Assembly (NCBI RefSeq): GCF_902459465.1
Contig: NC_047075.1
Location: forward strand, 12,896,001 to 12,960,000
Reading direction: 5' to 3'
DNA length: 64,000 bases
From: Asterias rubens
Lineage: Eukaryota
In this document: one piece after another, positions 1-64,000 of the stretch
Numbering within the stretch: the stretch's first letter is position 1
How the letters are laid out: every line of letters begins with the position of its first letter
Program-made: the position numbers and the translations under genes
Notes under the pieces: model-generated
What the model was told of the DNA's origin: nothing
Database searches by the model: none
Seen by the model: only the letters and a program-made list of their open reading frames with translations

Positions 1-1668
1 CAAGATGGCAGATTTTTTAAAGAGATGTTTCAGGAGGTGGGATGTGTTGTTCTTCCTGTTCTGTTGTACAGTGATGATTGGGAACTAGCAAACCCTTTAG
101 GGTCTCGTAAGGGTGTCCACAAACTATGTGCATTTTACATGTCATTATTGTGCTTGCCAAGAAAGTTCCAAAGCCGTTTGAACAGCATACTACTGGTGGC
201 CCTAGTCAAATCACAGTTTGTTACAAAATATGGTATCGACAGTGTTCAAAAGGTCATTGTGCAAGACTTTCAGAAGGTATATGATTATGGAATCTACATT
301 GACACCCCTGAATTCAGAGGAATTGTGCGACCCAAACTTTTTCAAGTAGTTGGCGACAATCTCGGAGTGCATGGAATGTTGGGCTATGCAAGAGGGTTTA
401 CTGCAAACTATCCCTGTAGACACTGCAAAGAGCACAGAGAAACATGTAAAGAGCAAGTGGAGGAAAATACAGCCTCACTAAGAGATGAGGACAATTTTGC
501 CCAAGACATTGAACTGAATGATTTGGCTCAGACAGGTGTATCCCGTCACAGCATTATGAATGAGCTAAGTTATTACCATGTAGTCTTCAATTTTGCTCCT
601 GACTTAATGCATGATCTTCTTGAAGGGGTCGTCCCCATGGAAGTTAAGCTCGTCATCAGTGCACTGATTGAGCAGAACTGTTTCAGCCTGGTTGAACTGA
701 ATGGGAGAATCGCAGCATTCAGCTATGGATTCGTAGATGCAAAGAATCGCCCAAGTGTTATTACACCAAATTCACTAGCGAATCCAAAAGGGAGCAGTGG
801 ACAAAAGGCTTCCCAGATGCAGTGTCTCTTCAACTACTTGCCATTAATCATTGGTGACAAAGTGAGTGAAGATTCAGATCACTGGGCTTTGCTGTTGGAG
901 CTACTGAGCATACACAAGTTGCTTCTAGCACCAAGCATAAGTTATGCTGCAACTTACATGCTCAAAGGAAAAATTGCTGATCATCACAGGCTATTTAATC
1001 AGTTGTTCCCGGATATCCCATTAATACCCAAGCAGCATCACATAATTCATTACCCACGCATTATTCGTCTGGTTGGACCACTGTCTCCCTATTCTGCTAT
1101 GCGATTTAAGGCCAAGCACAAAAGTCTAAAGCATGTGGCAAAGACATGCTGCAATTACATAAATATAGCTAAGACAGTGGCAAAGAGGCACCAGCTTGGG
1201 CAAAGCTATGATTTTCTTCTGAAGGAGAGTGTTGAAACAAGAGGCATTGAAGTAGTCAGCCAAGAAGTAGTTCCGGTCACTAGCTTGGAAAATGCTGAAA
1301 CCATTTGTGCCAGTCTGGAGTGTAATTTAGACACCGATATAACTTCAGCAAGTGCAGTGGTAGTAAATGGCTACCGGATAAAGCCTAACACAATCCTCCT
1401 TTTGTCTTGGGGTGAAAACTTCCCCAATTTTGGAGAGGTGCAGCAAATCGTATTACTGAATGACAAGATGTATTTCTTAGTGAATCTATGGATTACTTTG
1501 AGTTTCAATGATCACTACCATGCTTATGCTGTGAAGGCTCCAGACAGCTTGGACATTGCTATGAAAACACCAGACAGCCTGGGAGATTTTAAGCCTGTCC
1601 ATGCAGTGCAAAGCTACTCCCCCCAGGACACTAATTTCTACATATCTACCCGTTTTCAACTTGCTTAG
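1..1668 (+). CDS. EnSpm/CACTA-like DDE transposase (5'-truncated by window; third catalytic Glu apparently mutated to Lys)
   Basis: Frame is open from base 1. Motifs LYSDDWELANPLG, GDNLG, PCRHC, DLMHDLLEG, PKQHHIIHYP and RF(K)AKHK are typical of animal EnSpm transposases. Confidence 0.85.
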   Translation, partial: QDGRFFKEMFQEVGCVVLPVLLYSDDWELANPLGSRKGVHKLCAFYMSLLCLPRKFQSRLNSILLVALVKSQFVTKYGIDSVQKVIVQDFQKVYDYGIYIDTPEFRGIVRPKLFQVVGDNLGVHGMLGYARGFTANYPCRHCKEHRETCKEQVEENTASLRDEDNFAQDIELNDLAQTGVSRHSIMNELSYYHVVFNFAPDLMHDLLEGVVPMEVKLVISALIEQNCFSLVELNGRIAAFSYGFVDAKNRPSVITPNSLANPKGSSGQKASQMQCLFNYLPLIIGDKVSEDSDHWALLLELLSIHKLLLAPSISYAATYMLKGKIADHHRLFNQLFPDIPLIPKQHHIIHYPRIIRLVGPLSPYSAMRFKAKHKSLKHVAKTCCNYINIAKTVAKRHQLGQSYDFLLKESVETRGIEVVSQEVVPVTSLENAETICASLECNLDTDITSASAVVVNGYRIKPNTILLLSWGENFPNFGEVQQIVLLNDKMYFLVNLWITLSFNDHYHAYAVKAPDSLDIAMKTPDSLGDFKPVHAVQSYSPQDTNFYISTRFQLA

Positions 1669-2129
1669 GACAATTCTCCAGGTAATTACATATGACGGAA
1701 ACAACGGGGGCCATCCTGCATCTGTCATATTTACAGTTTTTCCAGTGGTTGCTGTAAAAAAAACTGAAAGTTTATGAAACCACCCAAAATGTATACAACA
1801 GACATTCATGATCATACTGAAAACAATTTCAGTTCATTCATTTGTAGGTTCAATTTTTTCCCCTTCTTTTTCCAATCACCCTCAACTTCCCATAAACATT
1901 TGACAGGAAAACAATCATTGTAAACAATTAAACACTTTTTATACAAATCTTCAAAGTTGGAGGGTCTAGCAGCAGGCCCAGCTGTGATTGCAATTTCTGT
2001 CTGTCTAACTTTTAAACAAAACTGTCTGAAAATGGAAAGATAGTCATAATGATTACTGAAGAGTTTTGCTGTAATGTCGCGTGTACATGTAAACAGGCAT
2101 TTTATGATGACAACATATTTTTCATTACA

Positions 2130-5100
2130 GATCTTGGAGAGCATGATGTCACGATGTCCCAGCACTTCACACAGTGAACCAACACATATGAGGACTGTGT
2201 CATCCCTTGATCCTCCATTGAAAAAACAAAGATTGCAGTTGGTAGGTTTCTATTGCTAATTGTCTTATAAAAATATTAAAGTTCTTTTCACAGCTGCAGA
2301 TGTTGATGCATTTCCATTTTAAGTGAAACATTGAATTCCTTTTTTTTTGTTTTTTCATTTCTGAATACATTTAAATGTTTTAAATATTATTTGAAATATT
2401 AGAACACTTTTTTATAGCTCCAAGGTGAAAGAAAGTCAAAACAATAGGTTGATACAGAGGAGAGAGAAATATACTTAATATTGTGAGTTAAAGACAATTT
2501 CAAATTTCTCTGAGTAGGTGAGATGTGCACTATGAATAAAACACAAATCTTTGCTAAATCACTTTTGATTTAAATGTGATGAGCCCGTCTACAACACTAA
2601 ATTAACTTTCACATGTCAAGCATGTATGCTTCATTTTTGAAAGGGCAAGGGCACCAAGGCATTTTCTTCTTGGTAAAGGGCACCCTATGAGAACATTGTA
2701 AATTTCTACTGCAGCATTTTCTTCTTGGTAAAGGGCACCCTATGAGAACATTGTAAATTTCTACTGCAGCATTTCAAGGGCACCAAGGCAATGACCAGGG
2801 GGCATGGAGGCAATCGCCTCCATTGCCTCTGTGAAGTATCAGGCCTGACATGTACTTAACACTTCTGTTTTTCTAATGCAGGATATAAGAGCCATACTGT
2901 CTGCAGTTCCAAAAGGGCAAGCAAGTATTGACAACATCGAAAAGAATAAATTTGCATCAAGGGCAGATGTTAAAGTCATCAAGAATGCACTTGTCGGCCA
3001 TTTGATGGAAACCTATGGGAAAAAGTAAGAATGTTATACTTTTTTTTAATAGATGTTAAATTTGCATCGGGGATAAAGAATATTATATTGGTTTTACCCA
3101 TACCCCGATGTGTGTATAAAAGCACTGTTTACTCGGTACTTTCCCGAGTTCTGTGAAAAAAATCACAGGCATATTACTAGGGTGGGATTCGAACCCACGA
3201 CATCTGATCTAGAATGGCAAAGGTCGTGGGTTCGAACCTCACCCGAGTAAAATGCCCGTGATTTTTTTTCACAGGACTCGGGAAAGTACTGAGTATACAG
3301 TGCTTTACACACATCAGTGTAAGGGTAAAACCAATATAGTATTAGTGTTATACTTGTTCGACCAACCTAATTTCTTGATTTTCATGGTGAAAAAGAAACA
3401 TTTTGGGCCAAAAATCAATGGCTACCAATCATTGTGGGCGGTGTACAAGCAAACAATATCAAAAATGCAAATGACAAAGCTGGGTGAATGACACTGAGAA
3501 GTATGTGGAAGCTCGTCTCGCTCTTGCCTTGAAGGCACTCGCCATGAAGAACATTAATTCAGATGTTCTACTAGTGCTTGAAGGTGAATTTCTTCAATGC
3601 CACTGTGGAATCAGTTCTGCTCTACGGATGTGGAGCATGGACACTGACCAACCGTCTACAAAAGCGATAGGGTGGCTGCTACACATGATGGCTTCGTGAG
3701 ATAAAACATACAGGAAAGCAGATCACAAACCAGCAATGGGAGAGTGAATGAAAGCGTAAAAGTAACAGATCACATAAAAAATTGTTTATAATGTATTGTA
3801 ACTCTTTTTATCTATTTTTCTTACAGCCCATCATCTCAAACAAAAGAGTTCCTAGCATTGAGTCTTGTGGAGGAATTTGATTTCCTCAAGGATCCCAAAG
3901 GAGAGACAGGATATGTGAGTTGTAGAATGAAGTTAACTGAACTTGGAGAGTGTGTAGCTAGCCTAGATTTGTAACTATTTCAGGTTACATTTGTTCTCAA
4001 GTAATTTGTGGTGTGCATAAAGTTCCCTGAAATGGAGAATGCATCATGGACATCTTTAGCAACCTGCGAAAATGGACAGACAGATCAAGTATTACACAAT
4101 CAGTTTACTCAGCCCACTGCTTACTCTTGAGATGTCTAAATCAGTATTTAGTAGTAAAGAAAAGAGAAAAATGCCCCAAACTTTAACTTGCTCGTTTGGA
4201 GTCTCCCATTGTCCTTTATTGCCCAAGGTCTTTTAATCTCTCATTACCATTTTTCTTAAGTTTAAATGTTCCATTTCACCTTCATAAAGGGAAAACGATC
4301 TCTTGGATTTTTGTTGTGACAGGAAATGTGGTTTATTAAAGGGAAGAAAGGGAGACCTGCAAGTGGTTACCTCGAGGATCGCCTGCGGTATATCAGGAAA
4401 ACTTTGATTCATGACAACACAGAAATCAAGGAAGCTACCCCAAAAGATAAACAGCCTAAACCTCTACAGGAAAACCAAGGTACCCATTGCCAATATGTTG
4501 TTCAAGCAGTGCAGCGCTAGACTCTCAAATCTAGTGGGAGGGGGGCATGTGAGAGGCAAAAACATAGTTTGTTTGTTTTGGGGTTTGTTGGGGTGCTTGT
4601 TTGTTTGTTTGCTTTTTTGGGGGTAGGGGGCAATTGAATTTTTGGATTTCCAAATGCAAGAAATTATGTTTTTCCACGAAAAGAAAGGTTGGACAAGTTA
4701 AGTTTGTTGTTTTCATTTTAATTGTTCTTCTTAATTTTTCTTTTTAGGGGGGGCCTGGGATGGGGCTTTGAAACCCCTCCCCCTTGCTCTCTGACACCAA
4801 AACATTTAAAAAGAAACTGCGATGATTGCTATCAGACATTTAAAGTCTGCAGGGCCTGACACCCCCTAGAAAAAATCCTGGATTCTACACCCCCCCCCAC
4901 GACTGGTATTACAATTAGTCAATAGACACTGAATATTTCGACCATAATTGATAAAATAGTGTCTGTGAGGACGCATTAAACAAACATTTTAACTCGTAAG
5001 ACCTTGACAAAACATAAAAATATCTTCATGTTACCTGCCAGGCCTGGTTCAGGATGACTTTATATCATTAAGTTGTTAAGTTGGATAGTAACGTTCAGTG

Positions 5101-7297
5101 TAGCGGAAGAGCAGCCATTTATCAAAAACAATATCAATTATTATATTATTATTTTTATTGTTATCATTATTATTATCCTCATGAATACATTTTGGCTTTT
5201 AGTGTTGCTAACTGAGGAAGAGGATAATGAAAGGGTGGAATGGATGAAACATAACAGAGTACCAGAGAAAAAATGCTCACAATACATGATGGACACAGCT
5301 TGGTCTCGTCACGCTTGGATAAGACAGAAGGAAGTTGATGGATCCCGTAAATCAGTTGCTAGCATTCTGGAGAGGTATCCACGTCTCATTGACAATGGAA
5401 ATGTGAGTTGCTTTTCTATACCTTTTATATTACTATCAAAAAGAACATGCTTCCTCTTTTCAGACTTCATGATCATACAAGACAGCAAAGTTCAATCTTA
5501 AGCCTTCGAGTAGCTAGCCTGGCAACCTAGTAGCTGAGTGTTTGGGAGATAATAAGTGTCCTTTGCTTTGTAAAAAGTAACATGAAAAGTAATGTGTGTT
5601 TTAATGATTTTAACCCCCCCTTCCCTAAAAAAACAACAACAAAAACAATGAAAACATCAACAGAACAACAAACAAAGCATGTTTGATGTTTCCAACAATT
5701 CCTTATGCAAGGATCCTTGGGAACATCATTTTTTCCAAGTACTGCTCCAAATTGTCCCAGAAACTCAACAGATAATAACAATTTACTAAAAGCAAAACTG
5801 AGACTGGTTGGTTTACAGAAGAACTGATAGTCACACATGGTTTGCAAAATTATAGGCCCTGATACAAAGCACCTATTTAGGTAAATTTCATGTGTTATGA
5901 TTGCAGATTGAACAGGATTTTACACAGACAGTATCCTCTAATTCTGATCTACTCTTTGCGAAGTGGCCAGCACTGTCAAGTTCTGTTCTTCACTATGCAA
6001 ATCAGGTAGACTCTTCGTGGAAAGAACAGTTGGTGAATAGTTCATCTGTTGACATTTCATCCCTATCAGAAGGTCAGTAACTGCTTTTCAGGACGAAGAA
6101 ACTTTCCTCAAACCATTTGCACCAAATTTAAAGTAATAGATTGACTGTCTGGCCAAAGTCATGTGACCTATAGTGGGTGTCAAACATCAACAAACACTGC
6201 GCTCTCCAAAGTGTCGCTGTTGTAAAGTACATGATGAGTGTTGCATTTTTATGTTCAGTTGAGGCTTTTCTATCTCAAAATCTCTGAAGAATGATCCGGA
6301 GCTTCAGTTGCGCATACCACTGCATCAGCTGAGATGACATGTACACATTGGTTGTGCAATCGCTCTATTCTTATGAGGTACATGTTCTTTGAAATTTACA
6401 GAGGAGGAGAGGAACCTGGCCTTCAGTGTCCTCCCTCTCATTTTTCGAGGGAGAGCCAAAGGCATGAGGGGGAAGTGCAACTTAAAAGACAGCTTGCCAG
6501 CATTTATTGATTTCCAGCCGGTTAGTATATTTTTACGTATATTTCAGATTTCAAGTTTTGTTATTTAATTTGCGTTTTCTTTTATTGTAGTGCTCAACAG
6601 TTTGAGAACAAAATAAATAAAACCTGACAAAGTGGGATTCCATTCTAGTACTAAAATAAATCACTAGGTCTTGCAGTTTCAACAAATTTGTTGGAAAATT
6701 ATCTGCACCCTGATCAGTTTCGTTACTAAGTGTGGCAAGTCATTGTTTTTAACATTGCTGAGCAGTTTTAATGATGTACAGGATAATGGGCACACAATTT
6801 GGTTCTCAAGGCCAACTATAGGAGACGCTCTTCTGCCTCATAAGAACGGTACTGTGGAGCTGATTGAAACATTGCAGTAAATTTGGTCAGGTTTGAAGTC
6901 TGAAACATTTGTCTAGGCTGGGTACATTTCATCAAAATGCTTGTTTCTGTGTTGTTCCAACATGCAGGAAGGGACCAATCTCAATGTGTTTCTCAACACC
7001 ATTGACAAGACTTCAAGACCTCAACCATTTATTCTTATTATTGGTGGGAGCAGACTGAGACCTGGTCAAGTCTTCATCATCGTGGAGAGAAGGGCAAATG
7101 AGATGGAGACATTGACGAAAGCAGTGGATTATGCGTTTAAAGTAACGTATGTTTTTGATCTGGGCTATCAACCTCTGTCCTTTGCTGTTTGGCAGTTTTT
7201 GGAAGATATTTACGAGTTGCCCCAAGAGATAACTGGGAAAGAAACAACTGCTACATCAATTCGACAGTTCAGGAGCTATGTCAAATCGCTCAAGTGA
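2130..7297 (+). CDS. Spliced accessory gene of CACTA element 1, resembling the 'SAMD3-like' proteins that accompany animal EnSpm transposases
   Basis: GT-AG bounded exons at about 2130-2240, 2882-3024, 3827-3912, 4323-4477, 5200-5402, 5909-6071, 6403-6520 and 6968-7297. Peptides PSSQTKEFLALSLVEEFDFLKDPKGETGY, SGYLEDRLRYIRK, ILERYPRL and QPFILIIG...AVDYAFKVTYVFDLGY. Exon phases were not all verified. Confidence 0.65.
2625..2847 (-). repeat. Short intronic interspersed repeat (MITE-like) with an internal ~55-bp tandem duplication
   Basis: GCATTTTCTTCTTGGTAAAGGGCACCCTATGAGAACATTGTAAATTTCTACTGCA occurs twice in tandem. GGAGGCAATCGCCTCC is a near-palindrome, and the unit ends in CAGGCCTG. Confidence 0.5.
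3081..3341. repeat. ~260-bp foldback element with two inverted tRNA-like B-boxes
   Basis: Arms 3081-3201 and 3223-3341 are imperfect reverse complements around a 21-nt loop. The arms carry GGGATTCGAACCC and GGGTTCGAACC. Confidence 0.8.
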
Positions 7298-8248
7298 ACC
7301 AAGTAGTTTTCAGCATTGTCAAAGAATTTTGCATTTTTGATGTTGTGACCCTAAATGTCTTCCTTTACATTTTCCAAAAAAGTTCCACATTTAAATGTTC
7401 TTAAAATATGCGTGAGTAGGCCTACCATGCACTCTAGTGGTAGTTTCCGGGCAAGTTGATAAAGTTATAGTGATCTCATGTTACTGAACAACAGATGTTG
7501 CAGATCACATTATGATGGAGAAGTTGAGGAATCTCCTTCCACCCCCAGTGCTAAGATTACCAAAAAGTTCATTTTGTGCACATCATAATGGGAAAATGAG
7601 TATGTAATTGCATCACTCTGCAGAGCTACTCATTTATTCCCTTATACAAACTTGGTTTAATTTGGCCAAGATTGAGGCCTACCCACTCTGTGTTGTGGGT
7701 TGCTTACATGCAAGGTTTATCAAATATTCGTTTTTGTGTTTTGAGACATTGATAGTCCTTATATGATCCAAAACATAAGACGCTTGACTTTTTATGGCCT
7801 CATTTAATTGTGTCAATTGAAATGTGGCCTGAGAAACAACTTTTAGCCATGTAATCACCACCTTAGGTTTATCTTACATATCTTCAATAGAATGGCTGAA
7901 AGGGATCTGAAATGAAGCCATTATTTAACTGTTATGCCAAAAGTTAAAGGCACTATAAATATATTATAAGGCATGATAACTAAATGCATTTTCATCATAG
8001 CTGTACTGCTAAAATTCCAATCTTAATAAACAAGGTGTGCTAGTGCTGATAGTGAAAATATATCCATTGAGTCTAATGAAATTTAAAATACATTATTAAA
8101 GACTGTCGCTAGTGAATTTGTATTGTATTATTAATTAATTTATTTATTTCCTTCAGATACACACAATGTTATCTTTTGGACATTTGGGTCAAGTTTGGGT
8201 CCCCTTATTGACTTCAACAGGTATTATAGAATTATTGACTGCTTACAG

Positions 8249-8440
8249 GGGGCAATTTCATCGAGAGCTGCTTACGCACAAAAACTAGACAGCACTACGA
8301 ATATACGCTTACAAACATAATGTTACCAGCTAAAATGCTATATCACATGAACCATCTGTGACTGGTTTCCTGCTCATATTTGCTGTGCCAAAATTTGTAA
8401 AGAAAAATTGTCTGCATATGCAGCTCTATGAAATTGGTCT
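8249..8440. mobile_element. MITE, PIF/Harbinger-like
   Basis: Imperfect TIRs CAATTTCATCGAGAGCTGC / GCAGCTCTATGAAATTG, flanked on both sides by CAG (8246-8248 and 8441-8443). Confidence 0.6.
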
Positions 8441-9159
8441 CAGTCCAACAAGTCCAACTTAAAGAGGGGCTCTATGGTCAAACATAAATTAAGAAAAAAC
8501 ATACTCATTTTACAGTTGATTAAGTCCATGTTGAAGTGTGCTAAATGGAATTCAAGTATCTTCATGTTAAAGGTGTTTAAAATGTTATTTAATTTGATAC
8601 ATTTTCAGAGTGATGTGAAACATTGGTGTCACTGGCTGGGTTTTTTGTATGATAAATAAGTATCTGTAGGAATTTTTCGCTTATCAAAAAGACCATTTCA
8701 ACTCAGATTTGATTGAATATTATGGAGCATTATGGATAAAATACAATTCCCTGAACAAAATAATACAAAATATAGAAGTTATCAAATAGAATAATGTTTT
8801 ATACCACTTTTATGAAATGATGCTCATAAACAGGGGTGGGATCAGGGAAGATAAAGGGAGGGGGAACTTGGTGTGGGTTGGGTTGGAGGAAATGAGGTGA
8901 CTCCAGGGAAGACATGTAAGTTATAAAGTGAAATGTTTTTAAGAAAATGTTTTTAAGAAGTTTACTTGAAATTATGGAAATTGTGTTTAGGGTTTGGTTA
9001 TTACAGGTTGTTTCGGAGTTGAAAATAAAAAATAACTTGTTGCTGGAATTACAACAATTAGTAAAGTGTGTCCAATTATGTATGAATTATTTGGTGAACC
9101 CTGAATTAAGCATTATTTGGTTTAATGATTGATATTAATTGGGTAAATTAAAACAAAAT

Positions 9160-9634
9160 TTAACAAACGGGTGGTTAAGATATAACTTATGTTTGCCCAA
9201 CCATTTAATATATAACCAACCAATGGTTAAACTGTGCCCAACTCTTAGCTATTTATTTCCCAAATTCTGACCATGAAAAAACATTAGTTGGGTAAATTGT
9301 TACTACTTAATGGTTAAAATACGACATAATTCAACCAACAGATGGTCAAGATTTAAACGACAGTTAAGTGGGCATGAATTGCCCAACCTTTATTTTTGAC
9401 CAACTAATGCCCAACCCTTTTTCCAAAATGCCCAACTTTTTTTACACAATAGGCTGGGTAAAGTGAAGTTAACCAATAATTGGTTTAACTTTTTGACCAA
9501 CCACTTATTAAAAAGCTAACCAACCCTGGTTGGTTAGCACTTTGCCCAACTGTTGGGTGGTTCACCTGGTAATACTAGGTTGGTTAAAATTTTATCCAAG
9601 TTGGTTAAATTTTTTAACCAACGTTCTGAGAGTG
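9160..9634. repeat. Subterminal repeat field and right terminus of CACTA element 1
   Basis: Many copies of CCAAC / GTTGG / TTGGTTAA in both orientations, ending at ...GAGTG. Confidence 0.8.
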
Positions 9635-10471
9635 AAGCAGATGTCGATACCTGTATCGTTCCAAAGACCATGAAATGGAATTGGAACCAACAGCAACAGT
9701 CCCAACACATAATGTAAGTTGTTAGTAATTTAGGTAGGGTAGTAAACTAGTAGTCACCCGACGTACATGTAGTGTGTGTATATGGAGGTAGATTTATCAA
9801 GTTTTATTAATTTCCCTCAAGAAGTTCAAGTTCAAAGTTCTTCTTCAGAATATTGTTCTAACTAACTAATTTAATCCTCCCCTGTCCGGTTTTCGATGTA
9901 CTAGCTAGACCTATCTATGTTTTTTTCTTTGAACTGAAAAAAACATATGATATATATTTTATATTAGTTAAAGATTTTTATAATAGACAAGGAATTTAAT
10001 TAGTCTTGTCGATGGGTACTATATAGTACTTAGTCAATGGTAGCTCATAAGTTTCTGCCCTATTAGTATAGTAGGCCTATTACAACAAATGATTTGTTTA
10101 AGGCTTACTATAAATATGATGATGACACTGGTGTTGATTTCAATGAAGCAGCAAATCAAGATGGCATTCAATATCAAGAGGATCTAAATCTAGATTTAGA
10201 TGATAACCCAGATCATCAAGCTAATTGCCCAGGACCAGATGATTCAGATCAAAATGATGACCCCGACCCAGATGATGACCCAGACCAAAATGATGATCCT
10301 GACCCAGATGATGACCCAGACCAAAATGATGATCCTGACCCAGATGATGACCCAGACCAAAATGATGATCCTGACCCAGATGATGACCGGGACGATCCGG
10401 ATCTAAATGACAGCCAAGAGTCATCGGATGACTCTGTTGTAAATGATGAAATTGAAGATGGCGATTACCAG
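9635..10471 (+). CDS. Two exons (9635-9713, 10103-10471) encoding an Asp-rich low-complexity segment; probable 5' exons of CACTA transposase 2
   Basis: Donors GTAAGT at 9714 and 10472 and acceptor AG at 10101-10102 are all phase 0. The second exon holds a 36-bp tandem repeat encoding DDPDPDDDPDQN. Confidence 0.5.
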
Positions 10472-10533
10472 GTAAGTCTAATTACCCATATACTTTTGTG
10501 CATCTTAGTCCAAAATCCTTTCCACCAACATTA

Positions 10534-10602
10534 GGGCTAGACAGCTCAGTTGGTAAAGCACTAGCACATAAATCCAGAGCTGCCATGGCAGATTCAAATC
10601 CT
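10534..10602 (+). repeat. Degenerate tRNA-derived (SINE-head-like) sequence, cut off right after its B-box
   Basis: GGGCTAGACAGCTCAGTTGGTAAAGCA (A-box) ... AGATTCAAATCC (degenerate B-box). It does not form a complete cloverleaf. Confidence 0.55.
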
Positions 10603-10779
10603 TTTTAGGTGTTCGGCCAACAGCCGAACAACTATTGTTATTGTTAGGTGTATGAGCACGAACACCTCTTGTTATTGTTCTGTTTTTAGGTGTTCGTGCA
10701 ATATGAGCACGAACACCTCTTGTTATTGTTCTGTTTTTTCTTTTTCTTCTCCTTCTTCCACGCAACTCTTCTCTGGATA

Positions 10780-11420
10780 ATAACTCAATATTGAAACTGA
10801 ATTGAACCTTGAAACTCATCAGACAATTGAACCTCAATAAGAGGACGGCACAGTTGTCATTACGTCATGATGACGTCATCAGGTGTTGAATTACAGGGTT
10901 TTTAAAATTGAAAATGACCTTTTGCTTTTTGCTGTATCTCAGCGAACATAAAAGCTATGATGTTCAAAGTTTTTGCATCTGATAGACCAAGGTTGGGGCA
11001 ACATTTGAAAAGTTAACGCCAAAATCGTACGACCTAAGCTTCCGGGTCGTTACCCTGGGTCGAAGTTCACCTTCGTTTTTTTTCGTCAAAAAACAACTTT
11101 CGAGCTTATCTACGGAATAACTCAAGATTGAGATTGAATTGAATGTTGAAACTCAACAGATAGTTGAACCTCAATATCAAGACAACACATACTTAATTAT
11201 GTCATGATGACGTCATCGGGCATTGAATTACGTTAGATCAAAGTTTAATATTTGTAAAAATCATAACTCAAAAACTATGATTCGGATTTTGACAATCTAC
11301 ACATCATCGGATAGATCGTTAAAAGTTGGACAAATGCTTCACAGAACCCGTACAATATTTTAACTTACTTCTGATTATAACGCGAGTTGAAAATTTTAGA
11401 TTATCTTATTTTATTTAAAT
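10780..11420 (+). repeat. Internal module shared by elements A and B
   Basis: TAACTCAAGATTGA.., GATGACGTCAT and AAAGCTATGATGTTCA blocks recur at 36990-37440 and 38740-39125. Confidence 0.8.
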
Positions 11421-14400
11421 CTTTAAAACTCTTGATCACTTCAGCATAATTTTTGTATCAGATTGGAGAACAGCAACCCCTCTTAAACTTTTGCACAGAG
11501 ATAACAACATTATAATCTGATGCATCTAGTCAAAACTAAAAAATGAAGCGCACCGTCCTACTCGTACCCCCCCCCCACCACTTTCATTGAACACGCATTG
11601 TACACATAACGTGTAAGAGCTTTCGCATCCATCGGTGTTACAACATATATTGCACCTCATCGGATAATCCATACACGCTAAATCTACAATGCACGTGAGA
11701 CTCCACATTTGTATACACTGTACATGTACTGTAGGTATTAATCTTGGCCCAAGACGCCAACGATCGATTGTCGCGCCCTATTATGGCTTGAATTAACCAA
11801 CTTGATTAGAACAAATGAGAGCTAGTAACACAATACGACCTCCGCTAAGTGTGAATAGCGCCCCCAAGCATGGAATTGGAACAACCACGTGTAGCGTACA
11901 TTGAAGAGAACACTTTAATGGTAGTCTATTCATGTAGTTCATGTAGCAGCCACTTCGTAAGGGAGTTTCAACCTTTCAGAAAGACCAAATAACTTCCAAT
12001 CAAACCTCAACAAATTGTTATTAAAATGAAATCCTGATTGTTCTAGAAGACAGCTCATACTGTAAACATCTTTTTGTAGCTATTGCTATTTATTTATTGA
12101 TAGTTGCTTCTATCAATCAAGTTTATTTAATTAAAATGCATCAAAAGAAAAACACATACAAATGACAATAGTTTTAGATTGGTTGATTCTTGGACCTTTA
12201 ATACAATCGTTTATGTCATTACATGATACAAGCAATTTAGTAAAGTATACCAAGCTTAATAATTCAGAAGACATTATTATCTGTAAAACAAATTGCTCTT
12301 TTTTATTTTGTTAATGTGTGAACGGTTGATTCTTTGAATCTTATAACACAATCTTTTCTACTAAAGTAAAAACAATGGTGCAAGTTAGTATGATACACGT
12401 TACCCATTAAACCTAACCTTTTTTTATTTTTCAAATTTGGTAACTTATACTCTGCTATTTTTTTGTGCCAATTCTAGGGAAGTAAAAGTTCACATGTTAA
12501 TTGTATGACATTTTAAATTGTGTTTGTTTGATACTTTGAAAACCACAAATAAGGAAGTTGGCTCATAATGTTCAGTTTAAACTGCTAGGCATTATGACTG
12601 TAGTTTGAGACACGATTTGACTATTACAGGCAAGTAAAAATTGATGCCATTATTATTCAGCTGTGTCCAATACTTATTATATAAATCTTATAAATTCGAA
12701 GTCCAACAAAGTCAAGAAAACACTCATAAAACTCATAATCCATATATATATTTTGTTTTAAATAGTCGGCCTATACATCTACACTAATAAAGTTACATTT
12801 ACAGTCAGCCGTTTCTTGCATATACTATACATCACTGAAAATGTTTGGTTTATTGCTATATGTAAACTATCAACCTGTTATGTAGTAATATAACAAAGCT
12901 ATCAATTCATAGCTAGATAACCAGCACTATTATAGTTGACAAGATTCAGGCGTGATATTAAGCCCAGTAGTAAAGATAAAAGGGAAATGTTAACTACAAG
13001 GTCTGACCTATGTACATGTAATTTATAAAGTTTTCAAAGACATTTCTGAATATTAAATAGACTTTCTAAGGGTTTTGCTTATTTTACGAGGACAAACAAA
13101 TGAGAATAGCCCATATTAGATTTGTAATATTGATGTTAGATTTCTAAAACAAAGAATAGTATGCATGTAATTTTTGATTTTAGTTTTGTTTCAGATGCAA
13201 AGCTATATTGACCTCAGCCGGTATTATGTGATAATCATTTCTTCCTTTGAAATTATACATACACAGTACATCATTAAACTCCACTAACTATTGCTTGATG
13301 ACTATGCAATGTTCCATCTGTAATTTCTACACACATACCTGCGTTTAAGCTATATCTAGCATCCACTCTGGAGCTATTGATTGGCTACTATAGCAGTTCA
13401 GTATTTGGTTGAAAGTTTGTAATGTTCATTTTAAACTCCACACAAGAGTAGCTAGTGTTGGTCAATGAATTATAGTGAGAGGCTAATCCAGTTCTAGGAG
13501 TAATCCACCCGATACTGATAATCCACCCCAGGAGCTGGTTGTTGGCGACTATTGAAGTTTAACCTATTCCTGTTAACCAAAGAGAAAAAAAAGTCAATGA
13601 AAGTTTGAGTACTGTTATTGGTGTTTTAGATAATGGTCTGAAAGCTTAAGTCTACACATTTTTACACAAAACAGATTATTTACAGTACATGCAAATGTTC
13701 TAAACATACTGCATATTACATTAGTTTCAAGTGAGCATGGTTAGTGTAGCATTGTAAGATATGTAAATGTGAATAACCTACAAAGATTATACTGCTGACA
13801 ATTGGAATGAGTTTTTGCTTTGATTTAATTTCAACTCTTAATTCCATATAAGGTCTTAAATACTCCTGTATTCAGTGAAGAAACACAAATATGATGTCAA
13901 TGAATGCACTTCATTCAACCACTGACTCTAAACAATTCAATATGTACTTCTTAACACACTGGGTAAAGACAATGCCAATAGAAAATGTATACACAAAATT
14001 AAAAGGCTACAAATTTTAACAGGCCTTACAATCTGTGTGTTGGACAAGGCTTGACCCAACTTGACAAACCTTTTAACACAACTGCGTTTCAATCTGAAAT
14101 TGAATTTTGTACAATGTTTTATTCATGTTCAAACCAATCTTTCTCAGAGGCTGTGTGGTTTAGGGGCTCTTAATACTATGTAAAACATTACATACAGTAT
14201 GCAGCTAAAAGTCTCTAATTGTTGATCATGCAGTATGAAAGCCTAGCTGTCTGGTAACTGGTGTCAATACCAACTCTGGTGTTTCCAATCACTAGAAAGT
14301 GAGTTTGATTTCCAGTCTTGAAACTTGTGTCTTTAAAGCAAAACAATTAACAGTTATTGCTTTGTTCTTGGAATCCAAAAAAAAGATAAAGGCTCTGTTG

Positions 14401-15089
14401 TTAAGTAATGTGTGAAATAAATCAGTTACACTTACCATTAAGAGAAGGGAGATTGATCTGGTGTGTCTGATATTGGTAGAAAATTGCGCCACATTACATT
14501 GTAATCCCTCACAAGATGTACTAGGTGCTGCAATTTCAAAAACAAAAACATGCTAAATTGTCATAAAATTAATAACAATAAGCTCTTTGAGATTGCTACA
14601 GATGAAACACTTTAAAAAGCACTAATATTTATCAAATCACAGAGGACTTAAACTGTAGCTTTACGAAAAAACCTAATTGAAACAAGACAGCTTTTAGCAA
14701 TAATGGGAACAATTTCCAAGCCACATGTATGCTAGTAACAAAAACATGGTTTAGATATAAGTCTGTCGCATGTACTGTTACAAAACGGAACACATGTAAT
14801 GGAATATCAGATACACAATTATGAGAGCTTAACAGTATGGAATGACCAAGTTGGTGGCTGGTCACTGTTCAAGCGAATTTTAAGTGCAACCACCAACAAA
14901 GGCAATTACAAGCAATGAACATCTTGTACTCTTACTGTTAGTAATAATCCAAGGCATTAGTCAGTCACTGGAACTACGGAGTGGTGCCAATGCACATTGA
15001 TTTAAGAATAGTATCTGCTGTGACTAGACTCAAGGTGTAAGCCTCTACCACAGTATCCACAGGCTTTGTGCTTTCCTCTGGATTCAGCT

Positions 15090-15680
15090 GTCTTGAGCCA
15101 GCAGCATCAGGTCTTCCTCAAACTAATAGAGTCTCCTCTGCATCTCCTGCTAAGCTTTAAGGTGCATCTACATGTATCTGCAGCGACAGCTTCCCAAATG
15201 CTTATAAACTAACAACTAGTGCATTGAAATCACACTTGTACAGATGTATGTGTCTTTGTAGTGCAAGTGGTTCTTCCAATTGGTATCTCCTGATGACAGC
15301 TCTCCATAGAGAAGGTCTTTTGGAATGCAGCCATCCTCCAATCTGGTGACACAACTTGACCAACACACGCATCCCTGCTTAAGGGAATGAATACATGGTG
15401 GTGATTACCCATTCTCGCGGGTAGTACATGTATGTTGTTGGTTACGTAGTATTTTCAGGAGATGTTGAGGATACGCCTCAGGCAACATATTTACGAAAAG
15501 AGTTCAGCCATTTTTCTTTTGGGAGCAGACAGTCCAGGATATACTACTGGAGCGTATTCACCACCAAGTCTTTTCATCCTTTTGTTGGACCAGATTATCT
15601 TTGAAAGTCTGGAAGGTAGTAGCAGCCTGTCCAATACATTTGTTTAGGGTCTGTCTCAAGACATAGACAGTCAGTAATCA
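15090..15680 (-). pseudogene. Degenerate RTE-clade LINE 3' fragment (RT C-terminal region)
   Basis: Minus-strand translation across frameshifts gives LEDGCIPKDLLYGELSSG..HYKD and WEAVAAD, matching the RTE RIPKDLLYGEL...RYKD...WE..AADR signature. Several stops. Confidence 0.6.
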
Positions 15681-17941
15681 TGCTGCCTTAATATAAAAAT
15701 TCATGACCGTCTTTAAACTCATGGTTGCCGATGGTGTTAGATGTTGCTAAAACACAGTACTAGTTTCCACTCTTTTTTAACTTTTCATTTAACATACTGT
15801 CTGTGTGTTCATAGAGCTGGTAAATAAAGCTAACAAAGCTACATGTAGCTTGATTTCACACTGTTTGTGGTCTTCTCTATCAAATTGAAACCTCTTGTAA
15901 ACATGAATTAATTATCAATGATTTTCTATATGTCTCAAACAATGTAGGATTAACCAATTTGCTTTGGAGGATACAATAAAGCACAAATCTCTTATACAAT
16001 ATATACTGGCAATCAATTTCCTGTGTATGTTTGTTGTTAATCATGCTAAGATACCACTGTTGGTTGCACATACCCAGGCACCTGTTTCACAGAGTCCTTG
16101 TGGTCATGTTTTGGTAGCCCTGGTCAAAAGGCACTGCAAACAATGAGGTATTAACCTTACATTACATTTTCAAACATTTATTTCAATGTTGCCATAAAAA
16201 CAACTTTTTGACATGTTCCTTTCACACACTCTCCAATATTTTATTAAGAATTATTTTTGAACTACTGCATTCTAAAGGCTTTTTATCCCACAGGATGCTG
16301 TTTGTTAAACCTGGTGTGTGAGTCAATTATCGGCCATTACATTTAATGGCTTTCCAACAATGTCATTTTGCTTCGGAAACACAACCTAATATTAAAAAAA
16401 TATTAACAGTTATAATTTACAAATGTCAATGAGAAAAAAACATCTTTAAACGGGTGTCCAAATGAAGTATCCTTGACAATATAATTATTAGTTGTAAGGG
16501 AAATAATAGGTTGCTTTTTACTGATGAAAATCATGCAATCATATTGCACAGGTATGGCAAGAGGTTTTTTCCCCGAAGTGCTTTGGTTAATATACATTTT
16601 CCCCAAAGTGCTTTGGTTAATATACATGTACATGTATTATCAGTTATCATTCCAACAGTCTGTACCTGTGATACCATACTTTACCACCATATTGTACTAC
16701 GTCAATCAAACTTCTATTTATAAATGTACATTTCTGTATCACATAGTTTAGTATGTGGTATACTCATCTACTGTTTACTGTTAAAAAGATACTATTTGAA
16801 CATTTACAAGTCTTACATTAGTTATAAATCCAGCACAAAACAGTAAAATATTTAATTAAGAAATAAATATAGGAGTTAAGACAACACCAACAAATAATTA
16901 TTGAAAGAAGAAAAAAAGTGCAGTACAACATAGAGACAAATGGCAAGATTGAAACACCTCAGATCAGAGCCTGAACCCCATTCCCCCTCCCTCCCCCCAA
17001 CACCATCAATGGAAATACAAACAACTAAAAACATTAATAACTATTTGGTGTAATTGATAAAATTACAATGGGAAATTACCTCCTAGATCCCAAATGTTAC
17101 ACTCCCGCTGCTCATTCGCCAACCCCCCCCCCTCCAGCTTCATGAGGAAAATAATCAACTAAAATCATTCACAACTCTAACAGAAAACTAACTGAAGGAA
17201 TTTACATGTAGATGTTTTCTTAGTTATTTCTGACATTTAATGTTTTCTTAGTTTTTCAGATTTTAAGGTTTTAAATATTTTTTTCTAAGGTTTATGTTTA
17301 CTTATTTTATCTTCTGATTTTAATGTTTTCTTTTGCTTTTTTATCGTAGTGGGTTTGTAAAAAAGAGCACTTATTTTAATGTTTTCTTAGTTTTTGCTCT
17401 TATTTTAAAGTTTTCTTAGTTTTGTAACTTGTTATAATGTTGTCTTTATGTTTGTCTCTCAGATTGTTTTGTTCATTTTTGTCTAGTGTAAATGTTTTCT
17501 TACTTATTCTGTTGTCCCTCCTTGTAAGATTTATTTAATAGGTCATAAATTATTTCAATGCTTTTGTTTCAAATTAGAGGTATAACAAACAAATCAAGAT
17601 TAGAGGTATAACAAACAAATCAAGATTTTAGTCTTGCACTAATAATTCTAACATCTAATGTCGCACTTTCCTTGTAAAAGTGTCCTGCATTTTTCTGATG
17701 CTCATAGTTCAAATATTTATGAATCATTAACTATTTTGATTGCAACAAAATTATCCTTCTTAATTTGTTTAAAAATTGTTTTACCAAACATTTGTTTTAG
17801 CAGTCCAGTTACATGTATAAGCAATCATTCTGATACTTTTGCACTGCAAAGTATATCAAAACCATACAAAAAGTTCCAAGTTTAGTTTGCACATACTAAA
17901 GTACTACACATGTCATATAAACCTGTTCTGAATATTCTGCA

Positions 17942-20900
17942 TTACAATGTCTTAAACTCAACTTTTATAGCTTCATGATAACTATAGTATGTTGGCCTAA
18001 CTGTAGCTACAATGCTGTCTATACCTCTGACATACACATGATCAATTAATGTGGCATTCTCTGTTGTTGCATCTGTTACATATTGCTTGTATCCATGCTC
18101 TATCATTAATTTCTCAATATGTGAATGATCATTATAAATATTTTCATTAAAATCTCCCATCACTATACATCTATTACTCATCTTGTTGATTTCATCAATT
18201 AATTTGTTTACATTCTCAATGAAATATTGCATTTTATAAGTGGGGGGTCGGTAGATGACAGCCACTATCACTGAAATATCAGATATTATATGAAACGCAA
18301 TGTACTCTAGATTCTGAACTGCAACATTCAAACGACTGAAGTTTTTATCTCTTTTGCCATACACTGCAACTCCTCCATGACTTTGCTGCTGTAGTGTCTT
18401 CATCTGATCATTGTATGACAAAGCTCTAATTTGGTGGTAACATTTGAAATCATCTAAACTGACATTTATAATTTGATCAGCATCTATCCATGTTTCTGTA
18501 AGGCAGATAAAATCTGAATCCATCATTTCTTTTTGACATTTCAAATCTTTATAATGAGGTAATAATCCCTGAATATTATGCAGTATTATTTCTGTTGTAT
18601 CTTTCTGAGTGTTGTTTTCATCATTCACATATTCCTCAATTCCTCTCACTGCAGGCATTATCTTTAGAGCTTCTGCTACCGATTTATCACAGTATATCAA
18701 CTTCTCATCAAAACCTTCAATAACAAGACCCTTTAATGATGTCACACGACTCAAACTCACATATGCTTGACCTGCTGAAAATGTTCGTTCAAGACACACT
18801 ACAGCTTTATTTGTTGTCATACCTTGTACTTTATGTGCAGTACACGCCCAAGCTAGTTTTAATGGAAATTGTTTACGGATACACGACTTCCTAATATGTT
18901 CTTCTTGTATCTCAATAGCAACATTAGTATTTACATCAGATGAGGTTGATTGTCTTCTTAATTTAGAACCAACATTCTTATTATCAAATGTTACATTGAT
19001 ATACTTTGGCCCAGATTGATCTGGTAGCATCTCTATTCCATTTACAACTGCAAATGCTCCATTCACAAGTCCATCAGATACATCTATATTTTTAGTCAGC
19101 ATAACTCTAGCACCAATGCCTAATAATAATGACTGACATAAAGAATTTGATCTTACTGATTTCAAAGGTGTGTCTCTCAGTTTCATATTTCCAGCTGCAT
19201 CTTTCTGATAATCTTTAGCTTCAATCAATATACATTCTGTACAAGTTTTATGAATTCTTTGTAGATTATATTTATCAACTTGTTTATTTGTTGGATAGAT
19301 GTGTAAAGCATCTTCAATATCCTCTCCAGTTTCACAACTACTGAGTACAGCTTTATCTTCTGCTGTTAAAGTGTCCTTCTTTGTTTTAACCCTCAATTTA
19401 TTTAACACTTCAGTAAAAGCTACGTCATTCTTTTGTCTCATTATTTCTATTAACTCAATTTTCCTAAAATTTGCATGCCACAAATTGGATTCTATTGTAT
19501 TGTGATGCAATGATTTTCCTTTAACCGGAGGTAGCTGATAAAAATCACCAACAGCAATTACACTCACATCACCAAAGGCACATTGACTTCTAGTTTGCTT
19601 AATCTGTCTTAATCTTCCATGAATATAGCACAGCATCTTTTGATCAACCATAGAAACCTCATCAATAATTACAATTTGAAGCTGGTTCAATTTGTTGCGC
19701 AAAGTGCTGATTTTTTCTTCACCAAGTGGTTTATATGGTAGTGACATATCAGTACCAATGCTGAGAGCAGAATGTATTGTAAGGCCATTGATATTAAATG
19801 CTGCGACACCAGTTGGGGCTGTTAAGATTACAGATACATCATCAGGATTATGACTCATTCTACCAAGTAAACGTACAGCTTCATTATATATACATTTAAT
19901 TAAGTGAGATTTGCCTGTACCAGCTCCTCCAGTTATGAACATATGAAATGGTTCAGGATTCTTTCCATTGACTTTATCAAGACACCATTGTCTAATTTTA
20001 TAGAATATTTGACTCTGTTTGGCATTTAATAACCTCATCAAAGTTTGCGCTTCATGTCTTTGGATTTTGGCTTTATTGTATTCAATACAATAATTTCTGT
20101 CTTCTTTTTTATTGGATTGTAAATCAGGAATACCACACTCATCTACTTTGTCTTCTACATTTTGATTCATTTCATCTATACATTCTTGTCTTTCTGCTTC
20201 AGTCTCTGGACAAATCATTGCCCATGCATCTTCCTGAGGACCAAACTTTGCCAAGTATTCTTCAGCTACATCTACTGCATCACTGTCTGCTTCAAACTTC
20301 TTACGATTACTATCCACAACAAACTTCACAGATACTATATTACACTGATCAAATTTTACACTTCCATTTTGATAAAAATCTGTGAAAGTTTCAAAGGGTG
20401 CAGGTTTCAAATGCTTATCAACACGATGTGGCAGGAACAGTTGTAGGATGCTATGGTAGTATTTCTCTGGACTCTTTATTGCATTAAATCTTGGATACTT
20501 TATAACTGCACCATCAGTTCTAGTACGCTTCTGTATATATCCTAAACTGTTCTGTAATTGATGAACATGTTCATATGTTTTTCCACTGTGGACCTTTAAT
20601 GCTTCTGTACTTGACAATATTCTGTACTCAGAGAAAAATGTAGCGAGACACATTACAGCAAATTCATGTGTTTTAGGTCTGGCTTTATATCTATCTAATT
20701 TACAAATCATCCATACGTTATCATCATCACCATTTGATTTGTTCTGAATCAATCTGAGTGGTAAACTCATTCTAACAAGGTTCTCTCCTAATGGTATAAA
20801 TTCAACTTTCCTTGATCCTTCTTTCAACCTCAAGTTGCACACTCGAAAACATGCCTCTTGTGCTGAAACTTCTCTATTTTGTAAATACACTTGTCCTATA

Positions 20901-23701
20901 GTTTTCATGCTTTGCTTTGCATCACCATGCAGTCCTTCACTTTGAGCTTGACTGAGCAATAATCCCATCTCACGTTCTGCTTTTGAGATATAAGATGCAA
21001 CATATGCTACAGCCCCATAAACATCAGTAATATATTGAATATCTAGATTCGCATTCCATGCTTTTGATAAGTCTGAATTATACTGGTTTACCCATACATC
21101 CTGAGGATTACGTTTCAATATGATACTGTCTTTCTTAGTCATAAGTTGATTTGCCTTCTCAAAGTCTCTTTGATTAATTTCGAGACTGTCAAACATTTCA
21201 TATACTGAATTATATGTCTTCTCTTTATTAAGTAGCGCTTCACGTACCAGTTTAAGCAGTTTCTTTGCCTTTTCAATATCACAAGGTCTATCACCATCTT
21301 CATTATTGATAATGTCATCATTACCCGAGACTTCATCATCTGTACATGTAGGTTCATGTCTTATCACAAATGTTCTCTCAGAAGGAGGTCTTGGGAAGTT
21401 AAAACTGCATTCAGTTCCTTTCTTCTTGCAACTTTTAGAATGTCTTCTACTATGCATTTGTACATTGGATATTATTTCATTCAACTCTTCATCATCTTCT
21501 TTAGCTGGTAATTTACAAGATACATATCTATCAATAAACTGAACAACCTTGTCATCATCATTGTCACTTAGTGTAGGAGCATCTTCAATCCAGAACAAAC
21601 AATGTGTATGAGGAGAACCTCTCATCTGAAACTCAACTCTGTAAAAGTAGTCTTTGACCTTTCCAATAGGATTAGCTTCTGACATGATCACCTCTTTCAA
21701 AAACATATAAAATCTTCTATCAAATATTCTGGCCACAGTGACAGGGTTACTCTTCAGTATCATACATTTATCATTCCAATCTAATTCCTCTATTGTCCTT
21801 GAATCTCCTTGTTGTTTCAGTATGGTGTTAATGACTTCAGGCCATCTCATATCAGCAGCAGAAAATGAACAGAACCATGTTGGTTTACCAAGTTGTCTAA
21901 TCATTGCTAATACATCTTTATGAGCTGATTGCCAATATGGTGGAGTTCCTCTTATTGGTTTTAAGAACTTGTAACCACTATCAGATTTCAAAATGTTTCT
22001 CAATTTGTCCTTATCATTCAGCATTGATGCAGTTAAACTCTGTCCAGCTTGTGTTTTGACATAACCTTTACGAAGAGCAATAGATACACAGTGTAGAACT
22101 TGTTCAATCTCAGACATGTACTGAGCATAGAAAATATAATCTGTATTTTTAGCAAATCTGTTGTCTACATTCATTAATCTATTATGCAGATATCTACAAA
22201 GTGTTATTCTGATATCCCGTTTGTCTTTGAATAACGGACTGCCATTGGGAAATAATGTTGGAAAGCATTTGGCTTCATTTCCTTCTTCCATTAAGACTCT
22301 TACAGGATTATTGCCTTCACACGGAGCTACACAAAATATACCATCAAAATATTGGTCTAAAATCTCTTGCCCGATGTCTAACGGTTCCATGCAACTATCA
22401 AGCTGTGCTCCACATAACCTTTCCTCATCAGTAATCTCTTCACTAATGTCATCTTCTGTTACATTTTCTGCCTGCTCATTTTCACTAATATCTTCAGTTG
22501 ACACTTCCGGTATAGGATTAACCCAATCATGTTCAATTACAATGTCCTTATACCATGTATTATTCTCCTTTAAATAATGCAAAGCTTCTTCAACATGTTG
22601 TTTATTCACATATTTATATTCATAATAACCTTTGTATGACAATTTGCGCTTTAACTTGATTTTTATTAGTTCATTTTCTCCACTTCTTGGTAATGACTGT
22701 ACAGATCTTTCAACATTTGCTGGTACACAAACACAAGGTCCCACTATTCCATTCTGACCACCTTTAGGAAGATTAACAATTTTCATAAATGCTATATTTC
22801 TAGCTATTAGATGCTGCTCTAATGTATTAAGTCTTTGTAATTCTTCAGGAATTTCTGTCAGCGATAAGTTGTTAAGATTTGCCTCTTCTGGTATTCTGTT
22901 TTTAATCAACTTTCTATGACAAGTGTAACAAATCCACAAACAAGATCTTACTTCTGACATGTCACATGTTTTTGCATTACATTCTTCATTACATTGATGC
23001 AGGTATTTTTCTGTTATGTATCCTGAAAGTTTGTATTTATTCTTGTTACATTTGACCACTTGGTTTTTGAAGAGCAATTTGCAACAAACAGCACAAATAT
23101 AACCTGGCCCATGCCTCATTTTGTCTTTAAAATCATTGATTACATTACATGCTTTTTGTCTGTTTTCCTTCTTTAAAACTCTTTGTTGTGAAGTGTTGAT
23201 GATTGTTTTCTGTTTATATAACACATTTTCATGATAATTCCTTTTAATGTTGTTAATCACCTTATGTTTATAATGTGCATCTTGATATTTCCTTTTTATA
23301 CTTTCAATTAATGATTTCTTATACTTAGAATTGAGACGATATTTCGTTTTAATTCCCAATTTTTTTTTCATCCTATAACATGCATTAGTGTTATACCTTG
23401 TCTTGTCTGCAACTGTTTTGCCCATCTTATAACTACTATTTTCATTGTACTTGATTCGTTTGGCATCTTTGATTTTGTCTTTAGTCTTGTCGTACGCCAT
23501 TCTACTTGCCTTTACCTTTCCTTCTCTACATATTAAATTTTCATTATACTTTGTTTTTTCTGTAGCAATTTTCCTCAGCTTGAAATCAACATTACAACGG
23601 TACCTCATTTGATCCAGTGTATTCCCTGATTGCATTTTCCTGTCATCTATACTGCCTGAATATTTGTGAACAACTGTCTTTTTTTTTCTTCTTTTTTTCA
23701 T
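17942..23701 (-). CDS. Helitron/Helentron RepHel: HUH Rep + PIF1-family helicase + C-terminal AP (EEP) endonuclease
   Basis: Rep motifs PTWFCSFSAAD, VEFQMRGSPHTH (~21600-21635) and YVASYISK (~20981-21004). Helicase GGAGTGKS (~19910-19935), IIDEVSM, GDFYQLPPV, HKVQGMT, YVSLSR. Endonuclease HNIQGL, LTETW, IYRPP, GDFN, LIDHVY, SYH. Confidence 0.95.
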   Translation of the reverse strand: MKKRRKKKTVVHKYSGSIDDRKMQSGNTLDQMRYRCNVDFKLRKIATEKTKYNENLICREGKVKASRMAYDKTKDKIKDAKRIKYNENSSYKMGKTVADKTRYNTNACYRMKKKLGIKTKYRLNSKYKKSLIESIKRKYQDAHYKHKVINNIKRNYHENVLYKQKTIINTSQQRVLKKENRQKACNVINDFKDKMRHGPGYICAVCCKLLFKNQVVKCNKNKYKLSGYITEKYLHQCNEECNAKTCDMSEVRSCLWICYTCHRKLIKNRIPEEANLNNLSLTEIPEELQRLNTLEQHLIARNIAFMKIVNLPKGGQNGIVGPCVCVPANVERSVQSLPRSGENELIKIKLKRKLSYKGYYEYKYVNKQHVEEALHYLKENNTWYKDIVIEHDWVNPIPEVSTEDISENEQAENVTEDDISEEITDEERLCGAQLDSCMEPLDIGQEILDQYFDGIFCVAPCEGNNPVRVLMEEGNEAKCFPTLFPNGSPLFKDKRDIRITLCRYLHNRLMNVDNRFAKNTDYIFYAQYMSEIEQVLHCVSIALRKGYVKTQAGQSLTASMLNDKDKLRNILKSDSGYKFLKPIRGTPPYWQSAHKDVLAMIRQLGKPTWFCSFSAADMRWPEVINTILKQQGDSRTIEELDWNDKCMILKSNPVTVARIFDRRFYMFLKEVIMSEANPIGKVKDYFYRVEFQMRGSPHTHCLFWIEDAPTLSDNDDDKVVQFIDRYVSCKLPAKEDDEELNEIISNVQMHSRRHSKSCKKKGTECSFNFPRPPSERTFVIRHEPTCTDDEVSGNDDIINNEDGDRPCDIEKAKKLLKLVREALLNKEKTYNSVYEMFDSLEINQRDFEKANQLMTKKDSIILKRNPQDVWVNQYNSDLSKAWNANLDIQYITDVYGAVAYVASYISKAEREMGLLLSQAQSEGLHGDAKQSMKTIGQVYLQNREVSAQEACFRVCNLRLKEGSRKVEFIPLGENLVRMSLPLRLIQNKSNGDDDNVWMICKLDRYKARPKTHEFAVMCLATFFSEYRILSSTEALKVHSGKTYEHVHQLQNSLGYIQKRTRTDGAVIKYPRFNAIKSPEKYYHSILQLFLPHRVDKHLKPAPFETFTDFYQNGSVKFDQCNIVSVKFVVDSNRKKFEADSDAVDVAEEYLAKFGPQEDAWAMICPETEAERQECIDEMNQNVEDKVDECGIPDLQSNKKEDRNYCIEYNKAKIQRHEAQTLMRLLNAKQSQIFYKIRQWCLDKVNGKNPEPFHMFITGGAGTGKSHLIKCIYNEAVRLLGRMSHNPDDVSVILTAPTGVAAFNINGLTIHSALSIGTDMSLPYKPLGEEKISTLRNKLNQLQIVIIDEVSMVDQKMLCYIHGRLRQIKQTRSQCAFGDVSVIAVGDFYQLPPVKGKSLHHNTIESNLWHANFRKIELIEIMRQKNDVAFTEVLNKLRVKTKKDTLTAEDKAVLSSCETGEDIEDALHIYPTNKQVDKYNLQRIHKTCTECILIEAKDYQKDAAGNMKLRDTPLKSVRSNSLCQSLLLGIGARVMLTKNIDVSDGLVNGAFAVVNGIEMLPDQSGPKYINVTFDNKNVGSKLRRQSTSSDVNTNVAIEIQEEHIRKSCIRKQFPLKLAWACTAHKVQGMTTNKAVVCLERTFSAGQAYVSLSRVTSLKGLVIEGFDEKLIYCDKSVAEALKIMPAVRGIEEYVNDENNTQKDTTEIILHNIQGLLPHYKDLKCQKEMMDSDFICLTETWIDADQIINVSLDDFKCYHQIRALSYNDQMKTLQQQSHGGVAVYGKRDKNFSRLNVAVQNLEYIAFHIISDISVIVAVIYRPPTYKMQYFIENVNKLIDEINKMSNRCIVMGDFNENIYNDHSHIEKLMIEHGYKQYVTDATTENATLIDHVYVRGIDSIVATVRPTYYSYHEAIKVEFKTL

Positions 23702-26700
23702 TGTATTTCATTCGTTTATTATCTCTATCTTTTTTCCTTATCATAGCTGCACTCATTTTTCGTTTTGGTTTTCTCCCCTTGGTCTTTTTACTCCTTTGAT
23801 CATCATCTTGGATCTGTTCATTACATCTAATACATTCATTGATATTTATATTGTCATCAGTTGTCAAACTATCTACATCCATATTCTGTATTACTTCTGT
23901 TTCTTCACCCTGATCATTTATTATCAAATCATTAGGATTTGTTTCCATTGGTAATATGTGCACTGACAACACAACATCATAATGTACACCATTAGTATGA
24001 TTCAGATAGATTGCTTCATCTGAAGTTACACTTCCAATTTCTGCTATCTTTCCAGAGAATATGTACCATCTACCATTAAAAGTGTATACATCTGTTTCAA
24101 GCATATGTGCAACAGCCATAATCTCTACTTCAGTTGCCCAGACTCCAGAACAAAACATTCTTTGCCTTTGAACATAATCCTGAACATTACTGAATTCTTC
24201 ACGTAAATATGTAGTGTACCGATTGCTACATTTCAACAAATGATTCACAGTAGCTAGCCTCAATCTCATATGGCTACGTTCACTTCCAGAAATTGCAAAT
24301 GAAATAGCTCTGAAAAAACAATTTCCATCACCCTGGATACGTCTTAACTGATTTGGGTGTCCCATTCTGACACAATCTTCAGATACTACAGTTTGTGAGT
24401 ACACTCTATTAATTCCAACTGATTTGCACAAAGACTGCTTGTGGTCATATGACAATGCATTAAACTTAAATACAACTTCCTCAGATATTACAACCATTTC
24501 AATTTCATCACTATCTTCAGTATTCACCTTATCATCTTTCAAGCCATGTTTAGTAGGTCCACCAAATTGATGATCAAAATCACTGGCATTATTAAATGCA
24601 CTTTCCTGATTTGGAATTTCACTCAAGGTTTCATTAGCAACATAACTGATTTCTAAATCATTAAGCTCAGTTGTCTCTCGTTCCTGTTCAATGTCTTCAG
24701 TATCAGCAATAAAGCAATTATTTGTTCCATCATCCTGACAGACAGTCACTCCTGTAACTTCAAATTGTTCATGGTTATTTAAATTCATTGAGTTAGCCAA
24801 TTCAGTACAATACCTGTGAACATCTTGCCATCTCGGTGCACATTTCAAGATACTTGTTCCTTCACTTGTTAGATGACCATTAAAGTTTCTAGAATGAGAA
24901 TCAAAGATATAGTACATACTATTGTGAGAAATAACACAAAATGTGTTTTCATTAAAACATATGAAACAACCTATATATTTCTGCAATGTTTGCTCAAGAG
25001 CTCTATCCAGCTGCATCATATTAAATTCTGACAAATGTCCATCATCATCAAACATACCACTCACTGATTCATGATAAATCATACTAAAGCTCTTGTTGAA
25101 TACAATTAACTGATTGGGTAATTCGTTAATTAACAAATAATCATTATTCATTGTGGAACTGTTTGCTAAATGACCATATAATTCATTGCCAGTATTCAAT
25201 ATCAAATCCATGTCATTGCTAGTCCATTGATTCAAATCTTTAATATGACTGTACATCACAGCACACAAGCTGTTTGCAACACACTGTTTTCCAGTATTTA
25301 CACCAAATTTTAAATTACCTTGATGGAAATGTCCTTGTAAAGCAAAAGTGTTCATCTCTTTCAGCATCACATCTTTCTTCAATTTCTTCTCATTCAACTC
25401 ATCATGGGCAGACACTGACCTCTTTTCTGTTCTGCGCAGTTTGGGGGAATGTTGTTGAACACTGTTATTAACACATTCAAATTCTTTGCTCATTAAACAT
25501 CCAGTATGCTCTATTTTCTTACTAGTGTCTTTTGCACTCTTTGATGGTTGTTTTGTGGCTTTACTTCTCAAAAAGTATCCTCCCCTTTGTTTCTTAATTG
25601 GAACTTCAGTCTTTATCACATTATATTTATTTGTGTCCATGGAACAGTTAACTTCTAATCTATGTTGTTCACAGCTGTCATAAGAATTACTACCACTGTT
25701 GTAAATCTGTTCATTATCTTTGTGAGTAGACATACTAAAATCACATGCCTGGTTCACATTGTCTTCATTTTGGATACACATTGTAATTTCGTACATATTC
25801 ACATCAGCTGGAATTCCATAATCACAGAAAAGAGAATCACAGTAGTTACTTTCCCTGCACTTGCAACATATCCATACACAAGATTTATTTATCAAAATGT
25901 CATTACTCTGTGCAACTCCCATGCATTCAACATGATACCACTTACTGCATTCACACTGTACCTTAGCTTCTAATGATGCAATTATCTTATCACAAAGCCA
26001 ACACTGGTTTTCATTGACATTTGTAATATCAGATTTAAGACTCATTTTTAGTGAGCCATTTCTTGTGTTTTGATTTGAACTTTCACATTTAGGTTTTCTT
26101 ATTTCATATTGTAGCACACATTCTTCAGTTTTCACACGATGATTTTCTTTGGCCTTTTCCACATCTTTCATTGTCTCTACTTCTTTCATTTTCTTCACAA
26201 CATGATCAAGAGTTCTCTTAGTATGGGAGAAAATGCCCTTCTGTGACTTTTCATGCATTCGTCTCTCTTCATTGCTCATACGGCATTCTACAACTTTGCC
26301 ACCTTTCCTGATATTATGACACTTTTTGAATGCTTCTCTTTTTTGTTTCCTTCTGTAACTTCTGGACACTTTCTTTCTCCCTCTTCGTTCAATAACCTCT
26401 TCTACACAATTCAAAACCTTTCCACCTCCACAATGCTGTGTCCAATTATACTTCTTAAGCCATCGTAAACCACTAAGATTACTTACTCTTGAATAGGGAG
26501 TGACTCTCTTTCTTCTCAGTTTACACACTTTCTTTCTTTCTTGGTACTGCAGCTTCCTGTTACGTTCATGCTCAACTTTCTTTAGGTGTTCTTTTCTTGG
26601 TTGCAAAACTCCATCATAATAAACTTTCATTATCTGTTCTATCTCATCATTGTTCTCCATTGAATTCAAATTCAGTAATTTATTGTTCTCAACAATTGTT

Positions 26701-26966
26701 CCAATAACCTGGCTCTTCCCAGGTACCTGGCACATCCCAGGATTTTGATTTGTTCTGATAACCTGGCTCTTCCCAGGTACCTGGCACATCCCAGGATTTT
26801 GATTTGTTCTGATAACCTGGCTCTTCCCAGGTACCTGGCACATCCCAGGATTTTGATTTGTTCTGATAACCTGGCTCTTCCCAGGTACCTGGCACATCCC
26901 AGGATTTTGATTTGTTCTGATAACCTGGCTCTTCCCAGGTACCTGGCACACCCCAGGATTTTGCAT
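23643..26966 (-). CDS. N-terminal part of the Helitron polyprotein: PHD finger, herpes-tegument-like (VTD/C76-type) cysteine protease, OTU protease
   Basis: PHD CWLC..CEC..HVEC..CCKC (~25853-26006). QGHFHQG..KQCVANS..FDSHSR (~24760-25345). IQGDGNCFFRAIS..WATEVEI..HYDVV (~23965-24350). Overlaps the RepHel ORF at an A9 run. Confidence 0.85.
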   Translation of the reverse strand: MQNPGVCQVPGKSQVIRTNQNPGMCQVPGKSQVIRTNQNPGMCQVPGKSQVIRTNQNPGMCQVPGKSQVIRTNQNPGMCQVPGKSQVIGTIVENNKLLNLNSMENNDEIEQIMKVYYDGVLQPRKEHLKKVEHERNRKLQYQERKKVCKLRRKRVTPYSRVSNLSGLRWLKKYNWTQHCGGGKVLNCVEEVIERRGRKKVSRSYRRKQKREAFKKCHNIRKGGKVVECRMSNEERRMHEKSQKGIFSHTKRTLDHVVKKMKEVETMKDVEKAKENHRVKTEECVLQYEIRKPKCESSNQNTRNGSLKMSLKSDITNVNENQCWLCDKIIASLEAKVQCECSKWYHVECMGVAQSNDILINKSCVWICCKCRESNYCDSLFCDYGIPADVNMYEITMCIQNEDNVNQACDFSMSTHKDNEQIYNSGSNSYDSCEQHRLEVNCSMDTNKYNVIKTEVPIKKQRGGYFLRSKATKQPSKSAKDTSKKIEHTGCLMSKEFECVNNSVQQHSPKLRRTEKRSVSAHDELNEKKLKKDVMLKEMNTFALQGHFHQGNLKFGVNTGKQCVANSLCAVMYSHIKDLNQWTSNDMDLILNTGNELYGHLANSSTMNNDYLLINELPNQLIVFNKSFSMIYHESVSGMFDDDGHLSEFNMMQLDRALEQTLQKYIGCFICFNENTFCVISHNSMYYIFDSHSRNFNGHLTSEGTSILKCAPRWQDVHRYCTELANSMNLNNHEQFEVTGVTVCQDDGTNNCFIADTEDIEQERETTELNDLEISYVANETLSEIPNQESAFNNASDFDHQFGGPTKHGLKDDKVNTEDSDEIEMVVISEEVVFKFNALSYDHKQSLCKSVGINRVYSQTVVSEDCVRMGHPNQLRRIQGDGNCFFRAISFAISGSERSHMRLRLATVNHLLKCSNRYTTYLREEFSNVQDYVQRQRMFCSGVWATEVEIMAVAHMLETDVYTFNGRWYIFSGKIAEIGSVTSDEAIYLNHTNGVHYDVVLSVHILPMETNPNDLIINDQGEETEVIQNMDVDSLTTDDNININECIRCNEQIQDDDQRSKKTKGRKPKRKMSAAMIRKKDRDNKRMKYNEKKKKKKDSCSQIFRQYR
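26704..26964. repeat. 54-bp tandem repeat, about 5 near-perfect copies
   Basis: Unit ATAACCTGGCTCTTCCCAGGTACCTGGCACATCCCAGGATTTTGATTTGTTCTG starts at 26704, 26758, 26812, 26866 and 26920. Confidence 0.95.
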
Positions 26967-27869
26967 GTTCCTGTAATTTATTATCTTTGTTTCACAAATT
27001 TTGCTTGTCTTTTTACAAAATATATTTGCTTTGTAAGTTAAGATTCTCTTATTATATTTCTCTGGTTCTCAAGTTCTGATTCTGTAATTATAAATTCTCA
27101 GTTCTGAATTCTCTGGTTATTCAAACTTCTCTTATGTTTCTGAAGTTGTATTCAAAGTTGTCTGTTTCTCAAACTCTGATTCTCTGCTCATTAAAAAAAA
27201 AAATAAAAAATTCTAGTTATCTGATTCTCTCAATATTTAAACTTCACTTTGTTTCTCAAGTTCTAATTTTCTAACTCAAATTCTCTTTTCCTGAAGTCGA
27301 AATTCTCTAAATATTCAATTTTGTTTTTGGAGCTCACTGCCTGATTCTCTGATTATTCAACTTTTTATTGTCTGTTAATTTTTTACTTGTTTTTCAATTT
27401 TTTGTAACTCTTTTTGTTGTGTTTTTGTAGTGTTTATCTTTATAAAAATGTTCAGCAAACTGTATCAAGTCTTCACACTATCACCACCAGTAAACACCCT
27501 GAAATAAAAATGAAAAGAAAAAAAAAAAACAGTTAGTAATATTTAGAAATTTGCCACAATCAACTAGTATCAATGAGAAAATTTGTTTTATTATACAAAT
27601 TCAAGATAATATTTTTTATATTGGTACTCCTTCATATATCTGAACAAAAACCTTGTCCAATCAACTGTGAAGATTGTGATTATCTATGTAGTCTGGCAAA
27701 CTCAGTACATCAGGCCTGGAATTAAATAGAGGTCATCTACTCCTAGAACTAAAAGGCTCATTCCACTATTGTCTCCGTCCATGAATTTTATAGGTTCATT
27801 AACAAAATCCTATTCAACATTTTTCCCCTTGAATTAAAATATTTATGTACCTGTGTTTCTTTTTCAACC

Positions 27870-28012
27870 GGTGTCATAGGGAAATCTGTCCCCCGGAGAT
27901 TCTGTCCCCCATATGGGAAATTAACGTGGGCTGAAGGAGGATGATTCAAAAGAGGGTGCTATCAAAAGCAGTTCGTACAGCCATATGGGGGGACAGAATC
28001 TCCTGCCACACC
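27870..28012. mobile_element. Small MITE
   Basis: Inverted repeats GGAGATTCTGTCCCCCATATGG / CCATATGGGGGGACAGAATCTCC, with outer GGTGT...ACACC. Confidence 0.55.
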
Positions 28013-31000
28013 AGATCTTACCCAAATTAGGCTCTATGTATTCTATGTACATTTACACACAGTAAAGCTCAAGGTGGGCTTAGACAATTTACTCTGCAAA
28101 CAAGATTAATAAAAACAATAAGCTCCCAGCAAATGAGGGGTCTCACCTTCACACTGATAATGAACCAACCTGCTCAGAGATGGTAGCAAAAATGATGTGT
28201 TGATCACTTGCAACAAAATGATCGCCATGAATGATGAAAAACCAGCACGCTGTAGTACACAGGTCATCGCGGGGTCGTCGCAGCTAGCATGATGCAGCGC
28301 CAACCTCGTCCCCAGGGTGTATCGAGCAGTACGAGGGATTGTAAACATGGTTGGAAATAAAGTAAACCATGGGGACGAGGTTGGATGCAGCGCAGCCACT
28401 GATCTCTTCACTAATAACAGAGATCAATGAGCGCAACCTAGCCTGAGCATGCGCATGGAGGAAGGGATAGCATCACATGGCGCATGCATACTCGACAGCC
28501 TCACAAAAGGTGGTCGCGTTTTTGAGATATCGCCGAAAATCCGGTCCGGAGCGAATAATTATATGTCAACACAGGAAGAATCATCCGTAATTGGAATACA
28601 ATCTGAGAAACGTTTTTACAGTAACTTTCTCAGATTCAAGTTTTTGGGGCATATCACTAATATTGTTTTCGATAACTACTAATTACTTGGAAGTGAAATG
28701 TTCCTCAAAATGCTTTATACTATGTATAACTATAATGTAGGAAGTCAAGAAAAAAAGGCTTTCTACTTTATTCATTACAGGAGCAATTAAAAAAAATGCT
28801 AATTGTGCCTTGAAAATCATGGCTCGCCCGCTTACTGCAATGTTTTAAACAAACTGTATAGTTTAATCAGGAATACAAGGCACACGCTCGTCAACACCAA
28901 GGAGCATAGTTGTTATTATTGCGCCCTCTGCCATGTCATATGAATGGCGATTTTCGCGTTGTTTGTTATTGCTGTTCTGTAATATAAACAAAACCCTCTG
29001 CGTGGATGTCGTACATGACAACAAGCAAATTGCTCCCTCCTTAAACAGTACATTAATCCATAGATTGTTGATTTGTCAAAAAATGTGCGATGGGATCGTT
29101 GAGATCCATCTGTGGTCTTTTTGTAACATATACTTTACTCCATGGACAGACGCATAATTGTTGGTCTAATAAGTTTCATTGTTGTTGGTCTTTGAACTGG
29201 TCTCGAGGCCTACCCTCAGTCTTTGATTTTCATACTTCAGTGAAGTGCCTGTATTTTCTTAACACATCCAAGGTGGCTGCTGCCCGCTGTTTGGAAAGTA
29301 TTTGAGGGGCTGATTATAACCCTTGAAGGTTACAAAGGCATATAACAATTCCTGCGTCACTGCAAATAGGCAATTTTGGTTTGTTTTCCATGTTGGTCGC
29401 CATGGACTGTAGTAGTAAGGCTCTGTACGTGCTTGTTGCACAATAGTTTTGAAGTAAAAAGTAGAACAAGACATTGACCTTTAGGCCTACCGTATCAAAT
29501 CTGTAGTATGAGTGCAGACCCGAAAGTGCCATCGCAGATAAAATACATTGTTGTTATCGTTTCAGCCTTGTTCATTGTCAAACATGTATATTTTTAAAAA
29601 GTTTATCTATCTCATGAAATATTGATGTAAACCCGTTTTCAACTGAGCAATTGTGCGCTTCTTTGCTTTGCATCTGAAGTACTTTGCTCATTAATGTTTA
29701 AATTTTAAAACGAATAACCCAAAAATAATTATCATTCTACCATCGTAAGCCACACCTTGAACATTGGCCATGAAAACAATTTTACCATGGATTTGTTTTA
29801 TCCTTGCGCCTACACCTAGACCTACACGAGTATGACGACTTTTGAGGTAATAATATTACATTAGTAGCGGGATAATTTACTGCATTAACTTATGTATGCC
29901 AAATTCAATGACTAAGTGTTCACTAAGAAGACTAAGAGGTGAACTCAAGATTGTGTTTTGATCATGTATTGCGTATTATGGCCATTACACTGAACCTAGT
30001 GTGCGCGTTGAAGACCTACTCATATTGTTTATCTATCATCATCACTCTTTTTCAACAGTAGCTGCATATTAATGAGCGTTTCAATTAACACGCGCCAACG
30101 TACTCAGTGCGCGCTGCGCGTAAAACTATTACTACATAGTTTTTCCAGTACATGCTATTTTTAAACCCAGCTGGCTGGCGCACATCATAATCATTACGAC
30201 GTCCTCGCACCCCTTCCGGCATTGTAAGAACAAGGCAGGCCGGACGGCCGTGTGTGTTCAAAAATGACTTTGCGTGGCTCAAATTTGTCGTTGCTCGTTG
30301 AATTGACGATCTTGGCCAGCTGGGTATTTTTTCTTCTCCTTTTTGGGGGTAAATATATGTAATATGAACACATTTGTAAACGTTTGACTATTAGTGGCAG
30401 TGTACCTTGCGCGCCGAATCGATACCTCGACTGGCTACCAAAAGAATAATAAAATATAATGAAAATATTTTGCCCCGGCATCAAACTTGTGTGGAATGTA
30501 ATAAGATGTGATATTAGTGTGAGCCCAAATCAAAAAGAAAAGAAACTGGAAAAAATAGCAAGAACGAAGACGAATGTCCTCAATAAATAAATAACTTGAA
30601 AGTGGAAGGATTACATTTTCAAATAATCTCTTTATTGAAAATCTAAATATTTTATAAAACACGATGAACATTCTTCCAAGGGTTATACAACTGCACATGA
30701 TTTACATCTATCGACATCTCTCAGAAAATAGTATAATTATAAATGAATCAATTTTGAATACTTAAGTGTTAACTGCAACAGCGAGACTGATCTGAAAGTG
30801 ATTTTGTGGAGGGTTTATTTTATCACACTTTCAAGATTGTATACAATGGATAGAATTCAAGTGTTTTACCATTTATCGTAGGCCTATGTAGAAGTTTAAT
30901 TACATGTCACATATTGAAAGAAAATGCAGTTTTGTTAGTTCTGATGATGCAATAGTGTGATAAAAAACAGGTCCAGAAATATAAGATCATCAGGTGCCTT

Positions 31001-31029
31001 CTTACAACAAGGAAAAACGTCTGCTGGTT

Positions 31030-31990
31030 GATCTTGTAACAAATTACAAATGATTTGATGGTTGGTCTTATGGCAAATAACACATTATTTGAAGGTTTAC
31101 ATTGTAAAATATAGAAAAAGTTTGATGATTACTCTTGTCACCAATGAAACATTATTTGATGATTTATCTTATAACAAATTACAAGTAATTGTATGATTCA
31201 TTTTATGAGATAATAACACATTTTAGAACATTAAACTTGTAAAAAATTACATATTATCGATCACCAAGAAAACATAATTTTGATAATTTTCTTTAAAAAA
31301 TTACATACGATTTGATGATTGGTCTTATGACATAGGCCTATAGAACATTATTCGAAGATTTAATTTGTATTAAATTACAAATGATTGGATGATTTGTCTT
31401 TGATTATGTAAAAGAAAACACTATTTGATGATTTATCTTGTAACAAATTACAAATGATTGAATAATTGGTCTTATGACACCCCCCCATATTGTTTGATGT
31501 TTATATTATAAAATTACAAATCATTGAATGATTGCTCTTATGACAAATTACACATTATTTGATGATTTTTCTTGTAAGCAATTACAAATGATTGGATGCT
31601 TGTCTTATGACCAGGAAAACATTAGTTGATAATTGTTTGACTTTTTAAATCATAATTCTCTGAATTATTGCTCTATGACAAATAGCACATTGTTTGATAA
31701 TTTTTCTTGTAAAGAATTAAAAATGATTGGTTAATTGGTCTTATGACTAAGAAAGCATTAGTTTATAATGTAGCTTGTAAAGAATTACAAATGATTGGTT
31801 AATTGGTCTTATGACTAAGAAAGCACGATTTGATGATTTGTGAAAAAAATTGTTTCAAATGATTTGGTTGATTGGCCCCATGACAAGGAAAACATTTTTG
31901 TATGATTTATCCTGAAACAAATTACACATGTTTGCAAGATCGGTCTTTTAACAAAGAGAAAACTATTTTGAGATTTATCTTGTAACAATT
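31030..31990. repeat. Degenerate AT-rich minisatellite
   Basis: Recurring ATTATTTGATGATTTATCTTGTAACAAATTACAAATGATT(G/T)G..TTGGTCTTATGAC-like units. Confidence 0.75.
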
Positions 31991-32125
31991 TATTTTATAT
32001 CTTAATTAGTTAAATACAATATTAATATGGTTATTGGTCGAGATAGATTGAAAGGCATTCACTGCTTAAACTGATGAAATCTAATTGCCCAATAAAAACT
32101 AAGAAGTGGCCAGTAATATACACTC

Positions 32126-33617
32126 CTACTCCAGAATGAGGGAGAACTTGTCCATCCCATTTTCAGACAGGACGAACTGACATTTAAATGGTACTTTACT
32201 GGTCAAGATGTCATCTATGTTTTCCATTTCGTCTATTTCAAAAGCTTCCATGAGCAAGTCCTTCTTGATGTGGTACTCTGGAAAATGTTCTTGGTTTGAA
32301 GTCAACTTGATCATGTCTCCCTCCAAGTCATAGCAGATGATTTCTGCTTCTTCCATCAGTTTTTCTTGTTCAATTTTCTGCATTAAAAGATAAGGGAGCA
32401 TAATTGAGATTGATATGATGAGATGTGTTTGAGTTTTAAAAAGCTTCTGGTAATGTGAGGATAATACTGTTGTCGTTCTTTAATGGGGATGAGTAAGATT
32501 TAATTGTTGATTTTGCTGCATTAGTGTCTTACCTTCACTTTGCTGTGTCTGGTTGAAGTTAAGTATGTTTCTTCCTGGAATGAGCTGGTAACAACATTGG
32601 TTATTTCTAGAAAGTCACCAATGTCGACAGTGGTTGCAGAGTTGTTTCGCCACAATGCCACTCGACATGTCTGCCCCCGTTCTCTGATGGTGATATTTTT
32701 CACTGAGACATCTGTGCCTTTTGTGAAAACCGTCTTCACCATTTCTTGCTGTAATTAAACAAAAAGCAATATACAGAATTATTAATGTGTTGGCCTATAC
32801 ATTTTGTTGTTGAGTATGTGTGTACATACTGTGCAACAGATGGAAAATTAAGAAGTTAAATATTGTTATTGTATAACTTTGTTTTCATAGGGGTTGTTTC
32901 CTGTGTTGAAGCAATTGTTTTTAAGTTTATGTAACCCAGTGATTGTTTACATAACACTTAATAACAGCTTTTCAGGTTAAGTTCTTGTAGTGAGGTATGT
33001 TAGTGTCATTACTTATTCTTACCCAATACACATTTATTGCTGAAACCTTTCTGTTCCCATAAGTTGTTGTTTATAAGGAGAAGTTTATATCTGTATCATT
33101 AGACTATCAACTTGATATTTATCAACTAAGGTTTGCCCATAGACCATAATTATATGTTATACTAACAGGAGTGCAAGACCATGGATGTACATTTGTATAC
33201 AATACTTACTGCAATAACCTGGCCCTTAACAGAAACAAGTTTCTTCATTGGAGAAGTCTTTACTTCAGGTACAGGCAGAAAGGTGGCTGCTGGTGGATTG
33301 ATGATGTCTCTTGCTGCCGTCTCCTTAGCATCAGGCACATCGAATGATCCTGTCTTTGACACTCTTGTGTTTTTTCCTACAACGACTTGATTGTGTGGAG
33401 ATGTTTTCACAGAAGAATTTATCAGTGAAACAAATCCACCACAAATCAACTTAGATGCCTTTGCATCATCATACAAAATGAGTTCAACTGCCATAGTGTG
33501 ATCTGCAATGCCATATCTGTTCCCGTTAGAGCCAGTCCCTTGGCAGATTACCTTCACTCGTGTGAATGCACCATATGGCTTGGTCATGTTGTGAAACAAG
33601 TCTTGAAGTGTGCACAT
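32126..33617 (-). CDS. Intact 3-exon (~291 aa) tandem OB-fold, RPA/HIN-like ssDNA-binding protein
   Basis: Exons 33617-33210, 32748-32533 and 32377-32126 are all phase 0 with GT-AG and no stops. Beta-strand motifs YGIADHTMAVELILYD, VSVKGQVIA, RVALWR and GDFLEITNV. A candidate 5' UTR exon donor lies at about 34757. Confidence 0.7.
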
Positions 33618-36600
33618 CTGTAATTTAGCAAAACAGATAATTGCATTATAAAAAAGTTCAAAGAGGTTATTTTTGTGAGATTGTGGAATTCCTAAGAAAG
33701 CAAGTAATTATCAATTAACTATCTTAATAAGCTAAAGTTAATAATATCACCTATTTAAATTTAATTATTTAGTTCTCCAGAATTGTGGTTCACTTCTATT
33801 CACAGTATAAATGGAGTAAATATGAATTAATTCATTTTAATTTTGTGGTTTCCTGCCTTGTATGCAGACATAGATAATTGTTTACTTGTTTAAAATAAAC
33901 CAAAACAAATACCCTAAATAAAGTCAAGTACAATGTTATCATATTGTTAGATGAAGTGTGACATATCACATAAATTTAAAATATTTTCAGCAATTTTTAA
34001 GCACATCAAGTAAACAATCATCATAATGATGTAACCAACGTCTATAACTAACAGCTCAGGTATTTTTTTTATATGGATTGTATCCCAAAGTCTAACAAGT
34101 GCATCAGTTTTTCTTCATCATTATTATACAATTTTTTAAATTATTAATTGACAGATCAATCAGCAGAAATACGACCACCAATAACTTAGGAACAGATACA
34201 TAACATAGAAATATAATACAGTTTAAGTAACCGAAAGTTATAATAATTAAAAATTAATTAATGTTTACCATTTCAAAGAAAAAGAATACGAGAAATAAGT
34301 AAAAAATTGGCAAGCACATACATTGTTTGTGGGAAGAACTTCATCAATCAAATAATTTGTCTCACAATAATACAGCAAATTGAATAATTGAGTCTCACTA
34401 AAATTAAAAACAAGCAGTGACAGTGTAAACAATATTTCTGCCTTTAATGACATTTTGCAAGACATGTCATGTGTTGAAAGTTGAAAGATAGGACCACTTT
34501 ACTCTCAACAAAAAAAGAAACGAAAACATTATGTTTATGCAAATCGTGTATGCAGTTGCTTTTAATGGCAGACAATCTTTTGGATTGAAAGACATTTAAG
34601 GCAAAGTTACAACTTTAACTTCAAGCATTCCAACATTTTTTTAACTTGAAATATTTAGTAAGAAGGTCGGTCACATAGTTTTTCTTTCTCAACAACTATT
34701 CTGTTATCAGGTTGAAAATACATTACGTCAGGATAGGAATGATCGAACAAACTTACCTTGATTGACTGATTCATACGTTAGAAGTGATGGTCAATGTACA
34801 CGGACGCATGGGGATGTAGCGCTTCGGAAAATCTCGAGTGCGCTCGGAACTTTTCGAGTGTTGAGGTTGATTCAAAAGAGGGCGCTATCAGAAAAGGTTT
34901 GTGCACAGATTTGGACCCATTGCACAACAGGCGCGGCGCACTTGCACGACGTATCATTTCCGCCATTTTTGGTGCCAAAACGTGCAAAAAGAATGGTACA
35001 TAATGCGCGTCTACCATTTTTGCCCTTTCTGGAGTCCATTCCTTTTGTGCACGTTTTGATTTGTGTTAAACTTGAGTCTTGGATTATTTCCAGAACAAGT
35101 TGTAAAAACTACGTTTACGGATTAAACCTAATACCCAACGTTTTGCAATCGGCCATTGAATGTTCATGAAGTGTTATCTTACATTTTTAAGGTGAAACAT
35201 GTGATTTTACGAAACGAAAGCTTATAAAGTGAAACCCCCAGCAGTGATATATAATTATTTTGTTTACAATTTTCTTCTGATTTCCTCCCCTAAAAGTCAC
35301 AAAAAGTCAATCAAGCGACTTTTGTACGGCTCCAAGTTTCCTTTATTAACTTTGTCAAGATACAATCAGAAAGGCAACCTTTACACAAAATCGGCCTTGT
35401 ACATCAGATGTTGACAATATTGACGATAATAAGGCCAATCTGCTATACGCGAACAAAACAAGTTTTGAAATAAGAAATGTTATTTATTTGCTTTGCAGTT
35501 TAATTTTCCGTGAATTTCTTTATTTTAGGAATTTCCTAAGATTCATCATTATTTTTAAATCAATTATCGAGTCAATATCTCCGAAAAATTCAGAAAAAAT
35601 GCAAGAAAATGAGAGCGCTGCCTCGAGACTATGCCTAAACGTGTACAGAAAGTGCTGAAGCACCTTAACTTCCGCCTACAGTTTCAGAAAATCTAACATT
35701 TCTGTTTGGCGTCCCCTGCTGTCCGTCTATAGATATTATAATAATGTCAGTGGGGACCCTGCCGTGAAATTTTAATGAATATAGAAATTAAACCTCACCA
35801 AAGTCATGCTTGTGTAAAGGTGTGTTTTATTAATGAATAAACAGTCACTTTCCATTATAAAATACCTTTGACAGTGAATGGCATGCTTGATAGTTATTCT
35901 TGTGAGTAAATCCTTGCCTCGTTTTGAGATCTGCAGCTAAGATGAAAGAGAATTCGAAAGTTGCTGCTCTGTGTGAAATTAAATTGACCCTTTCCCCTTT
36001 CAATTATATCAATGAGAACGTCGTCAATTTACACGGCGCCATCTGCTGACATTGTTTCATAACATCGGTACTCTTGAAATATAAACTACTGTGTTCTACT
36101 TCTCTTTAGAAAGCTTTTGCACATTTAAATATTCAGTTGATAATCTCTAACCGGGCCATCTGCCTACATCAACCATTGCTATGAATCTTGTATCATGTAG
36201 AACTACATGTTTGGGTTTTTCTTAATAATGCATAAACATGGTGCTGTCATCCAATTATGATGTTCCAATATTAAATTTGAACTTCCAGTTTCGGACTGGA
36301 AGTCAACAACAAACGCCTCACATTCTGGGTGGCGTTTGTTAGGTTTTGAAGACCTTTCCAATGATTTGTAGATTGCTTTGGTCAGGACTTATACTTCAAC
36401 TTCCAGTCCTGTATCACACATTGCATTGGTAAGGTAAAATGTCGTCACCATTTCACTCAATCATCATCATTGGGAAAGTATTTATCAACACTAAGAATTG
36501 ACACACAGAATGCGAACCAATTTGACCTTGACTTCCGGTTCAAACCGGATGATCGTATTCAATACTTGAAACAATGATAACTCCCGAACCACACATTAGA

Positions 36601-36882
36601 TTTTTATCAACTACATGGCATTACAGAGAGCTCCTAGGACTTACCTAGCGCTACACAGTATGACCTCATTTGACCTAGCGCTACACAGTATGACCTCATT
36701 TGACCTAAGTTTTGGTTCAAACCGGAAGTTGAAGATTTATATTGGAACAAAATCTTACTCCTGAACCACAAATCGAGGTGATACAATAAAATATCATTAA
36801 ATCTTAACTTGATGACATCGATCACGAACACCTTGTTTTTGTAGCAAACAAAAATTCAATGTCTAGTTCTGTTTGTTTTTTT

Positions 36883-39125
36883 TCCTCGCGTTCTTCTTTC
36901 CCTGCGAACCTTCTCCAGCAATTTTAAACAAAAGTAAAGCTTGTACAAACTTAAAACTTACTATGTACATCGGCAATAGTGAGTAGACGAAACCGCCACT
37001 TTTTGGGAATGATGACGTCATGGCAAGGTTTTTAAAGTTGAAAAATGACATTTGCTTTTCGCTGTATCTCAACGAATATTAATGCTATGATGTTCATACT
37101 TGGGCATCACATAGATAAAGACTTGGACAACATTTGAAAACTTAACGCCAAAATCGTATGACCTCATCTTCCGGTCGTACCGGAAGGTCAAACTCTGCCT
37201 TTGTGTTTTTTGTGTTTTTTTGTAAAAAAAGACAATTTGTTGTCATAACTCAAGATTGATATGGAATTTAACATTGAAACTCATCAGACAATTGAACCTT
37301 AATAATAAGACCACACAAACTTAATGATGTCATGATGACGTCATCAGGTTTTGAATTACAACAAATCAAAGTTAAATATTTTAAAGAAATCATAACTCCT
37401 GAACCACATGGTGGATTTTGACAATCTACATATCATCGGACAGGTCGATCAAACTTCAAAAAACGCTACACACAAAATGACCCCATTTGACCTTGACTTC
37501 CGGTTCAAACCAAAGGTTGAACAATTTTACAATTTTTGATCTCTAAAACTACAAAACATTTCAACATAAATTTTGCATCCCGTTATAGATGAGTGATCCT
37601 GCTCAAACTTTCCCACAGAGATGATACCAATTTGACCTGAAACTCTGGTCGAAATCGGACGATAAAGCCCATGGATGTGTTGACCCGCGTGATAACTGCG
37701 TACACTGCAAAAGCGCTTTGGCTGGCCGTTCCGCTCCATTGATCACACCTTGTTCAGTCCACGAGGCCTGTGTGTTCTGGTCGGAATAGTGCATCGTTTG
37801 ACTGTACGCGTGATTTCGATTCATGTTTTGACAAGTCTCAGGTCATTGTACTTACAACGTAGCGCTTGTTTAATGGTGTACCAACATTTTACAATTGAAG
37901 TCCGCTCATATCATATTCGGCGTCAAATTGTTCCCCTGTTCGCCCTTCTCATGGCTTAATTATCAAAACGGAATTAAAGACGAAGCTTCGCTGAGATGGC
38001 CACCTACTGCAGCGATTCGTATGACTTTTAATTATGTGAGAAAATGCAACCAGAAAAAGACGAACATTGGTTATGTTTTGATCAAACACCGGGAAGCGGA
38101 TTCGTGACATCGACTCGTGAAGGGTGTTTCTATCCGGCACTCACGGCAGTGTTTAGCGCACTACACGGTAAAGCTTTGTGTACAAATCATTGCTTTTTAA
38201 AATAAGTGTTTATTTAATGCCTAACAAAATCTAACGTGCATCCCAGTTATCTTAGTTGTATCTGTACCCGTGTCGTACACTTGCGAAACCTCTGTAATAC
38301 TTAATAAATAAGTCTTTTACAGTTATTTACTTCACAAGTCTAAAATTAGTAAACTGTTGTTTCGTATAAAGTTTCCCCAAATCCAGTTAACCTTTTAAGA
38401 AGTTTACTCTTGAGTTAAACATCACAAGGATCACAAAACCTTCAAACTTTGCACATAGTTAGCTCTTTACTAATAAAATACATCGCTTCAACAAGTATTA
38501 AACTTAGCATTTGTTTTCTGTGCAAAGAAAGGTATAAATGTAATAGATTTACACTTTTACTTTCTGTGAAAATTAAAAAGCTATCAACAATCTGTTCATA
38601 GATTTAATTTTCCTCGTGTTCTTCTTTACCTCTGAACCTTCCCAAGCAATTTTAAACAAAAGTTAAGCTTGTATAAACTTAAAACTTACTATGTACATAG
38701 GCACCAGTGAGTTGATGAAACCGCCACTTTTTTAGAATGATGACGTCATGACAGGGTTTTTAATGTTAAAAAAGGACCATTTGCTTGTTGCTGTATCTCA
38801 ACGAATATAAAAGCTATGATGTTCATACTTGGGCATCGGATAGATAAAGACTTGGACAACATTTGAAAAGTTAACGCAAAAATCGTACGACGTTAACTTC
38901 CGGGTCGTTATCCTGGATCAAAGTTCGCCTTCGTGTTTTTTTTATATAAAAAAAACTTTCGAGCTTATCTACGGAATAACTCAAGATTGAGATTGATTTG
39001 AACGTTGAAACTCAACAGATAGGTGAACCTTGGTATCAAGACACCACAGGCCTAACTATGTCATAATGACGTCATCGGGCATTAGACTACAATAAATCAA
39101 AGTTTAAAATCTGTAAAAATCATAT
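36883..39125 (+). repeat. Two diverged direct copies (~36883-37390 and ~38610-39125) of the internal module of element A
   Basis: TTCCTCG(C/T)GTTCTTCTTT..AGCAATTTTAAACAAAAG..AAACTTAAAACTTACTATGTACAT..GAAACCGCCACTTTTT..GATGACGTCATG present in both. Confidence 0.85.
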
Positions 39126-39618
39126 GGCGCGCAATTTGGGGGAATTTCCAACGGCGCTCTTTTTGGTCCAACGAAAGAGGGCGCGGTTGGGTATAAAGAT
39201 TTTAGAAACATTGAGCGCTATGTGCAGAGCGGAAAATCGCAATAGTTGAGTGATAACGTCTCGCACCAAAACCACAACCTTTTTTGAATTGATGACGTCA
39301 TTGATGAAGTCAATACATTAAATAGCTAGAAAATTTATATCTTGAGAATCACAAATGCTACCAATAAGCTATTTTTATGGTCTTTTCCACGACAAAAGTA
39401 TTGTTAGTGTTTGACCTTGCTTTCGTTTAGAACCGGCTTTTTATCGTGACATAAGAATTTCAGTTGAAAAACTAAACCTAAAAATCCGGAGTGGCTTTGC
39501 ATTAACGATCGCATTATGGCACACTTTTCTAAAACATTTTAAGGGGATTCTCAAATCTGTAATGCACATTTAACTATAAAATAACGACACATTGTATAAA
39601 AAACATCTTTAAGGTTCA

Positions 39619-42600
39619 CACGGCCGTTCCACCCCCATTAGCACAACGTTATAAACTATCCTGAATTTGTTTGCACTGATTTCATTACTCCAGTGCGCCC
39701 TCTCCCGTGACATCACATAGTCAAGAGAAATCCAAGATGGCGTCCAAAAAAATTGTCGTAGAAAGCCGGAGTAAAATATGAATAAAAAATAGTTTTATGA
39801 AAAAATAGTTCGGTGAAAAGTGTTGTTAATAAAAACCGAGTGTGAATTATTGCCGTTCACAACTTTCTAGGTTATTGACTTGATGAAGGGGCAAGAAAAA
39901 TTGCAGAAATGGGGTCGTTTTCGCCATTTTCTGTGATGAAAATTTGTCGTCGTGTTCTTTCACGACTCTTAAAAATAACAATCGTAAAATATTCATTTTA
40001 ATTCAAATGGAAGTTTTCTGGAACTGTTCTTTTAAGTTTCTTGAAGATAATATTCATCCCAACCAAAATCTTGAATATAAACCAAAGGCCAGCGACAGAT
40101 TTTGTAAAAACGGGGGTTGAATTGGTCCTATTTTTGTCGAATCATACTTGTTTACGTGGTGTTTGTACGGAGCGTATATAATAACGCACTCTGCAGTACA
40201 CACACACAACCCGGGCCCGTGTTGCGCACGCATCCGTGTGGCGCGCTAATCGAAATGTACAAAAATTATGTTAACCCTACAGACGAACCTCGTCGAAGTG
40301 GTTTGTCATTTTATTTGGGGGAATGAAAGTTTACTATTGATGGCTAGATTGAGCATCTAAATATGAAATCAATAAGCAGGCAAGTGAGATGCATGTACGT
40401 TGAAGATGGAGACTTTATTTCAGCAACGTGTTTCATAATACTACAAACTGTACACCATACAACATGAGTTTTTTATTACATCAGCAAGCTTTAAATAAAC
40501 TTTGTAGGGTATGTAGGAGATTAACTACTAAGCATACAAGTTCAACAGCCGAAAAGCATACATACCAGTGCATCAACTATGCTAAAGAACTCGAAACTGT
40601 ATTTTCTATAAATATTTGGAGAGATGATGCCCTTGTTCATCCAAGTACAATTTGTTGGAGATGTGAGCGTTCCCTAAGGCATGAAAGATCTGGCTCTCTA
40701 AGTGGAACAAGGGAGAGTGCTTCTCAAAAGTGGGAAAACACTCGCGTGTACGCTGCAATGTGTGTGAAACATACAAGACGCAACAACGTGGGGGGCGTCC
40801 CCAGAAACGAAAGCGGAATGGCAATGGGCTCAACCAAAAGGAAGCAACAGTTCCTCCCCCGCTTTCTTTTAATTGTTCTCAAGTTTCCAGTGAGCAAATG
40901 CCCCATAATATGGATGTCCTTAGTAACTCAGGAGAGGCAACATTGTTCATCTGTACCATATGCCAGTGTATTCTAGGGAAACCAACAGTTCAAACACCAT
41001 GCGAACACAATTTTTGTGCGGACTGTTTACTTGCTTGGTTTAAGCACAGCAATAGTACGACTGTCCCATGTCCAGTTTGTAATTCATCAGTTGAAATTCA
41101 TAATGTAAATCCCTGTTCAAGAATTCTACGGGTTCAGCTGACAACCCTCCCAACAGTTTGTATAGCTTGTGGAACAATAGGGAAGCTTGAACTAATGAAA
41201 ACCCACATATGCGCACAAGAGCAGCCAAAACCCACAGCATTTACATGTTACGCAAGTGACCCCCTACCCGGCTCGGAACCAACCAATGAATGTGACGTCA
41301 CAACAGCAGCAAGATTACCAAAATCCATGGCATCAAAGCACATCAAGGGCACCCCTATACCCCCCGAGATAGAGGCTGCCACAGATAGGTGGACTGTCCA
41401 CAAGTTGAGGGAAAATCCGTGTGCACGACTGAAAACACCAGGAAGGGTAAATGTTGTTTCTTTTACAAAAGGAAATTAACTAATAATATAAAATTGTGAA
41501 AATACTTATAAAAGGGGGAAAAATTAAAATTTAAGTGTAGAAAAAAAGAAGTGGGAAGATATTCAAGTCGCCATTCAGGTTTCCTATTTTTTTTCTTCAG
41601 CAATTTGGTATTTTTGTTACAAAAGATTGCCAACATTATAAACTCATTGTTATCTTTGTATACATATCTCCCTTTAGCCGGCATATTTTACTCTGGCCAG
41701 CAAGCAAGCAAAATCCACAGACGAGGATGATGCCTGCCCTACATCTCAACCAAGTGAGGAAGCTATGAGCGTAAATCGTTCTCTAGCCATGATGCGAGAG
41801 TGCCAATTTGCATGGGAGCAGTTTCGAAAGCTTCGCAGGTGAGGTTTTATAACTATACTGTTGACAATAAAATTTCCTCTCAACTTAATGCTGCTCATAA
41901 ACAGTAATATTTGAAGTGTAAAGGTTTCTTGTCTATGTTTCTTCAACTGAATCAGGTACCTAGGATCTATGGGAGTGTCTCTTCCATCAGAGCGTGCCAT
42001 GAGACACCAGCAGAATACACTACTCAGTGACAATATTGTCGGGAAATTGGTCCCCCTCCTTTTCAAGTCAAGCAGTGCTGATGGCTCAAATGGGTTGCAG
42101 ACAAGAGAGGTTCCATGTGTGACTGTAAAGGATGTCTCTGCAATGGTCCTTGATTATCTTGACAGGCATGACAGGTGAGAAGTTTTCTTTCGATATTTCC
42201 CTGAATGGAAACGAACAAATGCAAATAGTAGGACACAAAGGCAGAAATTCATGAATAAAAATGGACTGACTCAACTTCTATTAGGTCTAAATAGGAAACT
42301 AGTTTCAGAAATACAAAGTGCAACTTTAGAATATTATTTTAAAAGATTTTAGTCTGCTTCTTTGCATTTAATTGATGGTGCATTTTATTGATAAATTTTA
42401 TTTATAATTATGTCTGAATATTATATTTTCAGAAATGGAGGTTTGACATGGCATGGCTTTATTCCTGTTGACGAGATATGGGTCAAGATTGGTGGGGACT
42501 TTGGTGGTACATCTTTCAAGATGTGTTACCAAATTGTTAATACACCAAGTCCCAACTCAACAAGGAACACCGTTTTTTTTGCCTGCTTTGAGGCCCATGA

Positions 42601-45600
42601 CTCATCAGCAAACATAGAGCGGGTACTACCTCCAATTATGTAGCAGGTGGCTCAACTGGGCAGAATGACATGGAGGTAAAAATATTTTATTTTCAACTAC
42701 AACCAACATTGCTGCATTGCTATTATCATACTGTACCTTGGTATTCAGACCTCCCTGAAGATTGGAACATAGTTTCTTAGGGTTGATACAAGTTGGTTAT
42801 GCACCATATGTACTTCCTGTTCAAAAAAACATATTTAATTAAAATAAGTTAACAGTGTCAACAAATACTTGTTTCTGCACATTAGGGGAAAGTCCATAAA
42901 GCTGTTCGTGTTTGGTGACTATGAGCTACTAACCAAACTGTATGGGATCTGCAGCTGTAATGGTAAGTATTTTTCAATAATACTTGTTATTTATTAAATG
43001 GGTCCCAAATTATGGCTACGCTCACTGCTAAATTCTGTGTTGCAAATCTTCATTCTCTGCTTAGTGTGCATGTGCCAAATTTCTGCCCTAGTTGTGTAAG
43101 CAAAGAATGCCTAGTAATATAGAGTATGCATGCGCAGGACTCTACCCCATGAAATTGTGCTGTGATTACACCGCATAACATATCAAAGTCATAGTGCAAA
43201 TTTCTCCATTTAGGTTTGCCACAGGAATAAATACAAATCTAAATAGTAAGACGTAACTCAAATAACCTTGTTTCTTTTGTATCCAGCCCGCCACTGTTGC
43301 ATTTATTGCACCGCTTCAAAAGAGCAGATGACTGTGCCCTTAACAGACAGGTCCAACTTTCCTGCAAGAACACTTGAGTCCATCGAAGCCAATTACAAAG
43401 CATACATCGCAGACGGTTCCAGAAAATCAAGGGCAAAAGATGTATCCTGTAGTGTCATAGCCATGCCTGTTTTGATGGTCCCTGTAGATCATGTAAGTCT
43501 ATTGGACAGCCTGAAAAGTACAAAAATAATCTACTGTTAACAACTATCATATTATCACAAATGCAATATTATCCGATACTTCTTTGTCTGTATTTATAAG
43601 CCCCCCCCCCCTTTACTTGACAAACTCTCCTGGCTTTATATATATATATATATATATAAATAAAATTCTCCTCATTCAGGTTGTGCTTCCGACCCTCCAC
43701 ATGTCACTTGGCATCTTTAAGAAGCTTTATGACATGCTGGAGGAGAGCTGTCATCGGATAGATGTACAACTCTTTCAACTTTGCGTGTCACACTTTGACT
43801 CAAGCGATCCTGCAGAAAACAATTTTGACCAACTAGCGATGCAACAGTGCAAGACGGAGGAGAAAATGAAGGCGGACAAAGCAAAAAAGGAAGCTGAGCT
43901 GGATCAGATCGAAGAGGAACTTCCTCTCCACCTGCTTCAGAAGGAACATCAGCAAGTTGATGGTGTTTTTCAAGAGCTGGCTTACAGAGCATTTGAACTT
44001 CGCCGTCAAATTCAGGGGCTTGTAAGTGACGTTTCATTATGAATTTTATTTTGGAAATGTCCAAGAAGCAAGGCAACTAAGATTGCAGTTTTGGAATTTT
44101 GATCCATAATAATTTGGTCGCCAAATTCACGAAAGTCAAGGCGCTAAAGGCGCACATTTCCTGCTCATTTACAATGGCTTCAATTACAAACCAGTCAAAG
44201 CCACAGATAGTAATATGGTTTTAATTTTACAGTTACTTTATAGGATGAGTCTCAAATGGAACTACCTGTTGGGTCTGGTCCTGTTGTCGGCTGTTTGGAC
44301 AAAACTCTGAAGGAGCACAAAGTCCAAAGGCAAGCTACCATGGGAAAGCTTTCGTCGGAAACCATGTCCACAAGTGTTGCAAAGTACGTGTATGTTTCTG
44401 GAGTTCCACCTATAAAATTGTAATTCAAATATGTTATGATTATTACACAATATGGAAAACGATAAATCCCTTGGAATAATAGAGATCAGACTTAGAAACA
44501 CATTTATTTTACCTTTACTTCACAGCCTGATGTTATTGCAGCACTAACAACAGCTCCCCGTAAACTCCTTGAAGAACTTAAACTGTGATGCCATACCCGT
44601 CTTCAACCATCAAAAGCTCATAAGGGATGCTGTGAAAGTCGGTGTAACCTTCAGTGAAGTCTTTCTGAAATTTGCAGACGTTCATGTCGGAATTAATCAC
44701 AGCAGGGCAATCACACCTCAAGACCTCCGTAATATTGGTATGCACATTATAATGACAATTTGAATAAATGTTTGAAGCAATTACATGGATAAATAAATTT
44801 GGTTTACTCCTTTTTTTATATTAGTTTCGATTTTTCATTTATTTATTTATTTTCCTGTACTTAATATTTTTTTTCAAGCGCTGTGATTTAGTGGAGTGTT
44901 TTTCAAATGTCGTTTACTATTATCATTATTATTAGTTGTTACTCACTTTTATTTTCAGATGTATGTATCAAACGCTTCATGGCCTGCTATAGATCAAGCT
45001 TCCCAAATGCATCCATAACCCCGAAACTCCATCTTCTTGAGGACCATACACTTGAGCAGTTGCAACGGTTCGGTGCTGGATTTGGACTGCTCAATGAACA
45101 GGGGGGTGAACTTATCCACACCGAATTTAATAGAATTGGGAGAGTAGTTTCTGGAATGAAAGACCCACTCCAACGCCTCGTAACCACCGTGAGGAGGCAT
45201 CACATCAGCACTACACCTGAAGTACAAGACTGCATGCTATCAAGAGCAAAAGAGGAGTAATTCTGCATTGCCTGAAATAAAGCACAAAATTTAATGAAAG
45301 AGCATTAATTTAATTAAAGTGCATTCAATTCCCTGATTTTGGCATGTGCTGTACACACATTTGAATTAAAGTAATTCTACCTTGCAATAAATGTGTTATA
45401 CTGATGTGGCGTGATAATAAACCCTTTCACGCTAACGTCCCATGTTCCGTGATAAATTCAGGTCATTCAAACAAGTATTTTTACATGATTCGCAATGTCT
45501 TGCATGTTTATACGCTATGCGTCAATCCGTCAATAACATGTATGAAGATTATCAAGTTGCACAGTTCAAAATCATTAACGCACCATAGCACTCGGTACAG

Positions 45601-46738
45601 ATTCAACTTGGTGCATACAAAATTACTGTGGAAGAAAGGATCTTTCTTCATGCAGTCATCATATGTACATTAGTGATTTATTTTTTAAAATAACTATAGA
45701 GATGTGGGTAAGATCATCATCTAATTTTGACACGTTTGATTGTGAACTGATGAAGTCAACTCAAACTGAATGATGATGTAAAAGCAAAAGATAAGTCCTT
45801 CCCTTGTTGTCCTTCCAGGCTTCATTCATCACCCTTTAAATGTTTAAGTTTTCATGTTTTTTTTTTTACATGTTTGATTTTTGACTCTTGAGCATGTTGA
45901 GATTTTGAGCAAGTAGGCCTAATATTAATAATATATATATATATATTTCTTTTTTACTGTAATTTTTATTATAATAAAACAATTAAAAAAAAAGCTTTTA
46001 TTTTTAACATTCCATACCTATGCTTATGATGTCAAGTTCAGTGAGTTGACTCGTTGATAATTATTAATGTCTCTACATAATATCCCTTTGGGATTTGGAA
46101 AACCCTAGAGTGACTAGACCCTAGACCTTCGTCTGTTTAATAAACACATGCAAAATACGCTGTGTATGTAACACACGCGTAATGACTATGCATGTGAATC
46201 ATGTACGAAAACACAATACGTGTACATGTGATAGTGACTTAATGCAACGTGTGACATCGACAAAAGCCCTAATTTGACTCAAAAATTACTCGAATTTTAC
46301 GAAATCTACCGCTGGCCTTACCTTCAAACTTCTTCAGTAGGTGGGGGAAAACGTCATTTTGCTGTTACAACGTATCCGGTACCAGGGAAAACTTTTGTTT
46401 CGAAGAAAATCGACGAAGAATAACGGGAATTTTGTCACGTGTCTTTCGAGCCCGCGATTTAACGCTACACGTAAACAGCTTCTAAATCTCACATGAATTA
46501 TTCATATTCTAATATTTACATGTCAACAGGGTACACATGAGATTTAGAGTCACATGACTCAAAGATTTCAGCAAAAATAATTAATTCAACCAATCAAATA
46601 CGGTTATTAGCGTGCCTCATTAATATTCAGTGCACGAGGTCAATAAAGGTCATATTACACCGAGCTTTGTGACGTCGCAAAGCGCTGGCTACTTTTTAAC
46701 AACAGAGGGCGCAATTAAATATTGGTGGAACGGCCGTG
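39619..46738 (+). mobile_element. Chapaev/N-RAG-TP-type (RAG1-like) DNA transposon 1, complete ends
   Basis: Perfect 15-bp TIR CACGGCCGTTCCACC (39619-39633 / 46724-46738). 4-bp TSD TTCA (39615-39618, 46739-46742). Confidence 0.92.
40464..45260 (+). pseudogene. RAG1-like (Chapa/CND + RING + Zn finger + DDE core) transposase, 10 exons, disrupted
   Basis: HQQALNKLCRVC..HPSTICWRC; RING CTICQCILGKP..CEHNFCADC..CPVC; IWVKIGGDFGG, FGDYE, CCIYC, LHMSLG, PKLHLLEDH, EQGGE. Frameshifts at ~40735-40738 and ~44335; in-frame TAG at 42641-42643. Confidence 0.88.
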
Positions 46739-47533
46739 TTCAATGTTTTTGAACCACTACATCATGTAACGTCCAACCGAACACCGTGTTTTTGTAATTA
46801 ACAAAAAGCACTATGTCTAGTCTAATTTTTGTTTTTTGTTCAACCAAAAATTAAAATCCTTTCTATCAATTGTGATGATCCAATATCCCATGTCAATATT
46901 ATAACATTTTATGTTTGATAATTCAGATTGACAAAACATGATCACAAAGGTTTTTTAATATGTTATTTTATTTAGATTTTATAACTTAAATCATATTTTT
47001 AGTAATTTATTCAAACATTAGCAGGGGTCCACTGATGCATTGGACTGCAACCATGATTTAGCATTGTGACACACACACAAATTTGTAATATATCCTTTAT
47101 TTATAATTTTTTTATCATTTGTTTTTCATTTACTCCTCGAAGCATTTTGCATCACTTAGTTGATGCTATAAGTTATCACACAAGCGCGAGTGGAATACGG
47201 AAAAATATAGTACTTCTGTGTCCCATATCCAACGAGGCCACTGGTAGTGATATTAGCCGTGCAATATAGGTTTTTATCACCACTCTATTCTGCGAATCTG
47301 ATTGGTGGATTAGCGCGTACTTGAAGATAAAGTCTAATATAATGTTTGATGTTGATGTCAGTTGTTGAAATTCTTGTTAAAAAAAAAGGGGGGAAAAAAT
47401 TTTTTTGTTTTTCGTGATTAAATGAATAGTTTACTGCGCAACAACAGCAAACAAGGGCAACACCAAGAAATATTTTGTATGATTTTGGATATCAGTGAAG
47501 TAATTGATAATCTGATTTGATCTATTTTGACAG

Positions 47534-49819
47534 GGCAATGATGAGTTCCAAGAACAAGGTGGTGAACCTTTGTATCCAGGCTGCACAGTCACAAAAGATC
47601 AATCAAGTGTACTGATCCTATCATACATTCTACGGCATGGAGTAAGTGGCGAAGGACTAAATGATCTGATGAAACTGTTGAATATTTTGTTTCCTAACAT
47701 CCTTCCAAAATCCAAGTATATGTTTTCAAAAGAGTTTCTTGGTGTAGTAGGGGTTTTGAACATCCATATTTACTGTGCTGAATGTACATGGTACTTAGGT
47801 GATCGAAAGGAGATTCAACAAGAGGGTTTTTGCCCAGAATGTGAATGTTCATTTAATGTTGAACAAAGTTTAGATACAGGCAATTTTTTTGTCACATTAC
47901 CCCTGCTAAAACAAATCAAAGATGTAATGGAATGTGGTGAAGATGTTGTACGTAATCGTATCATAAAATCTGAAGTACAGGCAGCTAACTTGAACAATGT
48001 GACTGATGTGTGTACAGGGCAGGTGCTTAGGTCATTGGTACAAAGTAATGATATTTCAGATGATGATTTCACCCTCACTTTCAATATCGATGGTGTTCCA
48101 GTTTTTAAGTCTTCCAATCGTGCGCTTTGGCCTGTACAGTGTAGTATCAACGAGTTACAGTATAATGACAGAAAAAGGAATATCCTCATAACAGGCTTGT
48201 GGTTTGGCAGTAAACCAAGTATGAGCACATTTTTACAGCCACTTAGGGATGAGGCCATCTTGTTAGGGGATGAAGGGTTTCAGTGGAAAAATCCATTAAC
48301 TAACCAGCTGGTTAGAAGCAGAGTGTTCTTTGTCTGTTCATCATGTGATTCTGTAGCGAGACCTCCCGTTCGTAACAGCACGCAATTCAATGGTTGCTAT
48401 GGGTGTGACTGGTGTTATCATCCTGGGAAACGTGTTCCAAAAGGAAGGGGATTCGTAAGATGCTACCCTTTTCAGTATCAAGAACCAGAGCTTCGATGTC
48501 TACCAAGGCATGGAGAAAATGTCATCCAGGCTGTGGAGATTGGGGAACCAGTATATGGCATAAAAGGGCCTTCATTACTGATGTTTTTCCCAAAGTTTGA
48601 TGTCATCAAAGGGTTTGCTGTTGACTACATGCACTGCGTCCTTTTGGGGGTTGTCAGGCAGTTTTTGACATTATGGTTTGACAGCAGTAACCATGACCAA
48701 CCCTGGTACATATGAACAAAAACAAATGATGTCAACAAACGCCTTATGGAAATGGCTCCCCCACATGAAATAACTCGAGCACCAAGACAATTGGAAACTA
48801 GGAAATTCTGGAAGGCCTCTGAACTAAGGTCTTTCCTACTCTTTTATTCTCTCTTTGTTTTGGATGGGATATTACCTTCCAAGTTCATAAACCATTGGTT
48901 CTTACTTGTCTATGCCACTTTCAAACTTGTTCAGAATGAAATAGGTGAAGATGACCTGGAAAAAGCCGAACTTGCTCTAAAGAAATTTGTTATCTTTACT
49001 GCTAAGTTGTATGGCGAGAAACATGTTTCATTTAATATCCACCTTTTGTGCCATCTTGCAAAAAGTGTGTCTGCCTGGGGACCAGCATGGTCAAACTCTG
49101 CTTTTCCGTTTGAGGGAAATAACCAAATTCTCTTAAGATTAATACACGGAACACAATTTGTGCCCAAACAGTTGGCTCTTCAGTTTCAAATTTACAAAGG
49201 AAAACAGCAGCTAGCAAAGAAGTGCTTGATTGAGGCGAGCCCAGCTTGCAAAGACTTGTATGCCAAACTTACTCATGTTGGTTCATATCGACCTATTGTA
49301 AGAATGCAAATTGACAATACCGAGTTGTTGGGTAAGGCTGTAGTAAGGCAACTCGATGTTGCAGATATGATTGCAGTTAATCATTTCTTTGGTGATCAGC
49401 TGATGAGGACAGAAGAAGTTCATTACTACAAAAGGTTCCAGTACGAAGGTAGATTATTTCATAGTGAAGACTACAGGAGACAATCCAAGCGGAATAACAG
49501 TGTAGTGCAGCTCACAGACGGAAGTTTCTGTAGCATCAAGGCCCTGATAACTTTGCAGTGCCGGTGTGCCTGTGTTGGGCCATGTTTTTGTGTCTGGACA
49601 TCAGTTGTAATTGTAAATGTTCTTAGAACAAATCAAGGTTCTCTGTTTGTGGACAGGCAGCTTGGTATTAGATCAGAGAGTATTCATAGTGTATCATCAC
49701 AAGGAATTGCAGCAAGAGCAATAAGTGTGGCTAGTATTAAAGAAAAGTGTGTAGTATGCAGAAAGAGGGGTAACATTATGTTTGTGGTAGTTTTGCCAAA
49801 TAAGTTTGAGCGGGATTGA
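47534..49819 (+). pseudogene. CACTA/EnSpm transposase 2 (Transposase_21/DUF4218-like), main exon with one premature stop
   Basis: FNIDGVPVFKSS..LWP, CDSVARP..QFNG.YGC.WC, DYMHCVLLG, WKASE, NIHLLCHL..WGP..SAFPFE. The TGA at 48713-48715 is in frame between the two ORFs (WYI*TK, likely GGA>TGA). Acceptor AG at 47532-47533. Confidence 0.88.
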
Positions 49820-51746
49820 CCATCTGACCAATGTGAGAAACTGTAGTTTTGGCTTGACCTTCTACGATGTACTGTGTATTACATTTCCTATAGACTGCAT
49901 ATGCCTGTAAATAAAACAGTGGTTTATAACAATTGAGGATTTCTTAACCTGTATATTTTGTGTAAATCATCCAATAATACTAATACCAAATCATCTAATA
50001 CCAATTAGGTAAACACCCTATATTGTACTTGACAAACACAGTTTTTGACCTCATGTATGTGATTTTTTAAGGCTCAATTAGGTTAATGCCGTAATCTAAA
50101 AAGGAATGAAAACAGTCATGCTTTGCCTGTTCTCTTTTTTGGCAATGCTGTAAAGAAAAAACCACTAAAAGTAGAAATAATAATCCATTTAAAATATTGT
50201 GTGTGATTGTCACAACAAGGATTCCCTTGCAACATTTTTTGTAGTGTTACTTTACATTGTTTCTACACTAGAACATCCACAAGTAGCCAGCCAGCAACTG
50301 AAATTTAGATTTTTATTAAACAAAATTTAAGGTAGTTTAGTACCATCTGTGTAATATGAAAGTGTATTTCACATTGCACATTTTTAGATTGCCATAATGT
50401 CATTCCAAAATAGTGCCTAAATGTCTAACTGTAAGCTCGCCAAAAATATTTGTAAGGGATTACCCATACATACATCCTTATTGTTTTGGCATGCATTTTT
50501 GTATAGTTTTAACTGTACAAAAATATTGAATAAATTCAAGAATGAAATTTCGTTGGGCTCGTTAACAAAGAATTATGCGCTTACGAGGCCCTGTAAAACA
50601 CATAATTCTGTGTGCATCAGAGTAGAATTTTGACATGTAAACATGATTAAACTTAGTGCACTCTGTAAGTTAGGTAGTATTCATGTATGATGTGATGCAT
50701 TGCCAAAAAAATTTTTAAACCTGCTTTAAAACCTGTTTTGTAAATCTGTAAGATAAAGCCTTCCGTATTGTGTAAATATTTTATAATGTAGTAATGTGTT
50801 ATATCTGTAACAGTGGCATAACCACACATTTTCATAGGGGGAGGGTGGCAAAGACATAAAACTGGGGGCTTTTGAATGTATCGAACGAAATGTTGTGCAC
50901 TTTTTTTTGGCGGGGGGGCAAGGATTTTATACACAATGGAGACGTTTACATCTTGTCAAAAAGTGGCCCCATAGTATGTTTAAGATCAGATAAAAATGAA
51001 CATGTATAATTTAGCTTCCTTCATCAATTTCTGCCACAAAACTCACTGAATTCTGACAAATTGTATACTATTAAAGACGGGTATTTATGCGTGGGTACAA
51101 GTTTGACCAACATTTTTTCTTCTTAAAGTGTGTGAGCATTTAATGTACACTGTATGGAAATGTTTTTCTTTTGTGAAAGTGTACTCCATAACTGTTATTT
51201 GTAAAAACTGTATAAATGTTAACATTGAAAATTAAACCTTTTATAGGTTTAAATAATTGAAAATTTAACCTTTTATAGGTTTAAATGAGTTAGAAATAAA
51301 TTTCTTTCATGTTTTAATGTAAATGATGTTTTTCCTTGGCTATGTTTTCCAACAAATAGAGCAAATGTGTTTGTGTTATCGTTTACAATGAATATTACAT
51401 TTTTACACCCTTTATAAGCAATTAAAAAATACCCCAGACAGTTTCTCTACTCCTATTGGTGGAGACCGCATCACGTGGGTCTGCATAAACCTTTTGTTAA
51501 TGCACACTGGAGCTCTGTTTATAACAAGCTGGCTTCCGCGGGTCCGAAGATTATCACGCGGAACGCAATTCATAGCTATCAGCGCGTAATCTAAGCGCGC
51601 CCGCGTACACACAACCCACGCGCATGAAACAGATTCTTCACAATATTTTTGACAAAATGTTTCAAACCCAATTTTCAATTGATAAGGTGTCCATAACTGT
51701 ATTTTGTAAAAGTTTTTTAACAAAAGGGCATTTATGAATGGGAATA

Positions 51747-51912
51747 AAAGAGTGGTGACTCGTTCTTAAATGTCCGTTTAAAACCTTGCAGAGTTATTGC
51801 CGTGCGATCAAGGCCCTCGTCAAAGCCTTCGGCTCAGGCCTTAATCACATGGCCGCCTACCCTGCCGGCTTTAAACATGTGTTAAAGAACTTGTCGCTAC
51901 CCCTTTATTTCC
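51747..51912. repeat. Palindromic MITE-like repeat
   Basis: Arms GGGAATAAAAGAGTGGTGACTCGTTCTT.. / ..AAGAACTTGTCGCTACCCCTTTATTTCC and GCCGTGCGATCAAGGCC / GGCCTTAATCACATGGC are imperfect reverse complements. Confidence 0.6.
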
Positions 51913-52019
51913 TTATTTAATGTCAAAAATGACTCTCACCACTAGAAACCATACAGTATTACCAGTGACTCATCATCAATGACTGACTTGTAAAGTAGGG
52001 TTGCCGCTTACCAGTGGTG

Positions 52020-53604
52020 AAACTTTAATGGTATCAAAAGTTGGCATCATAATGGTCAATGGTTTTGTTTTGCATCAAGTATACATTTACCAATGGTACC
52101 ATTATACATCATATAGTGCATCTTTACTATGATGTGTACCAATTGTTTTCGCGTAACTTTCAGAAGCACCATTAAAACACCATTCATGATCTTGTTCCCA
52201 GTGATGTACCATTTACTGTCATAACTTGTATACATTATACAAATGGTATGACGAATAATGATACCAAAGAAAAACAGATGTGCCATTTATTTTCATGTTG
52301 CCATTAACAGCACTATTAAAACACCATTGTATACAATTCATGGCCATTCAATACCATCGTTAGACCAAAATATGTACCATTCATTTTAACATTCCATTAA
52401 CAGTCCCATTGACATGCCACTGTATACCATTCATATTGTTTAATACCTAATTATTTAAAAATATGTACCAATCATTTCCACACTACCGTTGACACACCAT
52501 AGGTAACCATTCATATGACCATTCTTTATCATTCGATATCATTCAAAACCATTGTTAAGCAAAGAGATTTTACATTCTTTTTCACATTACCATTGACACA
52601 CCACTGGACACCGTTCATAACCATTCTTTATCATTTGATATCATTTAACACCATTGTTAAGCAAAGAGATTTTACATTCTTTTTCACATTACCATTGACA
52701 CACCACTGGACACCGTTCATAACCATTCTTTATCATTGGACATCGTTCAACACCATTGTTAAGCAAAGAGATTTTACATTCATTTTCACATTACCATTGA
52801 CACACCACTGGACACCATTCATAACTAATCTTTATCATTGGACATCGTTCAACACCATTGATAAGCAAAGAGATCTATCATTCATTTTCACATTACCATT
52901 GACACACCACTGGACACCATTCATAACTAATCTTTATCATTGGACATCGTTCAACACCATTGATAAGCAAAGAGATCTATCATTCATTTTCACATTACCA
53001 TTGACACACCACTGGACACCATTCATAACTAATCTTTATCATTGGACATCGTTCAACACCATTGATAAGCAAATAGATCTATCATTCATTTTCACATTAC
53101 CATTGACACACCACTGGTCACCATTCATAACTAATCTTTATCATTGGACATCGTTCCACACCATTGATAAGCAAAGAGATCTATCATTCATTTTCACATT
53201 ACCATTGACACACCACTGGACACCATTCATAACTAATCTTTATCATTGGACATCGTTCAACACCATTGATAAGCAAAGAGATCTATCATTCATTTTCACA
53301 TTACCATTGACACACCACTGGACACCATTCATAACTAATCTTTATCATTGGACATCGTACAACACCATTGATAAGCAAAGAGATCTATCATTCATTTTCA
53401 CATTACCATTAACAGCACCATTGACACACCACTCATACCATTCATAACAAGTCAATACCATTGTTAAATGAAAAGATGTACCATTCAGTTTAACATTACC
53501 ATTAGAAGCACCATTAATACACCATAGGACACCATTCAATACCATTCAGTACCATTAGATACCATTAGATACCAATCATTACCATTGGTTTATTTTTGTA
53601 AGGG
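52020..53604 (+). mobile_element. Subterminal ACCATT-motif field and CCC-type right terminus of an EnSpm-like element (probably CACTA element 2)
   Basis: Dozens of ACCATT/AATGG motifs ending at TTTTTGTAAGGG (53593-53604; reverse complement CCCTTACAAAAA). Confidence 0.6.
52510..53420. repeat. 102-bp tandem array, about 9 copies
   Basis: Period 102 bp (e.g. TTTATCATTGG at 52831 and 52933). It produces the 34-aa periodic ORF 52515-53447. Confidence 0.95.
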
Positions 53605-53625
53605 TATCCTCTAATTTTGGTACAA

Positions 53626-53645
53626 TTCCAAGATGGCGGACGCCA
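53626..53645 (+). promoter_or_regulatory. YY1-like CAAGATGGCG motif, possible promoter of the downstream gene relic
   Basis: CCAAGATGGCGG. The same motif occurs at ~39732-39742 upstream of the Chapaev 1 gene. Confidence 0.3.
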
Positions 53646-54219
53646 TTAAACCTTTGGCGGGAACTTTAATTATATTATTTAGTTTGCCGTTATTTATGCT
53701 TTTCTGTTTGCCATCCATTTCCAATCTTTGGCAAATCGTTTATTATAGATAGTTTTTATCCAAGTTCACGGATTATTTCATTGATTTGTTTATTTCTAAA
53801 ATACTTAATTTCTAGGCTGGAAAACAGCAACACTCTCGCGTCTTTTAAGGATTTCCTAATTACTTGTAAATAGTATTTGTGACTTGTAAGTTTTATTCTT
53901 AATGTTCTATTTAAATTATGTTTATTTAATTAGACTCTCTCCTTTGACGTCGGAGACTTAACACCACATTATTTTCTCCGTCTTCAATTCAGATATAAAT
54001 AAAAGTATGGAACAGCGAAGATTGTGTCCCGCAGGATCCTTTATTTAAGCCGGTCACAGTAATAATTAAATGGGCTGGAAAATCAGCCACAAGGGCCTAA
54101 AATAGTTTTGCAGTAAAATATTGAATAAAGAACTTGTCTAACAAAGAGCAGTGGATTTCACTTTTGTGTTCCGAATAATTTTTAACATTTACATTTTCTG
54201 GCCATTGAATAAAAGGATC

Positions 54220-54448
54220 ATGGTGAAACTAAGAGCAGATGGCAAACAAGCGAAAACTGTACACAACTATATGTTTGCCCTGAAGAAGCTGTGCCACTAT
54301 CTGCACATATTTTCAGCGACATCGCCCAGGCCCTCAACGTATCAAGCGCAACCATCATAAAAACACAAGCTGTAACCGAAGATATGATGAGGAGCACCCG
54401 GACAGGCATTGTTGCACGACAGTCCGAAGTGAAGTCGCAGATTGGAGG
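54220..54448 (+). pseudogene. Exon relic resembling the core-binding domain of a tyrosine-recombinase-like protein
   Basis: MVKLRADGKQAKTVHNYMFALKKLCHYL plus, after a 1-bp shift, FSDIAQALNVSS..KSQIG, ending at a GTGAGT donor. No catalytic motifs are seen. Confidence 0.25.
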
Positions 54449-54545
54449 TGAGTAAAAGTTTACCCCATACATAGTTTTTGCCATGTGATTTGTTTAGCAC
54501 ATCGCAATATATCGTCAAGAGTAAACATAATATTTGTATTTGTAG

Positions 54546-54770
54546 TTAAAGGGACACGTTGGCTTCGGGTTGCGCTTTATTGGGCGTTTTTGGGCTATGA
54601 CAAGCGTTTGATGTAAAATGATTATGGTTGGAAAGATGTTAAAAAAGTAGAATATAATGATCTACACAAACATGCCTTAGAAATGCTTCGCTTTTGCTAA
54701 CTTTCTCGAAACAAAACGCTCCGCCATTTATGGGGGTCAAGATTTTGACTCCCATAAATGGCCGCCAAAT
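54546..54770. repeat. TTAA-started, internally palindromic repeat fragment (Kolobok-like non-autonomous); related piece at ~63420-63545
   Basis: Begins TTAAAGGGACACGTT. Contains the palindrome CCATTTATGGG(G)GTCAA..TTGACTCCCATAAATGG. GGTT(G/A)GAAAG..ATGTT..AAAAGTAGAATA is shared with ~63440. Confidence 0.4.
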
Positions 54771-55006
54771 TCACTAGTCTTATTTCCAGTCGCAGCCTTT
54801 GAACTATACGACTGAGCAATTATTAACCATTTTACGAACCCCATTTGTATCTATCTCTTCCTCCATGGTTACCAACAACAAAAAACAGTTCATGAACAAA
54901 AATAAAAGGGCCTACGTTGAATTAACTTTTTATAAATCTATCTAAGCAGCAAGTTCAGCCCACGTCCCGGGGCCGAGCGGCTGCCGTCCAGCGGGCCATC
55001 ATCCCC

Positions 55007-58000
55007 CACCGCTGTTCAGAACGCACCAACGAAAGACATTTGGTTTTACGCATGCGCGGCTTTCAATGGAAGGTCAACTTGAAATGAATTATTCATAAGT
55101 TGTGACCTACCGCTGTATTTGTACGTTTCAGAACGGAACAAAGGGTAAAAAAAGGTACTGAATATTCATATTTGGAGATAATTTTGACCAATAAACAACT
55201 CTTTAAACCTTACTCTTGTAATAATAATGACTCACCCCCTTGTTATCCGACCCCTGACCGCGGGAAAGCCCTCATTTTGTTGACAGATGTCGTCTGCCTG
55301 CGCAACGTAAATCCGACTTTATACGGTGAGTTTGGGGGGCGTTTATGAACGAAATTGAATTCATTTGATAAAAGAAACATATTTTTTGTAGAGAAAAAAC
55401 ACATTTCTGTTAAATTATTATATTTTCATGACTGCAAACCCCCTGGATTGATCAAAATCAGCGGGATTTCCCTGACGTTTTGTTGACTTCTGCGGCTGTT
55501 CCGCGGTGCACATAGTGCGTGTTACATGTACATTTACACATTGTACACGATAGTTCGCAGTGTTTTGTGCATGCACACCACAAGAACGGTCGCTGATGAT
55601 CGGATATTGTATCCAATTGCTCATTTTGTTAGTGGGCTTGGTCAAAACAAAAGTCCCCCAATATGCAATTTTGAATACATTCTTTTGAATTTTCAATATA
55701 TTATTAAAAAATAAAACGATGATAAAACTATTCTATTTTTTTAGGTTAATTTAAGAAGGATTCTATGTTTTATTCAAAATACAATGTTTACAATTTGTTT
55801 ACTTCTTAATCTCTTGTCTTAATAATGGAACGGTGTTACTTAGCTTGATTAATTAAGTGATAAACAATTCACAATTATGATTTCCACAACACTTACCCCC
55901 ATACTCTAACATCAGTATTTATCAAATATAATTATTTTTTTAATTTAACTTCTTTGATAAACAACAAACCATTTTTTTTATTGGAAATTATATTAATATT
56001 ATTTTACTTTGATTAATTGATTTTAACACCTGTACATTTTCTTATGTACACAACAAATCCCCAAAAGGAAATTAAAACAACTAACAATATAACTGCTTTC
56101 AAATTTTACATTTTATAGGTATAGAATAATATGAGTGCCCAGCATGAACATACAAGAAATCTAGAGAAATTATGCAGAGTGTGTGGCAATGCTATCCGAA
56201 AATGGAAAAACAAAAGCAAAAAAAATAAAAGATGCAGTGCTTACTCAGAAAAGATACAAGTAAAATATGGAATTAATATCCAAGCTGATGAACATCATCG
56301 CCATCCCTCACAAATCTGTCACCTTTGCTACTCAAATTTGTTCCTTCCAAAACCCCATCACCCCCCCAATGAGTGGCCTCCCCATCCTGAAAGAGGAACT
56401 TGCACTGTGTGTGCTAAAGTTGATGAAGTGAAAACTGGACGGCCTGCAGCCAAGTATGCCAGACTGGAACGACTCGATACAGATGAGGCAACAGCCAAAG
56501 AAGTAGTTTCTCAGCACTTCAACACTTTGGCTGAGACAACCACAATATTTGTTCGTGACAACTTCACAACAGATGAGTCATCGATATGTTGTCAAATTTG
56601 CAGCCAAATATTGAACAGACCGGTTGAAACACAGTGCCATCACATTTTCTGTTTGGACTGCTTACAAGTAGTGTTTAACCGGTCATCATCGTCATCAGTA
56701 CTTTGTCCAAGCTGTCACAAACATACAAGTCTGAAGGACACCAGCCCTGTCCGAGAATATTTTTTAAATATTCTCGGAAATGCAAAAGTCACCTGCAGAA
56801 CCTGCAACCGAAGCAGTTGGCTAAATAGTACATCTAGCCATGATTGTAAGGACCCTCTGACATCACAACATATAGATGAACACATATTCAGAGACCTCAT
56901 CAAGAGAAATATGTCTGCGTCTGGAAAGTTGGGTCAGCAGGTGACATCAACTTTGTTGAAACAACAAATACAAAGTGATGGAGGAACAGTTAGGCTTTCT
57001 ACAGGTGGAAAGGTAAGTTTGCATTAGTTAAAATGATGAATGCCTAATTCATTACAAGACTAAAAACGGATGTTTTTTAAAAATAAATGTTTAGTTTTAT
57101 GTCTGCATTTTAAAAAAAAGTATTCTGAAAGATATCTTTTTACTTTCATTCCAATTACAGGCAATGTATGTTCAACGCATAACTCATCCGAGAAAGTCGA
57201 GCGATGACGTTTCAAAACGAACACTCTTTCGGCGAACAAAACTTGTGAAAGATAAACTCCAAGAAGTCAGTGGGAACAAGGCTACGGAACAACTAAGCCA
57301 CATGCTCAGAACAGCTACAAGGCACGATCTTCAGCATCTGTTAAAGAAGATCAAATTCACCACATATATTCCACCTCTAGAGGAACTGGCTCTAAAATCT
57401 GACATAAGTCTGTCATGGGCTGCCCTTCGTGAACTCAAGCTGTAAGATTTATAAGATCATCTTTTTCTTCTCAACTTTTAAGAAAGTTTCACTGTGGTAA
57501 TATATGAATATCAACACATAAAAACTAAAACAAATAAGTTACATTTATGTGATAATCTTTAAATTGTTCTTTTGTTCCCAGGTGGTTGAGACAGTACAAT
57601 ATTATTATGGCCAACGAACAGACAACCCGAAAAGTCAGCCAAATGTCTGTTGGACAAGACATCTTGGAGGGAGAGAGACTGCCCTTTGTTGCGAATGATC
57701 ACGGAAGCCTTGTCAGCAAGCCCGCTCCCTGTGTCTTCATTACAGACTTGAAGAAATACGTCTTGGGTCTGTTGGATGATTATGAAAGGTAACTTTATGG
57801 ATTGAACGTACTTTCAACTGCAGGAAATTGTAATCACACACTTGTTGTAGCTGAAAACATAGATACGCAAGTACCCCAATAACTATAAAATAACACTTTG
57901 TTTCTTATTACTTTTTAGATGTGGAAAGTTGCAATGGACGGAAGGGATGCCAAAAGAGGAGATCTGGTTGAAGCTAGGAGGGGATAAGGGGGGCGGGAGT

Positions 58001-61000
58001 TTCAAGATGATGCTAGAAGTCGCCAACATAGCCAACCCTAACTCACGCCGTGACACAAGTGTCATTTGTGTCTACGAATCATCGGACACTGCCCCAAATC
58101 TTCATATCGCACTTGAAAAGTACAAAGAACAAGTGGAGTCAATATCTAATACATCATGGAGGTACGCTTTGATAAATTCAAATACCTTTTTTAAAAGAAA
58201 AACAAAATAAACTAATCATGATTTATGGCACTTACATTTTTTCATTTTTTCATCTTAGGGGAAAGAAGCTCGTTGTGTTCCTCTTTGGAGATTACGAGTT
58301 TTTATGCAGGATGTACGGTTTATCAGGACCAAGTGGTAAGTAAAATCCAACACTCTGCATTGCAGAACACAAATAGAAAAATTAAAACAGTTATAAACAG
58401 TATAATTGTGTAAGGTCATCAGTAACTTCATTGCAATCTGCTCTCTTCAGGTCGTCACCCCTGCTTGTGGTGTTGTATCACTAGTAAAGATATGGCTCTC
58501 CCAAAGGCCAGTAGACCACCTAGCGATGAACGTACTCTACAGAAGATCTCCAATGACTACAAACGATTCACAGACGCTGGCAGCCTACTCAAGAATGCCA
58601 AGAACTGCAACAATGTCATCGGCAAGGTGTTCTTCGACATACCAACCACTTTTGTGAGTAAAATTGAATATTTAAACCAACAAAAAACAAAGGGGTTTGT
58701 TATTTTTGTTCTATTTTATATTTAATAAATTGATATGCTAATAGTTTATTTATTTTATTATTATGTTGTTCCTTTTGCTATAGGTCTGTCCACCATCACT
58801 GCACATAAGCCTTGGTGTATGGTTCAAGCTATTCACTCTCTTCGAAGAAGAATGCAACGGACTGTTGGAAAATATTGTTGAGGCACTGGCAGAGAGTCCC
58901 CAGACAGTACCCTCCTTAGCCAATGGACCATTCCCATTGTACGTGGCCAAGCGCTGTGAGGTTGTTACAGCAAAGAACAGGGCTCAAGAAATAGCAACTG
59001 AGATTGATGAGCTAAGAGAACAAATGGCAGTGGTAATGTTGATCGGTGAAGATGTTGATGTAAATGAGGTGATGACCGACACAACAGATCAAATCAAGAC
59101 ACTGCAAGAGGAATTGGATAGACAGGTAATTTAATTTTACTAACCTCAGCTCTGCATAAGTATTCAAACACAGGCAGTTCCGCAAATCATCACTGTTCTT
59201 CACTGACATCTTTGTCATGATAAAGCATCTCAACCGACATTTACCTGGGTAATGGAAAGATTGAATCATTATTTTCATATTTATGTTCATTTGCAGGAAG
59301 CAATAGCAGCTGCCAACATCAAACAACTACCCTCCGAGCAAAACCCACTACTAATCAAACTGGAAGAGACACTTCAAGAAATCAAAGTCAGGCGGCAAGC
59401 TTATTATTCAAACACATTCATTGGCAATCATGTGCACAAATGCCTAAAGGTATTGTAAAGCCTGTTCATTTGTTGATATTAAAAATATAGTTCCTTTAAA
59501 GAACGTAGACATTAATAGCTTGTAAATATGTTGTTGTTTTTATTGCTATGATGTTGTCTTTTGTATGATCTTTTATTAGGAGGTGAACATCCACAAACTA
59601 ACATCGGTGATCACTGATGAAACCTCTCGGATTTGTCCAGCTAAAATGAATGAAGCAAAATGCGTTGCAAACAAGTTTGCATCAATCTTCCATCTATTTT
59701 CACAATGTCACAACGTGTACAATGCGAGCAGATATCTCAGTGAAACAGAAATTACAAAGCTTGGTAAGTGTGAAATTAATACGTGTGACATTGCTTTTGA
59801 ATTTCTTTTCCAATAATTTCAGAATTATTTTGCATTACATGTTTATCAATATAGACATGCTCTATTCTTAATGTTTGATTTATTTTACTTGCCTTATAAA
59901 TGCAGATGAAAATGTTCGTGACTTTCTGCATTTCTTCCGCTGTAACTTCCCTTCAAAGTCAATCCCACCCAAAATGCACATGATGGAAGATCACATCATA
60001 CCATTCATCAGACGTACTAAACACGGCATGGGTCTGCTGTGTGAACAAGGAGGAGAATCCATGCACGCTGTATTCAACATCTTGGAGAGACGGTTTGGTG
60101 GCACACGCAACACGAAGAAGAAGGACCCCGATCTTCACAAGCTGCAGTGCATCATGCGGGAACACCTCCTCAACGTCAACCCGTCCATAGCAAATCTCTG
60201 TCCACAAAGAAAGCCACGGAAACTTGCCAAATCATCTGCTAGCAGAAATTAATCCCGATCCCAATATAATTATATATTCAATATTGGCGATTTCAAGTAG
60301 TACTCCAAATACATCAACCAAGTTATTCACTTTAATTTATGATGTTACTTCCAGTATCTCATGAAAGTTTGTTATTTTACTGACAAAAGTTGAACGAAAA
60401 AATTGAAAAACTAAAGTTGTTTGCGTACCTGTGACTTGGCCACACCACCACCATGGATGGAGGAATTGAAGGAAACGTACCCACACTTGAGTTTCAGATA
60501 TTGATAAAAATCATGGCACCCCCAAAAACCAAGCCAAGCCAGAAATTGTCACATCGTTAGTTATTTATGTTTGACAGTTTTACGGTTTTATTTCTCAGTT
60601 GCCTTATCTCAAAAAAGTCTTACGTATCCTCTATATGTGATATGGAATAATCGAGTGCATTATTCATCATGGTAGACCCATACAACTACAGTATCTACTC
60701 AATTACAAATTAACCACCTGTATTGTTTTGCCATGTGAAGCGCCCTCCTTGTCATGACGTGTGCTAAAAATGGGTATTCACAAAATAAACAGAAGAGTGT
60801 TTTGAAAGCGTTTGCACTTTTAATTATTGTATTAATATATTATTAAATACATAATACTTACGTGTGAAGTCCATTTTTCCCGGAGGAAATTCACGTTACT
60901 TAGATTTTGACGATTCAAATTGGCTAAAAAAACCATCCCGTCACAGCCCCAGCTGATACAAATCCACACACACACCGCCCACGGTTTACCATTCCATCCA

Positions 61001-61254
61001 CACGGCCGCATAAAAAAACATGGCCACTTGTATATTTATTTAAGAACTATGACCTCTTTATCATAAATATTCATAGCTTTGGTTCGAAAGTTTAATTAGT
61101 CCACTAGATTTGCTGTTTTGAATAGGGGCGTCTCTCCGAACCCTTTTCGGTTACAACCGTTGTTTTGTTTAAGATTTTGACACAAGAGGGCGCTCTTCAA
61201 GCAGCAGAAATCCACGCATGCGCAAAACAATTTGTCAGTCGGAAATCAGCGGTG
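55007..61254 (+). mobile_element. Chapaev/N-RAG-TP-type (RAG1-like) DNA transposon 2, complete and apparently intact
   Basis: Termini CACCGCTG (55007-55014) / CAGCGGTG (61247-61254). 4-bp TSD CCCC (55003-55006, 61255-61258). A second inverted block matches at 24/30 bp internally. Confidence 0.9.
56131..60252 (+). CDS. Intact 10-exon RAG1-like transposase, 972 aa (Chapa/CND Zn domain, C3HC4 RING, Zn finger, Transib/RAG1-like DDE core)
   Basis: Exons 56131-57012, 57161-57441, 57582-57788, 57919-58161, 58259-58335, 58451-58653, 58784-59125, 59297-59449, 59580-59763 and 59906-60252 total 2919 nt, with compatible phases and no stops. Motifs LCRVCG, CQICSQILNRP..CHHIFCLDC..CPSC, LGGDKGGG, FGDYEF, PCLWC, LHISLG, KMHMMEDH, EQGGES. 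Confidence 0.9.
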
Positions 61255-62008
61255 CCCCCACGGCCAGACCTCCCCAGACGCACTGAACTCCCCGTTCTTG
61301 CTCGTACGATGTAGGATTTTAGCGGGGCCAGTCTAGTAATGCGAATACTTTGTACACGAAAGAATGTCTAGTACCCGTTTTACTAATACTAATAGTGCAT
61401 GTGATTCTGTAGTCGTGTGTCTCTTTTTGCCTCGGGCCTTTGCAGCAAAAAGACGAGATTATTTAATACCAACTAGCGAGTGGAGTTGAAACAAAACTAC
61501 AGCTAGAGAATTCATCCTCTCATAAAACATCTGCTCAGACATGTCGGAGAGGCGTTTACCGTGTTTACCGCGTAAGTATAGTATGCAATTGCGAGTCACA
61601 TATACCCCACAGTTCGTTTTTAGATACAAAATTACAGGGACTTTACTTCTCTGTCCTTTCTCTATGCTGTTTGCATGTACATGTTGAGTCACAGGGCAAC
61701 AGGACAGTGGTGTCTAACTTATACTAGTCCATCGCCATAGGATAGATGTCACTTGTCTTATTTGCCAACATGATCCTTTCTTCGGGGTATACATTCATTG
61801 TTTTATGTCTATTATGGGGATGTAATTCCTTGACCTTGGTCTTGGACGGTACTATTTGAGGTAGCTCCTGTTTACATTGCTCAGAATCATTTGACAGCAA
61901 AATTTACTGTGCGATGCATCTGAACAGGGAGCACATACTGCAAATGGTAGTCGGCAAGGAAAGCTAAAATAAAGTAATACTCTTGTCCACAAAAATGAAG
62001 CTTCCATA

Positions 62009-62169
62009 GGCCCTTTTCGAAACCACGGCTTCGGCTTTGGATTCGGCTTCAGACTCCGTCCTCTTGTCTGAATCCCTACGCAAAGCACGCTCAGTATTGT
62101 CCAAACATCTGCGGGGCCAAGCTAGCCCGAGCTGAATCCAAAGCCAAAGCCGTGGTTTCAAAAAGGGCC
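62009..62169. mobile_element. MITE with long TIRs and a 3-bp TSD (PIF/Harbinger-like)
   Basis: GGCCCTTTTCGAAACCACGGCTTCGGCTTTGGATTCGGCT / AGCTGAATCCAAAGCCAAAGCCGTGGTTTCAAAAAGGGCC, with ATA on both sides. Confidence 0.75.
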
Positions 62170-62407
62170 ATAGTCTAGAAGAACTCTTTTCAAAAATTAC
62201 AAAACAAAATCAGAAACGGGGAACAATTTTATTATTTTGTAACATTTTTGTATTGATACTTGATTGCCAGGTCACAGTGAAAGTTGGGTGGTGATGTGAT
62301 TACTGAAGCCGGTATGGACAAGAAAGAGTACACGTACATCAAAGAAGTTTTCCAAGCACGGTTAGATGACAACCAGCTTCTTCGCAGGACAGGAAAACTC
62401 TGCTAAT

Positions 62408-62773
62408 TAGGCCTGGGCGACCAGTGAAAATTACTAATCGACTAGTCGCACCTCCATCCAATAGTTGCGACTACGACACTAGTCGCGACAAATTTTTAAT
62501 TATCACGATGCACTGTGGCAATGTGTGCCGCAAGCACAATATAGTCTAATTCAAGCGGAAAAGATTGAAGATTTGTGTCACTGATGTCTGTGTTCTGTAA
62601 GTAAATTATGTTGTCATGAATAGTAATGAGCGACTAAATTGGTTCACCAAACAGGTAGACACAATTTTTTTAAAACTATTTTTGTAGCACGTTTAACCGG
62701 ATAGTTGAAACCAATAGTCGCGACTCGACTAAGGATTCAATAGTTGGAGTCCGACACTAGTCGCCCAGGCTTA
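62408..62773. mobile_element. hAT-like MITE
   Basis: TIRs TAGGCCTGGGCGACCAGTG / CACTAGTCGCCCAGGCTTA. 8-bp TSD CTGCTAAT / CCGCTAAT (1 mismatch). Internal GACTAGTCGC repeats. Confidence 0.75.
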
Positions 62774-64000
62774 CCGCTAATGGTGCAAGGATGGCTTCTA
62801 CCCACAGCCGCCATCCCCCCCCCCTAATACCACCACCACTACTACCAACAGAAGAACTTGTAGCAAAACACAAATCCAGATTTTCCACTTCTTAAATTTA
62901 ATTTCCACAATTTGGCTACAAAAATGTCTGTACAGGTGTGCATAAGACATAAGGTCAGTGCATTATTAGCATTATTGGCAAGTTCTAGAGTTTGTATGTA
63001 ATCAAATAGAATCTTTGTCACAAATTTATAGGAACTTTATAAAACAATATGGTCAATTTATTGAGACATGTTTTTACAATTCACAGCAGTACACGATGTA
63101 TTTGCAAACATTAATTAAATTTGTCCTTTGTCAAAGAACACTATAGTCCCATGCAGTATCCTTAGTAATAGTTGGTGTATCTCCTCAATATTTATGCATA
63201 AAAATAATAAACCTGTGACAATTTGGGCTAAATTTGGCAATAAAAGCTGCAAGAAACAGTGAAAGAAAAACACCATTGCAGTATAGAAACAAGTCCTTTG
63301 ACATGCCTCTCATCATGTAGACTTTATCAAGTGAGTTTTATGATCACAAATTAGTAATTACCAACATCTAAGGTATAAAGTCCCTTTAGAGAGACCAATG
63401 CCTTAAATCGAGTGATTTGGTTGTAAAATGCATTGTATGGTTAGAAAGGATGTTTTAAAAGTAGAATAGAATGATCAACACAAGTATGACTTGAAATTGG
63501 GTGGTTTTCCTTTAAAACTTTTACTTATTCGAACTAACATGGTCTGCTAGTCAACAATATGACTAGTTCTAAAACATCATTCTAAAACAGCATTTCATAA
63601 CAGGCATGTGGTTTAAAATCAAAATACACTTGCAAGGGTTAAGGTTAAAAAATTGTAATGGCACTGTGTTTATCAAACTTCTTGCATCTATGATCCATTT
63701 CTCTTTATGAATACAGAATAAAGATATTTCAGATAAATTTATTTGAATACAGATTGTTTATGTTTTTGCATTTTGTTGTTCTTGTGTGTTTTTTGTTACA
63801 AAATATCGAAATCTCAAATTATACAATAAATATGATTGTATAAACAATTGGCCATGTACTTCAAATTAAACTTAATCATATGTCGTTGTGATGAAAACAA
63901 ACTCTGCTCACATCACATTCAATGATTTGTTGACGTAAGTAATGTGCAAAAAAAAAAATAATAACAAGTTTAAGTATTGACATGTGTTAATTTAGGAATA

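What the first reader, a model, noticed from the sequence alone, without database searches (positions are those of the whole stretch)
10607..46820. Russian-doll Helentron-like end pairs bracket 36 kb, each head matching its own tail
Seen: head A (GGTGTTCGG) matches only tail 46777 (CCGAACACC), and head B (AGGTGTTCGTG) matches only tail 36823 (CACGAACACCT). Both tails have the same geometry: inverted repeat, 7-bp hairpin with a 5-nt loop, then ATGTCTAG|T. Removing B rejoins A's head (..ATTGTTATTGTT + CTGTTTG..) into the same sequence that follows B's head (..TTGTTATTGTTCTGTTTT). Known: Helitron2/Helentron ends have asymmetric inverted repeats with hairpins and insert in T-runs; canonical Helitrons end in CTRR. 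These ends combine both traits. Inference: the family inserts into its own 5' T-rich head, building stacked heads (three at 10607-10718) and giant composite units.
Basis: partly seen in the sequence, partly recalled or inferred. Interest (0 to 1): 0.7.

Follow-up and report, generated by a model that had tools for sequence, protein, structure and literature searches.

The report
Nested Helentron transposons in sea star
The 36-kb stretch is a small rolling-circle transposon (Helentron type) that received a 26-kb protein-coding relative inside its own front end, plus an unrelated 7-kb transposon; this self-nesting recurs across the genome, but the element type is already known.

Summary
The heads at 10607, 10646 and 10688 and the tails ending at 36866 and 46820 are real, non-chance ends of a multi-copy family. 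Exact-pattern counts genome-wide are 313 A-type heads and 159 A-type tails, with reversed-pattern controls of 0.

An intact 2.9-kb copy elsewhere aligns to 10607-10645, 36870-39618 and 46738-46820. Element A is therefore an ordinary non-autonomous Helentron (HINE), interrupted twice:
- A 26.2-kb insert (10646-36868) sits in its head spacer.
- An unrelated 7.1-kb TIR transposon (39619-46738) has a TTCA target duplication.

Removing the first insert restores the canonical head spacer. That insert, B, carries Rep/PIF1-helicase/AP-endonuclease, OTU and OB-fold genes, all antisense to head-to-tail. It is probably the autonomous partner.

Self-nesting is general:
- 185 head-to-head junctions exist, and every listed junction follows TT.
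- 41 of 159 A tails run straight into post-head sequence, against 9 that run into a head.
- Independent last-in-first-out dolls occur on C6, C11 and C18.

The end architecture is the published Helentron/HINE design (Thomas 2014), not a new hybrid. No 26-36-kb composite recurs. This scan had already noted a different Helentron-type HINE in this genome.

The parts
10607..10645 (+). Head of element A (A-type HINE): palindromic 5' subTIR hairpin 10607-10633 plus spacer ATTGTTATTGTT.
   Evidence: It is 97-100% identical to the heads of intact copies L026 and L015. The exact 27-nt head occurs 313 times in the genome.
10646..10687 (+). Defective B-type head (M): 9 nt missing from the first hairpin arm, with its own spacer and T-run. 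It has no tail of its own.
   Evidence: L021 13-48 aligns at 92%; weak fold. A similar hairpin-deleted head occurs in the C6 nest.
10688..14434 (+). Head B (hairpin 10688-10718, spacer and T-run to about 10745) and the non-coding 5' part of element B.
   Evidence: Many genomic copies begin at 10683-10687. The 2.1-kb B-type HINE aligns to 10688-11511 at 88%. C18:5.06 Mb copies are 99% identical over 10684-12433. The 6.6-kb C18:3.18 Mb element is colinear over 10683-14434.
17942..23701 (-). Uninterrupted 1919-aa ORF: Helitron Rep (HUH motif at aa 698), PIF1-type helicase (Walker A at aa 1258) and a C-terminal AP endonuclease. This domain set is the Helentron hallmark.
   Evidence: Pfam hits: Helitron_like_N 9.8e-35, PIF1 9e-28, Exo_endo_phos 1.2e-8. 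Motifs. A 96-98% identical copy lies at the end of contig C24, and more distant copies exist.
23643..26966 (-). 1107-aa ORF with an OTU cysteine protease and a Herpes_teg_N-type protease domain. It lies upstream of the Rep/Hel ORF and overlaps it.
   Evidence: It is 96% identical to the C24 copy.
32132..33620 (-). Exons of a candidate OB-fold (RPA-like) accessory gene.
   Evidence: Pfam SHLD2_OB1, 3.4e-6, just above its cut-off. tblastx shows it conserved next to the Rep/Hel genes at C24 and at C15:13.71 Mb. A PDB sequence search gave nothing.
36505..36868 (+). 3' part of element B. The tail comprises the subTIR 36823-36833, the stem-loop 36836-36854, the terminus ...ATGTCTAG at 36866, and the two Ts 36867-36868 that travel with the element.
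   Evidence: The region is colinear with the 3' ends of the 2.1-kb B-type HINE and of the C18:3.18 Mb element.
36869..39618 (+). Body of element A, resuming with the rest of its head spacer (CTG, T-run, CCTCGCG).
   Evidence: L026 copy positions 36-2837 align here at 95%. L015 aligns at 98% and L032 at 98%.
39619..46738 (.). Unrelated 7.1-kb TIR DNA transposon inserted in the 3' part of A. It has perfect 15-bp TIRs beginning CACGG and a 4-bp target duplication TTCA (39615-39618 and 46739-46742). It holds RING-finger ORFs.
   Evidence: the intact copy L026 has a single TTCA; RING domains at 40730-41479.
46739..46820 (+). 3' end of element A. The tail comprises the subTIR 46777-46785, the stem-loop 46790-46807 and the terminus ATGTCTAG at 46820.
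   Evidence: It is 92-96% identical to the 3' ends of intact A copies. The A-type tail pattern occurs 159 times in the genome.

Best explanation
The region is a pile of nested transposon insertions, not one giant element.

Element A is an ordinary 2.9-kb non-autonomous Helentron (a HINE; Helentrons are the endonuclease-encoding branch of rolling-circle Helitron transposons). A second Helentron, B (26.2 kb including a defective extra head), integrated at a TT in the 12-nt spacer just behind A's 5' hairpin. It made no target duplication and brought two Ts with it. Later or earlier, an unrelated TIR transposon landed in A's 3' part.

B is most likely (about 65%) the autonomous partner of the B-type HINEs. 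Its 5' 3.75 kb and 3' 0.36 kb are a conserved element chassis, and between them lie the Rep/helicase/AP-endonuclease, OTU and OB-fold genes, all read antisense to head-to-tail.

The family's known preference for TT in T-rich DNA, perhaps reinforced by transposase bound to the head hairpin (inferred), makes the spacer and T-run behind every head a hot spot. New copies therefore nest inside old heads. Heads pile up at the 5' side, and bodies with tails line up at the 3' side in last-in-first-out order.

Heads outnumber tails. I infer two causes: recombination between nested bodies, or mobilisation from an outer head to the first tail, removes inner tails; and head blocks are amplified in tandem afterwards.
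For: Shown:
- The ends belong to a multi-copy family. There are 262 tail-pattern hits, 110 palindromic-head sites, 313 A heads and 159 A tails, with controls of 0.
- Element A matches an intact copy in three colinear blocks.
- Removing 10646-36868 restores the canonical spacer.
- The C11 nest shows ATTGTT|AGG...CTAG|TT+ATTGTTCTG, the same two-T rule at a different TT. Tails followed by TT+GTTCTG exist as well.
- On C6, a B head, one defective and three intact A heads, three A-type tails, then B-type HINE positions 51-2103 at 96% running to a B tail, form a full doll of opposite polarity.
- On C18:3.18 Mb, a B-type element is nested behind four stacked heads of a fourth type.
- There are 185 A-to-A head junctions, and every listed junction follows TT at one of four or more spacer positions.
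- 41 of 159 A tails are followed by post-head sequence, against 9 followed by a head.
- The Helentron domain set and accessory genes are present.
- B's two ends are colinear with shorter elements.
- No other strong palindromic end lies inside B.
- The published Helentron design, including one family with minus-strand Rep, matches (PMC4067079).
Against: - No empty allele of either insertion was recovered. The public runs were available only as contigs that break in the repeats.
- B as a 26-kb unit is single-copy in this assembly. Its only close relative (C24, 96%) is cut by the contig end and has the OB-fold gene inverted.
- Among three more distant Rep/Hel copies, one clearly has a head facing the gene's 3' end, one has only a degenerate head-like site, and one has no head within 10 kb.
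- The middle head has no tail of its own.
- The C13 array of at least 25 heads has a higher-order period of about 510 bp. Not every stacked head is therefore an insertion event, and the genome counts are not counts of independent events.
- Exact-pattern counts are lower bounds, and the loci inspected were chosen from clustered hits.
Confidence: 0.85

Rival explanations
1. B is not one 26-kb autonomous element. It is a short B-type HINE that was later bloated by an independent autonomous Helentron on the minus strand, whose own ends are degenerate or unrecognised, and by other repeats.
For: The genes are antisense to B's head-to-tail direction, which is the minority arrangement in published Helentrons. 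The interior holds other repeats: a SINE/MITE-like 150-bp family at about 27868-28013 and a 240-bp family at about 14266-14514. The C24 copy shares the gene block but not the surrounding sequence beyond a 41-bp satellite. The C92 copy has no head within 10 kb of the Rep 3' end.
Against: No palindromic subTIR or tail-like hairpin other than B's own lies between 10.7 and 36.8 kb. B's 5' 3.75 kb and 3' 0.36 kb recur together as the ends of a 6.6-kb element with a proper head and tail, as expected for an autonomous/deletion-derivative pair. A second Rep/Hel copy (C15:13.72 Mb) also has a head 7.9 kb beyond the gene's stop codon, pointing at the gene, compared with 7.25 kb here. A minus-strand Rep has a published precedent, Helentron-Da-40.
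Confidence: 0.3
2. The stacked heads and serial units arise without insertion into heads. They come from rolling-circle amplification of circles that lost their terminator (the model of Xiong, Dooner and Du 2016 for plant Helitron arrays with many 5' ends and one 3' end), or from unequal crossing-over or slippage of a roughly 50-bp unit.
For: Heads outnumber tails (313 against 159). The C13 head array has a higher-order repeat of about 510 bp. Nine tail-to-head tandem junctions exist, three with exactly CTAG-TT-AGG, as expected for concatemers or circle junctions. The plant precedent is summarised in PMC12628747.
Against: This model cannot produce the window's structure or the C6, C11 and C18 nests, in which a head of one subfamily is separated from the rest of its own spacer and body by complete elements of another subfamily. 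There the missing spacer remainder reappears exactly after the inner tail. Truncated spacers always end in TT at several different positions. Tail-to-post-head junctions are 4.5 times as frequent as tail-to-head junctions.
Confidence: 0.1
3. One reading: the whole 26-36-kb nested structure is a composite unit that the family builds and then moves as one giant element.
For: In principle, rolling-circle transposition from an outer head to an outer tail could move everything in between.
Against: The interior sequences 12434-17942 and most of 27-36.5 kb have no second copy in the assembly. 7.1 kb of the 36 kb is an unrelated TIR transposon with its own target duplication. Intact A copies are 1.2-2.9 kb and B-type HINEs are 2.1 kb.
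Confidence: 0.03

Closest known systems
Helentrons and their non-autonomous HINE / DINE-1-like derivatives (Thomas, Vadnagara and Pritham 2014, PMC4067079)
   Same: The protein is Rep/helicase with a fused C-terminal AP endonuclease, and OTU and RPA-like accessory genes are present. The 5' subTIR is palindromic and lies at the terminus, and its copy lies about 35 nt from the 3' end. A 7-bp stem-loop sits about 12 nt from the 3' end. Insertion is at TT in T-rich DNA without target duplication, and Ts travel with the element. Short non-coding derivatives far outnumber the coding element. One published family (Helentron-Da-40) also has its Rep on the minus strand.
   Different: The host is a sea star, and four related head types (A, B, C, D) coexist. 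The element is unusually long (26 kb). It shows a strong tendency, not described in that paper, to insert into the spacer or T-run behind its own or a sister family's head.
Plant Helitron arrays with multiple 5' ends and a single 3' end (Xiong, Dooner and Du 2016, Plant J 88:1038; known to me through the review PMC12628747)
   Same: There are many stacked 5' ends, fewer 3' ends, and a link to the birth of satellite DNA.
   Different: In plants the units are truncated elements repeated head-body-head-body, explained by rolling-circle amplification. Here the heads are separated by only 6-45 nt of spacer, the bodies and tails follow in reverse order, and the spacer remainders match, which indicates nested integration.
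Shuffled Helentron/satellite loci of the Pacific oyster and TE dimers formed by insertion-site preference (both as summarised in PMC12628747)
   Same: Helentron parts are truncated, tandemised and inserted within other elements. Self-targeting acts as a seed of tandem repeats.
   Different: Here the target is a defined short spacer behind the 5' hairpin, and the nests are clean enough to read the order of events.
Canonical Helitrons and the Phytophthora proto-Helentron (3' CTAG, insertion between A and T)
   Same: The last four bases before the terminal Ts are CTAG, which fits CTRR, and a hairpin precedes the 3' end.
   Different: There is no 5' TC. Insertion is at TT, not A^T. SubTIRs are present. 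Two Ts follow CTAG and move with the element.

Membership tests
Helentron (autonomous) | Rep (HUH) plus PIF1-like helicase with a C-terminal AP endonuclease in one protein | tested here: met
   Helitron_like_N 9.8e-35, PIF1 9e-28, Exo_endo_phos 1.2e-8 in the uninterrupted 1919-aa ORF 17942-23701(-). HUH motif and Walker A.
Helentron / HINE | 12-15-bp (often palindromic) subTIR at the 5' end and its copy 38-60 bp from the 3' end | tested here: met
   The 5' hairpin stems are 8-12 bp and start 0-2 nt from the end. The 3' copy ends 33-35 nt before CTAG (35-37 nt counting the two Ts), slightly closer than the published range.
Helentron / HINE | 5-10-bp palindrome 8-35 bp from the 3' terminus | tested here: met
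   A 7-bp stem with a 5-nt loop ends 12-13 nt before CTAG in both tails and in all sampled genomic tails.
Helentron / HINE | Insertion at TT in T-rich sequence, no target-site duplication, variable terminal Ts | tested here: met
   Self-nested copies serve as filled and empty sites at three different TT positions of the head spacer. Exactly two extra Ts appear and there is no duplication. Solitary copies are flanked by TT on both sides. No allelic empty site was obtained.
Helentron / HINE | Non-autonomous derivatives share termini with the coding element and outnumber it | tested here: met
   2.1-kb and 6.6-kb elements are colinear with both ends of B. There are hundreds of HINE ends against about a dozen Rep/Hel loci. 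Identity to B is 78-99% depending on the copy.
Helentron | Accessory OTU protease and RPA-like genes | tested here: met
   OTU at 1.9e-10. The OB fold is supported only by SHLD2_OB1 at 3.4e-6 and by conserved linkage, so the RPA-like part is weaker.
Canonical Helitron | 5' TC and 3' CTRR termini, insertion between A and T | tested here: not met
   The 5' end is (T)AGGTG and the flanks are TT on both sides. CTAG is present but is followed by two Ts that move with the element.
Helitron2 | Asymmetric terminal inverted repeats with Rep/Hel lacking an endonuclease domain | tested here: not met
   The end geometry is compatible, but the protein carries an Exo_endo_phos domain.

The most novel reading that the evidence does not exclude
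Integration is not just attracted by T-runs but is guided. Transposase bound to the 5' hairpin of a resident copy would capture incoming copies and place them at TT sites within about 40 nt downstream (homing to heads, across sister subfamilies A, B and D). Mobilisation from an outer head to the first tail would then add one head per cycle. Together these would be an intrinsic Helentron mechanism that manufactures head minisatellites and offers a second route, besides rolling-circle amplification, to the many-5'-ends arrays seen in Helitrons.
Probability: 0.25. Interest if true: 0.6.

Novelty: new member of a known kind. Interest (0 to 1): 0.4.

Why it matters
The locus offers a clean, readable natural record of Helentron integration. 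Precise filled and empty comparisons at several TT sites show that two Ts travel with the element, and the last-in-first-out order of heads and tails proves nesting. It also contains an uninterrupted Rep/helicase/endonuclease ORF whose coding element has defined ends, in an echinoderm, a group for which the 2014 survey (PMC4067079) reported Helentron proteins but no full-length elements. It suggests that multi-5'-end arrays, usually ascribed to rolling-circle amplification, can also arise by self-targeted insertion, a plausible seed of satellite DNA. For annotation, it warns that 26-36-kb 'elements' bracketed by matching ends may be nests. It does not change what is known about how Helentrons are built.

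Tried and rejected
- Chance occurrence of the motifs is rejected (genome controls 0).
- Empty alleles from public reads could not be shown. Only Logan contigs were available and they break in the repeats. The laid stretch was swamped by other copies. One contig of another organism (X4, record 27) follows the 5' flank to 10605 and then diverges, but its continuation could not be read.
- The outer limits of the coding element could not be fixed from other Rep/Hel copies. The C24 copy stops at the contig end and diverges beyond a 41-bp satellite. The C15:13.72 Mb copy is too diverged outside coding sequence. C92 has no head within 10 kb. L035 holds only an ordinary 2.1-kb HINE.
- A hairpin scan for alternative termini inside B found none.
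- ARAGORN on the repeat just 5' of head A found no tRNA.
- Pfam scans of 14 further ORFs in B and in the 7.1-kb insert gave only one OB-fold hit.
- PDB sequence searches of the OB-fold exons gave nothing significant.
- The search with 26900-36780 was saturated by a 150-bp repeat and says nothing about the rest.
- A loose pattern for spacer remainders behind tails was as frequent as its control, so only individual hits were used.
The sampling of loci is therefore partial and biased towards clusters.

Full report
**1. The observation**

The window is a eukaryotic chromosome segment (G000:C15:12896001-12960000; 417.6-Mb assembly). Earlier notes of this scan call the organism the common starfish; I did not verify this.

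The 8-mer CGAACACC occurs six times in 64 kb, only at the claimed heads and tails. Chance expectation is 0.58.

Read directly, each head is itself a palindrome followed by a T-rich spacer (ATTGTTATTGTT, then CTG and a T-run):
- Head A is at 10607-10633.
- A middle head at 10646-10668 lacks 9 nt of its first arm.
- Head B is at 10688-10718.

Each tail holds one copy of the second head arm (36823-36833; 46777-46785), a 7-bp stem with a 5-nt loop, and ...ATGTCTAG followed by T. As single-stranded DNA the two intact heads fold far better than shuffles (z -5.3 and -6.7), and the tails fold modestly (z about -2.5).

**2. The ends belong to a real, abundant family**

- The tail pattern has 262 exact matches in the genome and the palindromic-head pattern 110 sites. 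Reversed-pattern controls give 0.
- Simple 2.1-kb elements with one B-type head and one B-type tail are common, for example L021:3182-5284.
- Many copies begin within 5 nt of window 10688.
- In all tails sampled from about 30 loci, the A-type subTIR (C-CGAACACC-G) goes with the A-type loop and terminus, and the B-type subTIR (CA-CGAACACC-T) with the B-type ones. Upstream heads are of the matching type. The tail of the window's own element B is a variant: it has the B-type subTIR but ends in ATGTCTAG like the A type.

**3. What element A is**

An intact 2.9-kb A-type copy (L026:1007-3921) aligns to the window in three colinear blocks:
- 10607-10645 at 97%
- 36870-39618 at 95%
- 46738-46820 at 96%

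A is therefore a normal non-autonomous element with two interruptions.

The first interruption is 10646-36868. With it removed, the spacer reads ATTGTTATTGTT+CTG+T-run+CCTCGCG, as in uninterrupted heads.

The second interruption is 39619-46738. It has perfect 15-bp terminal inverted repeats and a TTCA duplication, where the intact copy has a single TTCA. This is an unrelated cut-and-paste transposon. From memory, the CAC... TIR and 4-bp duplication resemble the Chapaev group, which earlier notes report elsewhere in this window; I did not test this.

**4. What element B is**

- The 2.1-kb B-type element aligns to 10688-11511 (88%) and, in patches, to 36528-36854.
- Copies on C18:5.06 Mb are 99% identical to 10684-12433.
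- A 6.6-kb element on C18:3.18 Mb, with a proper B head and B tail, is colinear with 10683-14434 and 36505-36768.

The two ends of B are therefore one conserved chassis.

Between them, all on the minus strand, lie three genes:
- An uninterrupted 1919-aa ORF with Helitron Rep, PIF1 helicase and AP endonuclease (HUH and Walker A motifs).
- An overlapping 1107-aa ORF with OTU and Herpes_teg_N-type protease domains.
- Exons of an OB-fold protein, conserved beside the Rep/Hel genes at two other loci.

No other strong palindromic end lies inside B.

A second, 68%-identical Rep/Hel copy (C15:13.72 Mb) also has a head 7.9 kb beyond its stop codon, pointing at the gene, compared with 7.25 kb here. I conclude, at about 65%, that B is the autonomous Helentron with antisense genes. 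The rival is a short HINE bloated by a separate coding element.

B as a whole is single-copy in the assembly. The only close gene-block copy (C24, 96%) is cut by the contig end.

**5. Self-nesting is general**

Independent nests:
- **C6 (reverse strand).** The order is a B head, one hairpin-deleted and three intact A heads, a 2.9-kb A body and tail, two further body-tail units, and then positions 51-2103 of the B-type HINE at 96% ending in a B tail. This is a complete doll of the opposite polarity to the window.
- **C11.** An A element sits in another A head at ATTGTT|AGG. After its tail come TT plus the missing ATTGTTCTG.
- **C18:3.18 Mb.** A B-type element lies behind four stacked heads of a fourth type.

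Genome-wide exact-pattern counts are lower bounds and not independent events:
- 313 A heads.
- 185 A-to-A head junctions.
- 159 A tails.
- 41 of these tails are followed within 25 nt by post-head sequence.
- 9 are followed by a head, three of them exactly as CTAG-TT-AGG.

Among the listed head-to-head junctions, all follow TT, at ATTGTT, ATTGTTATT, ATTGTTATTGTT or inside the T-run.

In the three cases where the site lies outside a homopolymer, exactly two extra Ts accompany AGG...CTAG. These are the window, C11, and the tails followed by TT+GTTCTG. So there is no target duplication and two Ts travel with the element. Their distribution between the two ends remains ambiguous.

**6. Why heads outnumber tails**

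The middle head here, and many stacks elsewhere, have no tail of their own.

I infer two routes that leave a truncated outer spacer and lose the inner tail: recombination between nested bodies, and mobilisation from an outer head to the first tail.

Shown: head blocks are also amplified secondarily. The C13 array of at least 25 heads repeats its spacer variants with a period of about 510 bp.

Rolling-circle amplification of terminator-less circles, proposed for plant Helitron arrays with many 5' ends (PMC12628747), may contribute. It cannot produce the mixed-subfamily dolls with matching spacer remainders.

**7. Comparison with what is known**

Thomas et al. 2014 (PMC4067079) define Helentrons and HINEs by these features:
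- the endonuclease-fused Rep/helicase
- palindromic subTIRs next to the 5' end and tens of bases from the 3' end
- a short 3' palindrome
- a TT target without duplication
- variable terminal Ts
- RPA and OTU genes

They also report one family with its Rep on the minus strand. Every one of these features is met here, so the end design is not a new hybrid. The CTAG before the terminal Ts resembles CTRR, but the Ts move with the element. Canonical Helitron membership fails (no 5' TC, no A^T target). Helitron2 membership fails because an endonuclease is present.

I found no paper that mentions both Helentrons and Asterias.

**8. Limits**

- No allelic empty site was obtained.
- Locus sampling was capped and biased towards clusters.
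- The OB-fold call is weak.
- The homing idea is inference.

**Verdict.** This is a real and well-resolved nested Helentron locus and a new member of a known kind. Its modestly interesting feature is the documented self-targeting of head spacers.

Noticed in passing
window 39619-46738: A 7.1-kb TIR transposon with perfect 15-bp inverted ends (CACGGCCGTTCCACC) and a TTCA target duplication. It holds RING-finger ORFs (40428-41479). No transposase domain was found among the ORFs scanned.
   Followed up: partly
window about 10470-10606: The 130 bp just 5' of head A are themselves a high-copy repeat, with contig depth 50-200 times that of the flank in all runs. The repeat ends in a T-run, into which A inserted. 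ARAGORN finds no tRNA there.
   Followed up: partly
L038+L039 (C18:3173301-3187300), reverse strand positions 1576-1858: A fourth head type (palindrome AGCTGTTCCGA..TCGGAACAGCT with spacer ATTGTTTTCG) is stacked four times, with a B-type element nested behind it. A further head type (AGGTGTTCGGAGC...) is stacked in L019.
   Followed up: partly
G000:C13:7128294-7129641: An array of at least 25 A-type heads whose spacer variants recur with a period of about 510 bp. This is a head minisatellite with higher-order structure.
   Followed up: no
window 27035-27360 and L012:9270-9883: A 41-bp satellite upstream of the OTU ORF has about 2 copies here and 15 in the C24 copy. Both copies have an intron-acceptor-like site just upstream, so the gene may have further 5' exons.
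   Followed up: no
window 38560-38608 and L032:9940-9984: The 2.9-kb A unit is an old internal duplication (36880-37394 resembles 38608-39124 at 81%). At the junction '...atagatttaatt', another copy (C15:13.74 Mb) carries an extra A head, which is one more TT insertion site.
   Followed up: partly
Read-laying run X4, record 27 (window 10332-10605): A 729-nt contig from a different organism follows the unique 5' flank up to 10605 and then continues for 449 nt unlike the heads. It may be an orthologous site without element A.
   Followed up: no
window 10198-10388 and 52413-53528: Coding tandem repeats in host genes: an 18/36-bp Asp/Pro/Asn-rich repeat just upstream of the insertion site, and a 102-bp repeat with 9 copies inside an ORF.
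   Followed up: no

What the first reader, a model, noticed from the sequence alone, without database searches (positions are those of the whole stretch)
23965..26006. Helitron polyprotein carries two unrelated deubiquitinase-type proteases plus a PHD finger
Seen: PHD, then a herpes large-tegument-like domain with intact Cys (KQCVANS) and Asp-x-His (FDSH), then OTU with intact D-x-x-C (GDGNC) and His (HYD), all upstream of Rep-helicase-endonuclease. Known: OTU and AP-endonuclease modules occur in animal Helitrons/Helentrons, and viral-tegument-like (VTD) DUBs have been reported from fish Helitrons. Inference: the combination suggests a chromatin-reading, dual-DUB module that counters host ubiquitin- or NEDD8-based defence or processes the polyprotein.
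Basis: partly seen in the sequence, partly recalled or inferred. Interest (0 to 1): 0.7.

Follow-up and report, generated by a model that had tools for sequence, protein, structure and literature searches.

The report
Starfish Helentron with PHD and two deubiquitinases
This is a nearly intact rolling-circle jumping gene (Helentron) of a starfish whose protein carries a zinc finger of the PHD type and two different ubiquitin-removing protease domains; the protease pair is already published for such elements, so only the added PHD finger is mildly new.

Summary
On the minus strand, ORF1 (26966..23643, 1107 aa) carries three domains.

- **PHD:** a C4HC3 PHD-type finger at aa 322-370.
- **VTD:** a herpes-tegument-like protease (Pfam Herpes_teg_N, E 4e-11). 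Its model matches the zebrafish Helitron VTD structure 8add (TM 0.83) and MCMV M48.
- **OTU:** an OTU protease (E 2e-10).

All catalytic residues are intact. ORF2 (23701..17942, 1919 aa) encodes DUF6570, Rep, a Pif1 helicase and an AP endonuclease, so the element is a Helentron. It is not one continuous polyprotein here. The two ORFs are offset by one base inside an A-rich run.

The double deubiquitinase is not new. Erven et al. 2022 (PMC9741609) reported VTDs in Helentrons, 121 of them with OTU as well, and showed VTD activity. My search found the same pair in urchins, scallops, oysters, fish and a tunicate.

The PHD finger is real and conserved in every starfish and urchin copy I examined. 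Between two sister copies its dN/dS is 0.09. It was absent from the non-echinoderm relatives found. Its nearest kin are PHD fingers of non-LTR retrotransposons, where this domain is long known.

An unchecked first-reader note (s1-150573) describes the same architecture in a sister copy 109 kb away.

Verdict: a small variant of a known kind, of low to moderate interest.

The parts
26696..26963 (-). 54-nt tandem repeat, 5 copies, each with an internal palindrome. It forms the first ~90 codons of ORF1 and may be 5' leader rather than coding sequence.
   Evidence: (TRF, 98% matches)
23643..26966 (-). ORF1, 1107 aa: the accessory module (basic block, PHD, VTD, OTU)
26202..26381 (-). Conserved lysine/arginine-rich block (aa 196-255) of unknown role, shared by starfish-type copies
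   Evidence: column conservation 0.5-0.66 against 0.2-0.3 in the flanks
25791..26003 (-). PHD-type C4HC3 zinc finger (ligands C322, C325, C338, C340, H345, C348, C367, C370; invariant W365) with a conserved C-terminal tail to about aa 392
25560..25589 (-). Conserved linear motif Q-x-G-G-Y-x-L-R-x-K (aa 460-469) in the otherwise free-drifting PHD-VTD linker
   Evidence: present in all 9 starfish-type copies that carry the PHD; linker dN/dS 0.95
24852..25346 (-). VTD / Herpes_teg_N cysteine protease domain (aa 541-705). Gln549, Cys562, Asp689 and His691 are invariant in the family.
23958..24371 (-). OTU cysteine protease domain (aa 866-1003). Asp880, Cys883 and His995 are invariant.
23679..23698 (-). 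A-rich run in which ORF1 and ORF2 overlap and are offset by one base. The sister copy has two bases fewer here and is also out of frame.
17942..23701 (-). ORF2, 1919 aa: K-Y repeats, then DUF6570 (22520-22903), HUH Rep (21596-22186), Pif1-type helicase (19040-20029) and AP-type endonuclease (18008-18532)

Best explanation
The stretch is the accessory half of an autonomous Helentron, a Helitron-like rolling-circle transposon of the HLE2 group, in a starfish genome.

The downstream ORF supplies the transposition machinery: a DUF6570 zinc-finger region, an HUH Rep nuclease, a Pif1-type helicase and an AP endonuclease.

The upstream ORF supplies three accessory domains.
1. A PHD-type zinc finger of the kind carried by CR1/L2 non-LTR retrotransposons.
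2. A VTD (herpes-tegument-like, papain-fold) deubiquitinase with an intact Gln/Cys/Asp/His set.
3. An OTU deubiquitinase with an intact Asp/Cys/His set.

Shown here: domain identities, folds, conserved catalytic residues, purifying selection on all three domains, and the same VTD plus OTU module in Helentrons of several animal phyla.

Inferred from the zebrafish Helentron VTDs assayed by Erven et al.: the VTD removes ubiquitin, and perhaps NEDD8, from K48/K63-type conjugates. That would shield the transposase or a host replication factor from ubiquitin-dependent removal.

Inferred only:
- The OTU adds a second linkage preference.
- The PHD finger tethers the protein to chromatin.

In related elements the whole array is one protein. 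In this copy a one-base frame offset in an A-rich run splits it in two.
For: **Element type.**
- Pfam hits for all domains.
- HUH, Y-x3-Y and Walker motifs in ORF2.

**VTD.**
- Best PDB sequence hit is the zebrafish Helitron VTD 8add, E 6e-9, with QC and FDSH aligned.
- 20-sequence alignment has Q, QC and D-x-H invariant.
- AF2 model has pLDDT 90.2.
- Foldseek finds 8add, M48 (2j7q), 8adc and 8adb as the only matches at E <= 1e-3.

**OTU.**
- Family profile against OTUD1 4bop gives E 5e-15 over the whole domain, with DGNC and HYD aligned.

**PHD.**
- All 8 zinc ligands are invariant in 9 copies.
- All 54 PDB profile hits are PHD fingers.
- 8 of 9 copies hit Pfam PHD.

**Selection** between the window copy and its sister copy: dN/dS is 0.09 for PHD, 0.12 for VTD, 0.21 for OTU and 0.95 for the linker.

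**Relatives.**
- VTD+OTU with DUF6570, many also with Rep, sit in one protein in scallops, oysters, fish and a tunicate.
- At least 9 PHD-bearing copies exist in this genome. Seven lie within about 1 kb of a VTD.

**Literature.** Erven 2022 and HELIANO 2024.
Against: - No enzymatic or binding activity was or could be tested here.
- ORF1 and ORF2 are out of frame in this copy and in its sister copy. This copy may therefore not make the full protein.
- Element ends were not found.
- Structure comparison cannot separate PHD from RING for the finger. The best hit is Pygo PHD at Z 4.9, with RINGs at Z 4.6 and below.
- The tryptophan that lines the methyl-lysine cage in BPTF-type PHDs varies in the family: W, F, L, V or H.
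- OTU domains of Helentrons have never been assayed (PMC9741609).
Confidence: 0.85

Rival explanations
1. The protease domains mainly process the element's own long protein. They would cut after the conserved Q-x-G-G motif between PHD and VTD to release the finger-bearing N-terminal piece, as many viral deubiquitinase-type proteases do with polyproteins.
For: - A Q-x-G-G-Y-x-L-R-x-K motif is kept in all 9 starfish-type copies that carry the PHD, inside a linker that otherwise drifts freely.
- Viral DUBs often cleave after Gly-Gly (PMC9741609 introduction).
Against: - The motif is absent from the sea-urchin, mollusc, fish and tunicate relatives, which keep both proteases.
- Residues after the Gly-Gly are as conserved as those before it, which fits a binding motif better than a cleavage site.
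- Only Gln at P4 is kept, and P3 varies.
- Assayed Helentron VTDs behave as true isopeptidases.
Confidence: 0.1
2. The zinc finger is not a histone reader. It would act as a RING-like ubiquitin or SUMO ligase adaptor, or as a nucleic-acid or protein docking finger, giving a ubiquitin-editing module rather than a chromatin-tethered one.
For: - Structure searches return RING and PHD cross-brace fingers with similar scores.
- The cage tryptophan is not conserved.
- The function of the related LINE PHD fingers has never been tested (PMC4120745).
Against: - The ligand order is C4HC3, which is PHD, not C3HC4.
- The invariant Trp two residues before the seventh ligand is a PHD signature.
- All 54 significant PDB profile hits, and the Pfam hits of 8 of 9 copies, are PHD.
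- No RING or RING-CH family passed a threshold.
Confidence: 0.1
3. The PHD finger is a recently captured passenger fragment with no role in the element.
For: - Helitron-like elements capture host sequences often (PMC11417382).
- The finger is missing from non-echinoderm relatives.
Against: - It is present at the same position in starfish copies whose VTDs are only 47-69% identical to this one, and in sea-urchin elements.
- All zinc ligands are invariant.
- dN/dS is 0.09, against 0.95 in the adjacent linker.
Confidence: 0.05
4. The region is a domesticated host gene rather than part of a mobile element.
For: Insects carry domesticated, inactive VTD genes (PMC9741609).
Against: - The region is directly followed by an intact 1919-aa Rep-helicase-endonuclease ORF.
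- The genome holds about ten copies in various states of decay, with unrelated flanks.
- All catalytic residues are kept.
Confidence: 0.03

Closest known systems
Zebrafish Helentron DrT2 (VTD + OTU) and DrT1 (two VTDs), Erven et al. 2022, PMC9741609; structure 8add
   Same: - Helentron with a VTD upstream of Rep-helicase-AP endonuclease.
- Same VTD fold (TM 0.83 to 8add) and the same Gln/Cys/Asp/His set.
- OTU follows the VTD, as in DrT2.
- One starfish copy even has two VTDs, as in DrT1.
   Different: - Only about 21-30% identity.
- Echinoderm host, a phylum not named in that paper.
- Carries an N-terminal PHD finger, a basic block and a Q-x-G-G-Y motif that the fish relatives found here lack.
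- This copy is split by a frame offset.
Herpesvirus large tegument protein N-terminal deubiquitinase (MCMV M48, HSV UL36, EBV BPLF1; peptidase family C76)
   Same: - Pfam Herpes_teg_N membership.
- Papain-like fold (2j7q, E 9e-9, TM 0.70-0.74).
- Catalytic Cys and the Asp-x-His motif.
   Different: - About 13% identity.
- Encoded by a transposon, not a virion protein.
- Joined to OTU, PHD and a transposase rather than to a capsid-binding tegument protein.
PHD fingers of CR1/L2 non-LTR retrotransposons (ORF1 or N-terminus of the single ORF), PMC4120745
   Same: - Nearest kin of this finger in a search of 1.84 billion proteins are proteins with a 2A-like NPGP motif, a PHD and an AP endonuclease.
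- They share the C-x2-C-G-x-x-N-[FY] tail.
- Same best structural templates: Pygopus, MLL, PHF8.
- The region 5' of the finger is repetitive in both.
   Different: Here the finger sits on a DNA rolling-circle transposon, next to two deubiquitinases instead of an RNA-binding or endonuclease-RT module.
Cellular OTU deubiquitinases OTUD1/OTUD3/OTUD5
   Same: Whole-domain profile match (E 5e-15 to 3e-12) with the catalytic DGNC and HYD motifs aligned.
   Different: Transposon-borne. No UIM or other ubiquitin-binding extension was seen. Activity of Helentron OTUs is untested.

Membership tests
Helentron (HLE2 rolling-circle transposon) | HUH Rep domain fused to a Pif1-type SF1 helicase | tested here: met
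   Helitron_like_N E 9.8e-35 and PIF1 E 9e-28. H-T-H, Y-x3-Y and Walker A/B motifs are present.
Helentron (HLE2 rolling-circle transposon) | [quoted passage not shown] | tested here: met
   Exo_endo_phos E 1.2e-8 at ORF2 aa 1724-1898. DUF6570 E 1.7e-22. DUF6570 is named as an HLE2 marker in PMC11417382.
Helentron (HLE2 rolling-circle transposon) | Defined ends: subterminal inverted repeats, a 3' palindrome, insertion in T-rich sites | tested here: inconclusive
   The only close copy is cut by a contig end on the 3' side and dissolves into degenerate repeats on the 5' side. No convincing terminal repeats were found.
VTD / Herpes_teg_N (peptidase C76) | Sequence membership above the curated threshold | tested here: met
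   PF04843 scores 43.2 bits against a cut-off of 25. 8add E 6.2e-9.
VTD / Herpes_teg_N (peptidase C76) | Catalytic Cys, Asp-x-His and oxyanion Gln | tested here: met
   Q549, C562, D689 and H691 are invariant in 20 sequences and align to the same motifs of 8add.
VTD / Herpes_teg_N (peptidase C76) | VTD/M48 papain-like fold | tested here: met
   AF2 pLDDT 90.2, pTM 0.87. Foldseek: 8add TM 0.83, 2j7q TM 0.70-0.74.
VTD / Herpes_teg_N (peptidase C76) | Ubiquitin or NEDD8 isopeptidase activity | not testable with these tools
   Shown only for zebrafish Helentron VTDs (PMC9741609).
OTU deubiquitinase (peptidase C85) | Sequence membership with the catalytic Asp/Cys and His motifs | tested here: met
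   PF02338 scores 41.7 bits against a cut-off of 23.3. D880, C883 and H995 are invariant. Profile against OTUD1 gives E 5e-15 with both motifs aligned.
OTU deubiquitinase (peptidase C85) | Deubiquitinase activity | not testable with these tools
   Helentron OTUs have never been assayed, according to PMC9741609.
PHD finger | C4HC3 ligand pattern with PHD spacing, and Trp before ligand 7 | tested here: met
   All 8 ligands and W365 are invariant in 9 copies.
PHD finger | Pfam PHD (PF00628) above threshold | tested here: inconclusive
   The window copy alone gives no hit at E <= 0.01. Eight of nine family copies hit at E <= 0.01 (best 1.2e-7). One copy passes the gathering score, 25.3 against 24. 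The family profile hits only PHD fingers in the PDB.
PHD finger | Cross-brace two-zinc fold distinct from RING | tested here: inconclusive
   Model pLDDT 72. Pygo PHD is top at Z 4.9, but RINGs score within 1 Z unit.
PHD finger | Histone H3 tail binding | not testable with these tools
   The cage position is W in this copy but varies in the family.

The most novel reading that the evidence does not exclude
The retrotransposon-type PHD finger tethers a two-enzyme deubiquitinase to a particular chromatin state, and that tether steers where this Helentron family lands. This would explain why every chromosome-placed copy of the PHD-VTD family found here lies within one 1.55-Mb stretch (12.46-14.0 Mb) of a single 14.7-Mb scaffold, while VTD-less Helitrons lie on other scaffolds. 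The module would then be a chromatin-guided integration and ubiquitin-erasing device, not just a protein-stabilising accessory.
Probability: 0.08. Interest if true: 0.6.

Novelty: new variant of a known kind. Interest (0 to 1): 0.28.

Why it matters
The finding gives a clean echinoderm example of the published Helentron deubiquitinase module. It also shows that this lineage added a PHD finger of the type carried by CR1/L2 retrotransposons. That is one more case of accessory domains moving between unrelated transposon classes, and it would parallel the AP endonuclease if that domain also came from LINEs. That origin rests on my recollection of the literature and was not checked here.

The three domains are compact and conserved, and their borders are defined. 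They are therefore ready reagents for asking what transposon-borne deubiquitinases and PHD fingers do, which is still unknown. The finding does not open a new category.

Tried and rejected
**1. Programmed frameshift or intron at the ORF1/ORF2 junction: rejected.**
- Breaks in other copies lie at unrelated places: after the VTD, inside the OTU, or within the K-Y repeats.
- Relatives in other phyla have one continuous protein.
- The A-run differs by two bases between the two sister copies, and neither is in frame.
- An assembly error in the homopolymer cannot be excluded.

**2. Element ends: not resolved.**
- The 3' flank is single-copy.
- The 5' flank holds only an unrelated high-copy ~150-bp repeat.
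- Inverted-repeat scans gave no convincing termini.

**3. Word search with the PHD-linker region alone (aa 300-480): blank**. This says little.

**4. Exact look-up of ORF1 and ORF2 in the protein collection: not present**.

**5. Structure search for the finger:** both Foldseek and VIA-align were indecisive between PHD and RING.

**6. HELIANO supplementary domain table:** not held. That PHD is missing from its list of 20 domains rests on the main text only.

**7. Joined reading of ORF1 and ORF2:** not attempted.
Full report
**What is there**

The window is a starfish scaffold, G000:C15:12896001-12960000. The organism comes from the scan's earlier notes. Two long minus-strand ORFs lie head to tail:
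- ORF1, 26966..23643, 1107 aa.
- ORF2, 23701..17942, 1919 aa.

Pfam finds the following:

| ORF | Domain | Position or E-value |
|---|---|---|
| ORF1 | Herpes_teg_N | aa 548-693, 43.2 bits, cut-off 25 |
| ORF1 | OTU | aa 878-962, 41.7 bits, cut-off 23.3 |
| ORF2 | DUF6570 | E 1.7e-22 |
| ORF2 | Helitron_like_N | E 9.8e-35 |
| ORF2 | PIF1 | E 9e-28 |
| ORF2 | Exo_endo_phos | E 1.2e-8 |

The HUH, Y-x3-Y and Walker motifs are present in ORF2. The element is therefore a Helentron, a Helitron-like element with a C-terminal AP endonuclease. The quoted motifs KQC, FDSH, GDGNC and HYD are all at the expected residues. No N is present in the element.

**The tegument-like protease**

- The best solved relative by sequence is 8add, the crystal structure of a zebrafish Helitron VTD. 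It scores E 6.2e-9, with the Cys and Asp-x-His motifs aligned.
- I aligned 20 copies from starfish, urchin, scallops, oysters, fish and a tunicate. Gln549, Gln561-Cys562, Asp689 and His691 are invariant.
- An AlphaFold model built on that alignment has pLDDT 90.2 and pTM 0.87.
- Its only Foldseek matches at E <= 1e-3 are the VTD structures and M48:
  - 8add: E 6e-12, TM 0.83, rmsd 2.2 Å.
  - MCMV M48 (2j7q): E 9e-9, TM 0.70-0.74.
  - 8adc and 8adb.

**The OTU domain**

A 15-sequence family alignment keeps Asp880, Cys883 and His995 invariant. Its profile matches OTUD1, OTUD5 and OTUD3 over the whole domain, at E 5e-15 to 3e-12. Both catalytic motifs are aligned.

**The finger**

This copy alone is weak against Pfam. 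The evidence that it is nonetheless a PHD finger is as follows.
- The C4HC3 pattern recurs upstream of the VTD in 5 of 6 diverged genomic copies and in 5 echinoderm database proteins.
- All eight ligands, and the Trp before ligand 7, are invariant.
- The family profile finds 54 PDB chains at E <= 0.01, all PHD fingers: INTS12-like 1wev, Pygopus, BPTF, PHF1/MTF2, MLL and TAF3.
- Eight of nine copies hit Pfam PHD, and one passes the gathering score.

Structure comparison shows a cross-brace finger but cannot separate PHD from RING. I call it a PHD-type finger on the sequence evidence. What it binds is open, because the cage tryptophan is W, F, L, V or H across the family.

**One protein or two**

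ORF1 and ORF2 overlap by 59 nt and are offset by one base within an A-rich run at 23679-23698. The only close sister copy lies on contig C24 and is 94-96% identical over 5.3-5.6 kb. It has two bases fewer in the same run and is also out of frame. In more distant copies the breaks lie elsewhere.

In scallops, oysters, fish and a tunicate, VTD, OTU and DUF6570, and in many cases Rep as well, lie in one predicted protein. A starfish relative reads from OTU into the K-Y repeat region that belongs to ORF2 here.

A single multi-domain protein is therefore the family norm. The split here is a lesion or an assembly error in a homopolymer, not a conserved recoding site.

**Selection**

| Region | dN/dS, window copy vs C24 copy |
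|---|---|
| ORF1 overall | 0.34 |
| PHD | 0.09 |
| VTD | 0.12 |
| OTU | 0.21 |
| PHD-VTD linker | 0.95 |

The counts are small: 6 synonymous and 3 non-synonymous changes in the finger. The pattern still shows that all three domains were under constraint while the two lineages diverged.

**Other conserved pieces**

Starfish-type copies also share two further features:
- a basic block at aa 196-255;
- a Q-x-G-G-Y-x-L-R-x-K motif at aa 460-469, in the linker.

Neither has a known role. The Gly-Gly is the only hint for self-processing, and it is missing outside starfish.

**What is already known**

Erven et al. 2022 (PMC9741609) reported the following:
- Most non-viral VTDs sit in Helentron ORFs.
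- 121 of those elements also carry OTU.
- Zebrafish Helentron VTDs cleave ubiquitin, and some NEDD8, preferring K48 and K63 (and K11) chains.
- The authors proposed protection of transposition proteins from degradation.

HELIANO (PMC11417382) lists Herpes_teg_N, OTU, DUF6570 and the endonuclease among recurrent HLE2 domains.

The "two unrelated deubiquitinases" are therefore published. Echinoderms are not named in either paper's main text. Helentron proteins from sea urchin were noted in 2014 (PMC4067079).

**What is new, modestly**

Neither paper mentions a PHD finger. Full-text searches for Helentron or Helitron with PHD found nothing relevant.

I searched the finger profile against 1.84 billion proteins. 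It gave 2017 hits at E <= 1e-3, and the best 150 were listed. They fall into three groups:
- Starfish and urchin Helentron N-termini.
- A large set of proteins with a 2A-like NPGP motif, one to three PHD fingers and an AP endonuclease, from a sea cucumber, a sea slug and mussels. This is the N-terminal layout of non-LTR retrotransposons.
- One protein with a 2A-like motif, three PHD fingers and DUF6570, which is another Helentron-like element with PHD fingers.

Of the best 150 hits, 51 carry an NPGP motif and 71 share the tail after the last Cys pair.

PHD fingers in CR1/L2 LINE ORF1s are well documented. They have the same best templates (Pygopus, MLL, PHF8), and their function is untested (PMC4120745).

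The simplest reading is that an echinoderm Helentron lineage took up a LINE-type PHD finger by domain shuffling. Non-echinoderm relatives found here lack the finger. That sample is only 31 proteins within a limited length range.

**Mechanism, with its status**

- Shown: domain identities, folds, intact catalytic sets, selection, and linkage to a Helentron transposase.
- Inferred from assayed relatives: the VTD is a ubiquitin (perhaps NEDD8) isopeptidase.
- Inferred only:
  - The OTU is active and adds a second specificity.
  - The PHD finger docks the protein on chromatin.
  - The module protects the transposase or a host replication factor from ubiquitin-dependent removal.

**Genome context**

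This genome holds at least 9 PHD-type copies. Seven lie within about 1 kb of a VTD; the copy on C15 at 12.82 Mb and the one on C58 do not. All seven copies on chromosome-scale scaffolds lie on C15 between 12.46 and 14.0 Mb, in mixed orientation. The rest are on the small contigs C24, C58 and C92. Helitrons without a VTD lie on C2, C6 and C11. The 3' flank of this copy is unique, so a recent segmental duplication is unlikely for it. I did not follow this up.

**Verdict**

The functional reading is plausible but inferred. The headline novelty is already in the literature. What remains is a small variant: a LINE-type PHD finger, plus two short conserved motifs, added to the known VTD-OTU Helentron module in echinoderms.

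An unchecked first-reader note of this scan (s1-150573) describes the same architecture in a copy 109 kb beyond the window. That copy appears in my searches at C15:13.07 Mb.

Noticed in passing
G000:C15:12.46-14.0 Mb (window lies inside), plus contigs C24, C58, C92: All seven chromosome-placed copies of the PHD-VTD Helentron family lie within one 1.55-Mb stretch of a 14.7-Mb scaffold, in mixed orientation. Their VTDs are 46-68% identical to this one. Helitrons without a VTD are on other scaffolds.
   Followed up: partly
window 26696-26963 (-): A 54-nt tandem repeat (5 copies, 98% alike), each unit with an internal palindrome around CCAGGTACCTGG, supplies the first ~90 codons of ORF1. The sister copy has a longer array of units about 70% alike. 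A relative (P0001) starts with an unrelated peptide repeat. The first Met after the repeat is residue 103 (nt 26660). Degenerate ~36-nt repeats continue upstream to about 27400.
   Followed up: partly
window 23679-23698 (-): The frame break between ORF1 and ORF2 sits in runs of 7 and 9 A. The sister copy differs by two bases in the same run. Whether this is homopolymer assembly error, mutation or slippage-prone sequence is open.
   Followed up: partly
window 27861-28020: A ~150-bp element with a perfect 16-nt inverted repeat (27895-27910 / 27988-28003) has about 1900 candidate copies in the genome at 80-87% identity. It is probably a MITE inserted just upstream of the Helentron.
   Followed up: no
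window 25560-25589 (-) and 26202-26381 (-): Two conserved pieces have no known family: the Q-x-G-G-Y-x-L-R-x-K motif between PHD and VTD, and a Lys/Arg-rich block N-terminal of the finger. Both are shared by starfish-type copies only.
   Followed up: partly
window about 23220-23570 (-), ORF2 aa 45-160: Irregular K-Y-x-x-N/D repeats fill the stretch between OTU and DUF6570. Much longer, regular versions of the same repeat occur in the oyster, scallop, fish and starfish relatives. No Pfam family covers them.
   Followed up: no
L021:1672-4515:- and L005:397-2550:- (G000:C15:12.464-12.468 Mb): A decayed copy reads PHD-VTD-VTD-OTU. The two VTDs score identically, so it holds an internal duplication of about 1.1 kb. 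This mirrors the two-VTD zebrafish element DrT1.
   Followed up: partly
P0059 (ENA contig, 565 aa): This protein has a 2A-like GDIEVNPGP motif, three PHD fingers and DUF6570. It is a Helentron-like element with PHD fingers and a ribosome-skipping motif but no deubiquitinase in the fragment.
   Followed up: no
P0004 and P0042 (sea-urchin-type elements): Domain order varies between lineages. It is PHD-OTU-VTD-OTU in Lytechinus (P0004), several PHD-like fingers before VTD-OTU in P0042, and OTU before VTD in scallops.
   Followed up: no

What the first reader, a model, noticed from the sequence alone, without database searches (positions are those of the whole stretch)
55007..61254. Apparently intact, potentially active RAG1-like (Chapaev/N-RAG-TP-type) transposon
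Seen: perfect termini, a 4-bp TSD and a 10-exon ORF that splices to 972 codons with no lesion. Its domain order mirrors RAG1: N-terminal Zn (CRxCG..HP..CxxC..W..H..CxxC), C3HC4 RING, Zn finger, then D (GGDKG), D (FGDYE), CxxC, HxxxxH and E (EQGGES), aligning by eye with RAG1 D600/D708/E962 and its Zn site. No room or ORF exists for a RAG2-like partner. Known: Chapaev has 4-bp TSDs and RAG1-like N-termini, whereas Transib and RAG make 5-bp TSDs. An intact copy is a usable reagent for studying how RAG1 gained its non-core region.
Basis: partly seen in the sequence, partly recalled or inferred. Interest (0 to 1): 0.8.

Follow-up and report, generated by a model that had tools for sequence, protein, structure and literature searches.

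The report
Intact, transcribed Chapaev transposon in starfish
This is a complete, expressed and very young copy of a Chapaev-type jumping gene in the common starfish. Its enzyme matches the antibody-gene recombinase RAG1 along its whole length, but the family is already known, so it is a useful reagent rather than a surprise.

Summary
Window 55007-61254 is a 6,248-bp DNA transposon with CAC...GTG ends: an 8-bp perfect inverted terminus plus a shared subterminal block. It has a 4-bp target-site duplication and one 10-exon gene of 972 codons. A 4,044-nt RNA contig uses all nine predicted junctions. The spliced product is 972/972 identical to the Asterias rubens RefSeq protein XP_033638522.1 ("uncharacterized").

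A second full copy on another chromosome is 99.78% identical, intact, and flanked by an unambiguous GCAC duplication. Metagenome contigs hold 99.9% copies.

Exon 1 matches mouse RAG1 residues 101-391 (NZD/Chapa, RING, zinc finger) in one stretch, profile E 2e-36. The predicted core of a 32%-identical relative superimposes on RAG1 458-1008 (Z 22-26), BbRAGL and HzTransib, and on nothing else comparably.

By sequence the core is Pfam DUF1280, not the RAG1 core family. It carries the Chapaev motifs C(2)C, LH and H(4)H. There is no second gene.

Verdict: an autonomous Chapaev transposon of the Chapa+RING subgroup, recently mobile, and a new member of a known kind. Present activity is inferred, not shown. 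This scan already noted Chapaev elements elsewhere in this genome, probably including this family.

The parts
55003..55006 (.). left copy of the 4-bp target-site duplication (CCCC)
   Evidence: An uninterrupted copy of the flanking repeat in the reads has 5 C against 4+5 here. The second copy has a clean GCAC/GCAC duplication.
55007..55014 (+). left terminal inverted repeat, CACCGCTG
   Evidence: Copies with other flanks start exactly here.
55044..55059 (+). left subterminal block TTTTACGCATGCGCGG, 29 nt inside the terminal 8-mer
   Evidence: The core CGCATGCG occurs only twice in the element, once at each end.
56131..57012 (+). exon 1 (codons 1-294): Chapa/NZD-like zinc domain, C3HC4 RING, zinc finger, linker
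   Evidence: Pfam RING and weak RAG1_imp_bd. phmmer hit to RAG1 141-372, E 2.8e-10. Family profile hit to RAG1 101-391, E 2e-36, and to NZD 21wb, E 3e-16. AF2 model with pLDDT 89.
57161..57441 (+). exon 2
   Evidence: Junctions 57012|57161 and 57441|57582 are used in the RNA contig.
57582..57788 (+). exon 3
   Evidence: junctions.
57919..58161 (+). exon 4: first catalytic Asp (D479, GGDKG)
   Evidence: Pfam DUF1280, E 7.5e-15. D479 is invariant in the family.
58259..58335 (+). exon 5: second catalytic Asp (D549, FGDYE)
58451..58653 (+). exon 6: C(2)C zinc ligands C568 and C571
   Evidence: In the family profile this motif aligns with the BbRAG1L CxxC motif.
58784..59125 (+). exon 7: LH motif (L637 H638) and start of the helical insertion
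59297..59449 (+). exon 8
59580..59763 (+). exon 9
59906..60252 (+). exon 10: H(4)H (H882, H887), catalytic Glu (EQGGES, E904/E908) and the stop codon
   Evidence: In the family profile this region aligns with the BbRAG1L H..H..E region.
61212..61227 (-). right subterminal block (TTTTGCGCATGCGTGG on the minus strand), 19 nt inside the terminal 8-mer
61247..61254 (-). right terminal inverted repeat (CAGCGGTG on the plus strand)
   Evidence: Alignments to L002 and L003 end exactly here.
61255..61258 (.). right copy of the target-site duplication (CCCC)

Best explanation
This is an autonomous cut-and-paste DNA transposon of the Chapaev group, in the subgroup whose transposase carries a Chapa zinc domain followed by a RING finger. 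It lies in the Asterias rubens genome (LR699105.1).

Its single 10-exon gene is transcribed and spliced into a 972-aa protein. The N-terminal 294 residues are collinear with the RAG1 non-core region (NZD, RING, zinc finger). The remaining ~680 residues form a RAG1/Transib-type core: DDBD-like, pre-RNase H, an RNase H fold with D479, D549 and E908, a zinc site built from C568/C571 and H882/H887, and a C-terminal domain.

Inferred mechanism, by analogy with RAG1 and HzTransib. Transposase subunits bind the two bipartite ends (terminal CACCGCTG plus the TTTTRCGCATGCG block). They cleave next to the CAC and release the element. They then insert its 3'-OH ends into target DNA with a 4-bp stagger, which gives the 4-bp duplication. 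No RAG2-like partner is needed.

Shown: the anatomy, splicing, protein identity, N-terminal homology, core fold at family level, the 4-bp duplication at two loci, and several near-identical intact copies at different sites. Inferred: catalysis, a hairpin intermediate, any E3-ligase activity of the RING, and present-day mobility.
For: Ends, TSD and boundaries: (second copy GCAC|...|GCAC).

Gene model. All nine junctions occur in a 4,044-nt RNA contig. The product is identical to RefSeq XP_033638522.1. It aligns end to end with 951-990-aa relatives, E down to 3.6e-157.

Chapaev motifs: C(2)C, LH, H(4)H and the DDE residues are invariant in the family. The hallmarks are as listed in PMC4079192. 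A Chapa domain followed by a RING in Chapaev subgroups is described in PMC4411706.

Core sequence family: DUF1280, E 2.5e-21, with no hit to the RAG1 core family.

N-terminus: RAG1 101-391, E 2e-36; NZD structure 21wb, E 3e-16; 1rmd, E 7e-17.

Core fold (model of P0028:290-951, pLDDT 84): all 49 Foldseek PDB hits with E<=1e-3 are RAG1, BbRAGL or HzTransib. VIA-align gives Z 22-26 over about 450 residues of RAG1 458-1008, and the next fold is the P element at Z 10.8.

Youth and mobility: the L002 copy is 99.78% identical with an intact ORF. It has 5 coding differences, of which 4 are synonymous (binomial P about 0.013). L003 and L004 are 99.89% and 99.95% identical and intact. Five different left flanks were seen.
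Against: No transposition event or polymorphic insertion was shown directly. The 'empty site' contigs come from a high-copy flanking repeat, so they are probably paralogous rather than allelic.

The terminal perfect inverted repeat is only 8 bp.

The metagenome contig L003 has flanks ACAC and GTGG, which are not a duplication. This may reflect a chimeric short-read assembly or a rearranged copy.

Placement among Repbase Chapaev families was not possible.
Confidence: 0.88

Rival explanations
1. It is intact and expressed but no longer mobile. The host may silence it, or the ends or protein may carry subtle defects, so the copies are leftovers of one recent burst.
For: No direct evidence of current movement. 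Only two annotated loci in the reference assembly. RNA depth is modest, with possible antisense spliced joints (CT..AC) in run X12. The copy in organism B has a 2-nt deletion in exon 7.
Against: Three full-length copies are intact. Their differences are mostly synonymous or non-coding. Copies are 99.8-99.95% alike. At least five different left flanks occur across samples.
Confidence: 0.3
2. It is a RAG-like or Transib-superfamily element in the narrow sense, a relative of ProtoRAG or TransibSU, rather than a Chapaev.
For: The core fold matches RAG1, BbRAGL and HzTransib over about 550 residues. The best, sub-threshold, PDB sequence hit of the core profile is BbRAG1L, E 0.22, collinear at the CxxC and H..H..E motifs. 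The N-terminus is homologous to RAG1. PMC4411706 itself places Chapaev as a clade of a wide Transib superfamily.
Against: The TSD is 4 bp, not 5 bp, at two loci. No Pfam RAG1 core hit appears even at E 10, while DUF1280 scores 2.5e-21. There is no RAG2-like ORF. The terminus is CACCGCTG, not a CACAGTG-like heptamer with an A-rich nonamer.
Confidence: 0.05
3. It is a domesticated host gene that merely sits between chance inverted repeats.
For: RefSeq annotates it as an ordinary protein-coding gene. It is spliced and expressed. An earlier follow-up in this scan (s1-150112) read another Chapaev-type gene in this genome as possibly kept by the host.
Against: The same 6,248-bp unit, with the same two ends, recurs at another chromosome with its own 4-bp duplication. 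It also recurs in contigs with other flanks. Introns and non-coding parts are as conserved as exons, which points to youth rather than selection on a host gene.
Confidence: 0.02

Closest known systems
Chapaev transposons with Chapa domain plus RING finger (Kapitonov & Jurka 2007; Kapitonov & Koonin 2015, PMC4411706; hallmarks in PMC4079192)
   Same: CAC...GTG termini and a 4-bp TSD. A DDE core with C(2)C, LH and H(4)H. An N-terminal Chapa zinc domain followed by a RING. A single transposase gene. An animal host.
   Different: This is a separate family. The nearest other proteins found are at most 38% identical, from Patiria, Holothuria, Strongylocentrotus, Diadema, Antedon and the sponge Ephydatia; the congener Asterias amurensis gives only 29%. 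No comparison with the Repbase consensus sequences was possible. The copies here are unusually young, intact and expressed.
RAG1 / RAG1-like (vertebrate RAG1, amphioxus BbRAG1L of ProtoRAG)
   Same: Collinear along the whole protein. NZD, RING and zinc finger match by sequence. DDBD through CTD matches by fold at family level. The spacings are nearly the same: second Asp to CxxC is 19 residues in both, the two His are 5 apart in both, and the last His to Glu is 21 against 20 (RAG1 numbering D708, C727, C730, H937, H942 and E962 is from the literature). The catalytic Glu motif ExGGES resembles RAG1 SEGNES, which is quoted from memory.
   Different: No significant core sequence similarity (best E 0.22). 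A 4-bp rather than 5-bp TSD. No RAG2-like partner. The ends are not a heptamer/nonamer RSS. The first and second Asp are 70 residues apart, against 108 in RAG1.
Transib (HzTransib)
   Same: The same core fold (Z 21.9). A single-protein transposase with no RAG2. Ends begin with CAC.
   Different: Transib has no Chapa/NZD or RING (bioRxiv 10.64898/2026.01.24.700457) and makes 5-bp TSDs.
N-RAG-TP of Aplysia californica (Panchin & Moroz 2008, as cited in PMC8355894)
   Same: A mobile element carrying a RAG1 N-terminal-like sequence.
   Different: PMC8355894 describes N-RAG-TP as composed entirely of the N-terminal-like sequence. Here that region is fused to a complete RAG1-fold core. No N-RAG-TP sequence was available for a direct test.
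Pfam DUF1280 (PF06918), defined on Caenorhabditis proteins
   Same: Residues 315-532 match at E 2.5e-21, as do all relatives.
   Different: DUF1280 covers only the part up to the first Asp region and carries no functional annotation.

Membership tests
Chapaev | Termini 5'-CAC ... GTG-3' (PMC4079192) | tested here: met
   CACCGCTG ... CAGCGGTG. The same boundaries occur in L002 and L003.
Chapaev | 3- to 4-bp target-site duplication | tested here: met
   CCCC at the window locus. GCAC at the second genomic copy. The L003 flanks do not match, but that contig may be chimeric.
Chapaev | DDE triad with the motifs C(2)C, LH and H(4)H | tested here: met
   D479, D549, C568-x2-C571, L637 H638, H882-x4-H887 and E904/E908. 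All are invariant or nearly so in 11 aligned proteins.
Chapaev | N-terminal Chapa (NZD-like) zinc domain, followed by a RING in some subgroups (PMC4411706) | tested here: met
   The exon-1 family profile matches the RAG1 NZD structure 21wb at E 3e-16, and RAG1 101-391 in one stretch at E 2e-36. Pfam finds the RING.
Chapaev | Core groups with Repbase Chapaev transposases in a phylogeny | not testable with these tools
   No Repbase sequences were available. The indirect support is the DUF1280 match, together with Caenorhabditis elegans being among the species abbreviations in the legend of the Transib-superfamily tree in PMC4411706.
RAG1 / RAGL / Transib (narrow sense) | 5-bp target-site duplication | tested here: not met
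   4 bp at both genomic loci.
RAG1 / RAGL / Transib (narrow sense) | Significant sequence match to the RAG1 core | tested here: not met
   No Pfam RAG1 core hit at E up to 10. The core profile against PDB gives BbRAG1L at E 0.22 as its best hit.
RAG1 / RAGL / Transib (narrow sense) | RAG1-type core fold (DDBD, pre-RNase H, RNase H, ZnC2/ZnH2, CTD) | tested here: met
   Tested on a relative's model, not on this protein. Z is 22-26 to RAG1 458-1008, 22.0 to BbRAGL and 21.9 to HzTransib.
RAGL transposons (ProtoRAG type) | Adjacent RAG2-like gene inside the element | tested here: not met
   No other ORF of 105 aa or more on either strand. Only about 1.1 kb and 1.0 kb of non-coding sequence flank the gene.

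The most novel reading that the evidence does not exclude
The two ends carry the same two recognition blocks, but the spacer is 29 bp at the left end and 19 bp at the right end, a difference of one helical turn. Earlier notes of this scan report a similar offset in other Chapaev families of this genome. If this RAG1-architecture transposase needs one end of each kind for synapsis, then a 12/23-like pairing rule exists in Chapaev. It would then be older than the RAG/Transib lineage.
Probability: 0.1. Interest if true: 0.8.

Novelty: new member of a known kind. Interest (0 to 1): 0.42.

Why it matters
Chapaev transposases are the only known mobile-element proteins that share the RAG1 N-terminal zinc domain and RING. 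The 2026 NZD preprint states that no experimental test of a Chapa domain or a Chapaev system exists.

This starfish family offers three things such work needs. It has a defined element with exact ends and a known target duplication. It has a verified cDNA structure. It has several intact natural copies. This makes it a practical starting point for biochemical tests of four questions:
- Does a Chapaev enzyme cut via hairpins, as RAG does?
- What do the NZD and RING contribute?
- Does the unequal end spacing matter?
- Was the RAG1 non-core region fused to the core before Chapaev and RAG/Transib split?

It does not overturn current views.

Tried and rejected
- Exon pieces gave nothing by themselves. 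Exon 10 had no PDB hit at E 10, and most exon pieces had no Pfam hit.
- The spliced protein could not be referenced until listing of cluster members returned P0159.
- A pattern search for a further copy of the ends found none in the window. blastn of the element against the window found no other copy.
- A run search with a 60-nt stretch across the left junction sampled only 2 words. It is uninformative about insertion polymorphism.
- Foldseek and VIA on the exon-1 model cannot tell the RAG1 RING-zinc-finger unit from TRAF6 or LNX by structure (Z 9.4 against 9.1-9.2). Only sequence identity (32-34% against 20-24%) and the profile search favour RAG1.
- The AlphaFold DB cluster search returned mostly unnamed proteins and added little.
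- Rfam found nothing in the window.
- The tail of contigs L006 and L007 beyond 57262 is not an internal deletion of the element.
- The second Chapaev-like locus in the window was checked for the same end asymmetry. Its inverted repeats do not start with CAC, and its second block is offset by about 7 bp, so it gives no support.
Full report
**What is in the sequence**

The stretch 55007-61254 begins CACCGCTG and ends CAGCGGTG. Only these 8 bp form a perfect inverted repeat. A second shared block, TTTTRCGCATGCG with a palindromic core CGCATGCG, occurs once at each end in inverted orientation. It starts at position 38 from the left tip and position 28 from the right tip, so the spacers are 29 and 19 nt.

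The flanks are CCCC on the left and CCCCC on the right. A 4-bp duplication is therefore visible, but it is ambiguous inside a C-run.

On the plus strand, ten exons joined at GT..AG sites give one open frame of 972 codons. Their coordinates are 56131-57012, 57161-57441, 57582-57788, 57919-58161, 58259-58335, 58451-58653, 58784-59125, 59297-59449, 59580-59763 and 59906-60252. Nothing else of 105 aa or more is open on either strand of the element, so there is no room for a RAG2-like gene.

**Is the gene model real?**

Public runs hold the sequence. When contigs of four runs were laid on 54950-60940, one 4,044-nt contig of RNA run X1 (depth 10, against 3-4 over the introns) joined all ten exons. 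It used exactly the nine predicted junctions.

The exon-1 ORF is in the protein collection. Its 90% cluster contains XP_033638522.1, 'uncharacterized protein LOC117299171 [Asterias rubens]', 972 aa. That protein is identical to my spliced model at 972 of 972 positions.

The locus encoding it (L001, LR699105.1 of GCA_902459465.3) matches the window at 100% over 9,870 nt. The window is therefore that locus of the Asterias rubens assembly.

The model also aligns end to end (6-960 against 3-950) with 951-990-aa proteins of other echinoderms, E down to 3.6e-157.

**Is it a transposon, and how old?**

A second protein of the same cluster (LOC117301380) led to locus L002 on another chromosome, LR699108.1. 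The alignment to the window runs from 55006 to 61254 at 99.78%, with 14 substitutions and no gaps. It stops at the termini.

That copy is flanked by GCAC on both sides, an unambiguous 4-bp duplication. Its ten exons are also open. Five of the 14 differences are in exons. Four of these are synonymous and one is Q671K. Under neutrality, one or fewer non-synonymous changes out of five has P of about 0.013. This is weak but suggests selection on the transposase.

The L002 copy sits inside an intron of an AAA-ATPase gene.

Metagenome assemblies hold further copies. L003 is full length, 99.89% identical and intact. L004 covers 5,859 nt at 99.95%. The flanks of L003 (ACAC and GTGG) are not a duplication. 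A short-read assembly that joins the flanks of two copies would explain this, but I could not show it.

Contigs of runs X11 and X12 enter the element at exactly 55007 from two more flanks (...TATGGCCT and ...CTCCCAGT). Other contigs run from the left flank straight into the right flank, through CCCCC. That flank has a word depth of about 2,700 in X11, so it is a high-copy repeat. The uninterrupted form is probably a paralogue, not an allele. It still shows that the filled site has four extra C.

In all there are five different left flanks and three intact full-length copies 99.8-99.95% alike. This is a young, low-copy family. Mobility today is inferred, not observed.

**The N-terminus**

Exon 1 alone finds full-length mouse RAG1 (residues 141-372) as the best solved structure, E 2.8e-10. 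Next comes the RAG1 RING/zinc-finger dimerisation domain 1rmd.

An exhaustive search with exon 1 found 712 clusters at E<=1e-3 and 82 at E<=1e-10. Most are ~300-aa first-exon ORFs.

A profile of 44 of them, with the window's exon first, matches mouse RAG1 101-391 in one stretch at E 2e-36. It matches the NMR structure of the RAG1 N-terminal zinc domain (21wb) at E 3e-16, and 1rmd at E 7e-17.

The AF2 model of exon 1 is confident (pLDDT 89). By structure alone, its RING plus zinc finger matches 1rmd no better than TRAF6 or LNX (Z 9.4 against 9.1-9.2). The sequence identity is higher, at 32-34% against 20-24%. The homology of the N-terminus to the RAG1 non-core region therefore rests on sequence, and it is strong.

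**The core**

By sequence the core belongs to Pfam DUF1280 (residues 315-532, E 2.5e-21). The RAG1 core family is not hit even at E 10.

A ten-member core profile finds amphioxus RAG1L as its best PDB match, but only at E 0.22. The aligned pieces are the CxxC motif after the second Asp and the H..H..E region.

The AF2 model of a relative's core (P0028:290-951, 32% identical to this protein, pLDDT 84) gives a clear answer on the fold. All 49 Foldseek hits with E<=1e-3 are RAG1, BbRAGL or HzTransib, and the next hit has E 0.056. VIA-align gives Z 22-26 with about 450 residues aligned to RAG1 458-1008 at 3.5-4.2 Å rmsd. It gives Z 22.0 for BbRAGL and 21.9 for HzTransib. The next fold, the P element transposase, reaches 10.8.

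In the family alignment this window's protein keeps every invariant residue: D479, D549, C568/C571, L637 H638, H882/H887 and E904/E908. The spacings resemble those of RAG1. The second Asp to CxxC is 19 residues in both. The two His are 5 apart in both. The last His to the Glu is 21 here and 20 in RAG1 (RAG1 numbering from the literature).

The caveat is that the fold was predicted for a relative, not for this exact protein.

**Classification**

Published Chapaev hallmarks are a 3-4-bp TSD, CAC/GTG termini, and a DDE core with C(2)C, LH and H(4)H (PMC4079192). A Chapa zinc domain, followed by a RING in two subgroups, is described in PMC4411706. All of these are met.

The RAG/Transib hallmarks that could be tested are not met: the 5-bp TSD, a sequence match to the RAG1 core, and a RAG2-like partner for RAGL elements. 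Only the fold is shared. PMC4411706 already places Chapaev as a distant clade of a wide Transib superfamily. A 2026 preprint (10.64898/2026.01.24.700457) describes the Chapa domain as NZD-like.

The element is thus a new family of a known kind. The nearest other proteins found are at most 38% identical and are all annotated as uncharacterized. They come from Patiria, Holothuria, Strongylocentrotus, Diadema, Antedon and the sponge Ephydatia. The best hit in Asterias amurensis is 29%.

**How it most likely works**

By analogy with RAG1 and HzTransib, the protein would bind the bipartite ends and cut next to CAC with the D479/D549/E908 site. It would then join the 3' ends to a target with a 4-bp stagger, without a RAG2-like cofactor. 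The RING may act as an E3 ligase, as in RAG1. All of this is inference. The decisive tests are listed under next steps.

**Earlier notes of this scan**

The scan had already flagged several Chapaev-type genes and elements in this genome. One is a 6,256-nt element with unequal bipartite ends on another piece (s1-150105). From its size and description it may be a copy of this same family. A note on this window's own left end (s1-150171) gives different spacer lengths, but I confirm the 10-bp difference between the two ends. Whether that offset has any function is open.

Noticed in passing
window 40085-46319 (gene pieces about 40460-45230, + strand): A second, distantly related Chapaev-type gene. 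tblastn pieces are 25-59% identical to family members and cover the Chapa/RING region, the first Asp block and the H..H..E block. It is bracketed by 25-nt inverted repeats at 40085-40109 and 46295-46319, which start AAGGCC rather than CAC. Intactness and true ends were not determined.
   Followed up: partly
L002:4877-11124 (LR699108.1, Asterias rubens): The second full-length copy lies inside an intron of an AAA-ATPase (proteasome-type) gene, on the same strand as that gene. RefSeq annotates only a 565-aa product there, although all ten exons are open.
   Followed up: partly
window 54950-55006 and 61255-61290: The element sits in a sequence that is very high-copy in the reads (word depth about 2,700 in run X11). 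Contigs of that repeat without the element read ...CATCATCCCCCGCGGCCAGACC, one base different from the window's flanks.
   Followed up: partly
window 57768-58236, 58354-59145: Run X12 has joints with CT..AC ends, which are GT..AG on the minus strand. These may be spliced antisense transcripts across the transposase gene. Support is thin, with about 30 nt on the shorter side of each joint.
   Followed up: no
window 55007-60940, as seen in run X2 (coded organism B): A copy about 98% identical, with its introns, occurs in metatranscriptome runs of another coded organism. It has a 2-nt deletion at 58891 in exon 7 and a 26-nt insertion after 60351. Either a sister species holds a decaying copy, or the element crossed species. 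The organism name is hidden.
   Followed up: no
L006 and L007 (metagenome contigs), at window position 57262: Two samples share a contig in which the element (55626-57262, 100% identical) breaks off inside exon 2 into unrelated AT-rich sequence. This is not an internal deletion of the element. It may be a rearranged or interrupted copy.
   Followed up: partly
window 55130: The assembly reads A here. All four runs laid and all other copies (L002, L003, L004) read C. This is either a private variant of this copy or an assembly error.
   Followed up: no
window 52472-53437: A tandem array of a 102-bp unit, 9.4 copies, 95% matches.
   Followed up: no
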